Part shown: positions 1 to 64,000 of the stretch, piece by piece
How positions within the stretch are numbered: position 1 is the first letter of the stretch
Layout of the letters: the number at the start of each line of letters is the position of its first letter
Source: Syntrophorhabdus sp. PtaB.Bin047
GTDB taxonomy: Bacteria; Desulfobacterota; Syntrophorhabdia; Syntrophorhabdales; Syntrophorhabdaceae
Assembly (NCBI GenBank): GCA_002067235.1
Contig: MVQP01000006.1
Coordinates: 70-64,069 of the forward strand
Direction of reading: 5' to 3'
Length of the DNA stretch: 64,000 nt
The notes under the pieces: generated by a model
What the model was told of the DNA's origin: nothing
What the model saw: the letters and a program-made list of their open reading frames with translations, nothing else
Database searches by the model: none
Program-made: the position numbers and the translations under genes

Positions 1-29
1 TTGCTGGAACCTGAAACGTGAAACGGTCT

Positions 30-1538
30 TCACTTTGTCGTTGCCGTTGCCACCTGGGAGGCGATCCAGCCTGTGCGGTTGCCGTAGAGGCCTACCTTGT
101 ACCACTTCATTCCTGTATTGTCGCTGCGTTCATCGAGGATGGGCAGGATCTCGCCCTGGACGATTGTGAGGATCCGCTGGGACTCTATGCCAGGACCGCT
201 TCGGATGTTGGCTGCCGGTGCCCGGACGATAGCGACACGGTTCTGGGTGGACTCGTTCTTCTTCTTCATTTCGTCCTTGAAGGCGGCTATCACATCCTTT
301 TCGGGAGGGGCCTCAGCCTGTGTTTGGGGACGCGTTTCGCCAGTCTCCTGCTGATCTTTCGGCTGAGCGCTCTCGACAGCCGGTTCCTTCGGCACTTCCG
401 GTTTCTGGACTTCCTTTATGACGATAGTGTTCTGCGGTTGTTTTGTGGCCAGGACGAAACGGTACCCCGCCGCCCCGATGAAGATGAAGAGCAGGATGAG
501 CAGCGTTACCAATACGGGTTTCAGGTATTGACGGGAGCTGGAATCGAAAAACGTCGTGCTGGCGCTGTGTGAGACGTATTCCAGGGGAGGCGCCGGGTTA
601 CGCATGGCCGCAGCCGTGTCGCTCGGTGCCCGAACGGTCTCCTTCGGTGCTTCCCCCCTGTCGGCAACGATGTAGGGCAGGCTCTCTCCCCTTCCGCTCA
701 TGGAGTTGATGGCCTTGGAAACCTCCTTGAAACCTATCTTTCGGGTCTTATCATTGTAACCGTTGAGGAGGGCAAGGTCGGACACGGCGATGATGGTCCG
801 GGGGAGGCCCTTGGAGTACTTATGGATGATCTCGAGGGCGTCCTGGGCGAAGATCTCGCGGGCGACATCGAGCCCGGCCTTGTTAAGACGATACCGGATC
901 AATTCCCGGGTTTCCTCGAATCTCAGCGGGGTGAAGTAGTAACGGACGGGAAGCCTCTGCCAGAATTCGGGCATCTCCTGCAGGGTGTCCCAGAGTGCCT
1001 TCTGGCCGGAGAGTATGAAGGTGTGGAGATACTCGTTGTTGTGGGTGAGGTTGATGAGTACCCGGAGCTCCTGCAGGACGTTGCGGGCCTCGCAGAGCAT
1101 CTGCCCCTCATCGATCACAATGATGCTCTTGCCGCCCTCCTGTCGTGCCGCGATAAGGGAATCCTTCAGGGTCGTGAGGTTCCTCAGTTTGTCCTCTGCC
1201 GGCATCTCTCCGGTGATGAGGCCCGTGATCTGTCCGATCATCTGATCGGAAGTGAGGGTCGGGTGGTCGACGAAGGCGTACCGGAAATGCGAACCGTACT
1301 CGGCCTTCATCTCGTCGATCAGCTTTAGCAGGATGGTGGTCTTGCCAAGTCCCGCGTCCTCGGAGGCGACGACAACGCCGCCCTTGTTCGTACTGATGGC
1401 GTATTTGAGGCGCTCAAAACACTCAAAGTACTGTCCCGTCACACACATCATGCTTCCGTCGGGGGCGAGGAGAAATGGATGGTGGTCAAGGCCCCAGTAC
1501 CTGAGATACTCCTCGGTCATGGCTTGCAGATCTTGCAT
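30..1538 (-). CDS. ExeA/GspA-like AAA+ ATPase with one TM segment and a C-terminal SH3b-like domain
   Basis: 502-aa ORF. Walker A 'EDAGLGKTT' and Walker B 'IIVIDEGQ'. Hydrophobic 'PVLVTLLILLFIFIGAAGY', then a P/E/K-rich linker. C-terminal 'IRSGPG...GMKWYKV...GWI' is SH3b-like. Its start overlaps the stop of the upstream nuclease gene by 22 nt. Confidence 0.75.
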   Translation of the reverse strand: MQDLQAMTEEYLRYWGLDHHPFLLAPDGSMMCVTGQYFECFERLKYAISTNKGGVVVASEDAGLGKTTILLKLIDEMKAEYGSHFRYAFVDHPTLTSDQMIGQITGLITGEMPAEDKLRNLTTLKDSLIAARQEGGKSIIVIDEGQMLCEARNVLQELRVLINLTHNNEYLHTFILSGQKALWDTLQEMPEFWQRLPVRYYFTPLRFEETRELIRYRLNKAGLDVAREIFAQDALEIIHKYSKGLPRTIIAVSDLALLNGYNDKTRKIGFKEVSKAINSMSGRGESLPYIVADRGEAPKETVRAPSDTAAAMRNPAPPLEYVSHSASTTFFDSSSRQYLKPVLVTLLILLFIFIGAAGYRFVLATKQPQNTIVIKEVQKPEVPKEPAVESAQPKDQQETGETRPQTQAEAPPEKDVIAAFKDEMKKKNESTQNRVAIVRAPAANIRSGPGIESQRILTIVQGEILPILDERSDNTGMKWYKVGLYGNRTGWIASQVATATTK

Positions 1539-2137
1539 GGTACGTAACCTATTTTAATAGCATCGCTTCTGTTATGAAAGACAATTTTCGATTTCTCAGG
1601 GACCTTCTCAACCATCTTGCATGTCGGCCTGTGAAAGGTGGACGTCCGCTTGTTGCCGACATAATGCTTCTCCGTATCCTCTTTCTTCTCCGACCAGATT
1701 CCCTTGTCATCAGCCCTTGCCCTTTTCTCAGCATCGAGGAGAGCGTTCCTGTACTTGACGTTGGGACCCGTGACATCCGCTCTGGCATAGCCGTTCCTGA
1801 TCAGATCGGTGTTGACGAGGGTCTTCTTGACGAAGACGTAGGCCAGGAGATTTCCCTTTTCGTCCTTTTTCTTCGTGTCGAATTCCAGCCTGACCTTTTT
1901 CATGAAGACGAGTCTTTTGTTGTAGCCGACGGCCTGTCTGGCGTAGAATTCGGCCCCGCCTTCCTTTCTATTGAGTTCCGGGGTGGCCACCCCGATATAT
2001 TTTACGATCTCTCCCGACTCAAGCTGAACGGTCTCGCCGTCGATGATCTTCCGGACCACGTAGTCTTTGGCTAGGGCAACACTGAAGGGGAAGATCAGCA
2101 CGGCAAGCAGGACTGAGGCGATGTATCTCCTGAGCAT
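1517..2137 (-). CDS. secreted staphylococcal-nuclease (SNase/thermonuclease) family protein with a C-terminal Cys motif (Ada-type Zn-binding-like)
   Basis: 206-aa ORF with signal peptide 'MLRRYIASVLLAVLIFPFSVALA'. SNase-like core: 'IDGETVQL', 'YIGVATPE', 'GNLLAYVF', 'NTDLIRNGYA'. C-terminus 'FHRPTC...GYVPCKICKP'. Confidence 0.75.
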   Translation of the reverse strand: MLRRYIASVLLAVLIFPFSVALAKDYVVRKIIDGETVQLESGEIVKYIGVATPELNRKEGGAEFYARQAVGYNKRLVFMKKVRLEFDTKKKDEKGNLLAYVFVKKTLVNTDLIRNGYARADVTGPNVKYRNALLDAEKRARADDKGIWSEKKEDTEKHYVGNKRTSTFHRPTCKMVEKVPEKSKIVFHNRSDAIKIGYVPCKICKP

Positions 2138-2339
2138 ACTGTTGATGATTGTACACTATTTTGCTCCACCAGGAAACAAATATCAGGAATGGAGCCGACC
2201 ATTGATGGACCGGAGTGGGGTTGTTTCAGGGGCGCCGGGTTTGGCTCCGGGGAGCTGGGGATACTCCGGATGGTTTCGGGTGACGGCGTGAAACAGGGAG
2301 GGAATGGGGCCGGTGTGGACCCGCGAAGCGGTTATCGGG

Positions 2340-2370
2340 AAAAAAAGGGGAGCGGATCACCCCGCTCCCC
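2340..2370 (-). terminator. intrinsic terminator of the minus-strand beta-oxidation operon
   Basis: Stem GGGGAGCGG (2347-2355) pairs with CCGCTCCCC (2362-2370) around a 6-nt loop. An A-run at 2340-2346 gives a U-tract on the minus strand. It lies 22 nt after the stop at 2392. Confidence 0.65.
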
Positions 2371-2391
2371 TTTGTTACCCTCAGGTGTGTG

Positions 2392-2889
2392 TTACTTTTT
2401 CACCGGTTCAAAGGCGAAAAACACCCTTTCAGACATGATGGTGCCCTGTTTGCCCTTGTCGATGGGAAGCGCGGGGACCGGGAAGACGGCGAGCTGTACT
2501 TCGTCGCCCTGCTTCAGCGTTCCGGCGGCGCAGTTGACTATTCTTGTCAGAACCCTTCTCGCGGGGTCGACGCCGAGGTCAACGACCGCGTGGATCAGGG
2601 GTGAATCGAATCCGAGGGGCACGCCCTTGACCTCTTCGGAGAAGACGATGACTTTTCCCTTCGTGGGAAGATCGGTGTATTCAAGGTCTTCGGAATAGCA
2701 CTCCGGGCAGATGACCCTGGGAGGGTACGCTACATGCCCGCAGCTCTTGCATTTCGTCGTGGTCAGTCTCCCGGCCTTCAGATTCTCGTAGAACTGCCAG
2801 GACCTGTTGAACTCTTTAGCCTCGAGAGGCCACATATCCATCGTTGATGGGTAAAGGTCTTCAAGTATCGGGATTCCCAAAACAGCCAT
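2392..2889 (-). CDS. DUF35-type Zn-ribbon/OB-fold protein (thiolase partner, BbsA-like)
   Basis: 165 aa. Zinc ribbon 'CKSCGHVAYPPRVICPEC'. Lies immediately downstream of the thiolase-like gene, as in known thiolase/DUF35 pairs. Confidence 0.8.
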   Translation of the reverse strand: MAVLGIPILEDLYPSTMDMWPLEAKEFNRSWQFYENLKAGRLTTTKCKSCGHVAYPPRVICPECYSEDLEYTDLPTKGKVIVFSEEVKGVPLGFDSPLIHAVVDLGVDPARRVLTRIVNCAAGTLKQGDEVQLAVFPVPALPIDKGKQGTIMSERVFFAFEPVKK

Positions 2890-2899
2890 AGTTTCCTCC

Positions 2900-4084
2900 T
2901 TATTTTACTGGTGTTCTGCCGTAGACCAGGATCGTATGTTCTGCGTTGGCCCCGCTGAGGTTGTGCGTGAGCCCGATGTCTGCGTCCTTCACCTGGTGGC
3001 GTGCTCTGCCCTGCAGCTGTTTCATGATCTCAGTACCCTGCCGGATCCCCGTAGCGCCAAAAGGATGGCCCACTGCCAGCAATCCGCCGTCGGTATTGAC
3101 GGGAACCTTTCCGCCTATCTCTATCTGCTTGGACCGGCAGAACTCTCCGCCTTCGCCTTTCTTGCAGAATCCGAGCTCTTCAACCTCGATGACCTCGGAG
3201 ATGGAGAAACAATCGTGTGTCTGGGCGACCTTGATGTCGCTTGCCGAAACCTTCGCCCGTCCGTATGCCTTCTCGGCCGCGATCCTCGTGTGCTTCCAGT
3301 CGGCAAGATGCGCGCCGGGGAAGTTTGCCGAAACGCTGTTGAGGCAGGTCTGCGCGGTGCCCCTGATGTAAACGAGGGGTCTGTCAGTGAACTTTCTGGC
3401 TATTTCTTCCGTTGTGATGATGCAGGCAGCAGCGCCGTCCGTGATGGGGCAGCAATCGTAGAGTGTCAGCGGCGGGACAACGATGGGTGCGCCCATCGCT
3501 TCCTCAAGGGTGAGTGCCTTCTGCATCTGGGCCACCGGGTTCGTGGCCGCGTAGTTATAGTTGGCCACGGAGACGGCCGCGAGATCTTCTTTCTTCGTGC
3601 CGTAGTGCATCATGTGCTCCTGAGCGGTAAGCGCGAAGAAGGGAGGCGGAAGGCCCATGCCGTGTACGCCGTCCCAGTCGTGGTCGACTGACGCGAGTTC
3701 GCTGTAGAACACTTCCCATTTCTGCGGCGTGTAGAGCTTCTCGCCGCCCGCTGCCATCACGATGTCGGCTGCGCCTGCTTCCACAAGGCCCTTTGCCAGG
3801 ATGATGGCGGTTGAGCCGCCCGCGCAAAGCGTGTCGCAGCGCGTGCAGATGGAGGTGGGTTTCAGACCGCATCTCTCAGCGATGACAGGCGCGGTGTTTA
3901 CCTGAAACGAACACCTTCCGGCATAGGACGTGGCCACGATGAGCCCGTCTATGTCTTTGGGTTTCAGGTTGGGGACGTCGTCGAGGCAGGCTTTGGCCGC
4001 TTCCTGGAACAGGTCCACAATGTGGGCCTCTCTGACACCCCATTTGCATTGGCCGCCGGCCAATATAACTGCATTTCGTGCCAT
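2900..4084 (-). CDS. SCP-x/archaeal-type thiolase-like protein (acetyl-CoA C-acyltransferase family)
   Basis: 394 aa. Thiolase-like 'TRCDTLCAGGSTAI' nucleophile region and C-terminal 'GHPFGATG'. Confidence 0.85.
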   Translation of the reverse strand: MARNAVILAGGQCKWGVREAHIVDLFQEAAKACLDDVPNLKPKDIDGLIVATSYAGRCSFQVNTAPVIAERCGLKPTSICTRCDTLCAGGSTAIILAKGLVEAGAADIVMAAGGEKLYTPQKWEVFYSELASVDHDWDGVHGMGLPPPFFALTAQEHMMHYGTKKEDLAAVSVANYNYAATNPVAQMQKALTLEEAMGAPIVVPPLTLYDCCPITDGAAACIITTEEIARKFTDRPLVYIRGTAQTCLNSVSANFPGAHLADWKHTRIAAEKAYGRAKVSASDIKVAQTHDCFSISEVIEVEELGFCKKGEGGEFCRSKQIEIGGKVPVNTDGGLLAVGHPFGATGIRQGTEIMKQLQGRARHQVKDADIGLTHNLSGANAEHTILVYGRTPVK

Positions 4085-4120
4085 ACATTCCTCCTTATAC
4101 TTGTAACAGAGTTGATCCTT

Positions 4121-4903
4121 CTACTTGCCCTTATAGTTGGGTTTTCTCTTCTCCACGAACGCGTTGATCCCCTCGCGTCCATCCTCAGACGTGAATGCGA
4201 TCGAGAAAGAGTCCATTTCCAGGGTCAATCCGGTTGCTATGTCGGTGTCCATGCCTGTATCAACACATTTCTTGATGAGGGCAAGGGCCGCCTTCGGTTT
4301 GGCGGCAAGTTTCGCGGCCCATTTCTTCGCTTCTTCCATCAGTTGCTCTCTCGGCACCACCTTGTTGACGAGGCCGACACGATATGCCTCCTGGGCATTG
4401 ACGTTGTCGCCGAAGAAGAGCATCTCTTTCGCCTTCGGGAGCCCGACCAGCCGGGGGAGGCGCTGGGTCGCGCCGGAACCGGGCATGATGCCGAGATTGA
4501 TCTCGGGGACTCCAAAGACGGCGTCTTCCGATGCTATGCGGAGGTCGCAGCAGATCGCAACCTCACAGCCGCCGCCGAGGGCCAGGCCGAAAACGGCTGC
4601 TATCGTCGGTTTCGCGATCGATGTAAGCTTGTCGAAGGTCTTCCTCGGTGCCGTCCAGAGGAAGTCGAGTGTTTCCACGGCGGATTTTCCCATGACGTCC
4701 TTCACGTCGAGACCTGCACCGAAAGCCTTGTCGCCATTTCCGGTGATGATGATGGCGCCAATAGAGCTGTCGTTCTCGAGATCGACGATCGCGTCGTAGA
4801 GGTCGTAGTATGACTGGACACTCAAGGGGTTCACCGGAGGCCGGTTCAACTTGATGATCCCGACCGGTGCCTCTTTCTCAACTATAATAGTTTCGTAGGC
4901 CAT
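4121..4903 (-). CDS. enoyl-CoA hydratase (crotonase family)
   Basis: 260 aa. 'AFGAGLDV' and 'LGGGCEVAICCD' oxyanion-hole regions typical of crotonases. Confidence 0.9.
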   Translation of the reverse strand: MAYETIIVEKEAPVGIIKLNRPPVNPLSVQSYYDLYDAIVDLENDSSIGAIIITGNGDKAFGAGLDVKDVMGKSAVETLDFLWTAPRKTFDKLTSIAKPTIAAVFGLALGGGCEVAICCDLRIASEDAVFGVPEINLGIMPGSGATQRLPRLVGLPKAKEMLFFGDNVNAQEAYRVGLVNKVVPREQLMEEAKKWAAKLAAKPKAALALIKKCVDTGMDTDIATGLTLEMDSFSIAFTSEDGREGINAFVEKRKPNYKGK

Positions 4904-4926
4904 GGGAGCCCTCCTTTACGGGTGTC

Positions 4927-5787
4927 TTACTTTGAGTAGTCGTACCAGCCTTTTCCGCTCTTGCGACCGAGGTTGCTTGATTTCACCAGGTTCTTGAGCG
5001 TGAGGGGAGGATCCCATTTCAGTTCCTTCGGCAGGTTGTCATAGAAATACTGCTGAACGTGGAGGTTGATGTCGAGTCCCGTGAGGTCCATCAGTTCGAA
5101 AGGCCCCATGGGGTAGTTGAGACCGAGCTTTGCCGCCTTGTCGATGTCTTCCTTGGAGGCAATGCCCTGCTCGTATAGTTTGATGGCTTCGATGAAGTGG
5201 GGGACCATCAGTCTGTTGACGAGGAAACCGGGGATGTCGACCTTGACCTCGACGGGCTCCTTCCCGAACTTTCTCGTGAGGTCGATCGTGGCCGCGACGG
5301 TTGCGTCACTGGTCTGGACCCCGCGGATGACCTCGACGAGCTTCATGAGGGGAACAGGGTTGAAGAAGTGCATACCCACGACCTTGTCGGGCCTCTTCGT
5401 CGCAGTCGCCATCTCCGTGAGTGACATGGATGACGTGTTCGAGGAGAGGATGACGTCCGGTTTCGTTATCTCGTCAAGTTCGGCGAATACTTTCTTCTTT
5501 ATGTCCATTATCTCGACAACGACCTCAACGACGAAGTCGGCGTCCTTCATGGCTCCCATATCCGTGGTGCCTTTGATCCTGCCCATGATAGCGGCCTTGT
5601 CGTCCGCGGACATCTTGCCCTTCTCGACGGTTTTGGCCAGGAACTTGTCTATGTTCTTGATCCCGCCTTCCACGAACCTGTCCTCGATATCCCTCAGGAT
5701 GACGTTGTAGCCCGCCATCGAAGCCACCTGAGCGATACCGTTACCCATAACGCCGGCACCCAGAACTCCGATTGTCTTTATGTCCAT
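4927..5787 (-). CDS. hbd: 3-hydroxybutyryl/3-hydroxyacyl-CoA dehydrogenase
   Basis: 286 aa. N-terminal Rossmann 'IGVLGAGVMGNGIAQV', 'SNTSS' and 'HFFNPVP' motifs. Confidence 0.9.
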   Translation of the reverse strand: MDIKTIGVLGAGVMGNGIAQVASMAGYNVILRDIEDRFVEGGIKNIDKFLAKTVEKGKMSADDKAAIMGRIKGTTDMGAMKDADFVVEVVVEIMDIKKKVFAELDEITKPDVILSSNTSSMSLTEMATATKRPDKVVGMHFFNPVPLMKLVEVIRGVQTSDATVAATIDLTRKFGKEPVEVKVDIPGFLVNRLMVPHFIEAIKLYEQGIASKEDIDKAAKLGLNYPMGPFELMDLTGLDINLHVQQYFYDNLPKELKWDPPLTLKNLVKSSNLGRKSGKGWYDYSK

Positions 5788-5976
5788 ACAGCCCCTCCTA
5801 TAAAGTGATTTTTTGGAAAAATTAAAAAATTCACATGCCCGTATATCTAACTATTATTGGGCATCACGTGTCAACTGTTTTCGTCGCCTAAAGCCAATAT
5901 TATTGCGGGGTACGGGGCCAATGGCCTCGGGTTGGAACACCGGGGCGGTCCAGCCTTCCAATGCCCATTTTCCGGA

Positions 5977-6885
5977 TTAACCTGTTTTACCCGCGAGATG
6001 GGCGACCCGTGTCTTGAGATTCAGGAGGTATGCCCTCTCGGGTTGCTTTGGTCCCGGGTTGGGGTCGTACTCTTCCTCCTTGATGCGTTCGACAACTCTC
6101 TCCACCGATTCTTTCTCTATCGCGAGCAATTCCATGACGCGCCGGCGGAACGAGAAGGCTGCCTCGAGGGATGAATCGAAGAAGTCTCTCACATCGCGGC
6201 CAGTATAAACAAAATGATGACCCTGACAGAAGATGTCCGCGTCAAGCGCGGCGAGGCGCTTGAGGGATGTTATATAGGCGTCGAAGTCGACGAGGAACTC
6301 GCTGACGATCTGCCCAGTCTGACTGCGGCAGCCGGCCGATTCGGTGGCTATGAGGATACGGCGGTCCGGCACGTAGTAGCTCAGCATGTCCCGCGTGTGC
6401 CCGGGTGTGAAAAGGACCTGCACATGGAGCGAAGGATCGATGGTGAAGGTTTGCTCGCTCTCGAAAACACGATCAATGGCGAAGGGCTCGAAGGAGGAGT
6501 GGAGAATGGCGCTCCCGTCGATGTCGGGTGACGCTTCCGCGAGTCGGGTGAAGTTGCGGCTCAGAGACGTCATGAGTTCGATGGCGTTGGGGCGGCGGAG
6601 GATCTCGCTTGCCCGCTTCGACGCGCATATCGTAATGCCCGGAAAGACCTTCCTGAAATACGCGGCAGCGCCGCAGTGATCGTAGTGGACGTGGGTAAGG
6701 AAAAGGTGGGACGGGTCTTTCGTGCCGGTGACCTCTCGGATGTCCCTGGCGTACAGGGGACCCATGGAGTAAAAGCCGGCCTCGAACAGGACAGGCGTGG
6801 CGCCGTTCAAGAGATATGCCGGCGACCATGCAAGCCCTGTCACATGAAAATCGCGGTCAACGTGTCCTGTCGTGCTGACGATCAT
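5977..6885 (-). CDS. MBL-fold metallo-hydrolase
   Basis: 302 aa with 'THVHYDHCG' (HxHxDH) metal motif. Confidence 0.75.
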   Translation of the reverse strand: MIVSTTGHVDRDFHVTGLAWSPAYLLNGATPVLFEAGFYSMGPLYARDIREVTGTKDPSHLFLTHVHYDHCGAAAYFRKVFPGITICASKRASEILRRPNAIELMTSLSRNFTRLAEASPDIDGSAILHSSFEPFAIDRVFESEQTFTIDPSLHVQVLFTPGHTRDMLSYYVPDRRILIATESAGCRSQTGQIVSEFLVDFDAYITSLKRLAALDADIFCQGHHFVYTGRDVRDFFDSSLEAAFSFRRRVMELLAIEKESVERVVERIKEEEYDPNPGPKQPERAYLLNLKTRVAHLAGKTG

Positions 6886-7055
6886 GCTTTTCTTCTTGCC
6901 ATCCAGGTGAATTAATTATATAAAAGCACAAGGGCTTATGCAAGGATTCTCGCTGTCGTCCGGGGTGAACCGGCCTTTCGGGGGGAAGGCGGGTCGTACC
7001 GTCGTTAACCACCGTAAATCATTGGTAAACGTTTATCATATTCATCAGAATTAGC

Positions 7056-7085
7056 TTGACAGGCGAAAAGCCCTTTTGCTAAGAT
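7056..7085 (+). promoter_or_regulatory. candidate sigma70-type promoter for the acyl-CoA dehydrogenase operon
   Basis: TTGACA (7056-7061), 18-nt spacer, TAAGAT (7080-7085). The ATG at 7149 is preceded by AAAGGAGAG. A 10-bp perfect palindrome TAAACGTTTA lies at 7026-7035 just upstream. Confidence 0.4.
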
Positions 7086-7148
7086 AGGTTTGCTAATTGT
7101 TTCACAATATTGCCCCACAAAATACCGCCAAAGAAAGGAGAGTAAAAT

Positions 7149-8303
7149 ATGGATTTCAAGATTTCCGATGAACTCGAGTCAATGCGTAAAATGGCGTACG
7201 ATTTTGCAGTAAAGAATATCAAACCGACGATGGAAGAAGATGAGAAAGAGCATAAATATCGCCCTGAGATCATGAAGAAAATGGGCGATCAGGGCATGTT
7301 CGCCTGTCTGGCACCCGAGAAGTTCGGCGGCCTGGGACTGGAAGAAGGCAACATGGCTGCAACCCTCATGGCGATAGAGGTCGCAAGGGTCAGCCCGTCA
7401 TGGGGTCTTCCCTTCAACCTTCAGATGAACGGTCCGCAGAACGTTCTCCTGAAGTTTGGCACGGATGCGCAGAAAGAACAGTTCCTTCCCGGTCTTATCG
7501 CTGGAACGAGCGGCGGATGCTTTGCCATCACAGAGCCCAACTCAGGGTCGGATGTGGCCAGCATGAAGACGACGGCGACGGAGGTCGACGACGGCTTTAT
7601 CCTCAACGGCTCCAAGACCTGGATCTCGGGTGTTCCCTACTGCGGTTGCGGCGTTGTGTACGCGATGACGGACAAAGCGGCGAAGCACAAAGGCATGTCC
7701 GCTTTCTTCATCGATTTCAACACACCCGGAGTCGTTCAGAGGGCCATCACGACGAAACTCGGTCTCCACTGCGCACCGACGGGCGAGATATTCTTCGAGG
7801 AAGCGAAGATCCCGAAGAGCGCCCTTCTCGGCAAACTGGGCCAGGGTTTCAACATCTGTATGACGATGCTGAACTCCACCCGCTTGAGCTCAGCGGCAAG
7901 GGCCGTTGGCGTGGCGGAGAGTTGTATTGAGGAAGCCTGCAAGTACGCGAATGAAAGGGAGCAGTTCGGCCAGCCCATAGGCCAGTTCCAGATGGTTCAG
8001 GAGCAGATCGGCCGCATGTCCGTCGAGCATGAGGCGGCAAAGCTTCTCGTCTTAAGGTGTGCATGGCAGAAGGACCAGGGAATGAACAACACCCTCGAGA
8101 CCTCGATGGCGAAGTATTACGCGGCTGAGTCGGCGAACTTCTGCGCCTCGGAAGCCGTGAAGATCTTCGGTTCCTACGGGTTCTCCTCCGAGTACCCTGT
8201 CGAGAGGTACCTGAGAGACGCCAAGTCCTATCAGATCGTCGAAGGAACGTCCAACGTCCAGAAGATGATCATCGCCCAGTTTGCCCTGGGATACAGAAAG
8301 TAA
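7149..8303 (+). CDS. acyl-CoA dehydrogenase
   Basis: 384 aa. ACAD architecture with 'CFAITEPNSGSD' and C-terminal 'YQIVEGTSNVQ' (catalytic Glu region). Confidence 0.9.
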   Translation: MDFKISDELESMRKMAYDFAVKNIKPTMEEDEKEHKYRPEIMKKMGDQGMFACLAPEKFGGLGLEEGNMAATLMAIEVARVSPSWGLPFNLQMNGPQNVLLKFGTDAQKEQFLPGLIAGTSGGCFAITEPNSGSDVASMKTTATEVDDGFILNGSKTWISGVPYCGCGVVYAMTDKAAKHKGMSAFFIDFNTPGVVQRAITTKLGLHCAPTGEIFFEEAKIPKSALLGKLGQGFNICMTMLNSTRLSSAARAVGVAESCIEEACKYANEREQFGQPIGQFQMVQEQIGRMSVEHEAAKLLVLRCAWQKDQGMNNTLETSMAKYYAAESANFCASEAVKIFGSYGFSSEYPVERYLRDAKSYQIVEGTSNVQKMIIAQFALGYRK

Positions 8304-8335
8304 TCGAGTGAGTCAATCCTGAAGGAGGTAATTGT

Positions 8336-8551
8336 ATGGCTACTGAAGTAACATGTCCCATGGTAGGAAAGATTGTTAAGGTTGATGTCAAGGTCGGCGA
8401 CAAGGTGGCTGAGGATGATCAGGTTGCAATCCTCGAGGCAATGAAGATGGAAATGCCGATCGTTGCCCCGGCAGCCGGAACCGTCAAGGAGATCTTTGTT
8501 GAGGCCGGTCAGGAAGTCGAAGCGGACACGGTCATCGCAACCTTGGAATAG
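8336..8551 (+). CDS. stand-alone biotinyl carrier domain protein (GcdC/OadA-C-terminal-like)
   Basis: 71 aa with canonical biotin attachment motif 'LEAMKMEMP'. Confidence 0.85.
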   Translation: MATEVTCPMVGKIVKVDVKVGDKVAEDDQVAILEAMKMEMPIVAPAAGTVKEIFVEAGQEVEADTVIATLE

Positions 8552-8577
8552 CAAAAAACAAAAAGGGGGAGAAGCTT

Positions 8578-9357
8578 ATGTTAGTTGCCGGGATAGATAT
8601 AGGTTCGATCACAACTGAAGCTCTGCTTCTCGATAAGGATAAGGGAATATTGGGTTATACCATCCTTCAGACAGGCGCGGATTCCAAGAAGACGGCTGAG
8701 ATGGCACTTGAGAAAGTGCTCGCCTATCCGGGCAAAAGCCCTTCAGATGTATCCTATATTGTAGCAACCGGCTGTGGCAGAAAAAGAGCGGCCTTTGCGA
8801 AGCAGGCGGTCACGGAGATCACATGCATAGCAAAAGGCGTCAACCATCTTTTTCCGCAGGCGAGAACGATCATTGACATCGGCGGCCAGGACACAAAGGT
8901 CATCAGGATAGATGAGAAGGGCCGCGTCGTTGAGTTTGAAATGAACGACAAATGCGCTGCCGGGACCGGGAGGTTCATCGAGGTCATGGCCAAGGCGCTC
9001 AACGTGGAACTCGACAGGATCGGTGATCTGTCGCTGAGGCACAAGAAGGAAGTCACCATCAGCAGTATCTGTACGGTTTTTGCCGAGTCGGAGGTCATAT
9101 CCCTCGTCAGCGAGGGCGAAGAGCTCGAAGATATCCTCTACGGTATCCATAAGGCCATCGCCGACAGGACGATGGGGCTCATCAACAGGCTCGGCGGCAT
9201 CCAGAACGATGTCATCATGGCGGGCGGTGTTGCGAAGAACATAGGCGTGGTAAAAGCCCTCGAGGCAGCACTCGGCACGCAGCTCAAGATCCATGTGGAG
9301 CCGCAGATCGTCGGGTCCCTGGGAGCCGCCATTATCGCGATGGAAAAATCAGCGTAG
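8578..9357 (+). CDS. BcrAD/BadFG-type ATPase (2-hydroxyacyl-CoA dehydratase / benzoyl-CoA reductase-type activase)
   Basis: 259 aa. 'GIDIGSITTEA', 'IIDIGGQDTKVI' and 'NDKCAAGTGRF' (cluster-bridging Cys region). Confidence 0.85.
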   Translation: MLVAGIDIGSITTEALLLDKDKGILGYTILQTGADSKKTAEMALEKVLAYPGKSPSDVSYIVATGCGRKRAAFAKQAVTEITCIAKGVNHLFPQARTIIDIGGQDTKVIRIDEKGRVVEFEMNDKCAAGTGRFIEVMAKALNVELDRIGDLSLRHKKEVTISSICTVFAESEVISLVSEGEELEDILYGIHKAIADRTMGLINRLGGIQNDVIMAGGVAKNIGVVKALEAALGTQLKIHVEPQIVGSLGAAIIAMEKSA

Positions 9358-9376
9358 CTGATAGACAAAGGATCAA

Positions 9377-9410
9377 GAAAAAGGCCAGCTGTTGCAAGCT
9401 GGCCTTTTTT
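9377..9410. terminator. bidirectional intrinsic terminator between convergent operons
   Basis: Stem GGCCAGC (9383-9389) pairs with GCTGGCC (9398-9404). It is flanked by an A-run (9377-9382) and a T-run (9405-9410). Confidence 0.65.
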
Positions 9411-9445
9411 GTTATCAGGAGCCGGCGCAGGGCAGGGTTTGTCGC

Positions 9446-11431
9446 CTAGGCGGCGACCTGGGCCTGCTGAGAGTGCTTGTCCTTCCGAAGCTTCTGCATG
9501 GCTATTACGATAAAGAGGCAGACAAAGCCTGCGATGTCTCCAAGCCTGTGGGGGTAGACAAATGCAAGGGCACCCACGACTATGATGACGCGTTCCAGAA
9601 TGGTCGATCTCTTGAGGAACCAACCAGCGCACCCCGAAGCAAGCATCCCGATCCCCAGGAATGCCGCTATGATGGTCCAGACGCCGGCCGCGATCCCGAC
9701 CCCCTCAAAGTGGAGCAGGATGGCCCTGCCCGAGGGAAGAACGGTAAAAACGAAGGGGAGAAGAAAGGCAGTGATGGCGTATTTCCAGGCCATGAAGGTG
9801 GTCTTGTAGGGGTCGCCGCCCGTGATGGCCGCTGCGGCGAAAGGAGAAAGCGCGGTCGGCGGGGACACCTCGGAGAGAAGGGCATAGTAGAAGATGAACA
9901 TGTGCGCCGCGTATTCCGGGACACCCAGCTGGGTAAAGGCCGGGGCCACGATGACGGCGGCAATGATGTACGTTGCCGTTATGGGGACAGCGAGACCGAT
10001 GACCCAGAGAAGGACGGCGGCAAATATGGCTGTCACGAGGAGGTTGCCGCCCGCATACCCGATGATGATGGTGGAGAGCTTAAGGCCAAGGCCGGTGAGG
10101 CTGACGACGCCGACGATTATGCCCGCTGCCGCGCATATGGCGGCAACGTTGAGCACGGTAATGGACCCTTCCCTTAATGCGGCGATGAGCATTTTGAGGG
10201 TGAACCTGGTTTCCTTGCGGATAAAGGATGCAAGGAAACAGGTTATGATGGCGGCGAGCACCGCGACCTGAGGCGTGAACCCCTTCACCAGGAAGGCCAC
10301 TATTGCAATGAGAGAGAAGAAGTGGAAACCGTAGAGTCTGGTGAGCTGCCAGAGGGTGTGCCTCTTGTCTATCTGGACCGCCTTAAGGCCGAATTTCTTT
10401 GCATCCAGTTCGACCATGATGAGGAGTCCCCAGTAATAAAGGGCTGCAGGAATGAGCGCAAGAAGGATGACATCAACGTAGCTGATCCTCAGGAATTCCG
10501 CTATGAGGAATGCCGCGGCTCCCATGACGGGAGGTGTCGTTATGGCACCCATGCCTCCGGCCGCGAGGAAACCTCCCGCGTTGCTCTTGTCATAGCCTGC
10601 TTTTTTGAGCATGGGGTAGGCGACGGAGCCTATGGCCACGGTGTTTGCCACTCCCGATCCGGACGCCATGGCCAGCAGGTACGACGTCGCGATGACAGAC
10701 CGCCCCGCAGCGGTCGGTTTTTTGCCCATCGCCGAGAAGGCGAAGTCCACGAAGAACTTCCCCGCTCCCGAGACCGCAAGGAACGCTCCAAATATGCAGA
10801 ACATGATGATGATGGTCGAAGAGACATCTATGGGAACGCCGAAGATCCCTTCCAACGTCATGTACATGTGTCCCACGATACGCTCTATGTCGTATCCCCG
10901 ATGTGTCCAGGGAGAGGGGAGCCACGGCCCGACATAGGCGTACGCGAGGAAGACGAGGCACGTGACCGGCATGATCCAGCCCGACGATCTGCGCGTTGCC
11001 TCGAGAATGAGCAGGATGAAGAGGATGCCGAAGACCATGTCCCAGCGTTCGGGTGTGACGGCGCGGTATATGAAATCCTCGAAGTCAAAGAGCATGTACC
11101 CGATACAGGCAAGTCCCAGTATTGACAGTGCGATGTCGAAAAAGGTTATCTTTCCCCTGAACTTTTTGGAGACCGGATAGTAGAGGAAGGAAAGGGCAAG
11201 AAGCAGGGCCACGTGAACACCCCTCAAGATCTGGGTGGTCACCGGGACGATCGTTGTATATATTGCAAAAAGGGACATGACGATGGCAAGGACCGTGATC
11301 AGGATGTCCCAGAAACCGGTTACCTTCCGGGTTATGCCTTCTTCCTGTTCGATGAGTTCTTCGATCTTCTTCTTCTGTTCTTCAGTGAGATCAGCAGGTG
11401 CAGTGGTGGGTTCTTTTTCGTTGTTTTCCAT
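9446..11431 (-). CDS. TRAP transporter fused permease (TAXI-type, DctQ/DctM fusion)
   Basis: Polytopic membrane protein. I place the start at ATG 11431 ('MENNEKEP') with GGAGG 6 nt upstream. The 55 codons further upstream in the tracked ORF are Arg/Cys/Trp-rich and unlikely to be coding. Confidence 0.85.
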   Translation of the reverse strand: MENNEKEPTTAPADLTEEQKKKIEELIEQEEGITRKVTGFWDILITVLAIVMSLFAIYTTIVPVTTQILRGVHVALLLALSFLYYPVSKKFRGKITFFDIALSILGLACIGYMLFDFEDFIYRAVTPERWDMVFGILFILLILEATRRSSGWIMPVTCLVFLAYAYVGPWLPSPWTHRGYDIERIVGHMYMTLEGIFGVPIDVSSTIIIMFCIFGAFLAVSGAGKFFVDFAFSAMGKKPTAAGRSVIATSYLLAMASGSGVANTVAIGSVAYPMLKKAGYDKSNAGGFLAAGGMGAITTPPVMGAAAFLIAEFLRISYVDVILLALIPAALYYWGLLIMVELDAKKFGLKAVQIDKRHTLWQLTRLYGFHFFSLIAIVAFLVKGFTPQVAVLAAIITCFLASFIRKETRFTLKMLIAALREGSITVLNVAAICAAAGIIVGVVSLTGLGLKLSTIIIGYAGGNLLVTAIFAAVLLWVIGLAVPITATYIIAAVIVAPAFTQLGVPEYAAHMFIFYYALLSEVSPPTALSPFAAAAITGGDPYKTTFMAWKYAITAFLLPFVFTVLPSGRAILLHFEGVGIAAGVWTIIAAFLGIGMLASGCAGWFLKRSTILERVIIVVGALAFVYPHRLGDIAGFVCLFIVIAMQKLRKDKHSQQAQVAA

Positions 11432-11588
11432 GAGCGCCTCCGAGCGTGCTTTCCAGGATGCTTTCCGAAGATCCTGTTCCTTATCACCTGATCGGCGTGC
11501 GCCGATCATTTGTGCTCGAGCACAGAAGCAGTTCAAACACCAGTCGTGCACCGTCCCGACGCGGGTGTGCCGGGCCGCACGTGTAGAG

Positions 11589-11622
11589 GGCCACAAGGAG
11601 GGAAGCTTCCCTCCTTGTGGCC
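11589..11622. repeat. perfect 34-nt palindrome (intercistronic hairpin between the SBP and permease genes)
   Basis: GGCCACAAGGAGGGAAG / CTTCCCTCCTTGTGGCC form 17+17 nt with no mismatch. It sits between the SBP stop (11633) and the permease start (11431). Confidence 0.85.
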
Positions 11623-11632
11623 GCGTTCCATT

Positions 11633-12646
11633 CTAGACCGGTACGTTGAATCCTTTTTCCTTGAAAAATTTCTGTGCGCCTGGGTGATAGGGTATGGATT
11701 GCGAAGATGCCCCGTCCTTCAGGCTTATGTGAAGCGCTTCCTTGTGAATTGCAGCCAGTTCCTTGAGGTGGTCGAATATACCTTTCATGATGTTGTAGGC
11801 GAGCTGGGTGTCCATGTCCTTGTGGCAGATGAGAATGTTCGCCACCGTCGATACGGGTGTGTCCTGGGTCATTCCGGTATAGATCTTTTTGGGAATGATG
11901 GACTTGTAATAGATTGGGCCGTACTTGGCGGTCATCTTGGGAATGAGATCATCGTGCCCTATGAGAGACATCTTAACCCCGGGAGATGCGGCAAGGTCAA
12001 GGACCGATGCGGTGGGAACGCCTCCCGACCAGACGTAGGCGTCTATCTTGCCGTCCTTGAGCGCTCCGGCCGATTCGGACGCGCCAAGTCTGTCCTTCTT
12101 TATGTCCTTCTCGTGGTTGATCCCGGCAGCTTCGAGAACACGCAGCGCTATGACTTCCGTTCCACTCCCCGGGGCACCCGTGGATACTCTCTTGCCCTTG
12201 AGGTCGGCAACTTTGGTTATCCCCTTGCCCTCAAGGGTGACGAGGTGTGTGAGATTGGGATACAGGACTGTGAGGACACGAACGGGAAGGGCGCGACCCT
12301 TGAAGATACCCGTTCCTTTGAAGGCGTCGTAGCCGGTGTCGCCCATAATGAGGGCCAGGTCGGATTTCTTTGCCCCTATGAGCTTGCAGTTATCAACGGA
12401 AGCGGCCGTCACTTCGGCGGCCGCCTCAACTCCCGCGTATTTTGTGAGGATACTGGCTATGCCCCCGCCGATGACGAAGTACACGCCCCCCATCCCTCCC
12501 GTAGCGATGGAGATCCTCTTTTTCGACTGTGCGAAGACCTTTCCTGCACCGCCGAGCAGCACGGCTCCGCCGACCGCCGAGGTCAGTTTGAGGAAGTCAC
12601 GTCTCTTGATTCCCGTTTTTCCATCCACGAATGCATCAAACTTCAT
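11633..12646 (-). CDS. TAXI-family TRAP transporter solute-binding protein
   Basis: Tat-like signal 'RRDFLKLTSAVGGAVLL' and 'ATGGMGGVYF' typical of TAXI SBPs. Start chosen at ATG 12646 ('MKFDAF') with AGGGGG upstream. Confidence 0.85.
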   Translation of the reverse strand: MKFDAFVDGKTGIKRRDFLKLTSAVGGAVLLGGAGKVFAQSKKRISIATGGMGGVYFVIGGGIASILTKYAGVEAAAEVTAASVDNCKLIGAKKSDLALIMGDTGYDAFKGTGIFKGRALPVRVLTVLYPNLTHLVTLEGKGITKVADLKGKRVSTGAPGSGTEVIALRVLEAAGINHEKDIKKDRLGASESAGALKDGKIDAYVWSGGVPTASVLDLAASPGVKMSLIGHDDLIPKMTAKYGPIYYKSIIPKKIYTGMTQDTPVSTVANILICHKDMDTQLAYNIMKGIFDHLKELAAIHKEALHISLKDGASSQSIPYHPGAQKFFKEKGFNVPV

Positions 12647-12784
12647 AATTACCCCCTTTCGTAGTGGTGATGATACTCCGGTCCGAAACTCACCCATCCA
12701 GATTGTAGCTTTGTTACATATTATTGTTTTGTCTGAGATATTGTCAATTCATTATTTCAAAAATGTCGCTATGTGAAAAAAAAT

Positions 12785-13573
12785 CTAGGAATGGGGAAGG
12801 AGAAGACCGGCCAACCTGGTGACATTCCCCGAAAGGATGAGCTCCTTGTCACGATGGCCGAGCGATAGTCCCGTGACCTTTGACAGTTCGCTCCTCATCG
12901 TGCCGAAGGGCACGTCGGAGCCGAAGAGAACGCGTTCGGGGCCTATGGTCCGGACGAATTCGAAGATCATGTCTTTCGAGCCGAGAGCCGTATCGAAGTA
13001 GACGTTGCTGTTGTTCTTGAAGGCCTTCAGGAAGTCCAGGGGGTAGCCGCCGAGGAGGCCCAGGTGGGGAATGATGAGCGTAACGTCGGGGAACATGTCC
13101 ACAAAGGACTTCGTGAACTTCAGTTCCTCTTCGAATACCACCGGCTTGCCCGTGTTCGCGATCTTCTCCACCAACCGCGGCAGCTCAGGGTCGTCGAGGA
13201 TGCTGTAGTTGGAAGCTGAGTCCTGCCAGCCCCGCATCCAATGCCATTTCCCGCCGTAGTAAGATCCGGGGATAGGATCGAACCCCTCAGTGTCGTAGTT
13301 CTCCCTGATGTAGTGATAAGGGAAGAAGCTGTCGATGCGCCGGGACTCATCGAGGATGCGGACATTGATCGCGTTGTTTTCAATTGCCGTCGAAGGGAAG
13401 GGTATGATAATAACGTAATCGACACCTGATTCCTTTTGCTGGCTGAGGAGCTGACCGGTGGTAACGTCGATGCCCATGGAGGAGGAAGGGCCCCAGTGCG
13501 AGTGGCTGTCGATTATGAGATCGAAGTCCATGCGTGATTGATGATTACCACATGGGGTGGTCTTTGTAAACAT
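12785..13573 (-). CDS. amidohydrolase-family metal-dependent hydrolase (TIM barrel)
   Basis: 262 aa with N-terminal 'IDSHSHWG' HxH metal motif. Confidence 0.65.
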
Positions 13574-13600
13574 CTATCGCGGAAGGTGAGGTGGGGGAGG

Positions 13601-14032
13601 ATGCCTGTGGCGCATACACTGGAGACACCGCTTTTGACCGTGGATATCATCATACGGTTCCGGGGCGGGATCGTTCTTATCGAACGAAAGAACCCGCCGC
13701 CGGGGTGGGCATTGCCGGGAGGATTCGTCGATGTTGGTGAGTCTGTGGAGCAAGCGGCGGTGAGAGAGGCCCGGGAAGAGACTTCCCTCGACGTCAGGCT
13801 TATCGAGCAGTTCCATGTCTATTCGAAGCCGGAGCGCGACCCGAGGTTCCACACGGTGTCCGTTGTCTTCATCGGGGAAGGGACAGGTACGCTGGAAGGC
13901 CGTGATGATGCGCGCAGGGCCGCCGTCTATACCTCCGCGGACCTGCCGGCGAGTATAGCCTTCGATCACGGAAGTATTGTGAGGGACTATTTCCGTTACC
14001 AGGAAACCGGTGTTCGGCCGGGCCTTGTCTAA
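13601..14032 (+). CDS. NUDIX hydrolase
   Basis: Nudix box '[24 protein letters not shown]'. The start is uncertain (ATG 13601, GTG 13586 or ATG 13538); the longest version would overlap the divergent gene. Confidence 0.85.
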
Positions 14033-14241
14033 ACAGAAGGCTTCCCTGAACCGGAGACCGAAGGACATGCGATGGCGTAGCCGGCGGCAGAACGGGTATC
14101 CTGGCATCGGGTTCTCGTGTCCGACAAGGCAGTATTCTGTTGCAAAGTGGCGTCCTCTGTAATAACCTTGTATATTCTGAGCGCGAATCGCTGGTCCCCT
14201 TATGCGAGGCAGCGATATTATTTTGTCGAACGGGAGGTTTC

Positions 14242-15912
14242 ATGAGGTCGGACAGAATGAAGAAAGGTCTGCAGAAGGCACCGCACAGGAGCCTTTTTGG
14301 AGCCATGGGATACCTGAAGGAGGAACTCGACAGGCCCATAATCGGCATTGCCAGTTCCGCCAACGAGGTGATTCCGGGGCACATACATCTCGGAAGAATA
14401 GCACAGGCCGTGAAAGATGGGATCAGGATGGCCGGCGGAACACCGATGGAGTTCTCGACGATAGGTGTCTGCGACGGCATCGCGATGAACCATGAGGGCA
14501 TGAAGTATTCTCTTGGGTCGCGCGAACTGATCTGTGATTCTGTCGAGGTCATGGCCAAGGCGTATCCCTTTGATGGACTCGTGTTGATCCCGAACTGCGA
14601 TAAGATAATCCCCGGAATGATGATGGCCGCCATGCGTCTCAACATCCCCAGTATAATGGTGAGCGGTGGTCCGATGCTGGCGGGCCGTTTCAAGGGGAAG
14701 CCGGTGGACCTCATATCCGTGTTCGAAAGTGTGGGAAAGGTCGCGGGCGGTCTCATGGACGCAAAGGAGCTCGCCATGCTTGAGGAGTGCGCCTGTCCCG
14801 GCGCGGGGTCGTGCAGCGGCATGTTCACGGCAAATTCAATGAATTGTCTGTCCGAGGCCCTGGGGATAGCTCTCAAGGGGAATGGTACGATACCCGCTGT
14901 TCACGCGGCGAGAATAAGGCTTGCCAAGGAAACGGGGATTGCCATCGTGGACCTCGTCAGGAAGGGGTTGAAACCGAGAGATATCATGACCCTCGATGCC
15001 TTCAGAAATGCCATTTCCGTGGACATGGCATTCGGAGGGTCATCGAACACGGCGTTGCATCTGCCCGCCATTGCGCACGAGGGAGGTCTTGATCTTCCCC
15101 TCACTCTTTTTGATACCATGTCGGAAAAGGTTCCGCATATCTGCAATATGAGCCCGGCGGGACCCCACCACCTGGAAGACCTCAACGAGGCGGGCGGTGT
15201 ATTCGCAATAATGAAAGAGCTGTCGCGCAGGAACCTCATCAGAAAGTCCTGCCTCACCGTATCGGGAAGGAAGATCTCCGATCTCCTCAAGGGTACAGAC
15301 GCGACGGACCGTGACGTGATCCGCACCATCGAGAACGCCTATCACGAGAAGGGCGGTCTTGCCGTTCTGACCGGTTCTCTCGCGCCCCAGGGGTCGATAG
15401 TGAAGCGGATCGGGGTGAGCGAGAGCATCTGGCATTTTGAAGGGAAGGCCCGGGTATTCGCAAGCGAGGAAGAGGCCGGCAAGGCCATCATGGAAGGCAG
15501 GATAGGGGCCGGCGACGCGGTCATCATCCGTTACGAAGGACCGAAGGGCGGACCGGGGATGAGGGAGATGCTGACGCCGACGAGTATTCTCGCGGGAAGA
15601 GGGCTCGATACGGTCTGCGCGCTGATCACCGACGGGCGGTTCTCGGGGGGCACCCGGGGGCTGTGTATCGGGCACGTTTCACCTGAGGCAGCCGAGGGCG
15701 GCCCTATCGCTCTCGTCAGGGATGGTGACATCGTCGAGATAGACCTCGTAAAGAAGACCATCGACCTCAAGGTTGGGACTAGCGAACTCGAGAAACGAAG
15801 AAAAGTCTGGAAGAAGCCGAAGCCGAAGATCACGGAAGGCTATATGGCCCGGTATGCCAGGATGGTCACGGGCGCTGCAGGTGGGGCCATTTTCAGAACC
15901 GATAACGATTAA
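14242..15912 (+). CDS. ilvD: dihydroxy-acid dehydratase
   Basis: '[18 protein letters not shown]' N-terminus, 'CDKIIPGM', '[15 protein letters not shown]'. GGGAGG lies upstream of ATG 14242. Confidence 0.92.
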
Positions 15913-15935
15913 GTACTACCGAAAGGTCTTGTATA

Positions 15936-16775
15936 GTGGATAAACGCAAGCTTGGCAGAACAGACGTCGAGGTGACGATAATGGGCCTTGGCGGGGAGGG
16001 GCTTCTTCGTTCCCATGGACGGGACAGAGAGGCGTACACTCTCATCAACAAGGCGTTGGACCTTGGCATCAATTATTTCGAATCAGCACGCGCCTACGAC
16101 GGCAGCGAGGAATATTATGGCAAGGCGCTCAGGGAGCGCAGGAAGGACATCTTCCTCGCAGGCAAGTCACACGCGAGAACAAAGGAGGGCGCTCTTGAAC
16201 ATCTTCACGAGACCCTGCGTAATCTGAAGACAGACCACCTGGACCTCTGGCAGGTACACGATGTCAGGACGATCGGGGACGTAGAAGAACTCTTCGCTGT
16301 CGGGGGCGCCATCGATGCCTTCGTGGAAGCGAGGGACAAAGGGCTGACACGGTTCATCGGTATCACCGGTCATCAAGACCCATCGGTGATCAGGGAGTGT
16401 ATCCATCGTTTCGATTTCGATACCATGCTTGTCCCCGTCAATCCCGCTGAGGCTTCACAGAAAAGTTTTCTTGAGGAGATACTGCCGCTGGCTGAAGAGC
16501 GGGGCGTGGGTATCATCGGCATGAAGATATATGTGCGGGGGTTCACATCAAAACTCACGTTCTACACGTCCATGGAGGCTTTCTTCCGCTACGCCCTTTC
16601 CCAGCCCATCGCCACCGCCATCATCGGTTGCGACAGCCTGGAACAGCTCGAACAGAACGTCTACTTTGCCCGTTCCTTCAAACCGATGGACTGGGAACAG
16701 CAGGACGGTTTCGTCGATGCGGTGGCGCCTTACGCCAGGGATCTTCTATATTACAGAGAAGAAACCAGGTCATAG
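15936..16775 (+). CDS. aldo/keto reductase
   Basis: 279 aa with GTG start. 'MGLGG', 'INYFESARAYDGSEE' and 'DLWQVHD' typical of the AKR fold. Confidence 0.85.
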   Translation: MDKRKLGRTDVEVTIMGLGGEGLLRSHGRDREAYTLINKALDLGINYFESARAYDGSEEYYGKALRERRKDIFLAGKSHARTKEGALEHLHETLRNLKTDHLDLWQVHDVRTIGDVEELFAVGGAIDAFVEARDKGLTRFIGITGHQDPSVIRECIHRFDFDTMLVPVNPAEASQKSFLEEILPLAEERGVGIIGMKIYVRGFTSKLTFYTSMEAFFRYALSQPIATAIIGCDSLEQLEQNVYFARSFKPMDWEQQDGFVDAVAPYARDLLYYREETRS

Positions 16776-16780
16776 CCAAT

Positions 16781-16826
16781 AGGTCATAGGTGAGGGGGAA
16801 AGGGCTTTTCCTATAACCCATGACCT
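16781..16826. repeat. GGTNATR-heptamer palindromic element (short copy), probable terminator
   Basis: AGGTCATAGGTGAGG...CCTATAACCCATGACCT, an imperfect inverted repeat between convergent stops at 16775 and 16857. Confidence 0.7.
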
Positions 16827-16856
16827 GTCACCCGGTTCTTTCCTTTCCCGTTCTCA

Positions 16857-18458
16857 TTACTTTTCTCTTCTCACCGGCTGTGCCACAAAATGGCGCACAA
16901 TGACAGATTCGCCTTTCTTCTGACAGGAGCGGACGACGTCGACGACCCCGCCGTCGGAGACCGTGAAGCGCTCCTGCTGGCGCATGTACTCCGCCCAGGA
17001 CTGGACTATGAAGGACTCGATGAAGCGATACTCTGACCCAGCTTGCCTGAAGAGGTTCCAACGGAAGGCGCCGTCGCGCATCCGTATCGTCTTCAGAGAG
17101 CTCATGGCGGCAAGGAAGGCGTTGAGATGGTCAGGGTCGATGGAGTATTCGGCAACGACGAGGATAGGGCCCCCGTGGATGTCGGGTTCCATTTCTCCGG
17201 GAAACTGGGGCCAGTGCTCGGATGGTGTGAGGTCCACCCCGTGCGGCTCCGACAGGGTCCTCCGGGAGGTAACGAGGAGTCCGGCCGCTGTCGCGAGGGA
17301 GGTGAAGACAAGGGTTTCGGTGATACCCATCCAGGATGCCAGGAATCCCCAGAGAGCGCTGCCGATGGCAAAGGGGCCGAAAAAGACGAGCATGAAAACG
17401 GACATGACGCGGCCCCTCACCCAGGAGGGGATGATGGAGAGGATGGCCGTGTTGTAGGTGGATATGAGGGCGAGCCAGGCGATGCCGCCTGCCAGAAGGG
17501 CGCCACCGGTGAGATAGAATGTGCCCGAAAAGGAAAGGACGCCTATTGCCGCGGCAAAGAGAAGGGTGGCGAGGTTGGCGAGGGGCTTGAATCTCAGCAG
17601 CTGCCCCGCGCGGGGAAGGAGAATGGCGCCCATCAGTCCCCCTATGCCGAAGAAGCACAGGAGCAGTCCGAAGCCCGAAGGCTTGAGGTCGAGACGGACA
17701 CGGGCTATGATGGGAAGGAAGGTCCACAATGAGCTCCCGAAAAAGGAAAAGACCCCCATGCGGATGAGCACCGTCTTGACCTGGGGCACGTTTCTCACGT
17801 AGCGGACCCCGGTTCTTATGGCGCCCGTGAAGCGTTCCGCCGGCAGGGTCTGTTCCTTGGGCCGGTATCTCCATGACAGGAGTGCGAGGATCACGCCCAT
17901 GAAAGACAGTGCGTTGACGAAGAAGACCGAGGCGGGACCGAGAAGGGCAAGAAGGAGGCCGCCCAGGACCGGTCCGGCGACGCGCGCGACGTTGAAGGCA
18001 ACCGAACCCAGGGTGACGGCCGATTGGAGATGCTCGCGCGAGACCAGTTCGGGGATGATCGATTGCCAGGTGGGGGCGTTAACGGCGGCGGCCACCCCGA
18101 GGGCGAAGGTGAGGACGAGTATCGTGACGGGAGTCACGACCCGGGCCAGCGTCAGGACAGCGAGGACCAGGGCCGCACAGAGCATGACGAGCTGCGCCGC
18201 GACCAGCAGTTTCCGCCTGTCGATTATGTCGGCAAGGGCGCCGGCGGGCAGGGCAAGGAGAAAGAAGGGGAGGGTCATGGAGGTTTGCAGCATGGCGACC
18301 ATGAAGGGAGAGACCGTCATCGACGTCATGAGCCACGCTGTGCCCGTTTCGTGCATCCACGAACCGACAAGGGACACCATATTGGCGGTCCACAGCGTGC
18401 GGAAGAAGGGTTCCTTCAGCGCGCTCCAGATGTTCCTCTGTTGGATGTTCTCTGCCAT
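16857..18458 (-). CDS. MFS transporter with an approx. 130-aa C-terminal soluble extension
   Basis: 533 aa. About 12 hydrophobic segments are followed by a hydrophilic tail: 'PILVVAEYSIDPDHLNAFLAAMSSLKTIRMRDGAF...'. Confidence 0.8.
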   Translation of the reverse strand: MAENIQQRNIWSALKEPFFRTLWTANMVSLVGSWMHETGTAWLMTSMTVSPFMVAMLQTSMTLPFFLLALPAGALADIIDRRKLLVAAQLVMLCAALVLAVLTLARVVTPVTILVLTFALGVAAAVNAPTWQSIIPELVSREHLQSAVTLGSVAFNVARVAGPVLGGLLLALLGPASVFFVNALSFMGVILALLSWRYRPKEQTLPAERFTGAIRTGVRYVRNVPQVKTVLIRMGVFSFFGSSLWTFLPIIARVRLDLKPSGFGLLLCFFGIGGLMGAILLPRAGQLLRFKPLANLATLLFAAAIGVLSFSGTFYLTGGALLAGGIAWLALISTYNTAILSIIPSWVRGRVMSVFMLVFFGPFAIGSALWGFLASWMGITETLVFTSLATAAGLLVTSRRTLSEPHGVDLTPSEHWPQFPGEMEPDIHGGPILVVAEYSIDPDHLNAFLAAMSSLKTIRMRDGAFRWNLFRQAGSEYRFIESFIVQSWAEYMRQQERFTVSDGGVVDVVRSCQKKGESVIVRHFVAQPVRREK

Positions 18459-18565
18459 GAGATGGGCCGGGCGTTATCGGGAAGGGTGGACTGTTTCCTG
18501 AAGACGGTTCTTTCCCTTCCAGTATTTCAACACATACACGATCCCCGGTTCCGTGCCATTCTCCC

Positions 18566-18967
18566 CTAGAAATAGAACTTCAGGAGAGGCAGGGCCTTGT
18601 TCGAATTGTATTCTTCCTTGCTGATCTTCGAGTCCCGGTTGAAATCGATCTGGTCACGCCTTCGGATCGCGGCCTTGTAGAATTCGTCGGCATTGACAAA
18701 GCCATCGCTGTTCCTGTCCATGAATTTGAACTCTTTCACGGCGTCGGGGTGTCCTTTTGCCGCGAACTCATTCATGTCAATCCTTCCGTCATTGTTCCTG
18801 TCGTACTCCTTGAATTTCGATCTCACCGCGGAATCAAATTCATCGGTGCTGATCACGCCGTTGGTGTCCTTGTCTGTCTTGCTGAAGGCATCGGGACCGG
18901 CATACACGTTCCACGCAAGGAACACCACAGCGGCAAAGGACAGTATCAATATGATGGTCTTTCTCAT
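18566..18967 (-). CDS. secreted EF-hand calcium-binding protein (four EF loops)
   Basis: Signal peptide 'MRKTIILILSFAAVVFLAWNVYA'. Loops: 'DKDTNGVISTDEF', 'DRNNDGRIDMNEF', 'DRNSDGFVNADEF', 'DFNRDSKISKEEY'. Confidence 0.8.
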   Translation of the reverse strand: MRKTIILILSFAAVVFLAWNVYAGPDAFSKTDKDTNGVISTDEFDSAVRSKFKEYDRNNDGRIDMNEFAAKGHPDAVKEFKFMDRNSDGFVNADEFYKAAIRRRDQIDFNRDSKISKEEYNSNKALPLLKFYF

Positions 18968-19090
18968 ACAGCCTCCCTGACTTTATTGTAAATAACCCGC
19001 CGGGACGGGAAAATGCAAAGGAAAAAGAAGAAAAGGGGTACGATTATGTGCTATTATTAATCCCAAAAAATCTATCGTACAGAGGGACAC

Positions 19091-20461
19091 GTGGATAGCA
19101 AGATCATTGATGAGATACGGGAGATCGTCGGAAAAGAGAATGCAATGGACTCCCTGGAGGAGCGGCAGTGCTATTCATATGATGCAAGGACCGACGGCAT
19201 AGTACCCGACCTCGTCGTGTTCCCTTCCTCCGCGGAAGAGGTTTCCCGTATCATGAAGCTTGCGAACCGCCATGGTTTTCCCGTTATCCCGAGGGGGCAG
19301 GGCACGGGGCTGACGGGCGGGTCGATACCGGTCGTGGAGGGTGTTGTTCTCGTTTTTACGCGAATGAACCGCATTCTCGAGATAGACACGGAGAACCTCA
19401 TAGCGGTCGTGGAGCCCGGGGTGATCACCTTCAACCTTCAGCAGGAAGCAGCGAAGCAGGGTCTTTTCTATCCACCCGATCCTGCGTCGTACAAATACTC
19501 AAGCATGGGCGGGAATGTTGCCGAATGTGCGGGCGGGCCCAATTCACTGAAATATGGTGTGACACGGGACTACGTCATAGGCCTTGAAGTGGTGACGGCG
19601 ACGGGAGAGATCCTTAACACAGGTGTCCGAACGATGAAGGGGGTCGTGGGCTATGACCTCACGCGTCTTATCGTGGGGAGCGAAGGCACCCTGGGACTCG
19701 TCACGAAGATCACGGTGAAGCTCATACCATTGCCCGAGGCGAAGGCGACGATCCTTGCCCTCTTCAACGAGGTCGAAGATGCCGCGCGGGCCGTTTCGGC
19801 CATCATTGCAGCCAAGGTCATCCCATCCACGATAGAGTTCATGGACAGGGCATCCATCCGGTGCAGCGAAAAGGCCTCTCCCATGGGCATACCTGAAGAG
19901 ATCGGGGGCCTCCTCCTTATTGAAGTTGACGGCAACGAGGAGGCGGTGGCTCCGCAGGTGGGAAAAGTGAAGGACATCCTCGTCGCCCGCAAGGTCGTCC
20001 GATGTGATGTGACCCGGGATCCGGTGGAGGCTGACAGACTATGGCAGGCGAGGCGCGTCCTCTCGCAGGCCACGTACAACCTGAACCCTGTGAAGATAGC
20101 GGAGGACGTTGTGGTGCCCAGGTCCCACATTCCCACATTGATCCGGTCGTTGGAAGCGCTTGAAAAGAAATATGGCATCCCTATCCTGAGCTTCGGCCAC
20201 GCAGGGGACGGCAATTTCCATGTGAGTATCATGATAAAGGACACGCCCGAAGACCGCCACAAGGCGGAAGAGGCGGTCAGGGACATCTTCGCCGAGACCG
20301 TCCGCCTCGGCGGCACGCTCTCAGGAGAACACGGGATCGGCACATCGAAAGCGGCCTACCTCGACATGGAACTCTCACCGCAGGTCATAGCCGCCATGAA
20401 GTCGATAAAAACCCTCTTCGACCCCAACAACATCCTGAATCCGGGGAAGATATTCAGATGA
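19091..20461 (+). CDS. FAD-linked oxidase (GlcD / D-lactate dehydrogenase family)
   Basis: 456 aa with GTG start. FAD-binding 'PRGQGTGLTGGS' and C-terminal 'SGEHGIG'. Confidence 0.85.
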   Translation: MDSKIIDEIREIVGKENAMDSLEERQCYSYDARTDGIVPDLVVFPSSAEEVSRIMKLANRHGFPVIPRGQGTGLTGGSIPVVEGVVLVFTRMNRILEIDTENLIAVVEPGVITFNLQQEAAKQGLFYPPDPASYKYSSMGGNVAECAGGPNSLKYGVTRDYVIGLEVVTATGEILNTGVRTMKGVVGYDLTRLIVGSEGTLGLVTKITVKLIPLPEAKATILALFNEVEDAARAVSAIIAAKVIPSTIEFMDRASIRCSEKASPMGIPEEIGGLLLIEVDGNEEAVAPQVGKVKDILVARKVVRCDVTRDPVEADRLWQARRVLSQATYNLNPVKIAEDVVVPRSHIPTLIRSLEALEKKYGIPILSFGHAGDGNFHVSIMIKDTPEDRHKAEEAVRDIFAETVRLGGTLSGEHGIGTSKAAYLDMELSPQVIAAMKSIKTLFDPNNILNPGKIFR

Positions 20462-20463
20462 GA

Positions 20464-20556
20464 CAGGTAATAGGTAATAGGTAATAGGTGATGGGTGATA
20501 GGTGATAGGGGAATCAAGTCTTTCCCATTACCCATAACCCATTACCCATAACCTAT
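20464..20556. repeat. GGTNATR-heptamer palindromic element (long copy) filling a convergent intergenic region
   Basis: Left arm has 6 phased heptamers (GGTAATA x3, GGTGATG, GGTGATA x2; 20466-20507). Loop approx. 20511-20523. Right arm has 4 phased CCCATWA heptamers plus CCTATC (20524-20556). Confidence 0.85.
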
Positions 20557-20561
20557 CTTCT

Positions 20562-20981
20562 CTATATGGATTTCTCCCAGCCCTGGCCGAAGTCGGCGAG
20601 AGGTCTCACCGCCGTCACTTCGAAGGTCACTGCCGCGTAGACCATTTTTGCCGCGGCTTCTCCCGCCTTTTCGACGAGTTGTTTTCTCATCGTGTCGACG
20701 GTATCGCCCGACGTCTGGCATTCCGTCATCCTGAGGTACATTCTTACACCTTTCCAGTCAGGCAGGGACTTGCCTGGCTCCATGATCAGGTAGCAGGCGT
20801 TGGGGTTTTCCTGGAGGTTGGCAAGGGTTCTGTTGTTGCCCAGGGCCATGATGATGGTCTTCTCATCGACCATGCGGGGTGAACCGAAATAACCCGAGTT
20901 GACTTCACCGGCCTTGGTGGCCGTGCTGAGAACACCCAGGCGGGGTTGCTTGTTGAAGAACTCCATAAGACTTTTTGCCAT
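20562..20981 (-). CDS. pyridoxamine 5'-phosphate oxidase-like FMN-binding (split-barrel) protein
   Basis: 'LGVLSTATKAGEVNSGYFGS' and 'NPNACYLI' fit the PNPOx-like family. Start chosen at 'MAKSLMEFF'. Confidence 0.65.
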   Translation of the reverse strand: MAKSLMEFFNKQPRLGVLSTATKAGEVNSGYFGSPRMVDEKTIIMALGNNRTLANLQENPNACYLIMEPGKSLPDWKGVRMYLRMTECQTSGDTVDTMRKQLVEKAGEAAAKMVYAAVTFEVTAVRPLADFGQGWEKSI

Positions 20982-21079
20982 GTTGCGCCTCCTCATCATC
21001 TAACGTTCTTGGGTTGTGGGGACTATTATAGCAGAAGCGGGGGGCAAGAAGACAGTTTCATCTGGAGATCTCTTCCGGG

Positions 21080-21733
21080 CTATTCTTCGTCCGGTTCGGG
21101 GAGGACTTCGGATATCTGGCGGTACTCGCTCATGACCTTCCTCGTGAAGGAGGTGGTCCTGGCCTTTTCCTCGCTGGCGGGTTTCTTCACTTTCCCGGGG
21201 CCGGCGTTGTACGCGTGGAGGGCGGATACGATGTTGTCGAACATGTCGCGCAACTTGGACAGATAGCTCACACCGATCTTGATGTTCTTTTCAGGCTCGT
21301 GCAGGCACCTGGCCCCCTTGACCTCGACCCCCGATTCCCGGGCTATGATGCGGGCGGAAGAGGGGTTGATCTGCATGAGACCGCGGGCACCCCGCCTGGA
21401 GACGGCGTCGTTCCTGAAGTTGCTCTCAACCTTCATGATGGCGAGGATAAGGCGGTAGTCGAGGTCATACTTCTTTGATTCTTCATACACGCTGTTGGCG
21501 ATGACCTGTATTTTGTCATCCGGCACGCCCGGTTTGCGTTCCTTGAGAAAGCTGATGGTCTTCTCTATGATCGCAGATCTCTCCGCCCCTTCGTCCTCCA
21601 GGATTATGCCCGTTGACGAGAAGGTGTTGGTCGCGAAGAGCGTCGCGACAAAGAACATCGTTATAAGAATGATATGTGATCGCTTACGGGAGCGCATGGG
21701 GGTGTTATAGCCCATGTCGGGACGGGATGTCAA
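21080..21733 (-). CDS. lytic transglycosylase (SLT domain)
   Basis: 'AIMKVESNFRNDAVSRRGARGLMQI' and 'AYNAGPG' motifs. N-terminal signal/anchor; exact start uncertain. Confidence 0.85.
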   Translation of the reverse strand: MTSRPDMGYNTPMRSRKRSHIILITMFFVATLFATNTFSSTGIILEDEGAERSAIIEKTISFLKERKPGVPDDKIQVIANSVYEESKKYDLDYRLILAIMKVESNFRNDAVSRRGARGLMQINPSSARIIARESGVEVKGARCLHEPEKNIKIGVSYLSKLRDMFDNIVSALHAYNAGPGKVKKPASEEKARTTSFTRKVMSEYRQISEVLPEPDEE

Positions 21734-21831
21734 CTCATTTTGTGCTCAATGTGTTGTCTAATGAAGCGAAATGATTGACTGATTGCAATAAAATGCATAC
21801 GCGTTGATCTGCACGCTTTTCGAAGACGGCT

Positions 21832-22911
21832 ATGCGTCCGATGTTTGACATGGACCCGGTGATTTGTTACAGATGTTGGATGACAGGGGTGCTATCCTTC
21901 GAGACCGGTTTGGCGACAACAGCGATGGGGATTCTGCCTCATGAAGATGCCGGTGAGGCCCTCGAGCTTGCTCTGTCCCTCGACATCCCTTTCTGGCCGC
22001 AGCTCCCGAAGGTGTCTTTCTACGAAGATATGTACGTCCAGGCATTGGAGAGGTTCCCGGGGGTCATCTTCGACGAGCGGGCGGCCAGATGCTACATCGA
22101 TACCGCGCGATTCTACGGGGAACTGGATGATTTCTTCGCCCACGAGGAGGACATCGGGCATTTCGCGCTCTCCGACAGTCATTCGCTCGTGTACCGTCGG
22201 TTCCTCAACCGCGATCTTTCGCAGTTTATGGCCGTCCACGGGCAGGTCATAAGCCCGGTCAGCCTTGCGCTGAAGATTGTGGATGAGAATGGGATGCCGA
22301 TAGTTTATAATGATGACATACGTACCGTCGCGTTCTCGTTCATCCAGAAAAGGCTCAATGCCCAGTACAGGGAACTTGCGGCGAGGAACGGGCATGCCTT
22401 TGTCTGGATCGATGACCCCGGTCTGGAGTTTGTCTTTAATGCCATGAGCGGTTATGACCATGTCAAGGCGCGGGATGAGATGTATGAGTTCTACGAAGGC
22501 GTGGAGGGCCCCCGGGGTCTTCATCTGTGTGGTAATCCCGATTGGGACTTCCTTCTTTCTCTCAACATCGGTATCATTTCGCTGAATGCCTACGGTTTTG
22601 GTGATATTTTCGTCAATTACGACAGAGTGAAGGAGTTTATAAGGGGGGGCGGGACGATAAGCTGGGGCATCGTGCCGACGTACACGGAGGAGTTCGCGGG
22701 AGAGGGTGTCGTGACCATGGCGGAAAGGCTTGTGACGATGTGGAAGCCATTGACAAAAAAAGGACTCATGCCGTCGGAGATTGCCGCGAGGAGTCTCCTG
22801 GCGCCGGCGACATGCAACCTCCTGAACCCCGACCGAACCGAGACAGTCGAAGGGGCCTTTCGTCTCCTCGGTGAGCTGTCCGACCGCCTGAAGGAAAGGT
22901 ATATCCCATGA
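21832..22911 (+). CDS. hypothetical protein, possibly a URO-D/MetE-like TIM-barrel family member
   Basis: 359-aa ORF with ATGA overlap to nadK. The family assignment is only a weak impression and the start is uncertain (alternative ATG 21880). Confidence 0.4.
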   Translation: MRPMFDMDPVICYRCWMTGVLSFETGLATTAMGILPHEDAGEALELALSLDIPFWPQLPKVSFYEDMYVQALERFPGVIFDERAARCYIDTARFYGELDDFFAHEEDIGHFALSDSHSLVYRRFLNRDLSQFMAVHGQVISPVSLALKIVDENGMPIVYNDDIRTVAFSFIQKRLNAQYRELAARNGHAFVWIDDPGLEFVFNAMSGYDHVKARDEMYEFYEGVEGPRGLHLCGNPDWDFLLSLNIGIISLNAYGFGDIFVNYDRVKEFIRGGGTISWGIVPTYTEEFAGEGVVTMAERLVTMWKPLTKKGLMPSEIAARSLLAPATCNLLNPDRTETVEGAFRLLGELSDRLKERYIP

Positions 22912-23759
22912 AAACGATCCATATCGTCTGCAAACGTGAGAAGAAGGACGCCCTGGAGATCGCGCGCGAGATCATAGAGCGTTTCGGCGGGAGGAGCAGT
23001 ATTGCGGTCGAGGAAGGAGCGGCCGGGCAGATGGGATATGGAGCCACCTTCGAGATGGAACACGTCGGCGAGGGGGCCGACCTCATTGTGGTCCTCGGGG
23101 GGGACGGCACCCTCCTTTCCGTATCACGCCACGGCAAAGGCTCCGAGGTTCCCATCATAGGGGTCAATCTCGGAAGCCTCGGTTTTCTCACGGAGACGTC
23201 GACGGAGGAGTTCACTGTCACGCTCGACAAGGTCCTGAAGGGAGATTTCAGTATTTCGAAGAGGATAATGCTCGATGTGAGGGTCAACCGGGAAGGCGAC
23301 CCCATCTTCGATATCACCATCCTCAACGATGCCGTCATCACCAAGGACGCGCTGGCCAGGATCATTGACATAGAGACGTACGTGAACGAGGAATACCTGA
23401 CGACGTACAAGGCAGACGGTCTCATAGTGTCGACGCCAACGGGGGCTACGGGCTACTCCATGGCTGCCGGGGGGCCTCTCATCTATCCATCGCTGACGAA
23501 CCTCATCGTCACTCCCATCTGCCCCCACACGCTGACGAACCGGCCCATAATCCTGCCGGAATCCGTCGTGATACGGGCGGTGCTGAAATCGGAGGATGAA
23601 AAGGTCATATTGACCCTCGATGGCCAGGTCGGTTTCCCGCTCGAGTATGCCGATGAGGTCACGGTCAAGAAGTCGAGCCATGCCGTGCACCTTGTGAAGT
23701 CCTCCTCGCGGGGCTACTTCGAGATATTGAGGACGAAGCTGAAATGGGGTGAACGGTAG
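22908..23759 (+). CDS. nadK: NAD kinase
   Basis: 'VVLGGDGTLL', 'NLGSLGFL', 'ADGLIVSTPTGATGYS'. Confidence 0.9.
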   Translation: MKTIHIVCKREKKDALEIAREIIERFGGRSSIAVEEGAAGQMGYGATFEMEHVGEGADLIVVLGGDGTLLSVSRHGKGSEVPIIGVNLGSLGFLTETSTEEFTVTLDKVLKGDFSISKRIMLDVRVNREGDPIFDITILNDAVITKDALARIIDIETYVNEEYLTTYKADGLIVSTPTGATGYSMAAGGPLIYPSLTNLIVTPICPHTLTNRPIILPESVVIRAVLKSEDEKVILTLDGQVGFPLEYADEVTVKKSSHAVHLVKSSSRGYFEILRTKLKWGER

Positions 23760-23762
23760 AGG

Positions 23763-25364
23763 ATGCTGACCTATCTGGGCGTCAAGGGCTTTGCCATCAT
23801 AGACGAGCTCAGGATCGAGTTTGGGGAGGGGTTCAACGTCATAACGGGCGAGACCGGAGCGGGCAAATCCATCGTCATCAACGCACTTGCCACGCTCATG
23901 AACGCGAAGTCGGCTCCCGACGCCGTCAGGTCCAGTTCCACTCAAGCCGAGGTGGTTGGCCACTTTATGAGCGGCGACGAAGAATACATCTTGAAAAGGG
24001 TCATCGGGAATTCCGGCAGGTCGCGGGCGTTCCTGAACGAGGAGCCCATAACCCTTGCCCGGATGGAGGCATTGGGGGGAACCCTCATAAGCGTCTACGG
24101 TCAGAACGAGTTCCAGCACCTCCTGGAGAAGGAGAACTATCCCGGGATCGTGGACAACCTTCTTGGCCTTGGCGATGAACGGGAAAGGCTTTCCGAAAGG
24201 GTGGAGGAACTGCGGAAGGTAAATGCGGAGCTTGGCGCCAGGAAGAGGGAGGCCGAGGGAAAAGACAGGGAGATGGAACTTCTCGAATTCCAGGTGGAGG
24301 AGATAGAGAAGAAGGGCATCGGCGAGAACGAGGAAGAGGCGCTCAAAGACCGGCTCAAGGTGCTCAAGGGGGCCGAAAAGATCGGGAAAGTCTTCGAAGA
24401 GATGACGGAGGGTCTTCAGGGGTCCGAGCAGTCGGCGCAGGCCCTGCTCAAGCGATACTCGGCGATGCTCAGGGCCCTTGGCCCCATCGAGGCCATGGAG
24501 GCAATGAAGAAGAGGGTGGACGGCATATCCTACGAGATCGAAGACCTGCTTCTGGAGATTCACGGGATGGAGAGAACGCTTCTCTTCGACGAAGAGGAGA
24601 TGATGCGCGTCGAGGACCGGTTGTCGGAGATATTCAGGCTCAAGGACAAGTACGGGAACAGCCAGGGGGAGATAGAGGCCTTCCGCCTGAGAGCGAAAGA
24701 GAGGCTTACCTATCTGACGGGGCTCACGGGGGATATCGATGCCCTCGAGAAGGGCAGGGAGCGCCTCGCGGCAGAGGTTGAGGAGATGTCTTCGGCCCTG
24801 TCAGCGAAACGCAGGAAGGGTGCACCCGGTATCGAAAGGACGATCGTTGAGGAATTGGGGTTCCTGTCCATGAAAGGACTCCAATTCCAGGTTCTCATAA
24901 CGGACAGGGGACATGTCGAACGGGACGGGCGGGACGACATCGAACTTCTCATCTCGACAAACCCCGGCGAGCCCCTGAAGCCTCTGCGGAAGATAGCCTC
25001 CGGTGGGGAGCTATCGAGGATCATGCTCGCCATCAAAAAGGTCATCGGGGGAGAGGAAGAGAAGGCCCTCATCTTCGACGAGGTGGACGCCGGCATCGGC
25101 GGGCGGGTGGCGGACATGGTCGGACGGAGACTCAAGGACCTCTCTGCGAGGCACCAGGTTCTCTGCATAACGCACCTTCCCCAGATAGCGGCCTACGGAG
25201 ACAGGCATTTTCTTGTGGAGAAGCAGGTGAAGGGCGGCCGGACGACAACGGCCATACGGGAGCTGGCAGCCGAGGAACGGGTGCAGGAACTGGCAAGGAT
25301 GCTCGGGGGGGCCACCATAACGGAGACAACGATAAAGAGAGCTCGGGAGATGCTTCAATCATGA
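23763..25364 (+). CDS. recN: DNA repair protein RecN
   Basis: Walker A 'ITGETGAGKSI', long coiled-coil middle, 'SGGELSRIMLA' signature, 'LIFDEVDAGIGG' Walker B. Conserved nadK-recN adjacency. Confidence 0.9.
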   Translation: MLTYLGVKGFAIIDELRIEFGEGFNVITGETGAGKSIVINALATLMNAKSAPDAVRSSSTQAEVVGHFMSGDEEYILKRVIGNSGRSRAFLNEEPITLARMEALGGTLISVYGQNEFQHLLEKENYPGIVDNLLGLGDERERLSERVEELRKVNAELGARKREAEGKDREMELLEFQVEEIEKKGIGENEEEALKDRLKVLKGAEKIGKVFEEMTEGLQGSEQSAQALLKRYSAMLRALGPIEAMEAMKKRVDGISYEIEDLLLEIHGMERTLLFDEEEMMRVEDRLSEIFRLKDKYGNSQGEIEAFRLRAKERLTYLTGLTGDIDALEKGRERLAAEVEEMSSALSAKRRKGAPGIERTIVEELGFLSMKGLQFQVLITDRGHVERDGRDDIELLISTNPGEPLKPLRKIASGGELSRIMLAIKKVIGGEEEKALIFDEVDAGIGGRVADMVGRRLKDLSARHQVLCITHLPQIAAYGDRHFLVEKQVKGGRTTTAIRELAAEERVQELARMLGGATITETTIKRAREMLQS

Positions 25365-25810
25365 TCAGAAAAGCGAGAGTGGAAGACGTAAAGAAGATAC
25401 ACCAGTTGATCAATCAGTCCGCGTCACGGGGTGAGATGCTGCCGAGGTCCCTCGGGGAGCTCTACGACAACCTGCGCGACTATTTTGTCCACATCCATGA
25501 CGGTGTCGTTACGGGGACGGGCGCCCTGCACATCTGCTGGGAGAATCTCGCCGAGGTCCGCTCGTTGTGCGTTGGCGAGGCCACCCGCGGAAGGGGCGTC
25601 GGAAGGGCGCTCGTCGAGGCCTGCGTGGAGGAGGCGAAGGTCTACGACATACACAAGCTCTTTCTCCTTACCTACCAGGTGGAATTCTTCGAGAAGTGCG
25701 GTTTTGCCGTTACCGACAAGAAGGTCTTCCCCCAGAAGATCTGGTCCGACTGTATCAAGTGCGCCAAGTTCCCGGAATGCGACGAAACGGCGATGATAAG
25801 GGAAATATGA
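25361..25810 (+). CDS. GNAT N-acetyltransferase (short ArgA-like type)
   Basis: 149 aa. 'RGRGVGRALVE' acetyl-CoA site; C-terminal 'CIKCAKFPECDE'. Confidence 0.8.
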   Translation: MIRKARVEDVKKIHQLINQSASRGEMLPRSLGELYDNLRDYFVHIHDGVVTGTGALHICWENLAEVRSLCVGEATRGRGVGRALVEACVEEAKVYDIHKLFLLTYQVEFFEKCGFAVTDKKVFPQKIWSDCIKCAKFPECDETAMIREI

Positions 25811-25843
25811 GAGACGGCGGGTTTTGCAATATGGCTGTTAATA

Positions 25844-26173
25844 ATGTATATAACTAGCAGGATTATGATAATGGAAGACCTTACCTTGAAGAGCCTTGTC
25901 GATTATCTGCAGAGAAACAAGCAGTATTTGAGGGACAGGTTTGGGGTGACCCGCATCGGAGTTTTTGGCAGCTTGGTCGCGGGCGGTTTCACCCCTTCCA
26001 GTGACATCGATGTTGTTGTGGAGATGGAAGAGGAGAGAAAGAACCTTCATAGCTTTCTTCAACTCAAGAGATATCTGGAGGGGGAGACCTCAAGGAAAGT
26101 GGACCTTGGTTTTGAACATGCTCTGAAGCCTGCGGTTAGAGAAGCGATACGGAAACGTATTATATATGTCTAA
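25844..26173 (+). CDS. MNT-type nucleotidyltransferase antitoxin
   Basis: 'GVFGSLVAGGFTPSSDIDVVVE' (GSx10DxD). Alternative starts at 25865 and 25871. Confidence 0.8.
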   Translation: MYITSRIMIMEDLTLKSLVDYLQRNKQYLRDRFGVTRIGVFGSLVAGGFTPSSDIDVVVEMEEERKNLHSFLQLKRYLEGETSRKVDLGFEHALKPAVREAIRKRIIYV

Positions 26174-26510
26174 GAGGAACCTGGCCCTCTATCTTGCGGA
26201 CATTCTGGAATCAGGCAACGCGATCTTTCAGTTCATTGCCGGAATGACCTTCGAAGAGTTTCGAAATGATCGAAAGACCTGCTCGGCCGTTATAAGAGAG
26301 TTTGAGATCATCGGCGAAGCAGTGGGAAAACTCCCTGATGATGCTAAAGAGAAATATCATCATGTTGAGTGGCAGGACATAAAGGATTTCAGAAATCTGC
26401 TCGTGCATGAGTATTTCGGTGTTGATCTGGAGATTGTCTGGAAGGTTATTCGCGATGATCTTCCGGGGCTGCTGAAGAGTGTCGAGCAGATGATGCGAGA
26501 GAGCGGATAG
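26166..26510 (+). CDS. HepT (DUF86) toxin, HEPN fold
   Basis: 'RNLLVHEYFGVD' (Rx4HxY HEPN motif). 8-nt overlap with the MNT gene. Confidence 0.85.
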   Translation: MSKRNLALYLADILESGNAIFQFIAGMTFEEFRNDRKTCSAVIREFEIIGEAVGKLPDDAKEKYHHVEWQDIKDFRNLLVHEYFGVDLEIVWKVIRDDLPGLLKSVEQMMRESG

Positions 26511-26570
26511 TTCATTGAGTTATTCAATCCGCAGGGCCACCCAGAGATACCCGGTATACGAGAGGAAGAG

Positions 26571-27866
26571 ATGAAGAACATACTCGATAGGGTGGGCGGT
26601 TATTTCGATCATTGTGAGGTTTTCTATCTCAATGAGAAGGGAAGGAAGATCGAGGCCAGGGACGAGGAGATCTGTGCTGCCGAGTTCAAGGAAGAGGAGG
26701 GATACGCCCTGCGTGTCATAAAGGACGGGAGACCGGCCTTTGCCTATACGTATGACCGTACGGACCCGGCCGGCAAACTCATCACGAATGTGGAAGCCCT
26801 GCTCCCCGTTGTGGAGAAGGATGAATATGGTGTTTTCGCTCCCGCCTGCGGGGGATATCCTGTCGCCCCGCTGTACGATGCGGCCGGGATGGCCGTCGGT
26901 GATGATGAGAAGAGATCGATGCTCATGACCATGGAAAAGACCATCAGGGAGCACGACAGCAGGATAACGGCCGTCAGGAACTGCGAATTCCATGAGGTGG
27001 AACTCGAGGCCGCCCTGGGGAATTCGAACGGTGTTCTCGTTGAGGGCAGGAAGACCCTTTTTGTCTGGTCGGCAATGGCCGTGGCAGGGCAGGGTGATGA
27101 CGAGGTTTCCTGGTATGACTGGCGCTGGTCCGACGACCTCACGGGCGTTGACCCGGTCCGGATGGGCCTCGACATAGCGGAAAAGGTTGTCTCCATGCTG
27201 TCGGCCAGGCAGATACCCACGGGCACGTATGAAGGGATACTGACGCCCCGGGCGGCGTCGGATCTGCTCGGCATCCTGTCGGAGTCTTTTCTCGCGGAGA
27301 ACCTGTACAAGGACAAGACGCAGTTGAAGGGAAAGGAAGGTGCGCAGTGCTTCGCGAAAGGGCTTAAGATAGTGGATTCGGGGATGGCCGGACCAGATGC
27401 CTTCGCCTTCGACGGAGAAGGTGCGCCTTCCCTTAAGAATACCGTTGTGGATGACGGGGTATTTCAGACCTTCCTGTACGATACGTATTTCGGGAAAAAG
27501 CTGGGAAAGGACTCGACCGGCAATAGTGTGAGGAGCGGACTCAAGAGCCCGCCGAAATGCGGGGTCCGGGGCATGTATGTCGAAAAAGGCGCGAGAGACA
27601 TACTGGCGCCGCCAAGTAACGGCATCGTGATAGAAGACCTCATGGGAACCCACACTGCCAACACCGTCACGGGGGATTTCTCGCTGGGCTGTCTGGGTTA
27701 CATTTACAAAAATGGTGTGAAGGAACCCTTTCAGGGCGTCATGTTCTCGGGAAACGTCTTCGATATTTTCAGGAACGTCAAGGAAACAGGCATCGACCTC
27801 ACCTTTTACGGCCCCGTCGGTTCACCATCGATCTACGTGGAGGGATTGAAGATAAGCGGAACGTAA
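26571..27866 (+). CDS. PmbA/TldD-family metalloprotease
   Basis: 431 aa. The C-terminal 'TGDFS...G..I.NG' region is typical of the family. Confidence 0.8.
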   Translation: MKNILDRVGGYFDHCEVFYLNEKGRKIEARDEEICAAEFKEEEGYALRVIKDGRPAFAYTYDRTDPAGKLITNVEALLPVVEKDEYGVFAPACGGYPVAPLYDAAGMAVGDDEKRSMLMTMEKTIREHDSRITAVRNCEFHEVELEAALGNSNGVLVEGRKTLFVWSAMAVAGQGDDEVSWYDWRWSDDLTGVDPVRMGLDIAEKVVSMLSARQIPTGTYEGILTPRAASDLLGILSESFLAENLYKDKTQLKGKEGAQCFAKGLKIVDSGMAGPDAFAFDGEGAPSLKNTVVDDGVFQTFLYDTYFGKKLGKDSTGNSVRSGLKSPPKCGVRGMYVEKGARDILAPPSNGIVIEDLMGTHTANTVTGDFSLGCLGYIYKNGVKEPFQGVMFSGNVFDIFRNVKETGIDLTFYGPVGSPSIYVEGLKISGT

Positions 27867-27872
27867 GAGGAC

Positions 27873-27947
27873 AGGTCATGGGTGATGGGTTATAGGGAAT
27901 GGGGAAGGCTTCCATCACCTATAAGGCATCACCCATGACCCATGACC
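27873..27947. repeat. GGTNATR-heptamer palindromic element (third copy), probable terminator
   Basis: Left arm GGTCATG GGTGATG GGTTATA GGG (27874-27897). Right arm CCATCACCTATAAGGCATCACCCATGACCCATGACC (27912-27947). Starts 7 nt after the stop at 27866. Confidence 0.8.
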
Positions 27948-27954
27948 CGCATGT

Positions 27955-27980
27955 TTCTTCCTGTCACTTCTTCCTGTCAC
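27955..27980 (+). repeat. perfect 13-bp tandem direct repeat (TTCTTCCTGTCAC x2) upstream of the candidate locus promoter
   Basis: Copies at 27955-27967 and 27968-27980 are identical and abutting, 7 nt upstream of TTGACA. Confidence 0.85.
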
Positions 27981-27987
27981 AAAACCC

Positions 27988-28016
27988 TTGACATATGGGC
28001 GTGCAATTGAGATGAT
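27988..28016 (+). promoter_or_regulatory. candidate promoter of the glycan locus
   Basis: TTGACA (27988-27993), 17-nt spacer, GATGAT (28011-28016). Confidence 0.35.
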
Positions 28017-28109
28017 GTGTTTGTTCAGGGGTTGAACAAATCAATAATCCGGCCAAGCAATCGTAAAAGCATCAACCACTATGGCGGTAGCCTGCCCGGA
28101 GATCGTGCC

Positions 28110-28451
28110 ATGAACGAAGCACAATTCAAGACACTTCGTGAACTCTCCGGTGAAGGAGAGATCTCCCAGCGTGATCTTTCGAGACGAATAGGGCTGAGCC
28201 TTGGAAGCGTGAATTTCATTCTCAAAGAGCTCATAAAGAAAGGATTCGTGAAGGCGCAGCGTTTCAAGAATTCCAACAACAAAGCCGCCTACATCTATGT
28301 CCTTACGCCTCAGGGTATAAACGAGCGCGTGAAACAAACGCAATACTTCCTGCAGTTGAAGATGAAGGAATACGAACGGTTGCAGAAGGAGATCGAGGAG
28401 CTCAGGATCGAGAACACCATCAATGAATTGAAGGAGCCGAATGGTGAATAA
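28110..28451 (+). CDS. MarR-type winged-helix regulator (EPS-locus-associated type)
   Basis: 'ISQRDLSRRIGLSLGSVNFILKELIKKGFV' wHTH followed by a C-terminal coiled coil. Start at ATG 28110 ('MNEAQF'). Confidence 0.75.
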   Translation: MNEAQFKTLRELSGEGEISQRDLSRRIGLSLGSVNFILKELIKKGFVKAQRFKNSNNKAAYIYVLTPQGINERVKQTQYFLQLKMKEYERLQKEIEELRIENTINELKEPNGE

Positions 28452-29523
28452 CTCAAAAAATGTCCCCTATTACGCATTTGGAGAGGGTTCTCTAGCCGGA
28501 CTTGGCACCTTGCTGGCGGAACGGGCAAAGAGTCGTGGCGGTCGCTGTATCTTCTTTGTGGACCATTTCTTTCAGGGACGATCCCTGGTTCGGGACCTGC
28601 CTGTTGAGGAGGGCGATACTCTATTCTTTGTCTCCACCGTGGATGAGCCGACAACGGACGGGATCAATGAATACTACTCCGCCATAACGGCGAAGTACCA
28701 CGAGCTCCCCTCGGCTATCGTCGGCATCGGCGGGGGCTGTACCCTGGACACGGCAAAGGCGGTCTCAAACCTCCTGACAAACGGGGGGAAGGCCGAAGAC
28801 TATCAGGGGTGGGACCTCGTGAAGGTACCGGGTGTTTACAAGGTCGGTGTGCCCACCATTTCGGGCACCGGCGCGGAATCTTCGCGGACGTGTGTACTGA
28901 CCAATCGACGGAAGAACCTCAAACTCGGCATGAATAGCGAACACACCATCTTTGATCAGTTGATACTCGATCCCGCTCTACCCGTCACGGTGCCCAGGAA
29001 CCAGTACTTCTATACAGGAATGGACACATATATCCATTGCATTGAGTCGTTGAACGGAAGTCACCGGCATGCCGTTGGCGACTCCTTCTCGCGCGAGGCC
29101 CTGGCCCTGAGCAGGGAGGTCTTCGGTTCCGCGGACATGCAGAACAGAGCGAACGTGGAGAGGCTCATGGTAGCCTCGTATCTGGGAGGATGTGCCATAG
29201 CCAACAGCTATGTCGGCGTCGTTCATCCGCTTTCGGCAGGTCTGAGCACGGTCTTGAAGATCCATCACGGTCTTGCCAACTGTCTTGTCATGAACGTGAT
29301 GGAGGATTTCTACCCAAAGGAGACGGATGAGTTCCATCGTTACATGGAGGATCAGGGTGTTGACCTGCCGTCAGGTGTGACGGGAAATCTGGACGATGAC
29401 GGTTTCGCCAGACTCTACGAATCCACCATCATCCATGAGAAGCCGCTTGTCAATGCCCTGGGTGCGGAATACAGGGCCATCCTGACGCGGGAAAGAGCGT
29501 CGGAGATCTTCAGGAGGATATGA
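28441..29523 (+). CDS. iron-containing alcohol dehydrogenase family protein
   Basis: 360 aa. 'IVGIGGGCTLDTAK', 'GTGAESS', 'HCIES...H' and 'HPLS' fit the Fe-ADH fold. Confidence 0.75.
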   Translation: MVNNSKNVPYYAFGEGSLAGLGTLLAERAKSRGGRCIFFVDHFFQGRSLVRDLPVEEGDTLFFVSTVDEPTTDGINEYYSAITAKYHELPSAIVGIGGGCTLDTAKAVSNLLTNGGKAEDYQGWDLVKVPGVYKVGVPTISGTGAESSRTCVLTNRRKNLKLGMNSEHTIFDQLILDPALPVTVPRNQYFYTGMDTYIHCIESLNGSHRHAVGDSFSREALALSREVFGSADMQNRANVERLMVASYLGGCAIANSYVGVVHPLSAGLSTVLKIHHGLANCLVMNVMEDFYPKETDEFHRYMEDQGVDLPSGVTGNLDDDGFARLYESTIIHEKPLVNALGAEYRAILTRERASEIFRRI

Positions 29524-30707
29524 CGGGACCCACGGATTTCAGGATCAGGTTCAGCGGCAAGGGGCACGACTATACCCCCGAAGAGATCGATACCGTCGTG
29601 CATGCAATGAAAACGGCGGAACCCTACACGCAGGGCGAGTATCAGAAGGCCTTCGAAGAAAAATTCGGCACCTATATCGGAAGCAGGCATTCCTTTGCGG
29701 TCAACAGCGCCACCTCCGGCCTGGAGCTTGCAGCTCAGTTGTGTCAGTTCCGGCCGGGAGATGAGGTCATCATACCGTCGCACACGTTTACCTCCAGTGC
29801 TTATCCCTTCGCGAAGAAAGGCGCCAGGATAATCTGGGCGGATATTGACCTCAAGACGAGGGTCGTCACCGCCGAGACGATAAGGCCTAGGATCAGCGAG
29901 AGGACACGGGCCATCGTGGTCGTTCATCTCTATGGCTATGCCGCCGGTATGCGGGAGATGATCGATCTTGCCCGTCAGAGGGGTATCCTGGTCATCGAGG
30001 ATGTGGCGCAGTCCATGGGTACTTCCGTGGATGGCAGGAAATCGGGTACATTCGGGGATATAGGCGTCTTTTCCCTTCATTCCCACAAGAATATAACGAC
30101 CTTGGGGGAGGGTGGTGTCATCACCGTGAAGGATCCCGGGATGGCAGCCGTGATTCCCATGCTGCGGCACAACGGGCATTGTCCCTTCCCCTGCGAGAGG
30201 GAACACTACTGGATACCGGCGATGGGCAATGTGGACCTTCCCGTTCTGAACGGCAGCGAGTTGATGCCGAACAACTTCTGCATGGGTGAGGTGGAATGCG
30301 CTCTGGGCGCGAAGCTGCTTGACAGACTCGACCGGATGAACCTGGAGAAGCGCACGAGGGCCCTCTATTTTATCGACGCCCTGAAAGAGTACGACAGCAT
30401 CGAGTTCCACCGGGTGGAAACCGACCGGCACAACTATCACCTTCTGGCAGCGCGTGTCACCAACGGGAGGCGCGACGAGATAATGAGCTTCATGGCCTAC
30501 GAAAAGAAGATCCAGTGTGTTGTCCAGTACTATCCGTTGAACCGGTATCCGTTGTACCGGAAGCTGGGATTCGGTGAGGCCGCGTGTCCCAACGCGGACA
30601 CGTTCTTCGATAATATGATCTCTTTCCCTTTTCATCACTGGATGCCGGATGACGATTTCGAGTATCTGCTGGAATCCACGAAGGAAGCCCTGGAAAGGTT
30701 CTCCTGA
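29520..30707 (+). CDS. DegT/DnrJ/EryC1/StrS-family PLP-dependent sugar aminotransferase
   Basis: 'EDVAQSMG' and 'FSLHSHKNITTLGEGG' (Schiff-base Lys). ATGA overlap with the Fe-ADH gene. Confidence 0.85.
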   Translation: MTGPTDFRIRFSGKGHDYTPEEIDTVVHAMKTAEPYTQGEYQKAFEEKFGTYIGSRHSFAVNSATSGLELAAQLCQFRPGDEVIIPSHTFTSSAYPFAKKGARIIWADIDLKTRVVTAETIRPRISERTRAIVVVHLYGYAAGMREMIDLARQRGILVIEDVAQSMGTSVDGRKSGTFGDIGVFSLHSHKNITTLGEGGVITVKDPGMAAVIPMLRHNGHCPFPCEREHYWIPAMGNVDLPVLNGSELMPNNFCMGEVECALGAKLLDRLDRMNLEKRTRALYFIDALKEYDSIEFHRVETDRHNYHLLAARVTNGRRDEIMSFMAYEKKIQCVVQYYPLNRYPLYRKLGFGEAACPNADTFFDNMISFPFHHWMPDDDFEYLLESTKEALERFS

Positions 30708-32362
30708 TGCCGGAAGCCCTCAAAGACATGGGAGACGGTCACGGACCGGCGGTAGTCATTCCCGCCGTGAAGAAGAACGTCGCTTTTCCCGACGACCTGG
30801 TGAAGAAGCTCTCGGGGACGAGTCTGATACAACGCGCCATCGATATCGCTGCCCAGGCCTTCTCTGTTTCGCGAACGTATGTATTGACGGACTCGGAAGA
30901 GATAGACCTGATATGCAGACGTAACAACGTCACCTGCCTGTATGACAGGGCCCTGCGGCTCGACCCGGAGAACTATCTGGGTAGTATCAGGCCGTATATC
31001 CTGCCCCTGGCCGTGGACTGGCAGGATATAATGATACTGTCGCCATACGTCCCTCTCATCAAGGCAAATGAACTGCGCGAGGCGTATCGCCACTACCACG
31101 ACCGGGGGGCGGAGCTTCTGGTGCCTGTAAACCGCGATCTGCATCGCCCGTACGCGCCGTGGAAGAGGGAAGTGCACCATATGCTGTATGATGTGGCCGA
31201 GACGGAACTGGCCACCGAACTGAGGGCCTTCAGCATATTCAAGAGCCGTCTCCTCGAGGAGCCCGCCGGATACCTGGTGGAGCCCGTGGCGTACCAGCTC
31301 AGCGGACGGATGATCGAGGTACGAGGTTACGAGGACTGGTGGTTGTGCGAGAAGCTCCTTAACCGCCGGAGGATAGTCTTTCGCGTAATAGGGCACAGGA
31401 CGGTGGGCATGGGTCATATCTACCGCTGTCTGGCGTTGGCCCACGAGATCACAGACCACGAGATACGTTTTGTCTGTGATACCCGCAGCAGCGTGGCCGC
31501 CAACAAGCTGGCAGGTTACGACTACTGGCTGGGGGTCTATGAGCCTGATGAGATCGAGGATGCCATCATCTCGCTGGAACCCGACCTCCTCATCAATGAC
31601 ATGCTGGACACCTCCCGGGAGTACGTTCGCCGCCTGAGAGACAGAGGCATTCGTGTTGTCAATCTGGAGGACCTCGGCACCGGAGCCGTGGAGGCCGATC
31701 TGACGATCAATGACCTTTTCGATGAGCCGTTGTTCGAAGGGGGGAACATTCTCTGGGGAAACTACTGGTTCTTCGTCCGTGATGAGTTCTCGGATGCCAG
31801 GCCGCACAGGTTCAAGAACAAGGTCTCAAGGCTCCTGATTGCCTTTGGCGGCACCGATCCGGGCGACCTCACGCGAAAGATCCTCCGTGCCGTTCTGCCT
31901 TACTGCGCGCAGCAGGAAGTGGCGGTTGACGTGGTCACGGGCGAGGGTTACGGGCACATCGAGGAACTGGAGCGCGAGGTTGCCGGCATCAGGGACGCTG
32001 AAGTGACCTACACGTACGCGACGGGGATCATCTCCGACATAATGGAAAGGACAGAGATCGCCATCTGTTCGAACGGGCGGACGGTCTACGAGCTTGCCCA
32101 CATGAACATCCCCGCCATCGTCCTTTCCCACAACAACAGGGAGAAGACACACTGTTTTGCCTGCGATGAGAACGGGTTCGTTCCGCAGGGGATGTATGAA
32201 GGTGAAAGAAGCGACAGGGCCGTGAGCGATGCGTTGAAGAGGCTGGTCGAGGATACCGGTCACAGGCGCAGGCTTTTCGCGAAGCAGCAGCACATCAACT
32301 TTGCACGCAATAAAGGGAAGGTGGTCCGGCGCATCCTTTCCCTGCTCAGGGGCGCGCCGTGA
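30707..32362 (+). CDS. fusion protein: N-terminal cytidylyltransferase-like domain + C-terminal PseG/SpsG-like (GT28-C-type nucleotide-sugar hydrolase) domain
   Basis: 551 aa. N-terminus 'AVVIPAVKKNVAFPDDLVKKLSGTSLIQRAI' is NeuA/PseF-like but divergent. C-terminal half 'IVFRVIGHRTVGMGHIYRCLALA...LLIAFGGTDP...ICSNGRTVYELAHMNIPAIVL' is PseG-like. Confidence 0.65.
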   Translation: MPEALKDMGDGHGPAVVIPAVKKNVAFPDDLVKKLSGTSLIQRAIDIAAQAFSVSRTYVLTDSEEIDLICRRNNVTCLYDRALRLDPENYLGSIRPYILPLAVDWQDIMILSPYVPLIKANELREAYRHYHDRGAELLVPVNRDLHRPYAPWKREVHHMLYDVAETELATELRAFSIFKSRLLEEPAGYLVEPVAYQLSGRMIEVRGYEDWWLCEKLLNRRRIVFRVIGHRTVGMGHIYRCLALAHEITDHEIRFVCDTRSSVAANKLAGYDYWLGVYEPDEIEDAIISLEPDLLINDMLDTSREYVRRLRDRGIRVVNLEDLGTGAVEADLTINDLFDEPLFEGGNILWGNYWFFVRDEFSDARPHRFKNKVSRLLIAFGGTDPGDLTRKILRAVLPYCAQQEVAVDVVTGEGYGHIEELEREVAGIRDAEVTYTYATGIISDIMERTEIAICSNGRTVYELAHMNIPAIVLSHNNREKTHCFACDENGFVPQGMYEGERSDRAVSDALKRLVEDTGHRRRLFAKQQHINFARNKGKVVRRILSLLRGAP

Positions 32363-33075
32363 CGGGGGCGGTCGTCGCCGTAGTGCAGGCACGGATGGAC
32401 GCGTCGCGCCTGCCGAACAAGATGATGCTGTGGCTGAAGGGCATGCCCGTTGTCGAGTGGGTCTATCGAAGGGTGACGATGTCCGGAATGGTCGACCACG
32501 TTGTCTTTGCGTTGCCTGATACAAGGTCGAACGACGTCCTGGAGGATTTTCTCACAGGCGTCGGCGCCAGTGTATTTCGGGGCAGCGAAACGGATGTGCT
32601 GGGTCGTTTCTATCAGGCCGCGCGCGTCCACGAGGCGGAACAGGTCGTTCGGGTCTGTGCGGACAACCCCTTCGTCTGCGGTTCGGAAATAGACAGGTTG
32701 ATAGAATTTTTCCGGGAAAACGACTATGACTACGCGTACAACCATATACCGCGCAATAACAGGTATCCCGACGGATTGGGCGCCGAAATAGTGCGTTTTC
32801 CGTTGTTGCGTCGGCTCGAAGAGGCTGCGGTTGAGGCGTCACACCGTGAACACATCTTCAACTACATATGGGATAACCGGGACAATTTTCGCATAGGCAC
32901 CTGTGACCCCCTTGATGAAAAGATCGCGTATCCCCACCTGAAACTGGACCTCGATACCCCCGATGATTACGCGTGGTTGTTGAGGCTGCAGGTGAGGCCC
33001 GACATGTCCGCCCGCGAGGTGGTATCGGCGGCACTTTCATACCCCAGGAGCAAGGAAGATGAAAAGACTGGCTGA
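32359..33075 (+). CDS. SpsF/FlmC-type cytidylyltransferase-family protein
   Basis: 238 aa with GTG start. 'VVQARMDASRLPNKMM' and 'VCADNPF' motifs as in SpsF-like proteins. Confidence 0.75.
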   Translation: MTGAVVAVVQARMDASRLPNKMMLWLKGMPVVEWVYRRVTMSGMVDHVVFALPDTRSNDVLEDFLTGVGASVFRGSETDVLGRFYQAARVHEAEQVVRVCADNPFVCGSEIDRLIEFFRENDYDYAYNHIPRNNRYPDGLGAEIVRFPLLRRLEEAAVEASHREHIFNYIWDNRDNFRIGTCDPLDEKIAYPHLKLDLDTPDDYAWLLRLQVRPDMSAREVVSAALSYPRSKEDEKTG

Positions 33076-34123
33076 ACTGATAAGGGAGTACCGTCCCGAG
33101 CAGTATCTTACCCGGAGGCCGTATGTGATCGCTGAGGCGGGTGTCAACCACGGGTGCGATATGGATATCGCCGCCCGAATGATAGAGGAGGCAAAGGAGG
33201 GCGGGGCCGACGCAATAAAATTCCAGACCTACAAGGCGGAGACGATAGCGTCGAAAGACTCCCCGTCCTACTGGGACCTGAGCAAGGAACCGACGGACAG
33301 CCAGTATGAGCTCTTCAAGAAATACGACAGGTTCTGGAAGAACGAATTCGAAGCTTTGAAGGACCGCTGCGACAGGGTGGGGATCGAGTTTCTGAGCACC
33401 CCTTTCGATGTCGAGTCGGCCGCCTTTCTGAACGACCTCATGGATGTCTTCAAGATATCGTCGTCGGATCTCAATAATAAACCCTTTGTCGAGTACCTGT
33501 GCGGTTTCGGAAAGCCGATACTCCTGTCCACGGGCGCGTCCTACATGTGGGAGGTGGAACAGTCGGTGAGCTGGATACAGGACAGGGGCAATCCCCTGGC
33601 CTTGCTCCACTGCGTGCTCAACTATCCCACGGATGACGCCAACGCGAACCTGGCCATGATCCTGGAATTGAGGCGCGTTTTCCCCTGCAACGCGATCGGC
33701 TATTCGGACCACACGCTGCCGGGTGAGATGAGGTGCCTGGAGACAGCCACGCTTCTGGGGGCTTCGGTGCTGGAAAAGCACTTTACCTACGACAAGACAC
33801 TTCCCGGGAACGATCATTATCACGCGATGGACAAGGAGGATCTCAGGCGTTTCAACGCACGGATGGAGAGCCTGTTCCTGATGCTGGGGCAGAGGTTGAA
33901 GCAGCCGCTCGCAAGCGAGGACAGTGCACGGAGGAATGCCAGGCGAAGCCTTGTGGCGGCGCGGACGATCCCGGCCGGGAAGACACTGGAGCAGGGGGAC
34001 CTGACGTGGAAGCGGCCAGGTCACGGCATCGACCCGAGGGATTACGACAGGGTGATCGGGAGAAAGGCCAGGGAGGAACTGGCGGAAGACACCGTTCTTC
34101 AGTGGAGCATGCTCGATGCCTGA
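33059..34123 (+). CDS. NeuB-family nonulosonic acid synthase (NeuB/PseI/LegI/SpsE-like) with SAF domain
   Basis: 'VIAEAGVNHGCDMDIAARMIEEAKEGGADAIKFQTY', 'GYSDHT', C-terminal SAF 'RRSLVAARTIPAGKTL'. Confidence 0.88.
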   Translation: MKRLAELIREYRPEQYLTRRPYVIAEAGVNHGCDMDIAARMIEEAKEGGADAIKFQTYKAETIASKDSPSYWDLSKEPTDSQYELFKKYDRFWKNEFEALKDRCDRVGIEFLSTPFDVESAAFLNDLMDVFKISSSDLNNKPFVEYLCGFGKPILLSTGASYMWEVEQSVSWIQDRGNPLALLHCVLNYPTDDANANLAMILELRRVFPCNAIGYSDHTLPGEMRCLETATLLGASVLEKHFTYDKTLPGNDHYHAMDKEDLRRFNARMESLFLMLGQRLKQPLASEDSARRNARRSLVAARTIPAGKTLEQGDLTWKRPGHGIDPRDYDRVIGRKAREELAEDTVLQWSMLDA

Positions 34124-35414
34124 TATCGTCTCGGAGATCGCCTCCTACCTCAGGCGCCTTTTTCCGATATGCCGCAGCATAACGGGAGAGGGAAACCGCG
34201 AGACGCTCCGCATCCTTCAGGAACTGGTGCCGTTGAAGGTCCTGGAATATCCTTCCGGGCAGAAGGTCTATGACTGGACCATTCCCCGGGAATGGAACAT
34301 CAGGGATGCCTGGATAAAGAACGCTTCAGGCGAGAAGATAGTTGATTTCCAGAGATCAAACCTTCACGTTGTCAGTTACAGCATACCCGTCCATGCCCGG
34401 ATGAAAAAAAGGGACCTTGTGGAACATCTCCATTTTCGGGAAGACCTGCCGTCCGCCATTCCTTACAGGACGACCTATTACAAAGAGAACTGGGGGTTTT
34501 GCCTCTCTCACGATGATTACATGAAACATTTCCGTGACGACGAGACGTACGAGGTGTTCATAGACTCGGAATTGAAGCAGGGCAGCCTGAGCGTCGGGGA
34601 ACTGACGATAAAGGGCAGGACGGATAAGGAGTATCTCATATCCACGTATATCTGCCATCCGTCCCTTGCCAACGACAACCTGACAGGCCCGGTGCTGACG
34701 GCATTCCTCGCGCGGGAGCTCCTCAGGGAAAAGACCAATTTCAGCTATCGTGTGGTCTTCGTCCCCGAGACCATAGGGGCGATAGCCTACTGCGCGAACA
34801 ACGAAGAGGCCATGAAGAGGATAGGGACGGGATTTGTCGTGTCGTCAGTGGGAGGTCCGGGCAAGGTTGGCTACCGCCAGAGCTGGCAGAAGGATTCCGT
34901 CGTCAATTCCGTCATCGAGGAGACATTCAGGGAGAAAGGGATTACCGACTACAAGGTCTATCCTTTCGACATACACGGCAGCGACGAGCGGCAATACTCT
35001 TCCCAGGGATTCAGGATCAACATCGCCAGCATCAACAAGGACAGGTTCTATGACTACCCGTACTACCACACCTCGCTCGATGACCTTGATTTTGTATCGG
35101 CTGAGAACGTGGCGTTCTGCCTCGACCTCCATGTTGCCGCACTCAGGAGCCTGGACAGGAACATCGTTTACCGGAACCTTTCTCCCAACTGCGAAGTGAT
35201 GCTCAGCAAACACGGCCTGTATGAGACGACGGGGGGAGGCCAGCTCCCTGTCTTCGGTACAAGGAATCGACAGGATCTCATTCTGTGGCTGCTATTCCAT
35301 TGCGACGGGACGAAGTCGCTGTGGGAGATCTCAAGGCTCCTCGACATGCCCGTCGGTCCGTTGTTCGATCTGGCGGAGGAACTGGCGAAGAGAAATCTCT
35401 TGGTGGAGAGTTAA
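34116..35414 (+). CDS. aminopeptidase-like-domain protein (DUF4910/DUF2172-type) with a C-terminal winged-helix-like tail
   Basis: 432 aa. 'CRSITGEGNRETL', 'YDWTIPREWN', 'ICHPSLANDNLTG' as I remember for this polysaccharide-locus-associated family. Not verified. Confidence 0.55.
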   Translation: MPDIVSEIASYLRRLFPICRSITGEGNRETLRILQELVPLKVLEYPSGQKVYDWTIPREWNIRDAWIKNASGEKIVDFQRSNLHVVSYSIPVHARMKKRDLVEHLHFREDLPSAIPYRTTYYKENWGFCLSHDDYMKHFRDDETYEVFIDSELKQGSLSVGELTIKGRTDKEYLISTYICHPSLANDNLTGPVLTAFLARELLREKTNFSYRVVFVPETIGAIAYCANNEEAMKRIGTGFVVSSVGGPGKVGYRQSWQKDSVVNSVIEETFREKGITDYKVYPFDIHGSDERQYSSQGFRINIASINKDRFYDYPYYHTSLDDLDFVSAENVAFCLDLHVAALRSLDRNIVYRNLSPNCEVMLSKHGLYETTGGGQLPVFGTRNRQDLILWLLFHCDGTKSLWEISRLLDMPVGPLFDLAEELAKRNLLVES

Positions 35415-35487
35415 GGCGCGACGCATTCCCTCCGACCGGTCCACGGAGGAATGCGGTGAGGGCGTGTGGCCCGTGGGCCAGGGAACC

Positions 35488-36966
35488 ATGGAAGACGTTA
35501 TGATGATCAGATTCACTCCGGCGGATATAGATCAGTTCAAGGAGCTGAGCGGGGACGTGAACCCTCTTCACACCGATGAGATTTACGCCAGAAAGACCCC
35601 GTTCGGTGAGAGGGTTGTCTACGGTATACTGGTGCTGCTGCGCGCGATGACGGTCCTGAAGGGGAGGACGATCTTCCTGAAAAAGCTCAAGGTCGATTTT
35701 GTCCGCGCCGCCTTCCCTGATGTCCCGTATTTCGTGAAGGTTTCTGAGGAAGGCGCGGATAAGATAGTGCTGAGAGTATTTGACGGGACGATAAACGTGC
35801 TGAAAGCCGACCTATCCATAGAGATAGGACCCTTGCATGTCCCGGGTGCCTCCGCTGCCGGACAGGTTCAGACCCTGAGGGAGCCGAGGGCCCCGACACT
35901 TGAGGAGATGGGCGGCAATTACTCTTTTTCGGGCCAGTACGGCATGTCCATGCGTCCCGGACGATTGACGGAAGAGCTCAGGTCGCTGGATTGGCTCGGT
36001 GTCTGGCAGCTGGCTGTGATAGTGGGTTCCAGCTATGTTGTTGGAATGGATGTTCCGGGACGGCAAGCGTTGTTTGTCGGAATGGATCTGGAATTCCACC
36101 ATGCGTACCCTGCACGGGGTGTTCTGGAGTACGAAGGGAGTGTCAGGAGGGCCGACGAACGCGTCGGGCTGGTGGAATTCGACTGCAGATACGCAGTACA
36201 GGGGGAGCCCGTAGCCTCCGGAAGGTACAAGACATTCATGCGCCCCGATCGCCGGGTAGATAGCGAGGCTGACTCCGGGGCCGAGGTCCGGGAGATCATG
36301 AAGGGAAGGACCGTGGCGGTGATTGGAGGAAGCAGGGGTATAGGGGCCAGGGTTGCGGAGAGCATGGCCAGACACGGGGCAAACACGATCGTCTGCTATC
36401 AGAAATGCAGCGACGACGCGATGTTTCTCAAAAACAGGTATCCCGGCAGGATCACACTGATGCAGGGTGACGTTTCGAGTATGCCGTGGTGCATGGACCT
36501 GGCCCGCGGGTATCCGGCACTGGACGGGATCGTTCTTTGCGCTTCCCCGGCGATCAAACCGCTGAGATTCGATGTTCACACCGTCGACAGGGTGAGCGAA
36601 TTCATCGAAAGGAGCGTAAGTTTGGTGGCGACGCCCCTTGCGGCATGCATATCCGCCCTGAGCGGGTCGGGAGGAAAATGCATCGTCATGTCCTCAGATG
36701 TCGTGAACCGGCCCTTCGTGGACTGGCCGCACTATGTAGCCGCAAAGTGCGCCATAGAAGGGTTTATCAGAACGGTGAGGCTGCAGTATCCTTCGGTGGA
36801 GTATCACATCCTGCGCCCCCGCAAGGTCCTTACAGACCTGATAAACACCAATATGGGGCGCATCGGCGCGATATCACCGGATCTCATCGCGAAGAAGATA
36901 ACGGAGATCTTCCTGGACGATACACGTTCAGACCACGTCAATATAATCGAGGACTTTGAAGGCTAG
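35488..36966 (+). CDS. MaoC/hotdog-fold dehydratase-like domain(s) fused to a short-chain dehydrogenase/reductase
   Basis: 'FKELSGDVNPLHTD' (MaoC motif). C-terminal SDR 'VAVIGGSRGIGARV' and 'YVAAKCAIEG' (YxxxK). Start at ATG 35488; the upstream 89 codons of the tracked ORF are rejected. Confidence 0.75.
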   Translation: MEDVMMIRFTPADIDQFKELSGDVNPLHTDEIYARKTPFGERVVYGILVLLRAMTVLKGRTIFLKKLKVDFVRAAFPDVPYFVKVSEEGADKIVLRVFDGTINVLKADLSIEIGPLHVPGASAAGQVQTLREPRAPTLEEMGGNYSFSGQYGMSMRPGRLTEELRSLDWLGVWQLAVIVGSSYVVGMDVPGRQALFVGMDLEFHHAYPARGVLEYEGSVRRADERVGLVEFDCRYAVQGEPVASGRYKTFMRPDRRVDSEADSGAEVREIMKGRTVAVIGGSRGIGARVAESMARHGANTIVCYQKCSDDAMFLKNRYPGRITLMQGDVSSMPWCMDLARGYPALDGIVLCASPAIKPLRFDVHTVDRVSEFIERSVSLVATPLAACISALSGSGGKCIVMSSDVVNRPFVDWPHYVAAKCAIEGFIRTVRLQYPSVEYHILRPRKVLTDLINTNMGRIGAISPDLIAKKITEIFLDDTRSDHVNIIEDFEG

Positions 36967-45383: not shown

Positions 45384-46871
45384 ATGAACATATTGCTCGT
45401 CAACGTTCCTTCGAGACGAGGCAAAGGCGGATTCACACTTCCCCTTGGTCTCCTCTATGTGGGGGGCATCGTCGAGAGGTGCGGCCACAGGGCGCGGATA
45501 TTCGACCCCTATCTCTGCGACGCGGACCTTGGCGAGGACATCGTCGCCGCGCTGAGGCGGACGATCGAGGATTTCAACCCCCGCGTTGTCGGATTCGGGG
45601 GGATCTCCACATCCTATGGCAGGGCGAAGGAACTGAGCGCCTCCATACGGCGGGACCATCCGGAAATGGTCATGATAGCCGGCGGGGCGCTGTCCTCCGT
45701 GGCGGATCTTCTGTTGACGAAGACCGATGTCGATGTCGTGTTCCATGGCGAAACGGAGACGAGCCTGCCCGCTTTCCTCGATTCGCTTGAAAAGGGAACC
45801 GGTTTCGCCGGCCTGACCGGGATCTCCTATCGGTCAGCCGATGGAGTGGTCGGGACCCCGCCCGTCGAACAGATCGGCGATCTTGATACGATACCTTTTC
45901 CCGCGTATCACCTTGTGGAGCTCGACAGGTATTTCACTGATGTCAATGACTGGCTCGCGAGCTACGAGGTCAACCTGGAGAACCTGCCCGGCAAGGAAGA
46001 CATCCTCCGGCGGATTGAGGGCAAGAGGCGTTATATCCCCATCGTCAGCTCGCGGGGATGCACACACAGGTGCCTGTTTTGCTACAGGCACATGAAGGGC
46101 CACAGGCAGAACACCGTGGGCTACACGATGGCACACATGAAATTCCTCAGGGAGCATTACGGTGTGGAAGGCTTTCAGTTTTGCGATGAGCTGTTCAACG
46201 CGAAGAGATCCTGGGTCATGGATTTTTGCGATGGAGTGGAGCGCGAGAATCCGGGGGTATTTTACCTGATAGGGGGTGCCCGCGTAGACAGAGTGGATGA
46301 GGAGATGCTCCTGAGGCTGAAAGGAACGGGTTGTATCGAGATAAACTACGGACAGGAGTCCGGTTCCGATACCATTTTGAAGGAGTACCGCAAGGGAACG
46401 ACGGGGCGGCAGAACCGGGACGTCACGATCCTCACGACGAAAAAAGTGGGATTGGCGTGCCCCGTGCAGATCGTTATCGGCTCGCCGGGGGAAACGAACG
46501 ATACGATCGAGGAGACCATAGGCCTTCTCAAGGCTGTCGAGGCATATCAGTACTCCATCAACTACCTCATAGCCCTACCGGGAACACCTGTCTGGGATGT
46601 CGTCGAAGACAGAGGTCTTGTTCCCGATGTGGAAAAATATCTGGACGAGGTCGCCGACGTCGGCGGAGCGCCGCTGATTAACCTCACGACCGTGCCGGAC
46701 GATGTATGGAGGGGCTGGACATCGAGGATCAGGAGGGAGATGAGCATCGAGTACGTGAGGAGAAAGGGCCTCAAGGTCCACGACTTCGTCAATATGATAC
46801 TGATACCGCTCATACCCCGACGGCTCAAGAACATCATCAAGCGTTTACGCGGCCTGTACGGGAGGGGATAA
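45384..46871 (+). CDS. B12-binding-domain radical SAM protein (class B type)
   Basis: N-terminal 'ILLVNVPS...LPLGLLYVGG' cobalamin-binding-like domain. 'SSRGCTHRCLFCY' Cx3Cx2C. Confidence 0.85.
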   Translation: MNILLVNVPSRRGKGGFTLPLGLLYVGGIVERCGHRARIFDPYLCDADLGEDIVAALRRTIEDFNPRVVGFGGISTSYGRAKELSASIRRDHPEMVMIAGGALSSVADLLLTKTDVDVVFHGETETSLPAFLDSLEKGTGFAGLTGISYRSADGVVGTPPVEQIGDLDTIPFPAYHLVELDRYFTDVNDWLASYEVNLENLPGKEDILRRIEGKRRYIPIVSSRGCTHRCLFCYRHMKGHRQNTVGYTMAHMKFLREHYGVEGFQFCDELFNAKRSWVMDFCDGVERENPGVFYLIGGARVDRVDEEMLLRLKGTGCIEINYGQESGSDTILKEYRKGTTGRQNRDVTILTTKKVGLACPVQIVIGSPGETNDTIEETIGLLKAVEAYQYSINYLIALPGTPVWDVVEDRGLVPDVEKYLDEVADVGGAPLINLTTVPDDVWRGWTSRIRREMSIEYVRRKGLKVHDFVNMILIPLIPRRLKNIIKRLRGLYGRG

Positions 46872-46881
46872 GGCAGCAGAC

Positions 46882-48411
46882 GTGTCCAGGATCGCCACCA
46901 TTGGAAGGAACATCAGGTTCACAATCTTGAACCGTGTCGCATCCGTCGCCATCACCTTCTTTCTTTTCCCTTACATAGTCCGGGAATCGGGTCAGGAGGT
47001 GTATGGTGTCTTTCTCCTCGTCACCACAGTGACGGGATACTTTGGCCTCCTTGACCTCGGAGTCATGTCGGCGGTGACGAAGTACGTCTCCGAGTACAAC
47101 GGGAAAGGCGATCCCGCGGCGATCAACAGGATCGTCAGCGCTTCGCTTTCGTTCTATGTGCTCGTTGGTCTCGTGGGGGCGTTGTGCCTTCTAGGGTGCT
47201 CGATATATTTCGACCGTTTCTTCAAGATAGACCCCCGGAATGTCGCCCTGGTCAGGCAATTGTTCATCGTTGCCGCCGCATCTTCATTGCTGACCTGGCC
47301 GCTGAGCATATTCCGGGGAACGGTGCAGGGGTTGAACCGTTACGATGTTGAGGCTGTCGTGAATATTGTGGTGCTTTGCATGAACGCGCTGGGCGCCGTC
47401 ATCGTGTTCGGTACTGGGCGCGGGATAGTCCTTTACTTCACCCTCCTGCAGTCGCTCAACATAGCGGGCTGCATTGTGTTCTATGTTGTGTCGAAAAGGA
47501 TCGCGCGGCTCAAGGTATCCTTTCCGTATCTGGAGACGGAGACCTTCAAGTTCATATTCGGTTTCAGTTCCTTTGTGTTCCTGAGCTCCCTGGGGAACCT
47601 GTTCCTTTTCCAGGCGCACAACTTCATCATAGGATACTTTGTGTCTCTTTCCGCGGTGACGGTATACGCGGTGGCCTACAATATCCAGAACTATTTCCGC
47701 ACCATAAACTCGGCGATCGGAGGGCCGCCGTGGACCGTTGCGTCGGAGATGGAGGGCAGGAGGGATTATGACGGCCAGAGGACCCTGCTGTTCAAAGGGA
47801 CGAAATACATGTCCGCCATCATGGTGCCCGTTGTCCTCATAATGCTGTTCTTCGTGGAGCCCTTTGTCAACCACTGGGTTGGACCCGGTTTCGAAGAGAG
47901 CATCCTCCCGGCAAGGATAATCATACTTTTCTGGCTCCTCAACGGCACCGTGGAACCGGCCTCGGGTATGCTGTCCGCCAAGGGTATTGTGAAGCAGCCG
48001 CTCTACATTCAGATCGGGATGGCGGTATTCAACATACTGGTAGGCCTTGCCCTGATCAAGAGCCTTGGCATAATTGCGATGGCCATAGGGCTGACCCTTT
48101 CTTTCGTCCTGATAGGGGCGCCGCTCAACCTCCGGCTCTCGTTGAAGAGCCTCAATGTTCCCCTGTCGACGTACCTCAAGAGGGCTGTGAAGGGAAACAT
48201 TCCCCTGTACCTTTTCGTGGCGCTCCTTTCTTACTTGGTTTCCAGCAACTGGCAGCCGAAGAGCATCTATTCCACACTGATGGGGATGGGCGCGATATAC
48301 CTGGTTTCTCTGTTTCTGTACTATCTGGCGATCATGAACAGCGAAGAAAAGAGAGAAATAAGAAGGCTGGCGGGCGTAGAAGGCATCTATAACAGGGTCA
48401 CCTCGAGATGA
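46882..48411 (+). CDS. wzx: MOP-superfamily oligosaccharide flippase
   Basis: 509 aa with GTG start. About 12-14 TM segments; N-terminus 'NIRFTILNRVASVAITFFLFPYIV' is typical of Wzx-like proteins. Confidence 0.75.
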   Translation: MSRIATIGRNIRFTILNRVASVAITFFLFPYIVRESGQEVYGVFLLVTTVTGYFGLLDLGVMSAVTKYVSEYNGKGDPAAINRIVSASLSFYVLVGLVGALCLLGCSIYFDRFFKIDPRNVALVRQLFIVAAASSLLTWPLSIFRGTVQGLNRYDVEAVVNIVVLCMNALGAVIVFGTGRGIVLYFTLLQSLNIAGCIVFYVVSKRIARLKVSFPYLETETFKFIFGFSSFVFLSSLGNLFLFQAHNFIIGYFVSLSAVTVYAVAYNIQNYFRTINSAIGGPPWTVASEMEGRRDYDGQRTLLFKGTKYMSAIMVPVVLIMLFFVEPFVNHWVGPGFEESILPARIIILFWLLNGTVEPASGMLSAKGIVKQPLYIQIGMAVFNILVGLALIKSLGIIAMAIGLTLSFVLIGAPLNLRLSLKSLNVPLSTYLKRAVKGNIPLYLFVALLSYLVSSNWQPKSIYSTLMGMGAIYLVSLFLYYLAIMNSEEKREIRRLAGVEGIYNRVTSR

Positions 48412-48445
48412 GGGCCCGGGAAGTCGAAGACTGGAGCGTGCAGGA

Positions 48446-49225
48446 ATGGTCTGCTTGAAAGAGAGGTTAAGGAACGGAGAGGTGCTCGTGGGCTCCTGGA
48501 TCACCCTGGCGCATCCGGCGATCGCCGAAATAATGGCCAGGGCCGGGTTTGACTGGCTGACGATAGACCTGGAACACAGTGTCATAACGATACGCGAGGC
48601 GGAGGAATTGATCCGCGTTATCGAGCTTTGCGGAGTTGCACCCCTGGTGCGGGTCTCGGCGAATGATCCTGTTCAGATCAAACGGGTCATGGATGCCGGC
48701 GCGCATGGGGTGATCGTCCCGATGGTCAATACGCCCGGCGAGGCGGCGGATGCGGTCGCCGCTGTGCAGTATCCACCGGCCGGGAGGCGCGGGGTGGGCC
48801 TCGCGCGCGCACAGGGGTACGGGACGGGATTCCGGCCATACCTGGAATGGCTGAGGGCGGATGCGGTGGTGATCGTTCAGGTCGAGCACGTCGATGCGGT
48901 GAACTGTCTGGAGGATATACTGTCTTTACCGGGTGTGGATGGGTATTTCATCGGACCCTATGACCTGTCGGCATCAATGGGCCTTGCGGGGGAATTTGAC
49001 CACCCGGAGATGGTCGGGGTGCTTGAGCGCATCAAGCGTGCAGGTGAGGATTTCGGAAAGCCGGGCGGCTTACATGTCGTTGAACCCGATACATCGAGAC
49101 TGGAAGAGTGCATAAACCAGGGGTTTCGCTTCATCGCGTACAGTTTGGACACCAGAATGCTGGACAATGCCTGCAGGACGGGGCTTTTAGCCGTCAGGGA
49201 GAGTGGGGCGGGACGCGAAGGATGA
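48446..49225 (+). CDS. HpcH/HpaI-family class II (pyruvate-dependent) aldolase
   Basis: 259 aa. 'GSWITLAHPAIAEIMARAGFDWLTIDLEH', 'IVQVEH', 'FIGPYDLS'. Confidence 0.85.
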   Translation: MVCLKERLRNGEVLVGSWITLAHPAIAEIMARAGFDWLTIDLEHSVITIREAEELIRVIELCGVAPLVRVSANDPVQIKRVMDAGAHGVIVPMVNTPGEAADAVAAVQYPPAGRRGVGLARAQGYGTGFRPYLEWLRADAVVIVQVEHVDAVNCLEDILSLPGVDGYFIGPYDLSASMGLAGEFDHPEMVGVLERIKRAGEDFGKPGGLHVVEPDTSRLEECINQGFRFIAYSLDTRMLDNACRTGLLAVRESGAGREG

Positions 49226-49874
49226 TACTCATCGGGGCAAGTCTCTGGCTGAAAGTGTCTTGTTCCGAGACGCGGGGAGACCTTATAGATTGGCGGACCT
49301 TCTTAAAGACGAATTGAATGATTGGATAGAAGGCTTCGTCAACTGTGTTCCGGGACGTACCGGTTCCATACTGCGACGGGCGTGGTTTAGCCGCAGACTG
49401 GCAGAGCTGGGACCGGGGTCGGTCTTTGAGGGGAGAGTGAGGATCGGGGGGTGCAAGAATATCAGGATCGGCAGGAGTTTTTCGGTCATGTCCAACTCGT
49501 CCCTCTGGGCGTGGAGGGGACATATTGAGATAGGAGATAGGGTATCGATGAACTCGAACGTGATCGTCGATGCCTGTGATGATGGAGTCATCAGGATCGG
49601 CAACGATGTGCTGATCGGACCGAACGTGGTGATGCGGGCCAGCAACCATGTGTACAAGTCGCCCGACAGGCCCATCAACCGGCAGGGACACACGGGGGGA
49701 ACAATAGTCGTGAGGGACGACGTGTGGATCGCATCGAATGTGGTTATTGTTCCAGGCGTGACCATAGGGGAGCATTCCGTGATCTCGGCATGCTCGCTGG
49801 TTTCGCATGATGTTGAACCGTGGACCGTCGTGGGCGGTGTCCCCGCCGCCGTGATCAAACGGCGCGAGCAATGA
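49203..49874 (+). CDS. left-handed beta-helix (hexapeptide) acyl/acetyltransferase
   Basis: Hexapeptide repeats 'IGDRVSMNSNVIVDA', 'IGNDVLIGPNVVM', 'VWIASNVVIVPGVTIGEHSVISACSLV'. Start uncertain; as tracked it overlaps the aldolase gene by 23 nt. Confidence 0.8.
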   Translation: MGRDAKDDTHRGKSLAESVLFRDAGRPYRLADLLKDELNDWIEGFVNCVPGRTGSILRRAWFSRRLAELGPGSVFEGRVRIGGCKNIRIGRSFSVMSNSSLWAWRGHIEIGDRVSMNSNVIVDACDDGVIRIGNDVLIGPNVVMRASNHVYKSPDRPINRQGHTGGTIVVRDDVWIASNVVIVPGVTIGEHSVISACSLVSHDVEPWTVVGGVPAAVIKRREQ

Positions 49875-49891
49875 ACAGAAAGGAGTGATAA

Positions 49892-50671
49892 TTGAACATT
49901 CTGGGAATAGTTCCAGCAAGGATGGCCTCGACGCGGTTTCCGAACAAGCCCATGGCGCCCATTCTGGGGATGCCGATGATAGGTCACGTCTATCATCGAT
50001 GCTGGTTATGTCCGAGCCTTTCAGACCTCTGGGTCGCGACCTGCGATCCTGAGATCGTGGAATACGTCGATTCCCTGGGCGGCAAGGCCGTCATGACTGC
50101 TGACACGCATCAGCGCGCCTCCGACAGGGTCGCTGAAGCTCTTCTCAAGATAGAGGCGGCGACAGGCGTTCCCGCAGACTACGTCGCGATGATCCAGGGT
50201 GACGAGCCGATGCTGGACCCCCGGATGATCGAGGAGCTTGCGGCCCCGGTCATGAAGGGCGGCAAGGTTGAGGTCGTGAACCTGATCATGAAGATCGAGT
50301 CCCGCGAGGAATTCGAGAATGCCAATGTTGTCAAGGTCGTGCTGGCCCAGGACGGTTCCGTCCTGTATTTCTCGCGCGAGCCCATTCCTTCCGGCAAGAA
50401 GTTCCAGGGTGACATCCCGATGTGGAAACAGCTGGGCATCATCCTGTTCAGCCGCGGGGCGCTCCTCGAGTACACGAGGATGACGCCCACTCCCCTTGAG
50501 ATCATCGAGTCCGTCGATATGAACCGCTTCCTGGAGCATGGAGTGAAGATCAAGGCGGTGCCTGTGGACTATCGCACTTTCGGGGTGGACATCCCGGGTG
50601 ACGTGAGGCTCGTTGAGCCGCTGCTGCGGGAAGACCCGGTGACCGGCAAGTATCTTCCGGATCGGGGATAA
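49892..50671 (+). CDS. KdsB-like CMP-(keto-deoxy sugar acid) cytidylyltransferase
   Basis: TTG start with AGGAG 7 nt upstream. 'GIVPARMASTRFPNKPM' and 'IQGDEP' are closer to the KdsB pattern than to NeuA. Confidence 0.8.
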   Translation: MNILGIVPARMASTRFPNKPMAPILGMPMIGHVYHRCWLCPSLSDLWVATCDPEIVEYVDSLGGKAVMTADTHQRASDRVAEALLKIEAATGVPADYVAMIQGDEPMLDPRMIEELAAPVMKGGKVEVVNLIMKIESREEFENANVVKVVLAQDGSVLYFSREPIPSGKKFQGDIPMWKQLGIILFSRGALLEYTRMTPTPLEIIESVDMNRFLEHGVKIKAVPVDYRTFGVDIPGDVRLVEPLLREDPVTGKYLPDRG

Positions 50672-50672
50672 C

Positions 50673-51653
50673 ATGAAGGAAGAAGACATCCGCAAACGGT
50701 CCACCCTGAACCGGTACCTTGAGCTTGTCAGGGAAGATGCCGCCAGACTTATCCGGGATGCGTCGGGGTTTCACCGGACCGCCTGTCCGGCCTGCGGCGG
50801 AAATGACCTTGCCCGTCAATTTGAGAAGTACGGCTTTCAGTACGAGCAGTGCAGGGTATGCGAGACCCTCTTTGTGAACCCCCGGCCGAAGTACGAGGAC
50901 CTGATGAGGATATACATCGATTCCCCATCGACACGGTACTGGGTGACGGAGTTCTTCCTTCCCATGGCGGAGACGAGGCGGGAGGTGATCTTCAAACCCA
51001 GGGCCCAATTTGTTGCCGAGCGTTTTCCGGAGGTCAGGTCCGGCAGGACGGCGGATATCGGAGCGGGATTCGGCCTGTTCCTGGAAGAGCTGAAGATACT
51101 CTGGCCCGGGTCGGACGTTGTGGCGATCGAGCCTTCCGTGGACATGGCCGGTATCTGCCGGAGCAAGGGCCTGACCGTGATCGAAGAGAGTCTGGAGGAT
51201 GTCCGGAACGCGGAAGGGTTCGATCTAATGACCGCTTTCGAGCTTTTCGAGCATCTCCATGATCCAGCCCCTTTCGTCGCAAAGGTGCACGAATTGCTGA
51301 GACCCGGGGGTTTCTTCTTTCTCACAACACTGAACGGCCTCGGATTCGATATACAGGTCCTGTGGGAGGGTTCAAAAAGCATCTTCCCCCCCAATCATCT
51401 GAATTTCTTCAATCCCGGCTCTATGGTGACGTTCCTTGAGAACAGGGGGTTTTCGGTGATCGAAGCGGCGACTCCCGGTCAGCTCGACTGGGACATCGTG
51501 GAGGGGCTCTACCGCAATGAAGGGGTCGATCCCGGGCGTTTTTTCAGCACCATTGCGCGGCATGGCACAGAGGATGCGAAGCGGGGTTTTCAGGAGTGGA
51601 TCCGGCGGAACAATTTCAGTTCCCACATGAGGATCATTGCGAGGAAGGTCTGA
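50673..51653 (+). CDS. class I SAM-dependent methyltransferase with N-terminal Zn-ribbon
   Basis: 'CPACGG...CRVCETLF' followed by 'ADIGAGFGLF' motif I. Confidence 0.8.
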   Translation: MKEEDIRKRSTLNRYLELVREDAARLIRDASGFHRTACPACGGNDLARQFEKYGFQYEQCRVCETLFVNPRPKYEDLMRIYIDSPSTRYWVTEFFLPMAETRREVIFKPRAQFVAERFPEVRSGRTADIGAGFGLFLEELKILWPGSDVVAIEPSVDMAGICRSKGLTVIEESLEDVRNAEGFDLMTAFELFEHLHDPAPFVAKVHELLRPGGFFFLTTLNGLGFDIQVLWEGSKSIFPPNHLNFFNPGSMVTFLENRGFSVIEAATPGQLDWDIVEGLYRNEGVDPGRFFSTIARHGTEDAKRGFQEWIRRNNFSSHMRIIARKV

Positions 51654-51654
51654 G

Positions 51655-52683
51655 ATGACGGGAGACACACTGAGAGTCGGGATAGCGGGTTACGGTGTTG
51701 TGGGGAAACGCAGACGGCAGTTCATCGACATACATCCCCGACTGGCGACGGTGGCGGTCTGTGATCAGAATTACGCGGCACCCGGAACGCTTATCGACGG
51801 AGTAAGGGCCTATTCAACGTACAGGCAGCTCCTCGAGGAACCGCTGGACGTGCTCTTTGTCTGCCTGCCGAACTACCTGGCGGCGGAGGTGACGATAGCC
51901 GGACTGGAGAGGGGATTGCACGTGTTCTGTGAAAAACCCCCCGGCCGGAATATCGAGGACGTGCTGGCGGTTCAACAGACAGAGAGGATGCATCCGGGAC
52001 TGGTCCTGAAGTACGGCTTCAACCACCGCTACCACGGTTCTGTTACCGAGGCCCTCAAGATCGTGCGCTCCGGTGAGCTTGGTGACATCATCAACCTCAG
52101 GGGTGTGTACGGAAAGAGCAAGATCATCCCCTTTTCAGGCGGATGGAGGTCAGAGAGGCGTTATGCCGGGGGCGGGGTCCTCCTCGACCAGGGTATCCAC
52201 ATGGTGGACCTGATGAGGCTCTATTGCGGCGATTTTGTTGAGATCAAGAGCTTCGTGGTGAATGACTACTGGAAACATGACGTGGAGGACAACGCGTATG
52301 CCCTGATGCGCAACAAGAAGGGACAGGTTGCCATCCTTCATTCTTCCGCCACCCAGTGGCAGCATCGCTTTGTCCTCGAGATCACCCTTGCGGACGGCTA
52401 TCTCGAACTGCGGGGGATCCTCTCGGGCTCCAAGAGCTATGGGGAAGAGCAGCTCATCGTCGGCAGGCGGGATGAATCCGATGTCGGGACCCTTCGAAGC
52501 GAGACCATCAAGTACCTTGACGATAACTCCTGGCGCGACGAGATCAATGAATTCGCGGACTCGGTCATCCACGGGAAACCGATCCAATCGGGAACAAGCG
52601 ATGACGCTCTGGCCACGATGCGTCTTGTTTATCAGATCTACAACGCGGACCCTCAATGGAAAGCGGCCTTCAACATTGAGTGA
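51655..52683 (+). CDS. Gfo/Idh/MocA-family NAD(P)-dependent oxidoreductase
   Basis: 'RVGIAGYGVVGKRR' Rossmann and the 'CEKP' motif. Confidence 0.85.
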   Translation: MTGDTLRVGIAGYGVVGKRRRQFIDIHPRLATVAVCDQNYAAPGTLIDGVRAYSTYRQLLEEPLDVLFVCLPNYLAAEVTIAGLERGLHVFCEKPPGRNIEDVLAVQQTERMHPGLVLKYGFNHRYHGSVTEALKIVRSGELGDIINLRGVYGKSKIIPFSGGWRSERRYAGGGVLLDQGIHMVDLMRLYCGDFVEIKSFVVNDYWKHDVEDNAYALMRNKKGQVAILHSSATQWQHRFVLEITLADGYLELRGILSGSKSYGEEQLIVGRRDESDVGTLRSETIKYLDDNSWRDEINEFADSVIHGKPIQSGTSDDALATMRLVYQIYNADPQWKAAFNIE

Positions 52684-52702
52684 GGCAAAGGGGAAGGACG
52701 TC

Positions 52703-53422
52703 ATGAAGAAGGACCTTCATAACCTCAATGCTCTCGTCACGGGCGGCACAAGGGGCATAGGGCGCGCTATAGCAAAGAGGCTCAGCGACGGTGGAGCAAA
52801 CGTGACGATAACGGGTACGCGACCCGCAAGCCCCTCCCCAGACGGCATCGCCTGCAAGACCGTGGATTTCCTTGATCCCCGCAGCCGGGACGCCTTTGTC
52901 CAGGAGGTGGCGGACATGGACCTCGACATACTCGTGAACAACGCGGGTATCAACAGGATAAGCGATTTCGAGGGGATCGATCCCGCCGATTATGAAAGCA
53001 TATACCAGGTCAATGTCTTCGCCCCCTTCCTCCTGTGCAGGGCCGTCATCCCCGTCATGAAACGAAAGGGGTGGGGCCGGATCGTCAACATAAGCTCCAT
53101 CTTCGGGAAGGTGAGCAAGGAATGCAGGGCGTCATACTCAGCCAGCAAGTTCGCTCTCGATGGAATGACGGCGGCGTTGGCCGCGGAGGTCGCGAGATTC
53201 GGGATCCTGGCGAACTGCGTTGCCCCGGGGTTCGTAGATACGGAGTTGACACGGACCGTGCTGGGAGATGCAGGGATGGCGGAGATGGCCTCAAGGATCC
53301 CCATGGGGCGCCTGGGAACTCCTGAAGAGATAGCCGCTTTCGTCGCATGGCTTGCCGGTCCGGAGAATACCTACATCAGCGGTCAGAACATTGCTGTAGA
53401 CGGGGGTTTTACAAGGGTTTGA
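52703..53422 (+). CDS. short-chain dehydrogenase/reductase (FabG-like)
   Basis: 'VTGGTRGIGRAI', 'NNAG', 'YSASKFAL'. Start at ATG 52703; the longer tracked ORF is rejected. Confidence 0.88.
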   Translation: MKKDLHNLNALVTGGTRGIGRAIAKRLSDGGANVTITGTRPASPSPDGIACKTVDFLDPRSRDAFVQEVADMDLDILVNNAGINRISDFEGIDPADYESIYQVNVFAPFLLCRAVIPVMKRKGWGRIVNISSIFGKVSKECRASYSASKFALDGMTAALAAEVARFGILANCVAPGFVDTELTRTVLGDAGMAEMASRIPMGRLGTPEEIAAFVAWLAGPENTYISGQNIAVDGGFTRV

Positions 53423-53468
53423 AAAAGGCGCCGTACATCTATCGTGGCGGAAGGGGAGGGGACCTGTC

Positions 53469-54437
53469 GTGAAAGACCCGACCGCCGTGGCTGTTGCCTC
53501 ACGATCCTTCTCCCGGCATCCCGTGTTGCGCGAAGAACTCATGTCCCGCTATTCCCGTGTTCGTTTCAATGACTCGGGGGAGACGCTCGCAGGGGAAAAT
53601 CTGGTAGGCTTTCTCGCTGGCTCCGTCAAGGCAATAACGGCCCTGGAGCCTCTTGACGAAAAGACACTGTCCTCGCTGCCGGACCTCAGGGTCATCGCAA
53701 AGTACGGGGTGGGTCTCGACATGATCGATCTTGACGCCATGGAGCGCCTCGGTATATTGCTTGGTTGGACGGGAGGTGTGAACAGGCGCTCTGTGGCCGA
53801 GCTGACCCTTTCATCGATGATCGCCCTTCTGCACAGACTGCCGGAATCAGGCAGCGATCTCAGATCAGGCGTCTGGAGACAGATAAGGGGCAGACAGTTG
53901 ACGGACAAGACTGTTGGTATAATCGGATGCGGCAACATAGGAAAGGACTTGATCATCCTCCTGAAACCATTCGGGTGCCGGATCCTGGCAAACGATATAG
54001 TTGATTACGCGGAATTCTACCGGGAGCATGGAGTGACCCCGGTCGGCCTGGAGGAGTTGCTGAGCAGCGCCGACGTGGTGACGCTGCACGTACCCCTGAA
54101 CGGCTCAACGCGTAACATGATCAACGCCGGGAGCATGGCATTGATGAAGGAAGGCGCATGCTTGATCAACATGGCCCGGGGTGGTCTCGTTGATGAAACT
54201 GGGTTGTTGGAGATGCTTCGGGAGCACCGGCTGGGCGGGGCGGCCCTCGATGTCTTCAACAGCGAACCGCCGGACAATCCCGGGCTTCTCAATCTGCCCA
54301 ATGTCATCGTGACATCGCATATCGGAGGGAGTACGGAGGAGGCGGTCCTGGCAATGGGAAGGGCGGCCATAGACGGCCTCGAGAACGCGGCCAGGGTGAG
54401 CAGCATAGTCCCGGACTACCTGCGCGTGTCGCGGTGA
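53469..54437 (+). CDS. D-isomer-specific 2-hydroxyacid dehydrogenase family protein
   Basis: GTG start. 'VGIIGCGNIGKDL', 'ARGGLVDE', 'TSHIGGST'. Confidence 0.85.
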   Translation: MKDPTAVAVASRSFSRHPVLREELMSRYSRVRFNDSGETLAGENLVGFLAGSVKAITALEPLDEKTLSSLPDLRVIAKYGVGLDMIDLDAMERLGILLGWTGGVNRRSVAELTLSSMIALLHRLPESGSDLRSGVWRQIRGRQLTDKTVGIIGCGNIGKDLIILLKPFGCRILANDIVDYAEFYREHGVTPVGLEELLSSADVVTLHVPLNGSTRNMINAGSMALMKEGACLINMARGGLVDETGLLEMLREHRLGGAALDVFNSEPPDNPGLLNLPNVIVTSHIGGSTEEAVLAMGRAAIDGLENAARVSSIVPDYLRVSR

Positions 54438-54464
54438 GGCAGGACGGCACGGAAAGACTGGAGG

Positions 54465-55079
54465 GTGTGGATGCAACATCTGAGAGAAATGTACAGCAGT
54501 TCAAAGAATGCGTCTGAGTATTTTCGGTCTTACTTTTCGCACATAAGTGACCTCCTGATGGATCTTGATACCGGGGCCATCAACAGCGTCATTGAGTGCT
54601 TCCTGAAGGCGAGAGAGGAGAGGAAGACGATATTCTTTGCGGGTAACGGGGGCAGCGCCGCGACGGCATCCCATTTCGCGCAGGACCTCGGAGAGGTGGG
54701 AAGAAAGGCCGGGAAACGCGGTTTCAAAACGCTGAGCCTCACCGAGAATGTCTCCCTTCTCAGCGCCGTGGGAAACGACTACGGGTTTGAGCAGGTCTTC
54801 ACCGTTCCTCTCGTCGAATTGTTCAACGCAGGGGACGTTCTCGTCGCGATATCGGCAAGCGGCAACAGCCCGAATGTCATCAAAGCCATCGAATTCGCCC
54901 GCGACGCCGGGGGTGAGACGGTGGGTCTCGTCGGATTTGACGGGGGCAGGATGAAAGACATGTGCGATCATGTTATCCACGTGCGGACGGATGTCGGCTC
55001 CTACGGTCCCGTGGAGGATGTGCACATGGCGATGGACCACCTGATCACGTCTTATCTTATCCTGAGGCTTTCCGAATAG
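54465..55079 (+). CDS. SIS-domain sugar-phosphate isomerase (GmhA-like)
   Basis: 'IFFAGNGGSAATASHFAQDL' and 'ISASGNSPNV' as in phosphoheptose isomerases. Confidence 0.8.
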   Translation: MWMQHLREMYSSSKNASEYFRSYFSHISDLLMDLDTGAINSVIECFLKAREERKTIFFAGNGGSAATASHFAQDLGEVGRKAGKRGFKTLSLTENVSLLSAVGNDYGFEQVFTVPLVELFNAGDVLVAISASGNSPNVIKAIEFARDAGGETVGLVGFDGGRMKDMCDHVIHVRTDVGSYGPVEDVHMAMDHLITSYLILRLSE

Positions 55080-55138
55080 ATGAAGCGTCCAGAGAGGACC
55101 GGGTCCGATCAGGTGGGGCGCTCAAGGAGGCATCGCCG

Positions 55139-56242
55139 ATGAAGGCAGATCTGACGATAAGGTCGCACCTGCGGGATTATGGTGTCCATTTCGTTGGAGA
55201 GCTGGCGGTTCCGCTGCGGGAGCTTGCCGACGGACACGCCTTCTTCGTGATAGACGCGCTGGTGTGGAGAACCTACGCCCCGGTGTTTCAGGCTGTGGTC
55301 GGCGAGGATCGCCTCCTGACCATCGAAGCCGTGGAAACGAACAAGACGCTCGACAAATGCCGAGAGATCATTGAAACTCTTGTTGACCGCCGCGTTCGCC
55401 GGGGCGACAGACTGGTCGCGGTGGGAGGCGGGATCATACAGGACGTGACGGCCTTCACGGCTTCCATAACGTACAGGGGGATCGAATGGTCTTTTGTTCC
55501 GACTACACTCCTTGCCCAGGCGGACAGCTGCATCGGGAGCAAGACATCCATCAATCTTGGCGACAGGAAGAATCTTGTGGGTAATTTCTATCCTCCCTCG
55601 GATGTATACATCGACACAGGCTTCCTTGAATCTCTCTCCGTTGATGACATCAAGTCCGGTATCGGGGAGATCCTCCATTATTACATCTACGCAAACGATG
55701 ACGCCCTTGACGATCTGTTGGGGGACTACGCGACCTTGATCCGGGACCGCGGGCTGCTCTCGACGCATATCCGGAGAAGCCTCGAGATCAAGCGCTCCGT
55801 GATCGAGGCAGACGAGTTCGATCGGGGAGAGCGTAACAAGTTCAATTATGGCCATACCTTCGGGCACGCCCTGGAATCCGCTACAGGTTATGCCGTCAAG
55901 CACGGTCAGGCCGTAACGGTGGGAATGGACCTTGCCAACTACATGTCAACGACCATGGGTTTAATGAGTGATGAACGCTTTCAGGACCTCCACCGGAGAC
56001 TGTCTGTCAATTTTCCGGAATACGATCTCGCCACGATCGACCTCGAGGCGTACTGCGAAGCCCTTTCAAAGGACAAGAAGAACATGGGCGATAATGTAGG
56101 ATGCATACTCGCGCAGGACGTCGGCATTCTTTTCAAGCGGCAATTGCCCATGGATGAGACATTCAGGGAAACCGTCCGCAGGTATTTTCTCGAATTCTCG
56201 CCCGGGAAGGACCGGGACGTCCGGCGCGCCGATCCACGATGA
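55139..56242 (+). CDS. 3-dehydroquinate synthase-fold enzyme (sugar-phosphate cyclase / NAD-dependent oxidoreductase family)
   Basis: 'VAVGGGIIQDVTAF', 'KSGIGEILH', 'NYGHTFGHALE', 'KHGQAVTVGM' match the DHQS nucleotide and metal-ligand regions. AGGAGG lies upstream of ATG 55139. Confidence 0.75.
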   Translation: MKADLTIRSHLRDYGVHFVGELAVPLRELADGHAFFVIDALVWRTYAPVFQAVVGEDRLLTIEAVETNKTLDKCREIIETLVDRRVRRGDRLVAVGGGIIQDVTAFTASITYRGIEWSFVPTTLLAQADSCIGSKTSINLGDRKNLVGNFYPPSDVYIDTGFLESLSVDDIKSGIGEILHYYIYANDDALDDLLGDYATLIRDRGLLSTHIRRSLEIKRSVIEADEFDRGERNKFNYGHTFGHALESATGYAVKHGQAVTVGMDLANYMSTTMGLMSDERFQDLHRRLSVNFPEYDLATIDLEAYCEALSKDKKNMGDNVGCILAQDVGILFKRQLPMDETFRETVRRYFLEFSPGKDRDVRRADPR

Positions 56243-58080
56243 TCCGTCTTTGCCACGCGGCGGTATCGTCCGCAACGCTCAAAAGGAAGAGGTTCTTCAG
56301 GGAAACGGGCGATTCCGGCCAATGGCTGTACCTGGGACGGGACTACCTGTGCTTCAGAAATTGGCGGCAGGCCCTGGGGCCTTCATGGGAGCACAGGGAA
56401 TACAGCAACGAACTGCAGTCCCTGGCCCATAAGTGGCGCGTGCCCTACCTTGACTGGGTCACCGGGCTTGGAAGGAAGAACAACACTCTGGCATGGTGGA
56501 CCTCGTCCGTCTCGGAGCGGAACACCTACGGCAGTTCCCTCTATCATTCGATCTGCTACCTCAGCATCGGGCTTTCCGTGCTGGCCTCGGAGAGACCTCC
56601 CTCGCTGGTTGTGATCGAGAGCTCCGCCGTGCTTCATGCTCTTGCGGGGCATCCAGATCTTGCGGGAAGGGTGCATGTGCTGGATTCGCGAACCAACCGT
56701 CTGAAGGAGATGTGCCGATGGATAGCGTCGTGGGCCCGGTACTTCATCAGGACGGCGGGGTCAGTCTGGAACGCATACGTGACCAGGAGCCCGGGCGCAA
56801 CCCCGGAGGAGGAGAAAGACCGGCCAAGGGTGCTTATCCACACCTGCATAGACGATAGCTACTTCGGAGAGGACGGCGTTGCGAGGGACCGCTACTTCGG
56901 GACATTGGCCCGCGAGCTTCGCCACCGCGGTTACGACGTTGTGGTCCTGCCGTGGATATACAGCCTGCGGCGTTCCCAGCGCGAGGCCTTCCGATGGTTC
57001 CGGCAACATCCCGGGGAGTACCTCCTGCCTGAGGATTTTTGCTCCCCCCGGGACTACGTCTGGGCCGCGGGGATCGTTATGCGACAGAGCTTCATGCTGA
57101 AGGGACAGCACGTTTTTCTCGGAATGGATATCACGGGGCTTGTTCGGGAGGCCTGCCGGCAGCAGGGAAGCAGGACGGAGACCGCGAGGTTCGTTCTTTA
57201 CTACAGGTTGGTGCGGCACCTCCTGAACCGCCGGGTGCGGTTGGACCGCTTCATAGACATGCATGAGAACATGGTCACCGAAAAACCCCAAATAATGGCT
57301 TTTCGCGAGTTTATGCCCTGGGTCACGCTTGTCGGTTTCCAGCACTACAGCGAGAGCATTCCCCTCATGCTGTGCCTGTTCACCACGCCGGAGGAGGCCG
57401 AATTTGCTCCTCACCCGGACTACATCGTATGCAATTCGCCGCACATGCTTTCCAGGATGGAGCAGATGGGTTTTCCCCGGGATAAGCTCAGGGCAGGTCC
57501 GTCACTGCGTTACCAGCATCTGATTGGCAAACCGGCGTCCGCCGCCCCCGAAAGTAAAAAGGTCCTGGTGGTCCTGCCCCTGGGCAGGGACTATACGGCT
57601 GAGATGATGGACCTTCTTCTGGAGGGTTTCAGGGAACCGGAGGGTCTGGAGTTCTGGTTGAAACCTCATCCCATGCTTGACGAGAAGGAACTACGGACGA
57701 TCACCAGGGGTATTCCGGAGCATTTCAGCGTGGTAGAGGGCAATATGGACCAGTGGCTTGCGCGGGCCGCATGCGTCGTGGTCTCCGGCAGTACCTCTTC
57801 CTTTGAGGCGGCGCTTGCCGGCATACCTGTCGTGGTGGTGGGCAGGAGGACGGATCTTGATCTCAACCCGCTCAGCTGGTTCTCCGAGTTTGCGCCGGCC
57901 GTACACTCACCGGCGGAGCTTCGGGACGAGGTGTTGCATTCTCTGAGCCTGACCGGGAAGCAGATGGGCGCTCTGAGCGCCTGGGCCGAAAAGATGCGTG
58001 AACGCGCCATCTCGGCGATCACGGACGAGACCGTGGGGGCCTTTATGGAACAGCGGGGTGAAAAGAGGCGTGCATCATGA
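56239..58080 (+). CDS. large hypothetical protein with a GT-B-like C-terminal half (candidate glycosyl/ulosonic-acid transferase)
   Basis: 613 aa with ATGA overlap to the DHQS-like gene. The C-terminal 'KKVLVVLPLG...ACVVVSGSTSSFEAALAGIPVVVVG' pattern resembles the nucleotide-sugar-binding Rossmann half of GT-B enzymes. Confidence 0.45.
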   Translation: MIRLCHAAVSSATLKRKRFFRETGDSGQWLYLGRDYLCFRNWRQALGPSWEHREYSNELQSLAHKWRVPYLDWVTGLGRKNNTLAWWTSSVSERNTYGSSLYHSICYLSIGLSVLASERPPSLVVIESSAVLHALAGHPDLAGRVHVLDSRTNRLKEMCRWIASWARYFIRTAGSVWNAYVTRSPGATPEEEKDRPRVLIHTCIDDSYFGEDGVARDRYFGTLARELRHRGYDVVVLPWIYSLRRSQREAFRWFRQHPGEYLLPEDFCSPRDYVWAAGIVMRQSFMLKGQHVFLGMDITGLVREACRQQGSRTETARFVLYYRLVRHLLNRRVRLDRFIDMHENMVTEKPQIMAFREFMPWVTLVGFQHYSESIPLMLCLFTTPEEAEFAPHPDYIVCNSPHMLSRMEQMGFPRDKLRAGPSLRYQHLIGKPASAAPESKKVLVVLPLGRDYTAEMMDLLLEGFREPEGLEFWLKPHPMLDEKELRTITRGIPEHFSVVEGNMDQWLARAACVVVSGSTSSFEAALAGIPVVVVGRRTDLDLNPLSWFSEFAPAVHSPAELRDEVLHSLSLTGKQMGALSAWAEKMRERAISAITDETVGAFMEQRGEKRRAS

Positions 58081-58108
58081 GTGACCTCGGGGATAAGGAA
58101 GAGGTAGA

Positions 58109-59014
58109 GTGATCTTTCAGGTATTGCGCTTCGTCAGTCGGGCATCGGGAAAGATATCCAGCGTAGCGAACGAACTCTCGTCAAGGTTTGCTCCCGGGAG
58201 TGTTCAGGAGGACCTTGTTCTTGATTCGACCTCTTACGACATGGTCAACGCCACCGACGAGGCCTATTACGCGGAGCAATACTGGAGTGTTTTTTCCCGG
58301 TTTCTCACGGAAATCCCGGATACTTCCTCCTGCCTGGACCTGGGATGCGGTCAGGGACGTTTCAGCTTGAAACTGGCAGAGAGGTTTCCGCGGGGCACGG
58401 TCCTGGCCTGTGACATTTCAGAGAAAGCCATTGCAGCGGCCCGGATAAACGCGAGGAACGCGGGATTGAAGAACGTTGACTTCGAGGTCTCCTCGATCGA
58501 GGATGCCCTGGGGCTGCGTACCGGAGGAAGTCGGGAGTTGATAATGATGACGGAGGTATCGTTCTACTATCCCGGCTGGCGGGAACAGATGCCCGGGGTC
58601 ATGAGGGTTCTCAAGCCGGGAGGATTGCTGGTTGCCTCCTTCAGAAGCCAGTACTTCGATGCCCTGTGTTCCGCTGACCGCAGGTACTGGGACGATGTGC
58701 CTGTGCTTCTCGGCGACCGAAAGGGCCGGATATTCAACTCTCCCAAGGAGTTCAGCTGGCAGAGATCGGAGGAGCTCCGTTCATTTTTGACCCGTGATTG
58801 TGGGCTCAACCTGCTCGTCATGTTCGGAATCGGTGTCTGTTCCGGCATCCCCGGAGATCCGCACGAACATATCGTTCGCCCCTCTGAGCTGAACGGGCGC
58901 GAACGCGAGCACCTGATGAGACTGGAGATGGGGTTGGGCGAGAGCGTGCCCGATGCGGGGCGTTACATTCTTGCCGTGGCCCGGAAAGGAAACCAAAAAA
59001 GGAAATCGTCATGA
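58109..59014 (+). CDS. class I SAM-dependent methyltransferase
   Basis: GTG start. 'CLDLGCGQGRF' motif I. Confidence 0.8.
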   Translation: MIFQVLRFVSRASGKISSVANELSSRFAPGSVQEDLVLDSTSYDMVNATDEAYYAEQYWSVFSRFLTEIPDTSSCLDLGCGQGRFSLKLAERFPRGTVLACDISEKAIAAARINARNAGLKNVDFEVSSIEDALGLRTGGSRELIMMTEVSFYYPGWREQMPGVMRVLKPGGLLVASFRSQYFDALCSADRRYWDDVPVLLGDRKGRIFNSPKEFSWQRSEELRSFLTRDCGLNLLVMFGIGVCSGIPGDPHEHIVRPSELNGREREHLMRLEMGLGESVPDAGRYILAVARKGNQKRKSS

Positions 59015-60123
59015 CAATACCTGTTTCAAGACCCTCCATAGGTCAGGAGGAACTCAAGGAAGTTGGAAAGGTGTTTGCCACGGGCTGGCTGGGACTGGGA
59101 TCCACGGTGTTCGAGTTCGAGAAGGAATTGGAGGGCTATCTGGGGGCGAGGCACGTGCTTGCCGTAAACAGCGGCACGACGGCACTGCATATCGCGCTGG
59201 ATGCCCTGGGGGTGGGAAGGGGCGATGAGGTCATCGTGCCTTCTCTGACATTCTGCGCCAGTGTTCAGGCCATCACCTCCCTCGGGGCAGTGCCGGTGTT
59301 CTGCGAGGTCAGTCCCGAGGACCTCAATATCAACGTGGCCGATGTGGAGAGAAGGATCACGCGCAGGACGAAGGCGATCATGCCCGTTCATTATTGCGGG
59401 CAGGCCTGCGATATGGACCGTCTGCTGGAAATGGGCAGGGCAGGGAACATTTCCATCGTGGAGGACGCCGCTCACGCCTTCGGGTCTTCCTGGAAGGGCA
59501 GGAGACTGGGGAGTTTCGGAGACGTGACATGCTTCAGCTTCGACCCCATCAAGAATCTGACCTGCGGGGAAGGAGGGGCTGTCGTCCTGTCAGATGATGG
59601 TGTCGCCGAGCTCGTTCGCACGAAAAGGATCCTGGGTATCGACAAGGACACGTGGCACCGCTACAGGAACGAGCGGGCATGGTTCTACGAGGTGACAACA
59701 CAGGGCTACCGCTATCACATGAGCAACATCAACGCGGCCATAGGCCTTGCCCAGTTGAAGAAATTCGAGTCCTTCGTGGAGAAGAAGAAGGACGTGGTCC
59801 GCAGGTACAACGAGGCGTTTCGGCACATAGAGGGCCTCAGGGTACTCAACTGGAACCTGGACGATACGGCCCCCTTCACCTACATCCTCAGGGTGTTGAA
59901 TGACAGGAGGGAGGAGCTCATCGCGTTCCTAGCACAGAGGGACATCGGTACCGGGATCCATTACATCCCCAATCACTTGCAGCCGTTCTTCAAGGAGTAT
60001 TCCACACCGCTTCCCGCCACGGAGGAGATCGGAGAGCAGATACTGACCCTCCCGCTGTTTTATGATATGACGGAGGAGCAGATCCGGTCGGTCATCCGGT
60101 CGGTCAGCGAGTTTTTCCTCTGA
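59011..60123 (+). CDS. DegT/DnrJ/EryC1/StrS-family sugar aminotransferase (second copy)
   Basis: 'VEDAAHAFGS' and 'FSFDPIKNLTCGEGG'. ATGA overlap with the methyltransferase gene. Confidence 0.88.
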   Translation: MTIPVSRPSIGQEELKEVGKVFATGWLGLGSTVFEFEKELEGYLGARHVLAVNSGTTALHIALDALGVGRGDEVIVPSLTFCASVQAITSLGAVPVFCEVSPEDLNINVADVERRITRRTKAIMPVHYCGQACDMDRLLEMGRAGNISIVEDAAHAFGSSWKGRRLGSFGDVTCFSFDPIKNLTCGEGGAVVLSDDGVAELVRTKRILGIDKDTWHRYRNERAWFYEVTTQGYRYHMSNINAAIGLAQLKKFESFVEKKKDVVRRYNEAFRHIEGLRVLNWNLDDTAPFTYILRVLNDRREELIAFLAQRDIGTGIHYIPNHLQPFFKEYSTPLPATEEIGEQILTLPLFYDMTEEQIRSVIRSVSEFFL

Positions 60124-60181
60124 GAGGATACGGTATGACCGGGGTCGCGGTACTGCCCCGGGGAGATAGAGGATAATCTTC

Positions 60182-61123
60182 ATGGGTCTGACAGAAAAGA
60201 CGGGCAATCCCCTTGTGAGCGTTGTGATACCGGCCTATAACGCGGGCCCGTTCATCGAGGAGACCGTTGGTTCCGTCCTCGACCAAACGTATACGGATAT
60301 CGAGGTGATCGTGTGCGATGACGGCTCTACGGACGACACCGTTGAAAAGATCCGTGCGATGATGGAAAAGGACTCGCGTGTCAGGCTGGTAACACAGGAC
60401 CGCGGCGGCGTCTCGCGCGCCAGGAACCTTGCGATCGGCAGCGCGCGCGGGGACTTCATTGCCCTCCTGGATCATGACGACGTGTGGAGCGCGACGAAGC
60501 TGGAGAAACAGATGCCGTTGTTCAATGATGAGAAAGTGGGGCTCGCGTACTGCGATGCCTTTCACTGGCTGAACGGCAGGAAAGACACCGACCGGGTCTT
60601 TGCCAGGGTCAAGCCCTTCAGGGGCAGGGTGTTCGGGCAGCTTCTGGAGAATTTCTTCATCCTCTGCCAGTCGGCCGTCATACGCAGGCGCCTGCTCGAC
60701 GGGATGGAGTATGTATTTGACCCCGCGATGGAAATGTGCGAAGAATATGACCTGTTCCTTCGGCTGGCACTGGTCACCGATTTTGACTACGTGGACGAGC
60801 CGCTGGTGAGGTGGAGGATCCACGGTAGTAACGACACCTTCCTGCGGCCGGAGTTGAAGATCGTTGATATGAACAGGATAATCGGAAAGCTGCTTCACTC
60901 CAACGCGGACCTGGCCGGGGAGTATGGGAGACAGGTGGAAAGCTTCAGGAAGAGCATACGGTACTATCAAGCCGGCCTGTACTGGAAGGACGGAAGGAAG
61001 ATGAAGGCCTTCGCCGGGTTTTTCTCCCTGGCCGGATACAGGATACAGAGCATCGTCCTTGCTCTCCTGTCTTTGTGCATAAGCTACGACACCTACGTGT
61101 CGCTTCGCTATGGCAGAAAATAA
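60182..61123 (+). CDS. family 2 glycosyltransferase
   Basis: 'VSVVIPAYNAGPFIEETVGSVLDQTY', 'VCDDGSTDDT', 'LDHDD'. Confidence 0.88.
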   Translation: MGLTEKTGNPLVSVVIPAYNAGPFIEETVGSVLDQTYTDIEVIVCDDGSTDDTVEKIRAMMEKDSRVRLVTQDRGGVSRARNLAIGSARGDFIALLDHDDVWSATKLEKQMPLFNDEKVGLAYCDAFHWLNGRKDTDRVFARVKPFRGRVFGQLLENFFILCQSAVIRRRLLDGMEYVFDPAMEMCEEYDLFLRLALVTDFDYVDEPLVRWRIHGSNDTFLRPELKIVDMNRIIGKLLHSNADLAGEYGRQVESFRKSIRYYQAGLYWKDGRKMKAFAGFFSLAGYRIQSIVLALLSLCISYDTYVSLRYGRK

Positions 61124-61140
61124 CGATATGGTGCGGGGCA

Positions 61141-62634
61141 ATGAAAAACATTTCGAACATCATCTCCTTATCGAGAGCGTACCTGAATGAGAACTCCGTG
61201 TATCTCTGCCTTCTGTCCACGGTGTGTCTGTGCGCCCTGTATTTCTTTCTCAGGTTCCAGTTCGGTCTGACCTGGGACGTCCTGGTGGTCCTGTATGCCT
61301 CCGTGGGATACCTCATCATTCACCTCTTTCTGAGTCTCATCGGTGATGTGAGGTCGGTGAAGTACCTTGTCAGGAACAAGCTGGACCTCGCGTTCCTCCT
61401 TTTCTTCCTGCACAACGCCGTGTTTGTTCCCCTGACCTTCTACCGGTATGGGCGGCTGGAGGGCCTCTACGCCGCGAAAAACTACCTCGTCCCCCTCGCG
61501 GTGTATTTCGTCGTCGTCTATTTCCTGAGGCACAGGGACGCGTCGAGGGTCATCGGTTGGGTTCTCCTCTGCAGTGTCCTCGTATCGGGGATCTACGTTG
61601 CTGAGATGGCAAGCGTCCGGTACGCTCCCCTCGAGGTGAAGGCCCCCGTAGAGGATGCCTTTGGGGTCTTCAAGTATACACGTGCCATGGACCTGTACGC
61701 GAAGGAGAAGCAAGCGGAATGCCGCGGTGTTACGAAATCGTGGACAAAGAGCGACAGGAGTCTTTACATACGACTTCCGGGGCCGGCGGGTCACAGCAAT
61801 GCCACGGCATTCGTGATAGCGATCGGAACGGTGCTCGCCTTCGCCGCGGTCGTCTTCGGACCCGCCACATGGCACAGGGGAATTGGCCTTTTCCTCTGCG
61901 CGATAGGCCTCTTCTGGGGGTGTTCACGAACGAACATGATCGGCGCCGGTCTGGCCATCCTTGCCCTCCTTGGCCTCGGGTTGTGGACGGGAAATGTGAG
62001 GAGACGGGACGCCCTGTTGCTCGTTGTGGCGGTCCCCTCAGTGATACTGCTGCTGGTGCTCTTCCAGGTGATAGACTGGAAGGCCTACCAGCAGATATTC
62101 AATCTCAAACAGACGTACTACACCTTGACGGCGACCATCGACAAGGAGACGGTACGCGAACTGGTCGTGCTCAAGGGGTCGAACCCCGCATCATTTGTCT
62201 GGGGTTCAGGCATCGCCCCGATCCTCTCCGACACCTACAGTTCGGGGTTGTATCTTGGACAGACCATAGCCAGCGACGACGCCTTTTACCTCCAGGTGCT
62301 GAGCCAGTACGGAATAGTCTGCGTGGCAATGTACATTGGGCTGATGGTCATCGGATTGAAGGGGGCCATCGGGTCCTTCTACAGGAATGACCCGGAATAT
62401 GTCAGGAAATACGAATATGTCCCCTTCGGCCTGATTGGCCTCATAGTGCTTGGGATGATCAACATATTCCATGGGGCCTCCCTTATCAAGCCGCACGTTT
62501 CCATGATATTCTACGTCTCGATAGGGTGCATGTCCGTCATCCTGTCGCGCAGAGGTTCCGAGGATGCCGAACGCGAGGCGCTCGATGCAGGTCGGACCGG
62601 GGTCCGGGCAAGGCTTCTGAGGGTCGATCCCTAG
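61141..62634 (+). CDS. polytopic membrane protein, O-antigen polymerase/ligase (Wzy_C-like) family
   Basis: About 10-12 TM segments with one larger loop containing 'RLPGPAGHSNATAF'. Start at ATG 61141. Confidence 0.6.
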   Translation: MKNISNIISLSRAYLNENSVYLCLLSTVCLCALYFFLRFQFGLTWDVLVVLYASVGYLIIHLFLSLIGDVRSVKYLVRNKLDLAFLLFFLHNAVFVPLTFYRYGRLEGLYAAKNYLVPLAVYFVVVYFLRHRDASRVIGWVLLCSVLVSGIYVAEMASVRYAPLEVKAPVEDAFGVFKYTRAMDLYAKEKQAECRGVTKSWTKSDRSLYIRLPGPAGHSNATAFVIAIGTVLAFAAVVFGPATWHRGIGLFLCAIGLFWGCSRTNMIGAGLAILALLGLGLWTGNVRRRDALLLVVAVPSVILLLVLFQVIDWKAYQQIFNLKQTYYTLTATIDKETVRELVVLKGSNPASFVWGSGIAPILSDTYSSGLYLGQTIASDDAFYLQVLSQYGIVCVAMYIGLMVIGLKGAIGSFYRNDPEYVRKYEYVPFGLIGLIVLGMINIFHGASLIKPHVSMIFYVSIGCMSVILSRRGSEDAEREALDAGRTGVRARLLRVDP

Positions 62635-62712
62635 CGTGGATAAAGGTCCCGTGCCCTGAGAAAGACATCCCGTAAATGGTTCGTTCTTTCAGGTGTCGCC
62701 CTTGCGGGGTTT

Positions 62713-63315
62713 TTGTGCACGCTTCTTCTTGCCCTCAACATCGCGGGCTGGCTCAAAGGGAATGATGTGCCCCTGCCCTCCCGCGCCATCCTTGTACTTT
62801 CCGGTCCGCCGACACGGTCGTTTTACGCAGCTGACCTCTACAGACAGGGATTCGCGGGCGAGGTCTACGTTACCCGCCCGGTCAGGGAGCCGTTTGCCAG
62901 GATGCTCGACGAGGCGGGGATACCCTATCCCAGGACCGAGCAACTGCACGTCGCCGTTCTGCTGAAGATGGGTGTTCCGGCGACGCGCATCCATGTCGTC
63001 GGGGAGCCCTGTCTCAGTACGGCCGACGAGGCGGAGGTGGCGCGGCACATATTTTCCGGCAGGGACTGCAGCATCCTCGTCGTCACATCGCCATACCACG
63101 TGAGGAGATCGGTCATGATCTTCGGAGACGTGATGAAGGGTTGCAGATTTACCGTTCTGGGCACTCCCTATGAGAGCTTTCCGGGCAAATGGTGGAAAGA
63201 CCAGGACGCGGCGAGAAATGTCCTGCTTGAGGTGTCCAAGATCATATTCTACAGGTTGGGCGGAAGGTTCGGGGCGGAAAACGACAGGGGCGGTACAAGA
63301 GAACGGGATGGTTAA
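62713..63315 (+). CDS. DUF218 (YdcF/ElyC/SanA-like) protein
   Basis: 'AILVLSG', 'STADEA' and 'ILVVTSPYHVRRS' are typical of DUF218. The annotated TTG start truncates an in-frame N-terminal TM helix; see the finding on a possible CTG start at 62656. Confidence 0.75.
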   Translation: MCTLLLALNIAGWLKGNDVPLPSRAILVLSGPPTRSFYAADLYRQGFAGEVYVTRPVREPFARMLDEAGIPYPRTEQLHVAVLLKMGVPATRIHVVGEPCLSTADEAEVARHIFSGRDCSILVVTSPYHVRRSVMIFGDVMKGCRFTVLGTPYESFPGKWWKDQDAARNVLLEVSKIIFYRLGGRFGAENDRGGTRERDG

Positions 63316-64000
63316 CAGCAGAGGACGCCATCGGACAGGATTTGCTCTCTGGGTCCTGTTCTTCTCTTTCTCGGTCTTTGCCGCGATCTCTTTCCAGAAG
63401 GTGTTGCTGCCCCTTCTGCCAGGGCTCCACGGCGGTCACGGATTGATCGGTGGAGGAGATTCCATCCTCTTTCACAGGATAGCGGCGGACCTTGCCGAGG
63501 CCATCCGTCTCCATGGATGGGGCCGTTTGACTCTGACCCCTTCGCAGGGTGTCACGGGCAACGTCTCCCTCCTTGCCGTCCTTTACATTGTCTTTGGTCC
63601 CGATCCATCCGTGATGGTCCCCATCAACGCCGCCGTACATGCCACCTCGGGTCTCCTCATCTTCCTCATAGCGCGCCTCCTGTGGCGTGACAGGCTCGGC
63701 ACCTTGTCGGGGATCATCGCGGCATCCCTTTTCGTTATCTTTCCCTCGGCGCTCAACTGGTACGGCCAAATCCACAAGGACGGGTTTTCGATCCTCGGCA
63801 TGCTCCTTATCTTCTATTCCTGGATACAGGTGGGCGGGTCGTCGCCAGGGTTGAAAAGAGCCCTCTGGATGGTCTTTGGCAACACCCTGGGGCTGATCCT
63901 CGTCGTGTTCGTGCGCCCTTACAACGTCATGCTTCTGCTGCTGTCAGGGTCTGTTCTGTGCTCCGTTCTCTTTGTCTATTACATCGTTACCCGGAAAGGA
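63308..64000 (+). CDS. polytopic membrane protein, 3'-truncated by the window end (possible GT-C-type glycosyltransferase)
   Basis: ORF read by hand from ATG 63308 with an 8-nt overlap with the DUF218 stop. No stop codon occurs up to 64000. It has several hydrophobic segments and is absent from the ORF track because it runs off the end. Confidence 0.55.
   Translation, partial: MVNSRGRHRTGFALWVLFFSFSVFAAISFQKVLLPLLPGLHGGHGLIGGGDSILFHRIAADLAEAIRLHGWGRLTLTPSQGVTGNVSLLAVLYIVFGPDPSVMVPINAAVHATSGLLIFLIARLLWRDRLGTLSGIIAASLFVIFPSALNWYGQIHKDGFSILGMLLIFYSWIQVGGSSPGLKRALWMVFGNTLGLILVVFVRPYNVMLLLLSGSVLCSVLFVYYIVTRKG

Follow-up and report, generated by a model that had tools for sequence, protein, structure and literature searches.

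Organization and setting of the locus

We analysed a 64,000-nucleotide window of Syntrophorhabdus sp. PtaB.Bin047 (contig MVQP01000006.1), in which the 33 genes at positions 28110-64000 share the plus strand, as called on metagenome contigs 100% identical to the window; the last gene continues past the window edge at 64000. This agrees with a preliminary description of about 33 co-directional genes starting at 28110. The five longest antisense ORFs matched no Pfam family. Neighboring genes overlap at 13 junctions (by 8, 4, 1, 4, 17, 8, 11, 4, 4, 4, 4, 4, and 8 nt) and are separated by 1-nt spacers at two further junctions, close to but not quite the 14 or more overlaps first reported. The three largest intergenic gaps measure 136, 99, and 78 nt, and none exceeds 136 nt. 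On this arrangement, translational coupling and a single operon across 28110-64000 are putative. Identical metagenome contigs and a syntenic relative of ~89% identity extended the locus by at least 19 kb beyond the window, giving a whole of at least 55 kb and ~48 genes; in this relative (~88.7% nucleotide identity), synteny covers genes 4-33 and onward.

The first gene encodes a MarR-family EPS-associated transcriptional regulator (28110-28451; TIGR04176, 127 bits, cutoff 88; Pfam MarR and HTH_24), and pmbA lies upstream of the locus, both as previously noted. The regulator gene is preceded by a promoter-like site (27988-28016, plus strand) that reads TTGACA-17-GATGAT and has an extended TG; at 10/12 matches it is the best in the region, and it is a consensus match only. 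It was the only good promoter-like site in the scans; the total of such sites in the region was not above the shuffled expectation, and terminator-like sites showed no excess. We found no tRNA in the window and no transposase or integrase among the scanned flanking genes, in line with the earlier view of the 5' boundary. GC content was 0.568 in the locus versus 0.560 in the flank, GC3 was 0.72 versus 0.73, and tetranucleotide usage correlated at r = 0.92 between locus and flank versus 0.95-0.96 for within-region controls. The composition of the locus thus matches that of the flank and gives no sign of recent transfer, which bears out the initial caution about horizontal acquisition.

Putative nonulosonic acid genes and tailoring enzymes

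Genes of a predicted NeuB-type nonulosonic acid pathway (module A) occupy 28.4-46.9 kb. The first encodes a KdnB-like iron-type alcohol dehydrogenase (28444-29523; Pfam Fe-ADH), a homolog of the ulosonic-acid terminal oxidase. Its full-length PDB matches were 3RF7 (E = 1.5e-86) and the Kdo 8-oxidase KdnB itself (5K8C, E = 2e-82), the next match being at 5e-30; the function of KdnB was described by Gattis et al. (2013), as cited in PMC5125639. Overlapping the oxidase gene by 4 nt at its start is the gene for a DegT-family aminotransferase (29520-30707; Pfam DegT, 273 bits), which scored under cutoff with both the PseC and LegC models and was not specifically KdnA- or PseC-like in the PDB. A fusion protein follows (30707-32362), in which residues 222-474 form a PseG-like C-domain of the GT-B hydrolase type (TIGR03590, 124.5 bits, cutoff 153.6). 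Its N-domain is a weak nucleotidyltransferase (NTP_transf_3, 24.9 bits, cutoff 27; CTP_transf_3, E = 0.018), and a PDB sequence search with the protein returned no match. Next come a CMP-sugar synthetase (32359-33075; CTP_transf_3, E = 8e-23, with weak NCBIfam KdsB-subfamily matches) and a NeuB-family synthase with a SAF domain (33059-34123; Pfam NeuB, 238 bits), which scored higher with NeuB_NnaB (315 bits, cutoff 400) than with PseI (228 bits, cutoff 340). Three CTP_transf_3 proteins had been proposed for the locus; those at 32359-33075 and 49892-50671 stand, but the fusion has only its sub-threshold N-terminus. The next gene encodes a DUF4910/DUF2172/HTH_47 aminopeptidase-like protein (34116-35414); in a Sulfuritalea-type locus this domain set is fused to CTP_transf_3.

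Downstream lie a MaoC dehydratase-SDR fusion (35464-36966) and an FkbH-domain protein of the HAD-IIIC type, associated with transfer of a glyceryl unit to a carrier protein (37066-38778; TIGR01686, 267 bits, cutoff 147); the Campylobacter jejuni flagellar glycan locus also has an FkbH-domain gene (PMC7099621). Adjoining it are a 76-aa acyl-carrier-protein-like gene with a WDSLG motif, overlooked in the preliminary description (38768-38998; PP-binding, E = 0.0033, 18.1 bits, cutoff 20.8), and an AAC(3)-type N-acyltransferase gene (38995-39777; Antibiotic_NAT, 121 bits). Neither a PseH-type GNAT nor a hydrolysing NeuC/LegG was found at the locus. Since the PseC, PseG, PseI, NeuB, and FnlA/PseB equivalog models all scored below their curated cutoffs, the type of nonulosonic acid is not assignable.

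The remaining tailoring enzymes of this stretch are a radical SAM/SPASM enzyme (39798-41018), a class-I SAM methyltransferase (41050-41781), a NodU/CmcH-type O-carbamoyltransferase (43457-45247; Carbam_trans_N, Carbam_trans_C), and a B12-binding radical SAM enzyme of a probable C-methyltransferase class (45384-46871). Two further class-I methyltransferases are encoded at 50673-51653 and 58109-59014, making three rather than the four first claimed. Both radical SAM enzymes, both DegT aminotransferases, the carbamoyltransferase, Wzx, and the GT2 enzyme were present as described.

A conserved cassette for a putative Kdo-like acidic sugar

Module B spans 48.4-60.1 kb. It begins with an HpcH/HpaI class-II pyruvate aldolase of the 2-keto-3-deoxy sugar-acid type (48446-49225; Pfam, 134 bits; best PDB match YfaU, 2VWS, E = 8e-47) and a hexapeptide-repeat acetyltransferase (49290-49874), in place of which the ~88.7%-identical relative has a Methyltransf_21 gene. 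A KdsB/KpsU-like CMP-ulosonic acid synthetase follows (49892-50671; NF009905, 272 bits, cutoff 255; best PDB match KpsU, 1GQ9, E = 5.5e-39). Beyond the methyltransferase at 50673-51653 are a GFO/IDH/MocA sugar oxidoreductase (51655-52683), a FabG-like SDR (52703-53422), a PGDH/PdxB-like D-2-hydroxyacid dehydrogenase (53469-54437), and a GmhA-like SIS sugar-phosphate isomerase (54471-55079; gmhA model, 117.5 bits, cutoff 209). The AroB-related protein (55139-56242) is a putative cyclizing sugar-phosphate phospholyase; it passed TIGR04425 (429 bits, cutoff 400) and fell short of the true aroB model (261 bits, cutoff 305). Its closest PDB matches were true dehydroquinate synthases (DHQS 3CLH, 5e-47), ahead of DOIS (3e-32) and EEVS (2e-27). 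An ArnB/PseC-like DegT aminotransferase (59011-60123; Pfam, 392 bits) scored 315 with the ArnB and 313 with the PseC model, both under cutoff.

We counted same-strand partners within 8 kb of AroB-like genes at the 32 loci with enough flank. The cassette core was present in all 32, drawn from many phyla and including Leptospira. Partners were the SDR (32/32), the 2-hydroxyacid dehydrogenase (31/32), the GFO oxidoreductase (29/32), the KdsB-like synthetase (25/32), and the aldolase (21/32). The SIS gene lay within 8 kb at 24 of the 32 loci and anywhere in the locus at 25, while the methyltransferase of 50673-51653 accompanied the cassette at 16 and the aminotransferase of 59011-60123 at 13.

Transferases, membrane proteins, and the region downstream

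The preliminary description recognized a single glycosyltransferase, which is correct for textbook Pfam families (GT2, 60182-61123; Glycos_transf_2, 124 bits) but is otherwise an annotation artefact, as two large proteins have predicted GT-B folds in high-confidence models. One is a LIC12162-family transferase (41778-43460; TIGR04331, 278 bits, cutoff 225; PF27859), whose AlphaFold2 model (pLDDT 89) matched SenB, MGD1, MurG, and a polysialyltransferase in Foldseek. An LPS island of Herbaspirillum has LIC12162 and "surface carbohydrate biosynthesis" genes adjoining neuABC (PMC6679464). The other is a 613-aa orphan (56239-58080), whose gene shares its first 4 nt with the AroB-like gene. It gave 79 bits with TIGR04326 (cutoff 250) and faint GT4 and Capsule_synth matches; its model (pLDDT 92, pTM 0.92) matched NeuC/WecB, GT1, and BshA at E-values down to 7e-10.

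Membrane proteins include a Wzx/MOP-family flippase (46882-48411; Polysacc_synt, MatE; ~12 hydrophobic segments) and a candidate Wzy polymerase or O-antigen ligase (61141-62634). For the latter, the earlier Wzy-like label fits the ~10 predicted membrane segments, but the Wzy_C match is sub-threshold (E = 0.006). A DUF218 protein of the YdcF/ElyC type (62713-63315; PF02698) precedes a 969-aa fusion with its first 231 codons in the window (63308-64000), ending at ~66217 in window-equivalent coordinates. The fusion joins a polytopic N-domain with a weak DUF6541 match to a MurJ-type flippase domain (166 bits, residues 497-928).

No initiating transferase, Wza/Wzc/Wzz, or 4,6-dehydratase lies inside the window, as originally stated. 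The alternatives then offered, that these functions lie beyond 64000 or reside in unassigned large proteins, each proved right in part: the two predicted GT-B folds would account for some, and others lie downstream, where the glycan locus continues and does not give way to unrelated genes straight after 64000. The window-identical contig DRR358089_2170 runs on through DUF218, the MurJ-type fusion, an epimerase, and a GT4 to an FnlA/PseB-type 4,6-dehydratase, an RmlD-like reductase, a WecB-type 2-epimerase, a second GT4, and another epimerase. Further on, the syntenic relative has a 205-aa Bac_transf phosphoglycosyltransferase, a 615-aa WbpM/PglF-type dehydratase, another WecB, a GT4, a methyltransferase, a PMT_2 GT-C, and a GT4-Bac_transf fusion. 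In total, the downstream part holds two dehydratases (an inverting 4,6-dehydratase of the FnlA/PseB type and one of the WbpM/PglF type), two polyprenyl-phosphate sugar transferases, four GT4 domains, and a GT-C. Only the ~89%-identical relative showed the initiating transferase, the window-identical contig being visible to ~0.9 kb short of its position. Wzz, Wza, and Wzc were not seen in the ~75 kb examined.

Proposed pathway and products

The gene content and the classical glycan genes downstream bear out a glycan biosynthesis super-locus. The long one-directional surface-polysaccharide cluster is real and of an essentially ordinary kind, and its glycan would be heavily decorated. We consider it probable that 28110-64000 forms the opening ~36 kb of a surface-polysaccharide region (O-antigen or exopolysaccharide) of at least 55 kb on the chromosome of an uncultured member of the Thermodesulfobacteriota, with the modular pathway set out below, each step of which is drawn from homology and gene content.

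The window's main output would be two activated acidic sugars and tailoring enzymes. In module A, the NeuB-type synthase and CMP-transferase would make a nonulosonic acid, and the KdnB-like oxidase with its adjacent aminotransferase may aminate the terminal CH2OH, much as in Kdo8N synthesis. FkbH, the small carrier protein, the MaoC-SDR fusion, and the AAC(3)-type enzyme could then place a glyceroyl-type acyl on the amino group, and the methyl, carbamoyl, and radical-SAM enzymes would decorate the product. Downstream, the FnlA/PseB-type dehydratase, reductase, and 2-epimerase (module C) would yield a 2-acetamido-6-deoxy-L-hexose; this dehydratase could also supply a 6-deoxy precursor for module A.

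Assembly would take place on a polyprenyl-phosphate carrier, starting with the Bac_transf phosphoglycosyltransferase ~10 kb past the window. GT2, GT4, and the two orphan GT-B-fold enzymes would extend the chain, Wzx or the MurJ-like protein would flip it, and the Wzy_C-like membrane protein may polymerise or ligate it. The orphans need not be glycosyltransferases, as the GT-B fold is common to non-transferases such as 2-epimerases and PseG. A small repeat unit, as first suggested, does not follow from the gene content: with the downstream part, the GT-A/GT-B candidates number about seven and there is a single GT-C, and phosphoglycosyltransferase domains and flippase-type proteins come to two each; a larger unit or two glycans fit these counts at least as well. 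The paired flippase-type proteins and phosphoglycosyltransferase domains suggest that the locus may encode more than one glycan.

Without recourse to a PEP-dependent synthase, the module B cassette would lead to a CMP-activated 2-ulosonic acid resembling Kdo or to a carbocyclic analogue, and the adjoining GT-B protein is the likely transferase for this sugar. The interest of the locus rests on this widely conserved, uncharacterised cassette. At all 32 other loci the SDR gene is directly followed by the AroB-like gene, whereas the cassette order in this genome differs.

The glycan locus is a long one-directional array of native composition

Public metagenome contigs that match the window at 100% identity along 13.8, 21.8, and 16.7 kb supplied gene calls, which we combined with a six-frame list of open reading frames (ORFs). 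By these calls, 28110-64000 holds 33 genes, every one on the plus strand, and the last runs past the window end, consistent with the one-directional array reported in a preliminary description. The earlier figure of at least 14 overlapping junctions holds as a picture of tight packing, although the overlaps proper number 13 (1-17 nt), with two further junctions having a 1-nt spacer; the largest gaps are 136, 99, and 78 nt. The five longest antisense ORFs in the locus (345-433 aa) had no Pfam match and were called as genes on no contig, and on these grounds we rejected minus-strand genes inside the locus. Promoter and terminator scans returned one promoter-like site, upstream of the MarR-type gene at 28110, and terminator-like sites were not in excess. 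We conclude that the long one-directional locus is real and well above chance expectation.

The locus is of a known kind: its genes form a long co-directional array for a surface polysaccharide. It shares with Wzx/Wzy O-antigen and exopolysaccharide (EPS) clusters the same long array of sugar-precursor, tailoring, glycosyltransferase (GT), flippase, and polymerase-like genes, and is one more very large cluster of this type, showing how elaborate the envelope glycans of uncultured syntrophic anaerobes can be. Unlike those clusters, it has a native rather than an atypical composition, its host is an uncultured syntrophic anaerobe, and two CMP-acid-sugar modules lie in one array: module A (28.4-46.9 kb, NeuB-type nonulosonic acid genes) and module B (48.4-60.1 kb, around an AroB-like gene). 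A further difference is that chain-length and export genes were not seen; Wzz, Wzc, and Wza were absent from the genes scanned in the window and in 19 kb downstream (identical contig and relative, see below), and may be encoded elsewhere in the genome.

Because the GC content (0.568 for the locus at 28-64 kb versus 0.560 for the flank at 1-28 kb), GC3 (0.72 versus 0.73), and tetranucleotide profile (r = 0.92; internal controls, 0.95-0.96) match the flank, the locus looks native; codon usage of the two regions matches as well. There is no tRNA in the 64-kb window, and the scan of flanking genes turned up neither an integrase nor a transposase. Horizontal acquisition is thus unsupported, in agreement with the earlier decision not to claim it.

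The upstream 28 kb is housekeeping DNA with genes on mixed strands, encoding a thiolase, an acyl-CoA dehydrogenase, a dihydroxy-acid dehydratase, an MFS transporter, an FAD oxidase, a NAD kinase, a RecN-like ATPase, a GNAT protein, an MNT/HepT toxin-antitoxin pair, and PmbA. An exact sequence look-up of the RecN-like protein (23763-25364) gave no match, probably owing to a different start codon. Shortly before the glycan locus begins, the MNT/HepT-type pair (25844-26510, plus strand) is flanked by the GNAT gene and by pmbA; it comprises a 109-aa NTP_transf_2 nucleotidyltransferase and a 114-aa HepT-like RNase, with an 8-nt overlap. At the far end, 30-1538 (minus strand) encodes a 502-aa protein that joins an AAA/STAND-type NTPase to a bacterial SH3 domain at its C terminus and has no relation to the glycan locus.

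Glycan genes continue beyond the window

We followed the locus past 64000 on DRR358089_2170, a metagenome contig identical to the window. What comes next is more glycan genes rather than unrelated ones: on the same strand, the contig continues with DUF218, then a 969-aa fusion of a polytopic domain to a MurJ-type flippase, an epimerase, a GT4, an FnlA/PseB-type inverting UDP-GlcNAc 4,6-dehydratase, an RmlD-like reductase, a WecB-type 2-epimerase, a second GT4, and, as the last gene covered, another epimerase. The dehydratase scored below the cutoffs of both FnlA (546 bits; cutoff 730) and PseB (331 bits; cutoff 408), as did the reductase for its model (95 bits; cutoff 224), and the WecB-type epimerase scored above its own (222 bits; cutoff 210). 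The dehydratase-reductase-epimerase order matches the fnlABC (UDP-L-FucNAc-type) plus GT4 pattern of O-antigen loci.

A relative, on a 367-kb JGI contig, is syntenic with window genes 4-33 (88.7% DNA identity over the shared 11.6 kb). Its genes further downstream encode a phosphoglycosyltransferase of the Bac_transf type (205 aa), a dehydratase of the WbpM/PglF type (615 aa), another WecB, another GT4, a methyltransferase, a GT-C of the PMT_2 type (PMT_2/STT3-like), and a GT4-Bac_transf fusion. An initiating transferase is absent from 28110-64000; in the relative, Bac_transf (197 bits) lies ∼10 kb and the GT4-Bac_transf fusion ∼17 kb past the window end. The identical contig covers the region to ∼0.9 kb short of the Bac_transf position, and the initiator is known from the relative alone. 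The preliminary description had suggested that functions missing from the window might lie beyond 64000, and several were found there: the inverting dehydratase on the identical contig, and Bac_transf and the WbpM/PglF-type dehydratase in the relative. Because both contigs continue with glycan genes, the locus spans at least 55 kb, with ∼48 genes; this is a lower bound, as glycan genes still run at the end of the relative's 21 kb.

Two orphan large proteins are predicted to adopt a GT-B fold

Three large proteins, the 551-aa fusion (30707-32362), a 560-aa LIC12162-family protein (41778-43460), and a 613-aa protein (56239-58080), had no PDB match by sequence search. Because this search came back empty, we predicted the structures of the 613- and 560-aa proteins by running AlphaFold2 on alignments of 39 and 36 homologs for the two proteins. 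The 613-aa protein was modeled with a pLDDT of 92 and a pTM of 0.92; Foldseek matched it to NeuC/WecB, to macrolide glycosyltransferases of family GT1, to BshA, and to a capsule polymerase, at E values down to 7e-10. The LIC12162-family protein (TIGR04331, 277.9 bits; cutoff 225) was modeled with a pLDDT of 89 and matched SenB, MGD1, MurG, and a polysialyltransferase, with E values down to 3e-5. Both proteins are therefore confidently predicted to have a GT-B fold; the 613-aa protein scored below the cutoff of the TIGR04326 model (79.4 bits; cutoff 250).

A GT-B fold alone does not prove transferase activity, but the genomic context favors it. The genes for the AroB-like and 613-aa proteins share 4 nt, and LIC12162 genes adjoin ulosonic-acid genes elsewhere; because of these associations, the two proteins are good candidates for acidic-sugar transferases. 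More broadly, the LIC12162 and TIGR04326-like families, orphan companions of acidic-sugar genes, are predicted GT-B proteins and candidates for the poorly known ulosonic-acid transferases. In the literature searched, we found no functional study of LIC12162, TIGR04331, or TIGR04326. The closest parallels are the long one-directional Leptospira rfb loci and lipopolysaccharide (LPS) islands with nonulosonic acid genes, where Bac_transf lies downstream as in the relative, LIC12162-family and TIGR04326-like proteins stand beside ulosonic-acid genes, and, in several Leptospira species, the AroB-like cassette itself is present. One such LPS island is that of Herbaspirillum seropedicae AU14040 (PMC6679464).

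The impression that the locus has only one GT was an artefact of textbook families and of the window edge: two predicted GT-B proteins lie inside, and GT4s lie downstream. This edge and the orphan GT-B families account for what had been flagged as odd, and the apparent lack of GTs and initiators, an effect of window edge and annotation, calls for caution in reading such loci.

Searches with Pfam and NCBIfam models bore out most of the original gene list, namely the two DegT aminotransferases, the carbamoyltransferase, the rSAM-SPASM and B12-rSAM enzymes, Wzx, and the GT2. Other entries were revised: we found three class-I methyltransferases instead of four SAM methyltransferases, and the supposed third CTP_transf_3 domain, at the N terminus of the 551-aa protein, amounted to a sub-threshold nucleotidyltransferase match (the C terminus is PseG-like; 124.5 bits, cutoff 153.6). 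The protein described as Wzy-like (61141-62634) does have ∼10 membrane segments with large loops, but its Wzy_C match is sub-threshold (E = 0.006; 16.8 bits, cutoff 31.7); it is a candidate polymerase and could equally be a ligase. Wzx (46882-48411) scored above the cutoffs of Polysacc_synt, Polysacc_synt_3, and MatE and has ∼12 hydrophobic segments. The regulator at 28110 is of the EPS-associated MarR type (TIGR04176, 127 bits; cutoff 88), the gene at 37066 encodes an FkbH-domain protein (267 bits; cutoff 147), and a gene for a 76-aa carrier-like protein (38768-38998) had been overlooked. The window also encodes an Antibiotic_NAT protein (an AAC(3)-like acyltransferase).

Module A combines a NeuB-family synthase with a KdnB-like oxidase

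Module A shares with the pseudaminic (Pse), legionaminic (Leg), and neuraminic (Neu) acid pathways a NeuB-family synthase, a CTP_transf_3 synthetase (gene 5, 32359-33075), DegT aminotransferases, a PseG-like domain, and, nearby, the FnlA/PseB-type inverting 4,6-dehydratase. Unlike in those pathways, pathway-specific models fell below their cutoffs. The PseC model scored 218 and 313 bits on the DegT proteins (cutoff 423); on the NeuB-family synthase, PseI scored 228 bits (cutoff 340), lower than NeuB_NnaB, which itself reached 314.7 bits (cutoff 399.65). PseF did not match gene 5, PseB was sub-threshold on the downstream dehydratase, and no PseH-type GNAT was found in the locus, so that the six enzymes of the pseudaminic acid pathway (PseB, C, H, G, I, and F) do not all reach their equivalog models. 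Nor was a hydrolysing NeuC/LegG seen: each of the two Epimerase_2 proteins downstream scored above the cutoff of wecB, a model for the non-hydrolysing type, and the NeuC model matched only the second of them (L054 14715-15875), at 82 bits (cutoff 236). Because every equivalog model was sub-threshold and the signals conflicted, we abandoned an assignment of the nonulosonic acid as Pse, Leg, or Neu.

The Fe-ADH encoded by gene 2 (28444-29523) has no counterpart in the canonical pathways. It is a full-length homolog of KdnB (PDB 5K8C, E = 2e-82), and this match is ∼50 orders of magnitude ahead of any other FeADH in the PDB (next unrelated FeADH, 5e-30). On sequence grounds, we assign gene 2 as a probable KdnB-type metal-dependent ulosonate oxidase, here outside Shewanella and next to a NeuB synthase. 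KdnB is presented as the Kdo 8-oxidase of Shewanella in work cited in PMC5125639 (Gattis et al., 2013). The gene for this KdnB homolog, the feature shared with the Shewanella Kdo8N system, comes directly before a DegT aminotransferase gene (gene 3, 29520-30707; 4-nt overlap), after which come CMP-transferase genes. In contrast to that system, the host is not Shewanella, the setting is a polysaccharide locus with NeuB rather than the LPS core, and the aminotransferase is not specifically KdnA-like. KdnA (5K8B) ranked 44th among its PDB matches (E = 2e-24), which leaves gene 3 unsupported as a KdnA ortholog.

We envisage that NeuB and the CMP-transferase would yield an activated nonulosonic acid, for which the downstream FnlA/PseB-type dehydratase and the PseG-like domain are a possible source of the 6-deoxy precursor. 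The KdnB-like oxidase and the overlapping aminotransferase may convert a terminal CH2OH into CH2NH2, as in Kdo8N synthesis. N-acylation of an amino group appears to be ACP-dependent, a further departure from the canonical pathways, and could use a glycerate-derived acyl unit supplied by FkbH, the carrier protein, a MaoC-SDR protein, and the AAC(3)-type transferase. The methyltransferase, the carbamoyltransferase, and the two radical-SAM enzymes would decorate the product. Campylobacter jejuni makes di-O-methylglyceroyl pseudaminic acids.

In a Sulfuritalea-type locus (L099, 1-1978), CTP_transf_3 is fused to a DUF4910/DUF2172/HTH_47 aminopeptidase-like module in a 671-aa protein; the DUF4910 protein of the window (34116-35414) therefore appears functionally linked to CMP-sugar synthesis. 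After the fusion come rSAM-SPASM, DegT, methyltransferase, carbamoyltransferase, and LIC12162 genes, a gene set that recurs.

Module B contains a conserved AroB-like cassette

Searching species-representative genomes with a profile built from AroB-like homologs gave 41 loci. We counted neighbors on the same strand within 8 kb of the AroB-like gene in the 32 loci with at least 13 kb of sequence, leaving out the closest locus, that of the Syntrophorhabdus MAG named below. An SDR gene was present in all 32, always ending at most 60 nt before the AroB-like start, and was followed in frequency by 2-hydroxyacid dehydrogenase (2-HADH; 31/32), GFO/IDH/MocA (29/32), KdsB-like (25/32), SIS isomerase (24/32, or 25/32 anywhere in the locus), HpcH aldolase (21/32), methyltransferase 2 (16/32), and DegT 2 (10/32, or 13/32 anywhere in the locus) genes. 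None of the 32 loci had module A genes accompanying the cassette. The closest cassette locus comes from a MAG of an uncultured Syntrophorhabdus sp. (88-99% amino-acid identity over 13 genes), a match that puts the window within or close to this genus; other hosts are Syntrophales, Chlorobiaceae, Hydrosulfovibrio, Gemmatimonadota, Acidobacteriota, Bacteroidota, Chloroflexota, Patescibacteria, seven Leptospira species, and MAGs labeled Nitrososphaeria and Thermoplasmatales. GT2 and DegT genes adjoin the cassette in many phyla, and in Leptospira it sits among other glycan-synthesis genes (carbamoyltransferase, LIC12162-family, and GT2).

The AroB-like protein (55139) belongs to TIGR04425 (429.1 bits; cutoff 400), named AroB-related putative sugar phosphate phospholyase (cyclizing), and misses the cutoff of the aroB equivalog TIGR01357 (261.2 bits; cutoff 305). 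It has the same fold and motifs as the sugar-phosphate cyclases (DHQS, aminoDHQ synthase, DOIS, and EEVS) and is closer to true dehydroquinate synthases than to DOIS/EEVS. Aligned with Helicobacter pylori DHQS, the family keeps what we take to be the metal ligands and most of the substrate-contact positions (roles as in Carpenter et al., 1998). It departs from DHQS at one Lys, in the E-x-x-K motif, where it has an invariant His, and its context is glycan synthesis rather than aromatic amino-acid or antibiotic synthesis.

The KdsB/KpsU-like protein (49892) passed NF009905 (272 bits; cutoff 255) and NF003952 (259 bits; cutoff 193), matched PDB 1GQ9 (E = 5.5e-39), and fell below the strict kdsB equivalogs TIGR00466 (141 bits; cutoff 155) and NF003948 (173 bits; cutoff 281). 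Module B thus resembles the CMP-Kdo pathway (KdsD, KdsA, KdsC, and KdsB)/KpsU in its synthetase and in having an SIS isomerase upstream of the acid-sugar-forming step, although the isomerase is GmhA-like rather than KdsD-like and there are three extra oxidoreductases. No DAHP-synthase-family protein such as KdsA and no KdsC-type HAD was found in the locus; in their place stand a class-II pyruvate (HpcH) aldolase (48446), closest to the 2-keto-3-deoxy sugar aldolase YfaU, and the AroB-like phosphate-eliminating/cyclising enzyme.

Tentatively, and as a possibility rather than the expected outcome, we propose that the cassette at 48.4-56.2 kb (HpcH aldolase, KdsB-like, methyltransferase, GFO, SDR, 2-HADH, SIS, and TIGR04425 AroB-like) is an undescribed route to a CMP-activated acidic sugar. 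A DHQS-type enzyme would eliminate phosphate from, or carbocyclise, a sugar-acid phosphate to give an omega-deoxy-keto or carbocyclic ("carba") Kdo-like unit in the surface glycans of very diverse bacteria and of some archaea, several Leptospira O-antigens among them, and the adjoining orphan GT-B protein would be its dedicated transferase here. In one hypothetical order, which is chemically coherent, SIS would convert a ketose phosphate into an aldose phosphate, GFO would oxidize C1 to the aldonate, the PdxB/PGDH-like 2-HADH would form the 2-keto acid, and the AroB-like enzyme would eliminate phosphate with or without ring closure; the SDR could then reduce the ketone before CMP activation by the KdsB-like enzyme. 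The aldolase, the methyltransferase, the acetyltransferase, and DegT 2 would be variable extension or tailoring steps. An inositol-monophosphatase domain (PF00459) is joined to some of the AroB-like homologs (P0068, P0072, and P0074), and a HAD phosphatase to some homologs of the 613-aa protein (P0165 and P0202); the two kinds of fusion hint that a phosphorylated sugar or cyclitol passes through the cassette.

We found no publication or functional study of the cassette, TIGR04425, sugar phosphate phospholyase, or a Leptospira rfb locus with dehydroquinate synthase in the literature searched. The cassette is conserved from Leptospira to archaea with no product assigned in that literature, and knowing its sugar would close a gap both in the serovar chemistry of Leptospira and in the biochemistry of nucleotide sugars.

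The SDR and AroB-like genes are adjacent in all 32 other loci (within L014-L053), usually with a 4-nt overlap. In the window (52703-56242), as in its close relatives, the 2-HADH and SIS genes separate the two, so that the cassette is rearranged in this lineage. Four loci (L037, L038, L040, and L053), from a MAG labeled Nitrososphaeria and Dehalococcoidia MAGs, have aldolase, 2-HADH, SIS, SDR, AroB-like, and GFO genes with no KdsB-like gene within ±10 kb. Two of these, L037 and L038 (a labeled archaeon versus a Dehalococcoidia bacterium), gave the same identity values in a tblastn matrix, which may reflect a binning error or a recent transfer.

One polysaccharide locus or several systems

We asked whether the array might instead comprise tandem independent glycan systems, such as an O-antigen next to either an exopolysaccharide or a glycan for protein glycosylation, rather than one repeat unit. 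The pair of flippase-type proteins, Wzx (46882) and the MurJ-type fusion (63308), two phosphoglycosyltransferase domains plus the PMT_2/STT3-like GT-C downstream in the relative, and the separate occurrence of modules A and B elsewhere (module A genes in 0/32 cassette loci) fit this reading, as does the recurrence elsewhere of LIC12162, carbamoyltransferase, rSAM-SPASM, and methyltransferase genes as a set of their own. We nevertheless consider it rather unlikely: gaps do not exceed 136 nt, there is no strand switch or excess of terminator-like sites, the one dedicated regulator seen is at the 5′ end, and the array is intact at ∼89% identity in the relative save for one swap of a tailoring gene.

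More doubtful still is a protein O-glycosylation island, acting on flagellin, pilin, or S-layer and centered on a modified nonulosonic acid, like those of Campylobacter, Clostridium, or Tannerella. The window does encode a NeuB-type synthase and a CMP-transferase, the PMT_2/STT3-like GT-C lies downstream in the relative, and an FkbH-domain gene is also present in the C. jejuni flagellar glycosylation locus (PMC7099621), yet genes for flagellin, Maf (PF01973), or an S-layer were found neither in the 64-kb window nor in the 19 kb downstream; Wzx, the Wzy_C-like protein, Bac_transf (in the relative), and the EPS-type MarR regulator are present, and the Leptospira cassettes keep company with other glycan-synthesis genes. 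That Leptospira setting, together with the placement beside GT2/DegT genes in many phyla, also argues against reading ∼39-60 kb as a secondary-metabolite cluster for an aminocyclitol or pseudo-oligosaccharide, which we regard as very improbable. Its enzyme set (an AroB-family cyclase, a dehydrogenase, aminotransferases, AAC(3)-like Antibiotic_NAT, carbamoyltransferase, B12-rSAM and rSAM-SPASM radical SAM enzymes, and an ACP-borne side chain) is as in aminoglycoside clusters; the top PDB matches of both DegT proteins include Gln:scyllo-inositol and 2-deoxy-scyllo-inosose transaminases; and some AroB-like homologs carry the inositol-monophosphatase fusion. However, these genes are set between Wzx, GT2, Wzy-like, and KdsB-like CMP-transferase genes, the AroB-like protein is nearer to true dehydroquinate synthases than to DOIS/EEVS, and the resistance and export genes that typify antibiotic clusters are missing.

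For a surface polysaccharide made by the locus, we propose that the glycan would be assembled on polyprenyl phosphate, with the downstream Bac_transf enzyme starting and GT2, GT4, and the two GT-B proteins extending it. Wzx or the MurJ-like protein may flip the product, and the Wzy_C-like protein may polymerise or ligate it.

Strain-level variation at the locus

The sole gene-content difference seen between the window and the relative is at 49290-49874, where the hexapeptide acetyltransferase of the window is replaced by Methyltransf_21. The relative's protein (283 aa, FkbM-type; L096 2743-3594 and L098 17426-18277) is encoded between the aldolase and KdsB-like genes. This swap looks like a strain-level switch of decoration. 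Independent assemblies break inside pmbA, at the 5′ edge of the locus, and at the acetyltransferase/aldolase swap junction: the contig ends of DRR358088_119518 and of MAG CAYYKG010000002.1 fall at window positions ∼27463 and ∼49430. These breaks suggest strain heterogeneity at both points in the sampled populations.

Follow-up and report, generated by a model that had tools for sequence, protein, structure and literature searches.

Nine genes in a Syntrophorhabdus surface-glycan locus, possibly two separable modules for CMP-activated keto-sugar acids

The locus and its gene order

Can an acidic sugar be built and activated with CMP without the enzymes that usually make Kdo or sialic acid? The question is raised by nine genes in a window of 64,000 nucleotides (contig MVQP01000006.1) from an uncultured Syntrophorhabdus, which appear equipped to make one or two unusual acidic sugars in this way and to activate them with CMP. 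A preliminary description had reported these genes as a run with assigned domains, and all nine ORFs were recovered on the plus strand between 48446 and 56242, with coordinates and domain matches bearing out the description. They are listed here together with the genes on either side:

46882..48411, plus strand: Wzx-type flippase (Polysacc_synt/MatE), 34 nt upstream of the aldolase gene
48446..49225, plus strand: class II (HpcH/HpaI-type) pyruvate aldolase (PF03328 HpcH_HpaI, E 8e-39)
49203..49874, plus strand: hexapeptide-repeat O-acyltransferase (PF00132 Hexapep), a variable accessory
49892..50671, plus strand: KdsB-like cytidylyltransferase (CT) of a distinct family (PF02348 CTP_transf_3, E 2e-44)
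50673..51653, plus strand: zinc-ribbon SAM methyltransferase (Methyltransf_23, E 6e-21; CPACG...CRVCE)
51655..52683, plus strand: Gfo/Idh/MocA oxidoreductase (Pfam)
52703..53422, plus strand: classical SDR (adh_short, E 4e-47)
53469..54437, plus strand: PGDH-like D-2-hydroxyacid dehydrogenase, 2HDH (2-Hacid_dh_C, E 2e-54)
54465..55079, plus strand: GmhA-like SIS phosphosugar isomerase (SIS_2)
55139..56242, plus strand: DHQS-like (TIGR04425) phospho-lyase, here also called AroB-like (DHQ_synthase)
56239..58080, plus strand: 613-aa GT-B fold protein, a distant relative of TIGR04326 'surface carbohydrate biosynthesis'

The nine genes, from the aldolase to the DHQS-like enzyme, lie within a one-strand glycan locus of about 35 kb, and the complete plus-strand run (approximately 28.4-63.3 kb) extends beyond them. 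Neighboring genes in the block overlap by up to 23 nt or are separated by at most 59 nt, and promoter- or terminator-like signals within it were not above chance. Mechanically called ORFs begin further 5' for the Gfo (51637), SDR (52328) and AroB-like (54962) genes; the shorter starts originally assigned to the latter two are backed by Pfam and homolog alignments. The block is set among the flippase, glycosyltransferases, a cytidylyltransferase, transferases for methyl, acetyl and carbamoyl groups, and a NeuB/NeuA set, the last representing a separate route in the same locus, as had been claimed. Read in context, the flippase suggests that the product of the block enters a surface glycan. In 15 related loci, a cluster of ORFs of about 500 aa, labeled as flippases from their sequence, lies just 5' of the aldolase gene, and groups apart from the flippase of the window.

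The explanation that we favor, albeit tentatively, is a surface-glycan operon for one or more PEP-independent, CMP-activated keto-sugar acids other than Kdo, made by two joined but separable modules. Every step proposed below rests on homology and gene neighborhood: the pairing of genes, the gene sets and their variants were observed, and the chemistry is predicted.

A conserved aldolase-cytidylyltransferase pair

Related loci, mostly from MAG or metagenome contigs with heuristically called ORFs, were anchored on either the CT or the AroB-like gene. Across about 20 lineages of bacteria and archaea, Methanoregula and Hadarchaeia among them, 72 of the 81 loci have the aldolase gene adjoining the CT gene, as do all but one of the 49 loci with full flanks, which confirms the link that had been proposed between the two and marks them as a genuine conserved, functionally linked pair. 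The block as a unit also recurs outside this genome, with the same gene sets present across many bacterial and archaeal phyla, and we found no description of these sets. Among the carriers are Hydrosulfovibrio ferrireducens CB1MN and Sulfurimonas sp. CS5. The absence of a KdsA-type condensing enzyme, implied previously, likewise held: none was found in any locus with a reconstructed E. coli KdsA query. In this first module, the aldolase would join pyruvate to an aldehyde to form a 3-deoxy-2-ulosonic acid, which the neighboring KdsB-like CT would then link to CMP. Minimal loci consist of aldolase and CT alone (with or without an acyltransferase, an extended SDR and a methyltransferase), such that the pair can occur without the isomerase, the three dehydrogenases or the DHQS-fold enzyme, and both proteins are orthologous whether or not this add-on module is present.

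A separable oxidative module

The remaining genes are found apart from the aldolase as well. The oxidative module occurs with a cytidylyltransferase and without an aldolase in L114, L132, L098, L129, L161 and L085; in L114, L132, L129 and L161, the set comprises Gfo, SIS, 2HDH, SDR and AroB-like genes, and there is no aldolase gene within ±10 kb. Moreover, genes of the 6-phosphogluconolactonase family occupy the 'cyclase' slot in L062/63/65 and stand beside SIS-Gfo-2HDH-SDR-AroB in L120, L124 and L127. No lactonase gene is present in the window, but that these genes accompany the set in its relatives points to C1 oxidation of a sugar phosphate, a reaction that is impossible for an aldol product. 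The isomerase, the three dehydrogenases and the DHQS-fold enzyme thus probably form a separable oxidative module and do not, as first suggested, tailor the aldol product.

This bears directly on the linear pathway of the preliminary description, which we regard as unlikely. In its worked-out form, the SIS isomerase would provide an aldose phosphate, the aldolase would condense this with pyruvate into a DAHP- or Kdo8P-like acid, the DHQS-like enzyme (in sister loci, a phosphatase) would dephosphorylate it, the dehydrogenases, methyltransferase and acyltransferase would tailor it, and the CT would activate it. The adjacency of aldolase and CT is in accord with such a scheme, as are the presence of the aldolase alongside the AroB-like module in half (12/24) of the unbiased, AroB-anchored loci, and the parallel between isomerase, aldolase, phosphatase and CT on the one hand and KdsD-KdsA-KdsC-KdsB on the other. 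Furthermore, the AroB-like enzyme retains DHQS residues that we take to bind the carboxylate and phosphate of DAHP, and these would suit equally well a DAHP-like acid that the aldolase had formed from pyruvate and erythrose-4-P. However, an aldol product has no oxidizable hemiacetal, and the scheme gives the Gfo enzyme, the PGDH-like 2HDH and the recurrent phospho-lactonases nothing to do; the four loci named above combine the Gfo, 2HDH, SDR and AroB-like genes with a CT but lack the aldolase; erythrose-4-P would not require a dedicated isomerase; and the phosphate-removing enzyme is tracked by the 2HDH (accompanied by a phosphatase or AroB-like gene in 38 of 42 full loci) and not by the aldolase.

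Under the two-module reading, the oxidative route would begin with the GmhA-like isomerase, whose top NCBIfam and PDB matches are all phosphoheptose isomerases (117 bits, missing the cut-off of 209) and in which the catalytic His is kept and the catalytic Glu is replaced by Asp. Its predicted reaction is the conversion of a ketose phosphate, probably sedoheptulose-7-P, to the aldose phosphate. The Gfo protein, 61-73% identical across related loci and present in 21 of the 24 AroB-anchored ones, is a putative sugar-phosphate C1 dehydrogenase that would yield a phospho-lactone, the step at which relatives have a lactonase, and the phospho-aldonolactone would pass to the phospho-aldonate; its nearest PDB entries are an inositol 2-dehydrogenase and C3- and C1-oxidizing enzymes, and among the nearest structures oxidation at C2 or C3 is as common as at C1. 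The 2HDH (in 20 of the 24 loci), which has 3-phosphoglycerate dehydrogenases as its top PDB matches, may then act as a phospho-aldonate 2-dehydrogenase, oxidizing C2 to give 2-keto-heptonate 7-phosphate, the 3-hydroxy analogue of DAHP.

Interchangeable endings and the question of cyclization

Three interchangeable endings follow the 2HDH: a HAD phosphatase, an IMPase, or the AroB-like enzyme plus SDR. In sister loci, a HAD or IMPase phosphatase replaces the DHQS-like/SDR pair, and the two never co-occur, with no such phosphatase accompanying the AroB-like gene in 13 CT-anchored AroB-like loci, the whole window or the 24 AroB-anchored loci. The DHQS-like protein passes TIGR04425, 'AroB-related putative sugar phosphate phospholyase (cyclizing)' (430 bits, cut-off 400), falls below the cut-off of the aroB model (262 versus 305 bits), and has true DHQS as its nearest PDB entries, ahead of DOIS, EEVS and DDGS. 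Across 12 family members its DHQS active-site set does not vary, and K197, in what we take to be the A. nidulans numbering, is His in most. We infer that it strips the terminal phosphate from a DAHP-like 2-keto acid by dehydroquinate synthase-type oxidation, elimination and reduction, and that the adjoining SDR, encoded directly upstream in 53 of 56 metagenome loci, is its ketoreductase partner and reduces the ketone formed. The product would be a 7-deoxy-hept-2-ulosonic acid; were the enzyme to catalyze cyclization as well, it would instead be a quinate-like carbocycle.

This latter outcome, in which a full dehydroquinate-synthase reaction would give a hydroxylated, quinate-like cyclitol carboxylic acid that is CMP-activated and installed as a carba-sugar, its tertiary alpha-hydroxy acid center mimicking the anomeric center of an ulosonic acid, seems doubtful to us. 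Every DHQS catalytic residue is kept (in some members K197 too), NCBI curators named the family 'phospholyase (cyclizing)', the enol-pyranose intermediate of DHQS cyclizes spontaneously, and a ring ketone could be reduced by the SDR partner. Against it, loci of the AroB type and of the phosphatase type use common CT, methyltransferase, Gfo and GT-B families (the GT-B proteins of L020 and L046 score 276-355 bits against the window's profile), with which a change from OH to H is easily reconciled but the loss of the ring oxygen needed for glycosyl transfer is not, and a CMP-carbasugar would, to our knowledge, be without precedent.

Any link between the two modules is conjectural, because the oxidative module normally has a cytidylyltransferase of its own (CT'), which is missing from the window, where there is one CT of this type. 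Either the single CT would activate both acids, or the aldolase may rework the acid of the oxidative module by retro-aldol/aldol exchange or epimerization.

A cytidylyltransferase family distinct from KdsB

The CT, which contains the motif ARMASTRFPNKPM, is 51-69% identical to 79 homologs from other bacterial and archaeal species, and homology together with its neighbors suggests that it makes a CMP-activated acid. It would be an ordinary capsule-type CMP-Kdo synthetase (KpsU-like), surrounded by unrelated glycan genes, only in a reading that we find very improbable. E. coli KpsU is its best PDB match, it clears the cut-offs of two NCBIfam 'subfamily' models that bear the name 3-deoxy-manno-octulosonate cytidylyltransferase, and it scores 272 bits on NF009905 (cut-off 255). 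Yet it misses the kdsB equivalog TIGR00466 (141 bits, cut-off 155), shares 33-41% identity with E. coli KdsB and KpsU (the KdsB reference being partly reconstructed) versus a median of 62% within its own family, and is at most 38% identical to plasmid-borne kdsB genes. Nucleotide-side motifs are retained and sugar-side motifs altered family-wide, upholding the earlier view that this is no ordinary KdsB. In addition, family members occur in archaea, CPR bacteria and Syntrophomonas, in all of which LPS is expected to be absent; their synteny is with the aldolase and not with Kdo genes, and the KdsA search described above was negative.

The aldolase

The aldolase is a candidate synthase of the 3-deoxy-2-ulosonic acid. 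It retains the HpaI catalytic residues H45, R70, E149 and D175, carries, next to the metal ligands, H148 and Y172, which are peculiar to the family, and scores far below the HpaI, GarL and RhmA equivalog cut-offs. Grouping with catabolic enzymes, raised as a check on its role, was not found: its clade is separate from YfaU/HpaI, with a median identity to these of 34-35% versus 51% inside the family. That the aldolase and dehydrogenases instead break down a sugar acid is hardly credible, since, although the HpcH family is mostly catabolic and a dehydrogenase, lactonase and aldolase are reminiscent of Entner-Doudoroff logic, this clade stands apart, the block sits among the glycan genes listed above, and none of the transporters, kinases or regulators typical of catabolic operons was seen.

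Accessory and transfer genes

Methyl- and acetyl-transferases would decorate the hydroxyls. The methyltransferase gene is immediately 3' of the CT gene in 33 loci, and O-methylation of the acid is probable; the acyltransferase, whose top NCBIfam matches are sugar O-acetyltransferases (all under cut-off), is present in only 22 of the 81 loci. Sharing 4 nt with the 3' end of the AroB-like gene is the gene for the 613-aa GT-B protein (TIGR04326, 79 bits, under the cut-off of 250), which has an AlphaFold model of pLDDT 93 and GT-B matches that include UDP-GlcNAc 2-epimerase/NeuC, GT1 enzymes and BshA. Its fold and synteny make it a candidate transferase, probably for the activated sugar, or a NeuC-like nucleotide-sugar hydrolase. 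Members of this GT-B family lie downstream of the CT in 28 of the 49 full loci, and two of the homologs occur as fusions with HAD phosphatases.

A nine-gene block within a surface-glycan locus

Bases 1-28,000 of the window carry unrelated housekeeping genes (acyl-CoA metabolism, IlvD, NAD kinase, RecN, PmbA), and all genes from ~28.4 to 63.3 kb lie on the + strand and make up one surface-glycan locus. Its 5' part encodes, in order, an Fe-dependent alcohol dehydrogenase (ADH), a DegT aminotransferase, two nucleotidyltransferases, NeuB, a Cj1295-like protein and a MaoC-SDR fusion (all +); the middle part an N-acetyltransferase, two radical-SAM enzymes, methyltransferases, a carbamoyltransferase and a Wzx flippase, followed by the nine-gene block (all +); and the 3' part a 613-aa protein, a methyltransferase, a second DegT protein, a GT2, a weak Wzy-like protein and a DUF218 protein (all +). 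Checks of ORFs, domains and profiles placed the nine genes exactly where the preliminary description had put them, and with the same domain calls. Neighbouring genes of the block overlap by up to 23 nt or are separated by up to 59 nt, and a scan for promoters and terminators inside the block gave no signal above chance.

48446-49225, +: HpcH/HpaI-type aldolase
49203-49874, +: hexapeptide acyltransferase
49892-50671, +: KdsB-like cytidylyltransferase (CT)
50673-51653, +: Zn-ribbon SAM methyltransferase (MT)
51655-52683, +: Gfo/Idh/MocA-type oxidoreductase (Gfo)
52703-53422, +: SDR
53469-54437, +: PGDH-like D-2-hydroxyacid dehydrogenase (2HDH)
54465-55079, +: SIS-fold isomerase (SIS)
55139-56242, +: DHQS-like protein of family TIGR04425 (AroB-like)
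56239-58080, +: 613-aa GT-B fold protein, following the block

Relatives of the CT were collected by scanning one genome per species, and the best 80 of 313 were kept; the closest, on an uncultured Syntrophorhabdus MAG contig (CAYYKG010000002.1), is 99% identical at the protein level. Related loci (L plus a number) were sampled with two anchors, the CT and the AroB-like gene, and come mostly from MAG or metagenome contigs; their ORFs were called heuristically by conservation-weighted selection and then clustered.

The aldolase and cytidylyltransferase form a widespread pair

The CT belongs to CTP_transf_3 (PF02348, E 2e-44) and, in alignment, shares the nucleotide and metal motifs PAR..S.R.P.KP, QGDEP, YFSR..IP and GVD.P.D with E. 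coli KdsB/KpsU. It falls below the cut-offs of the kdsB equivalog TIGR00466 (141 bits, cut-off 155) and of NF003948 (173, cut-off 281), and passes only the looser 'subfamily' models NF009905 and NF003952. Identity to E. coli KdsB/KpsU is 33-41% (parts of the KdsB reference sequence being approximate), against a median of 62% within its own family, whose 79 other-species members among the best 80 of 313 relatives are 51-69% identical to the window CT. Three motifs in the sugar-binding half are changed alike in at least 90% of the family; RH.GIY and E.LEQLR of KdsB, whose residues we take to contact Kdo, become KQ...I and ESVDMxR (≥90% of the 79 members). Plasmid-borne kdsB genes are at most 38% identical to the CT, and the plasmid collection, which yielded only canonical kdsB (≤38%) and aroB (≤35%), offered no member of the family whose glycan is known. 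No KdsA homolog was detected in the window or in 84 loci with an approximate E. coli KdsA sequence as query, and no NeuB-type synthase lies within the nine-gene block.

Among the best 80 of 313 relatives, bacterial carriers of the CT belong to Desulfobacterota, Chloroflexota, Bacteroidota, Campylobacterota, Nitrospirota, Omnitrophota, Elusimicrobia, KSB1, CPR phyla including Saccharibacteria, Planctomycetota and Firmicutes (Syntrophomonas), and archaeal carriers include Methanoregula and Hadarchaeia.

The aldolase is a PF03328 TIM barrel (134 bits) in which His45, Arg70 and the metal ligands Glu149 and Asp175 (HpaI numbering) all align. Its scores lie below the cut-offs of the HpaI, GarL and RhmA equivalogs (187 vs 369, 174 vs 407 and 161 vs 441 bits). 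The preliminary description had set its proposal against the possibility that the aldolase clusters with catabolic enzymes. It does not: YfaU and HpaI form a clade of their own outside the 65-member aldolase family, in which the metal-binding Glu is followed by a family-specific His and the metal-binding Asp is preceded by a family-specific Tyr. Median identity is 34-35% to the catabolic enzymes versus 51% within the family. The aldolase is present in 72 of 81 CT loci (CT set from the best 80 of 313) and in 48 of the 49 with full flanks, usually directly upstream of the CT, and the aldolase stop codon often overlaps the CT start codon. The two form a real, widespread pair. Conservation of the block in other genomes, also raised in the preliminary description, was likewise found.

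Some loci (L030, L045, L073, L043) are minimal and hold only the aldolase-CT pair, a methyltransferase, an acetyltransferase and an extended SDR (c3b) distinct from c3a. Because the Campylobacterota aldolases (65-78% identical) and CTs (77-83%) are orthologous with or without the extra module, that module is an add-on.

The add-on module occurs in several flavours

Table. Gene sets of loci carrying the module
Flavour A (majority): aldolase, CT, 2HDH, extended SDR (c3a), 'cyclase'-family hydrolase (c7), HAD phosphatase
Flavour B1 (window and 12 others, first set): aldolase, CT, MT, Gfo, SIS, 2HDH, SDR, AroB-like
Flavour B2 (L020, L046, L081): CT, MT, Gfo, (SIS), 2HDH, IMPase-like phosphatase; without SDR or AroB-like gene

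A phosphate-removing enzyme accompanies the 2HDH in 38 of 42 full loci, and no HAD or IMPase of these types was found in the 13 B1 loci or in the whole window. We infer that the DHQS-like/SDR pair replaces the phosphatase, sister loci swapping one for the other. An independent sample was obtained by scanning metagenomes with the AroB-like protein (80 loci, 41-62% identity), in which an SDR gene lies directly upstream of the AroB-like gene in 53 of the 56 loci with enough sequence.

Table. Genes near the AroB-like gene in AroB-anchored loci with good flanks (n=24)
Gfo: 21
2HDH: 20
SIS: 13
Aldolase: 12
KdsB-like CT: 12
CT' (different PF02348 family): 3
HAD: 0
IMPase: 0

The module was also found apart from the aldolase. 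L114, L132 and L098 have a KdsB-like CT inside the module and no aldolase within flanks of up to 10 kb on each side; L129 and L161 have CT' but lack an aldolase, and a 613-aa protein relative comes after; and L085 combines CT', a xylose-isomerase-fold protein, SDR, MT, 2HDH, c3a and a HAD domain fused to a 613-aa-like protein, again with no aldolase. Judging from these aldolase-free loci, the module plus any cytidylyltransferase looks self-sufficient. The window itself encodes one CT of the KdsB-like type and no CT'. This second family is represented at L129:4461-5219, L161:7444-8196, L085:5027-5797 and L090:7815-8567; the first three are mutually 54-74% identical and L090 ~32%, and BLAST detected no similarity between CT' and the window CT. 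CT' sits in aldolase-free modules of Gfo/2HDH/SDR/AroB-like or 2HDH/c3a/HAD type.

On at least two occasions the B module has become linked to a local aldolase-CT pair, which suggests functional synergy rather than chance; L040 and L053 pair a Campylobacterota-type CT with a divergent AroB-like gene.

Gene order and sequence identities indicate that the module was assembled as a mosaic. Compared with L002-L010, the window has the order SDR-2HDH-SIS versus SIS-2HDH-SDR in most relatives, and its SDR, 2HDH and SIS share only 34-48% identity with their counterparts in other B1 loci, versus 54-69% for CT, MT, Gfo and AroB-like protein; its types of SDR (67%) and 2HDH (60%) are shared only with L005 (Syntrophorhabdaceae). 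A further order, 2HDH-Gfo-SIS-SDR-AroB-x-x-cyclase-aldolase, occurs on metagenome contigs (L108, L118, L123, L125, L145, L165), short contigs on which a KdsB-like CT was not detected; the next gene in L145 encodes a protein with a polysialyltransferase-like domain (PF07388).

The module is predicted to make a 2-keto sugar acid oxidatively

In the proposed pathway, SIS would convert sedoheptulose-7-P to heptose-7-P. Its relatives are phosphoheptose isomerases: its score against the GmhA model TIGR00441 is 117 bits (cut-off 209) and its PDB matches are GmhA, then DiaA; the catalytic His and the phosphate-binding SxSGxSxN are kept, and the position of the catalytic Glu is occupied by Asp. Gfo or c3a would then oxidise heptose-7-P to 7-phospho-heptonolactone, which would be opened to 7-phospho-heptonate. 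The presence of a phospho-lactonase in related loci argues that a sugar phosphate is oxidised at C1, a step for which Gfo or c3a is our provisional candidate. PF01182 genes of the 6-phosphogluconolactonase family, whose motif DER...DGHxAS is that of Pgl rather than NagB, occupy the c7 slot in L062, L063 and L065, adjoin SIS-Gfo-2HDH-SDR-AroB in L120, L124 and L127, and lie nearby in L129, L156 and L161. The 2HDH would oxidise 7-phospho-heptonate to 2-keto-heptonate 7-P; its closest relatives are 3-phosphoglycerate dehydrogenases, which together with PdxB carry out C2 oxidation of omega-phospho-aldonates.

In flavours A and B2 the phosphate of 2-keto-heptonate 7-P would be lost by hydrolysis, and in B1 by a DHQS-type elimination followed by ketoreduction by the SDR. 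The AroB-like protein has DHQ_synthase and DHQS_C domains, scores below the cut-off of aroB TIGR01357 (262 bits, cut-off 305) and above that of TIGR04425 (430, cut-off 400), and is encoded among glycan genes. In the PDB it is closest to true DHQS (130-164 bits, versus 100 for ValA and 80 for DDGS), DOIS and EEVS also being further away. The DHQS active-site set (R130, D146, K152, N162, E194, K250, R264, N268, H271, H275, H287 and K356, assigned by motif, in what we take to be A. nidulans DHQS numbering) is invariant in 12 family members, and K197 is His in nine and Lys in three. This likeness and the kept residues argue for a C7 2-keto acid 7-phosphate resembling DAHP as the substrate.

B1 loci would yield a 7-deoxy-hept-2-ulosonic acid or, if the AroB-like enzyme also cyclises, an isomeric, quinate-like carbocycle. 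We somewhat favour the deoxy acid, because B1 and B2 loci draw on common families of CT, MT, Gfo and GT-B protein, and a change from OH to H fits such sharing better than the loss of the ring oxygen. The full carbocyclic version, in which the AroB-like enzyme would cyclise oxidatively made 2-keto-heptonate 7-phosphate to give a CMP-activated carba-ulosonic acid analogue installed by a GT-B 'pseudo-glycosyltransferase', seems to us unlikely.

Joining of the aldolase and the oxidative module

The window holds both the aldolase and the oxidative module with a single CT, and three arrangements are possible. The CT may activate two different acids; or the 3-hydroxy acid may be reworked by the aldolase, which would either epimerise it at C3/C4 or carry out a retro-aldol/aldol exchange with pyruvate. 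The repeated joining of the B module to aldolase-CT pairs fits these two alike. It is also possible that the linear scheme of the preliminary description applies, in which the aldolase product is tailored by the dehydrogenases, isomerase and DHQS-fold enzyme before CMP activation, with Gfo, 2HDH and the lactonases having other roles.

As a general explanation we reject supply of hydroxypyruvate to the aldolase from 3-phosphoglycerate by the PGDH-like enzyme and a phosphatase, because phosphohydroxypyruvate phosphatase activity cannot be supplied by a DHQS-like enzyme and the lactonases imply a larger sugar phosphate; such supply is possible for loci with only 2HDH and HAD (L075). For thermodynamic reasons we also rejected a reverse course of the dehydrogenase and lactonase steps, by which an aldose would be formed from the acid, and decarboxylative shortening of the 2-keto acid to feed the aldolase was rejected in the absence of a thiamine-dependent decarboxylase.

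The GT-B fold protein

The 613-aa protein is predicted to have a GT-B fold with an extra N-terminal domain (pLDDT 93), and its fold matches are generic (UDP-GlcNAc 2-epimerase/NeuC, GT1 enzymes, BshA, capsule polymerase). Its score against TIGR04326 (79 bits) is below the cut-off of 250 and that of its relative in L015 is 458 bits; by profile, the two belong to one GT-B fold family. In 28 of the 49 loci with full flanks, a relative is encoded 4-9 kb from the CT; most of these genes lie downstream, and nearly all occur together with the add-on module. These matches are equally compatible with two candidate roles, a transferase for the CMP-acid and a NeuC-like hydrolase.

In two homologs, P0165 (830 aa, L085:10001-12493) and P0202 (810 aa), a HAD phosphatase domain is fused to the GT-B part. 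Synthase-phosphatase fusions are found in trehalose-6-P and sucrose-6-P synthase/phosphatase, and by this analogy the HAD fusions hint at a possible phosphorylated substrate for the GT-B protein.

Comparison with known pathways

In outline, the proposed route resembles the Kdo and nonulosonic-acid pathways: a keto-sugar acid would be made, coupled to CMP and transferred. With the Kdo pathway (KdsD, KdsA, KdsC, KdsB) it shares a SIS-fold phosphosugar isomerase, a phosphorylated acid intermediate that loses its phosphate, and a PF02348 cytidylyltransferase in which the nucleotide and metal motifs of KdsB are kept. However, the isomerase is GmhA-like rather than KdsD-like; the CT forms a separate family ('KQ' for 'RH', 'ESVDMxR' for 'ExLEQLR'); in place of PEP-dependent KdsA, of which none was found, a C3 unit, if added, would come via a metal-dependent pyruvate aldolase; and the phosphate would be removed in the window by a DHQS-like lyase instead of a HAD phosphatase. 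Likeness to the nonulosonic pathways (NeuC/NeuB/NeuA, Pse, Leg, Kdn) lies in a free sugar receiving a C1-C3 keto acid unit, in CTP activation and transfer, in a NeuC-related GT-B fold protein in the locus, and in methyl/acetyl decoration. In contrast to them, the block lacks a PEP-dependent NeuB-type synthase, the NeuB of the locus lying ~15 kb upstream in its own sub-cluster (NeuB at 33059-34123, paired with its own NeuA-like CT at 32359-33075), and no aminotransferase is consistently linked, so that the product is probably a non-amino acid sugar.

The AroB-like protein shares its fold and the DHQS residue set with AroB and the sugar-phosphate cyclases (DOIS, EEVS, DDGS), and is nearer to true DHQS than to the S7P cyclases. 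Unlike AroB, it is a TIGR04425 member below the aroB equivalog cut-off and outside a shikimate context, is paired with an SDR, is interchangeable with phosphatases in sister loci, and has a cytidylyltransferase alongside in most loci with enough flank. The inferred series from sugar phosphate through phospho-lactone and phospho-aldonate to 2-keto acid phosphate recalls Zwf/Pgl of the pentose-phosphate and Entner-Doudoroff pathways combined with PGDH/PdxB-type oxidation, and both Pgl-family lactonases and a PGDH-like dehydrogenase occur in the module or its relatives; here, however, the dehydrogenase is of Gfo type or an extended SDR rather than Zwf, and the keto acid would be kept and CMP-activated, not dehydrated or cleaved. 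To our knowledge, no oxidative route to a glycan ulosonic acid has been described. The aldolase has the fold and catalytic residues of the catabolic HpcH-family enzymes (HpaI, GarL, YfaU/RhmA), but differs in its separate clade, its family-specific residues and its biosynthetic context.

Full-text literature searches, whose coverage left out most subscription journals, returned no description of these gene sets and no paper assigning a product or pathway to TIGR04425 or TIGR04326. NCBI curators have already noticed the neighbourhood, naming TIGR04425 'putative sugar phosphate phospholyase (cyclizing)' and TIGR04326 'surface carbohydrate biosynthesis protein'. The current names '3-deoxy-manno-octulosonate cytidylyltransferase', '2-dehydro-3-deoxyglucarate aldolase' and '3-dehydroquinate synthase' are probably wrong for these families.

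If the proposed chemistry is correct, many uncultured anaerobes, Bacteroidota, Campylobacterota, CPR bacteria and methanogens carry surface acidic sugars of undescribed structure and biosynthesis, with a class II pyruvate aldolase acting as ulosonic-acid synthase, an oxidative route from sugar phosphate to 2-keto sugar acid, and a dehydroquinate-synthase homologue in place of a phosphatase, yielding nucleotide-independent deoxygenation or carbocycle formation. Were the product a carbocycle, it would represent a new class of glycan building block, a nucleotide-activated carbasugar, on many bacterial and archaeal surfaces. Direct testing is feasible in cultured carriers: Hydrosulfovibrio ferrireducens CB1MN has the full block (L010), Sulfurimonas sp. 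CS5 carries L040, and the locus of Syntrophomonas wolfei subsp. methylbutyratica (L038) is of the phosphatase type.

Other genes of the window

The 5' end of the glycan locus (28441-34123, +) places the Fe-dependent ADH and DegT aminotransferase directly upstream of a 551-aa NTP_transf_3/DUF6938 protein, the NeuA-like CT and NeuB. The ADH and aminotransferase resemble what we take to be the logic of KdnB/KdnA, by which a free ulosonic acid is oxidised and aminated, and by this analogy the NeuB route may yield an extra-aminated nonulosonic acid. The adjoining DUF4910/DUF2172/HTH_47 protein (34116-35414, +) is of the Cj1295 type, a family presumably linked to the decoration of the nonulosonic acids on Campylobacter flagellin.

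Two ORFs of the locus, at 37066-38778 (570 aa) and 41688-43460 (590 aa; both +), match no Pfam family above threshold, the former having only faint matches to Asparaginase_C and Acid_PPase; their products are possibly novel transferases. A radical-SAM/SPASM enzyme (39792-41018), a carbamoyltransferase (43457-45247) and a B12-binding radical-SAM enzyme (45384-46871; all +) are also encoded, and carbamoyltransferase genes adjoin the CT in L020, L040 and L081. At the opposite end of the window, a STAND/AAA_22 NTPase with a C-terminal SH3_3 domain (30-2137, -) adjoins a staphylococcal-nuclease/Ada-zinc protein, and the two may form a defence gene pair.

Follow-up and report, generated by a model that had tools for sequence, protein, structure and literature searches.

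An AroB-related protein and a GmhA-like isomerase as members of a widespread gene set tentatively linked to a CMP-activated acidic sugar

The presence of a gene for a phosphoheptose-isomerase-like (GmhA-like) SIS protein directly upstream of a gene for a protein with the dehydroquinate synthase (DHQS) fold raises the question of which building block these two enzymes may contribute to a surface glycan. A first-pass annotation of the window analyzed here (a stretch of 64,000 nucleotides from contig MVQP01000006.1 of Syntrophorhabdus sp. PtaB.Bin047) suggested either a modified heptose or a carbocyclic, cyclitol-type unit. Both adjacent open reading frames have been confirmed, as have the GNGGSAATASHFAQDL motif in the SIS ORF and all four motifs described for the DHQS-fold ORF (GGGIIQD, GEILH, GHTFGHALE and HGQAVTVGM). 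The pair is found within the following run of genes (positions are those of the window):

48446..49225, + strand: HpcH/HpaI-type class II pyruvate aldolase, cassette accessory (PF03328, E = 7.7e-39)
49203..49874, + strand: hexapeptide-repeat acetyltransferase, local accessory (PF00132)
49892..50671, + strand: KdsB-like CMP-forming cytidylyltransferase, CTP_transf_3 (PF02348, E = 1.8e-44, 152.5 bits)
50673..51653, + strand: class I SAM methyltransferase, Methyltransf_23 (PF13489, E = 5.9e-21)
51637..52683, + strand: Gfo/Idh/MocA NAD(P) oxidoreductase, core (PF01408, PF22725, PF02894)
52703..53422, + strand: short-chain dehydrogenase/reductase (SDR), core (adh_short_C2, E = 3.8e-50)
53469..54437, + strand: D-2-hydroxyacid dehydrogenase, PGDH-like, core (PF02826, E = 1.6e-54)
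54471..55079, + strand: divergent GmhA-like SIS sugar-phosphate isomerase, core (SIS_2)
55139..56242, + strand: predicted AroB-related NAD+/metal-dependent sugar-phosphate phospho-lyase (TIGR04425)
56239..58080, + strand: 613-aa TIGR04326-like protein with a GT-B fold, putative transferase (TIGR04326, 79 bits, under cut-off)

Domain assignments of the two central proteins are far above chance (Pfam SIS_2, E = 4e-16; DHQ_synthase N domain, E = 1e-34, and C domain, 4.5e-31). The AroB-like gene starts at ATG 55139, with AAGGAGG ahead of it, and encodes 367 aa, the length of its homologues; a longer ORF (54962-56242) runs into the SIS gene, for which ATG 54471 (behind GGAGG) rather than GTG 54465 is most likely the start. 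The SDR gene starts at ATG 52703, preceded by GGGGAAGG, and the true start of the acetyltransferase gene is probably later than called. The genome has three CTP_transf_3 genes; the product of the one listed above exceeds the cut-off of subfamily NF009905 (272.3 bits vs. 255) and stays under that of the strict kdsB equivalog TIGR00466 (141 vs. 155). Also under cut-off are the top NCBIfam matches of the aldolase (HpaI/GarL) and the WcaF/WbbJ-like matches of the acetyltransferase. The nearest solved structures of the Gfo/Idh/MocA protein are myo-inositol 2-dehydrogenase and glucose-fructose oxidoreductase, and the best PDB matches of the 2-hydroxyacid dehydrogenase are all catalytic cores of D-3-phosphoglycerate dehydrogenase (PGDH; E = 7e-45). 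The gene of the 613-aa protein is ATGA-coupled to the AroB-like gene; a PDB sequence search with this protein gave no match and its DUF6716 and Capsule_synth matches are weak, while Foldseek with its AlphaFold model (pLDDT 78.5) retrieved GT-B glycosyltransferases and UDP-GlcNAc 2-epimerases (E about 1e-8). This fold match is a generic GT-B one and so does not establish a CMP-sugar as the donor; the protein may be considered a putative transferase for the cassette product.

The DHQS-fold protein belongs to TIGR04425 (429.9 bits against a curated cut-off of 400, E = 6.6e-129, model positions 1-346 of 348; confirmed by repeating the match on the genome), a hypothetical-equivalog family named in NCBIfam [quoted passage not shown], whereas its score against the aroB equivalog TIGR01357 (261.9 bits) falls under the cut-off of 305. 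[quoted passage not shown] The top fold matches of its AlphaFold model (pLDDT 84.8) are DHQS enzymes (TM 0.78-0.83). Judged by family match and phylogeny, the protein is best regarded as an aroB paralog that belongs to a surface-glycan locus, not as AroB itself. Literature searches yielded no paper on TIGR04425 and nothing relevant on dehydroquinate synthase combined with O-antigen/cyclitol, HpcH/cytidylyltransferase, Leptospira rfb or phosphoheptose isomerase.

The active site has been compared over 14 positions in A. nidulans numbering. The cyclase fingerprints were reportedly defined by Kean in 2014 and Wu in 2007, and the list of DHQS ligand residues is the one that we take to follow from PDB 1DQS. 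Cyclase reference sequences were from the source data of PMC4426668. The resulting fingerprint is of the DHQS type (12/14 sites kept): the phosphate site (R130, K152, N162, H275, K356) is intact, K250, R264 and N268 are also retained, and the metal ligands E194, H271 and H287 are the same three as in AroB. The two changes, K197H and L267F, occur without exception in the 17 TIGR04425 members compared. A kinship with cyclases acting on sedoheptulose 7-phosphate (S7P), to which the first-pass annotation had drawn attention, is not borne out, since the EEVS, DDGS, EVS and DOIS fingerprints are all absent, the DHQS carboxylate/phosphate pocket is kept, and the protein branches within the DHQS/aDHQS/DOIS group (support 100/98) with EEVS, DDGS and EVS outside. 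As EVS enzymes use S7P and differ from the DHQS fingerprint at K356R alone, the "carboxylate" residues are no proof of an acid substrate.

A survey of 80 AroB-like loci from many phyla (46 of them with full flanks) revealed a conserved five-enzyme core, in which the AroB-like enzyme is accompanied by an SDR (78/80 loci), a PGDH-like 2-hydroxyacid dehydrogenase (72/80), a Gfo/Idh/MocA oxidoreductase (71/80) and a GmhA-like SIS isomerase (67/80). In most loci the SDR gene immediately precedes the AroB-like gene; the window has the genes for the 2-hydroxyacid dehydrogenase and the SIS isomerase between the two. A KdsB/NeuA-type cytidylyltransferase nearly always accompanies this core (CTP_transf_3 in 43-45 of the 46 full-flank loci), which suggests a CMP-activated acidic sugar, and at least 398 species-level genomes carry the cassette. 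Other components are more variable: an HpcH aldolase is encoded in 31 of the 46 full-flank loci (and just beyond the flank in two more), a Methyltransf_23 gene in 24/80 loci (frequently in type I cassettes) and the acetyltransferase in 8/80, and type II loci contain, between the AroB-like and cytidylyltransferase genes, a gene for DUF386/YhcH, which we take to be a NanQ-like sialic-acid anomerase. No HpcH homologue was found in the whole genomes of Mucilaginibacter rubeus, Leptospira weilii and a Mucilaginibacter MAG, all of which have the core and the cytidylyltransferase; the aldolase is dispensable, and the keto acid would thus have to arise from the core. An inositol-monophosphatase-family (IMPase) domain is fused to the C-terminus of the AroB-like protein in 2/80 loci; this fusion was considered as a sign of a cyclitol phosphate and rejected, the loci being too few and the domain generic.

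Based on these observations, we tentatively propose, at somewhat less than even chances, that the cassette (the core with the KdsB/NeuA-type cytidylyltransferase and the transferase) makes a CMP-activated acidic sugar for a surface glycan. We infer every substrate and product of this route from family membership, aroB paralogy, the active-site pattern and gene association. The SIS isomerase would turn S7P into a heptose 7-phosphate, a Gfo-type enzyme would oxidize C1 to give heptonate 7-phosphate, and the PGDH-like enzyme would oxidize C2, yielding a hept-2-ulosonate 7-phosphate, i.e., an analogue of DAHP with the 3-OH present and C4 inverted. With bound NAD+ and metal, the AroB-like enzyme might then, in a DHQS-like manner, oxidize C5, eliminate the 7-phosphate and re-reduce; the resulting keto group would be reduced by the SDR, and the product would be CMP-activated and transferred. 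The sequence in which the three oxidoreductases act is a guess. The PGDH-like dehydrogenase and the retained phosphate loop of the SIS protein point to phosphorylated intermediates, so that both enzymes fit upstream of a phospho-lyase. A precedent for the proposed oxidations exists in vitamin B6 synthesis, where Epd and PdxB convert an aldose phosphate via an aldonate phosphate to a 2-keto acid phosphate. The proposed route does not account for the HpcH aldolase, a PF04199 "cyclase" or the IMPase domain fused to the C-terminus of some homologues.

As for the end product, we lean, slightly ahead of a carbocycle, towards a 7-deoxy-heptulosonic acid with an alpha-keto-acid anomeric centre, because the product goes to a CMP-forming enzyme; the DUF386/YhcH genes of type II loci also support a ulosonic acid. 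The enol-pyranose intermediate of DHQS cyclizes spontaneously, and a non-cyclized product would therefore need special capture. Taking both outcomes together, the chance appears nearly even that the cassette makes a glycan sugar not described before, either a 7-deoxy-hept-2-ulosonic acid or the carbocyclic (carba) counterpart of a 2-ulosonic acid, formed by oxidation of S7P without PEP/pyruvate condensation and by phosphate elimination through a DHQS paralog, and CMP-activated for the surface glycans of hundreds of bacterial and archaeal species, Leptospira and Bacteroidota among them. The SugarBase preprint (bioRxiv 2026) describes new CMP-linked higher-carbon acids and makes no mention of this cassette.

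Two conventional roles for the gene pair have been considered against this proposal. That the DHQS-fold protein is a housekeeping 3-dehydroquinate synthase located in a glycan locus by chance has a minimal probability. Its DAHP-type binding residues are kept, and the genome yielded no other aroB-like gene, but the protein does not group with true AroB: in the tree, the aroB genes of the relatives form a clade that excludes it, and its score is under the aroB cut-off. The lack of shikimate genes nearby, remarked on initially, extends to the whole genome, in which (at 89% completeness) neither chorismate synthase (aroC) nor a second aroB nor a type II DHQ synthase was found; canonical aroB and aroC are jointly present or absent in 30 relatives, about 4 kb apart. 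These findings uphold the original argument against a housekeeping role, and a separate canonical aroB occurs in all eight of the other TIGR04425 carriers tested. A type II DHQ synthase standing in for the missing aroB was rejected, with none in this genome or the 30 relatives. Hardly more credible is a modified nucleotide-heptose, for which the SIS protein would be a working GmhA supplying a GDP- or ADP-heptose derivative and the DHQS-fold enzyme would be unrelated. The nearest solved structures of the SIS protein are indeed phosphoheptose isomerases (E = 4e-28), and yet it scores 117.6 bits with gmhA TIGR00441, well under the cut-off of 209.45, and across its family (n = 61) the catalytic Glu is replaced by Asp and the metal-site Gln by Glu (60/61 each), with the catalytic His (59/61) and the phosphate loop kept. 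Elsewhere the genome encodes a second GmhA, which is closer to the canonical type and carries a fused GmhB-like phosphatase, no heptose kinase or heptose nucleotidyltransferase was detected in Pfam/NCBIfam scans of the ORFs called in 39792-62634 (with Pfam alone for the methyltransferase ORF 41050-41781), and the frequent company of the SIS and AroB-like genes noted above also speaks against unrelated functions. The original alternative of heptose or cyclitol has therefore held only in part: a nucleotide-heptose is unlikely, a carbocycle is possible, and the main context, a CMP-sugar-acid cassette, had been missed. A C7 sugar phosphate, S7P, is the most plausible precursor.

The remaining two explanations accept the cassette and differ in its chemistry. 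A true cyclase, which corresponds to the cyclitol reading of the first-pass annotation, would finish the DHQS-type aldol step to give a carbocyclic, quinate-like polyhydroxy acid, or form a C7 cyclitol directly from S7P, for reduction by the SDR and incorporation into the glycan. We consider this less likely than not; in its favour are the retention of all DHQS catalytic and ligand residues save K197 and L267, the DHQS fold as best match, characterized relatives that are all cyclases, the word "cyclizing" in the family name, the IMPase domain of some homologues and the self-cyclizing intermediate. It is opposed by the nearly constant attachment of the CMP-forming cytidylyltransferase and the GT-like transferase, as CMP chemistry requires the anomeric alpha-keto-acid centre that is lost on cyclization, by the absence from some carrier genomes of an aldolase able to rebuild this centre, by the unmatched EEVS, DDGS, EVS and DOIS fingerprints and by the rarity of the IMPase fusion. 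An aldolase-dependent, Kdo-like route, in which HpcH would join the aldose phosphate from the isomerase to pyruvate, giving a 3-deoxy-2-ulosonate phosphate (either Kdo-8-P-like or an epimer of DAHP) from which the AroB-like enzyme removes phosphate, with the dehydrogenases merely tailoring stereochemistry, seems distinctly improbable. The frequency of HpcH in full-flank loci, the KdsB-like cytidylyltransferase of the window and the fit of a 3-deoxy acid to the DHQS pocket favour such a route, but some complete gene sets with the core and the cytidylyltransferase lack HpcH altogether, the strictly conserved PGDH-like dehydrogenase would be left without a clear role, and on chemical grounds an 8-carbon substrate would have no phosphate beta to an oxidizable ring carbon.

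Overall, the SIS and DHQS-fold genes are part of a widespread gene set that probably converts a C7 sugar phosphate to an unusual acidic sugar, to which CMP is added on the way to the cell surface. CMP-activated acidic sugars (Kdo, sialic, pseudaminic and legionaminic acids) govern host and phage recognition of bacterial surfaces, and all routes to them known to us employ a PEP- or pyruvate-dependent condensing enzyme. If true, the proposed route would be independent of condensation and give a shikimate-enzyme paralog an unprecedented task, and the repertoires of Leptospira O-antigen loci, of surface-glycan loci of Bacteroidota genomes and gut-type MAGs, and of many uncultured lineages would gain a new sugar. 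Automatic annotation commonly labels TIGR04425 genes "3-dehydroquinate synthase", which can simulate a shikimate step in genomes where the pathway, as here, seems to be missing.

A comparison with known systems places the window protein as a full member of TIGR04425, with the shared H197/F267 signature. With AroB (TIGR01357; PDB 1DQS, 3OKF, 5HVN) it has in common the fold, the NAD loop, the three metal ligands and 12 of 14 substrate-site residues, and it differs in K197H and L267F, in being unlinked to shikimate genes and in occurring alongside a true aroB in the other carriers tested. In the aminoDHQ synthase RifG, position 197 is also changed (K to R, vs. K to H here), which may point to a DAHP analogue with a modification close to C4, but RifG is not a sister in the tree and serves AHBA biosynthesis rather than a glycan cassette. 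EEVS (ValA), DDGS (Ava_3858) and EVS (Amir_2000) share the superfamily and cofactor logic, and S7P is likely the ultimate precursor for the cassette too; their fingerprints (EEVS: M250, D268, P275, V356; DDGS: M250, D264, A268, P275; EVS: R356) are unlike K250, R264, N268, H275 and K356 of the window protein. DOIS (BtrC, KanA), which shares the superfamily and falls within the same part of the tree, has G264, E268 and N356 in place of R264, N268 and K356. The SIS fold of GmhA (TIGR00441; PDB 1TK9), its catalytic His and its two phosphate loops, GNGGS and SxSGNS, recur in the window SIS protein. Finally, the Kdo pathway (KdsD, KdsA, KdsC, KdsB) likewise proceeds from an isomerase through a sugar-acid phosphate and phosphate loss to KdsB-like CMP activation, whereas the cassette has no PEP condensing enzyme of the KdsA/NeuB type and no HAD phosphatase; its keto acid would come by oxidation and its phosphate would be lost by elimination.

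The two genes highlighted in the first-pass annotation, encoding a GmhA-like SIS protein and a dehydroquinate synthase (DHQS)-fold protein, carry all of the motifs quoted there and lie within a single same-strand run with intergenic gaps of -4 to 59 nt:

51637-52683, +, Gfo/Idh/MocA (Gfo-type) oxidoreductase
52703-53422, +, SDR
53469-54437, +, 2-hydroxyacid dehydrogenase, akin to phosphoglycerate dehydrogenases
54471-55079, +, SIS isomerase, 202 aa (Pfam SIS_2, E=4e-16)
55139-56242, +, AroB-like (DHQS-fold) enzyme, 367 aa (two Pfam DHQ-synthase domains, E=1e-34 and 4.5e-31)
56239-58080, +, 613-aa protein with a GT-B fold in its structure model; ATGA overlap with the AroB-like gene

A long ORF (54962-56242) runs into the SIS gene; the real start of the AroB-like gene is ATG 55139, with AAGGAGG ahead of it, giving a protein of the same length as its homologues.

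By its match to NCBIfam TIGR04425 (429.9 bits, cut-off 400), the AroB-like gene is a clear member of this curated, functionally putative family, named [quoted passage not shown], while its score against the aroB equivalog (261.9 bits) is under the cut-off of 305. The window protein and 16 homologues were aligned with characterised references (ValA, Ava_3858, Amir_2000, BtrC, KanA, RifG and several DHQS) obtained from the source data published with PMC4426668. At 14 sites of A. nidulans DHQS the family has R130, D146, K152, N162, E194, H197, K250, R264, F267, N268, H271, H275, H287 and K356, i.e., the DHQS pattern except for two family-invariant changes, H197 and F267. For K197 and the other DHQS sites we assume the ligand roles described in the 1DQS literature. 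The fingerprints of EEVS (M250, D268, P275, V356), DDGS (M250, D264, A268, P275), DOIS (G264, E268, N356) and EVS (R356) are all absent. In a maximum-likelihood tree, the family forms its own clade (support 100/100, stem length 1.66), nested in a 100/98 group with DHQS, aminoDHQ synthase and DOIS, and separate from EEVS, DDGS and EVS as well as from the canonical aroB that related genomes carry. The AlphaFold model (pLDDT 84.8) best matches DHQS structures (TM 0.78-0.83), followed by DOIS, ValA and DDGS. The chemistry of the family may be new.

The gene is the sole aroB-like gene of its own genome (3.64 Mb, 89% complete; closest to an uncultured Syntrophorhabdus, 92% identity), as a housekeeping aroB would be, and does not group with true AroB. 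Chorismate synthase (aroC) and type II DHQ synthase were both looked for in this 89% complete genome and not found. Among 30 relatives, canonical aroB and aroC occur in an identical set of 13 genomes, ~4 kb apart, and both are missing from 12 of 18 same-genus genomes, indicating that the shikimate operon is either wholly there or wholly lacking in members of this group. Canonical aroB is also present in three relatives with a match to the TIGR04425 model (two over the cut-off, one just under at 394 bits) and in five named carriers (Leptospira alexanderi, Mucilaginibacter rubeus, Dyadobacter luticola, Hydrosulfovibrio ferrireducens and a Bacteroides MAG). Because the operon is all-or-none and other carriers hold a separate canonical aroB, the earlier judgement against a housekeeping role stands, and such a role has a negligible probability. 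The 12 same-genus genomes, some of which reach 98-100% completeness, lack type II DHQ synthase as well, pointing to auxotrophy for aromatic amino acids or to an unknown pathway. Many public TIGR04425 copies are auto-named "3-dehydroquinate synthase", a name that would lead pathway reconstructions to count the aroB step as present by mistake.

A pattern scan across species, with one genome for each, yielded 398 TIGR04425-type carriers, including archaea and, among bacteria, Syntrophales, six Leptospira species, Mucilaginibacter, Dyadobacter, Bacteroides/Prevotellaceae, Omnitrophota, Chloroflexota and Gemmatimonadota. In the 80 best loci, genes lying no more than 10 kb from the AroB-like gene included (with counts that depend on the 10-kb flanks and BLAST thresholds) an SDR in 78, a 2-hydroxyacid dehydrogenase in 72, a Gfo-type oxidoreductase in 71, a SIS isomerase in 67 and an HpcH aldolase in 39. 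In 2/80 loci the TIGR04425 protein (~635 aa in total) has a C-terminal inositol-monophosphatase-family domain. Searches with tblastn place a CTP_transf_3 cytidylyltransferase in 43/46 full-flank loci, and clustering adds two more. Clustering of all ORFs gave two architectures:

Type I (the window's own): HpcH, KdsB-like, methyltransferase, Gfo-type, SIS, 2-hydroxyacid dehydrogenase, SDR, AroB-like, ~600-aa TIGR04326-like protein
Type II (mainly Bacteroidota): 2-hydroxyacid dehydrogenase, Gfo-type, SIS, SDR, AroB-like, DUF386/YhcH, NeuA-like CTP_transf_3, PF04199 "cyclase", HpcH, MptE/Maf-like protein

The CTP_transf_3 protein of the window's cassette scores above a KdsB subfamily cut-off; its genome has three such genes in all. 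Upstream in the same locus (28441-35414) lies a second, separate CMP-acid-sugar route:

28441-29523, Fe-ADH
29520-30707, DegT aminotransferase
within 28441-35414, 551-aa protein with no Pfam match
32359-33075, NeuA-like CTP_transf_3
33059-34123, NeuB synthase
within 28441-35414, DUF4910 protein

Its Fe-ADH/aminotransferase pair is reminiscent of KdnB/KdnA of 8-amino-Kdo synthesis. Tailoring genes are densely packed at 35221-48411 (a MaoC-SDR fusion, an AAC(3)-like N-acetyltransferase, a radical SAM/SPASM enzyme, a LIC12162-family transferase over the TIGR04331 cut-off, a NodU/CmcH-type carbamoyltransferase, a B12-binding radical SAM enzyme and a Wzx-like flippase). Housekeeping genes fill the first 26 kb; there, a BadF/BadG/BcrA/BcrD-family ATPase (8578-9357) adjoins an acyl-CoA dehydrogenase, consistent with an anaerobic aromatic-degrading, Syntrophorhabdus-like host.

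We infer one route employing each core enzyme once, from sedoheptulose 7-phosphate to a CMP-activated product. In it, the SIS protein would yield heptose 7-phosphate, the Gfo-type enzyme would oxidise C1 to give heptonate 7-phosphate, and the 2-hydroxyacid dehydrogenase would form hept-2-ulosonate 7-phosphate, a step with precedent in Epd/PdxB of vitamin B6 synthesis. The AroB-like enzyme would then perform DHQS-type oxidation, phosphate beta-elimination and reduction, before ketoreduction by the SDR and CMP activation. The SIS protein and the dehydrogenase are placed ahead of the phospho-lyase, on phosphorylated intermediates, given the SIS phosphate loop and the dehydrogenase's kinship to phosphoglycerate dehydrogenases.

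As to the product, all relatives of the AroB-like enzyme that have been characterised are cyclases, and ring closure is the default fate of the enol-pyranose intermediate; however, the CMP-forming enzyme that nearly always accompanies it, the GT-like partners, DUF386 (which we take to be a NanQ-like anomerase) and the dispensable aldolase call for an anomeric alpha-keto-acid centre. We therefore lean, slightly and tentatively, towards a 7-deoxy-heptulosonic acid that retains this centre, and rank completed cyclisation only a little below it. An aldolase-based Kdo-like route, for which HpcH would be needed, is improbable: the core and the cytidylyltransferase persist in M. rubeus, L. weilii and a Mucilaginibacter MAG, where no HpcH homologue was found genome-wide. 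A nucleotide-heptose route appears very improbable. The nearest structures to the SIS protein are phosphoheptose isomerases (E=4e-28), and among 61 cassette-linked family members the phosphate loop SxSGNS is retained, as is the catalytic His (59/61); its gmhA score is 117.6 bits (cut-off 209), and the catalytic Glu is changed to Asp and the metal-site Gln to Glu, each in 60/61. On another contig of the same genome, a further GmhA closer to the canonical type (180 bits) is fused to a GmhB-like HAD phosphatase (single ORF, contig C13, 18162-18614 and downstream; HAD motif VVFLDRDGVIN) and likely serves the housekeeping heptose route.

In the route from sedoheptulose 7-phosphate, whichever its end product, a phosphorylated acid substrate would account for the retained acid and phosphate pocket of DHQS, and the 3-OH and inverted C4 of hept-2-ulosonate 7-phosphate, as compared with DAHP, for the two altered residues near the sugar ring. 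Position 197 is also altered in RifG, which uses aminoDAHP as substrate, although there the change is K to R, whereas the TIGR04425 family has H197.
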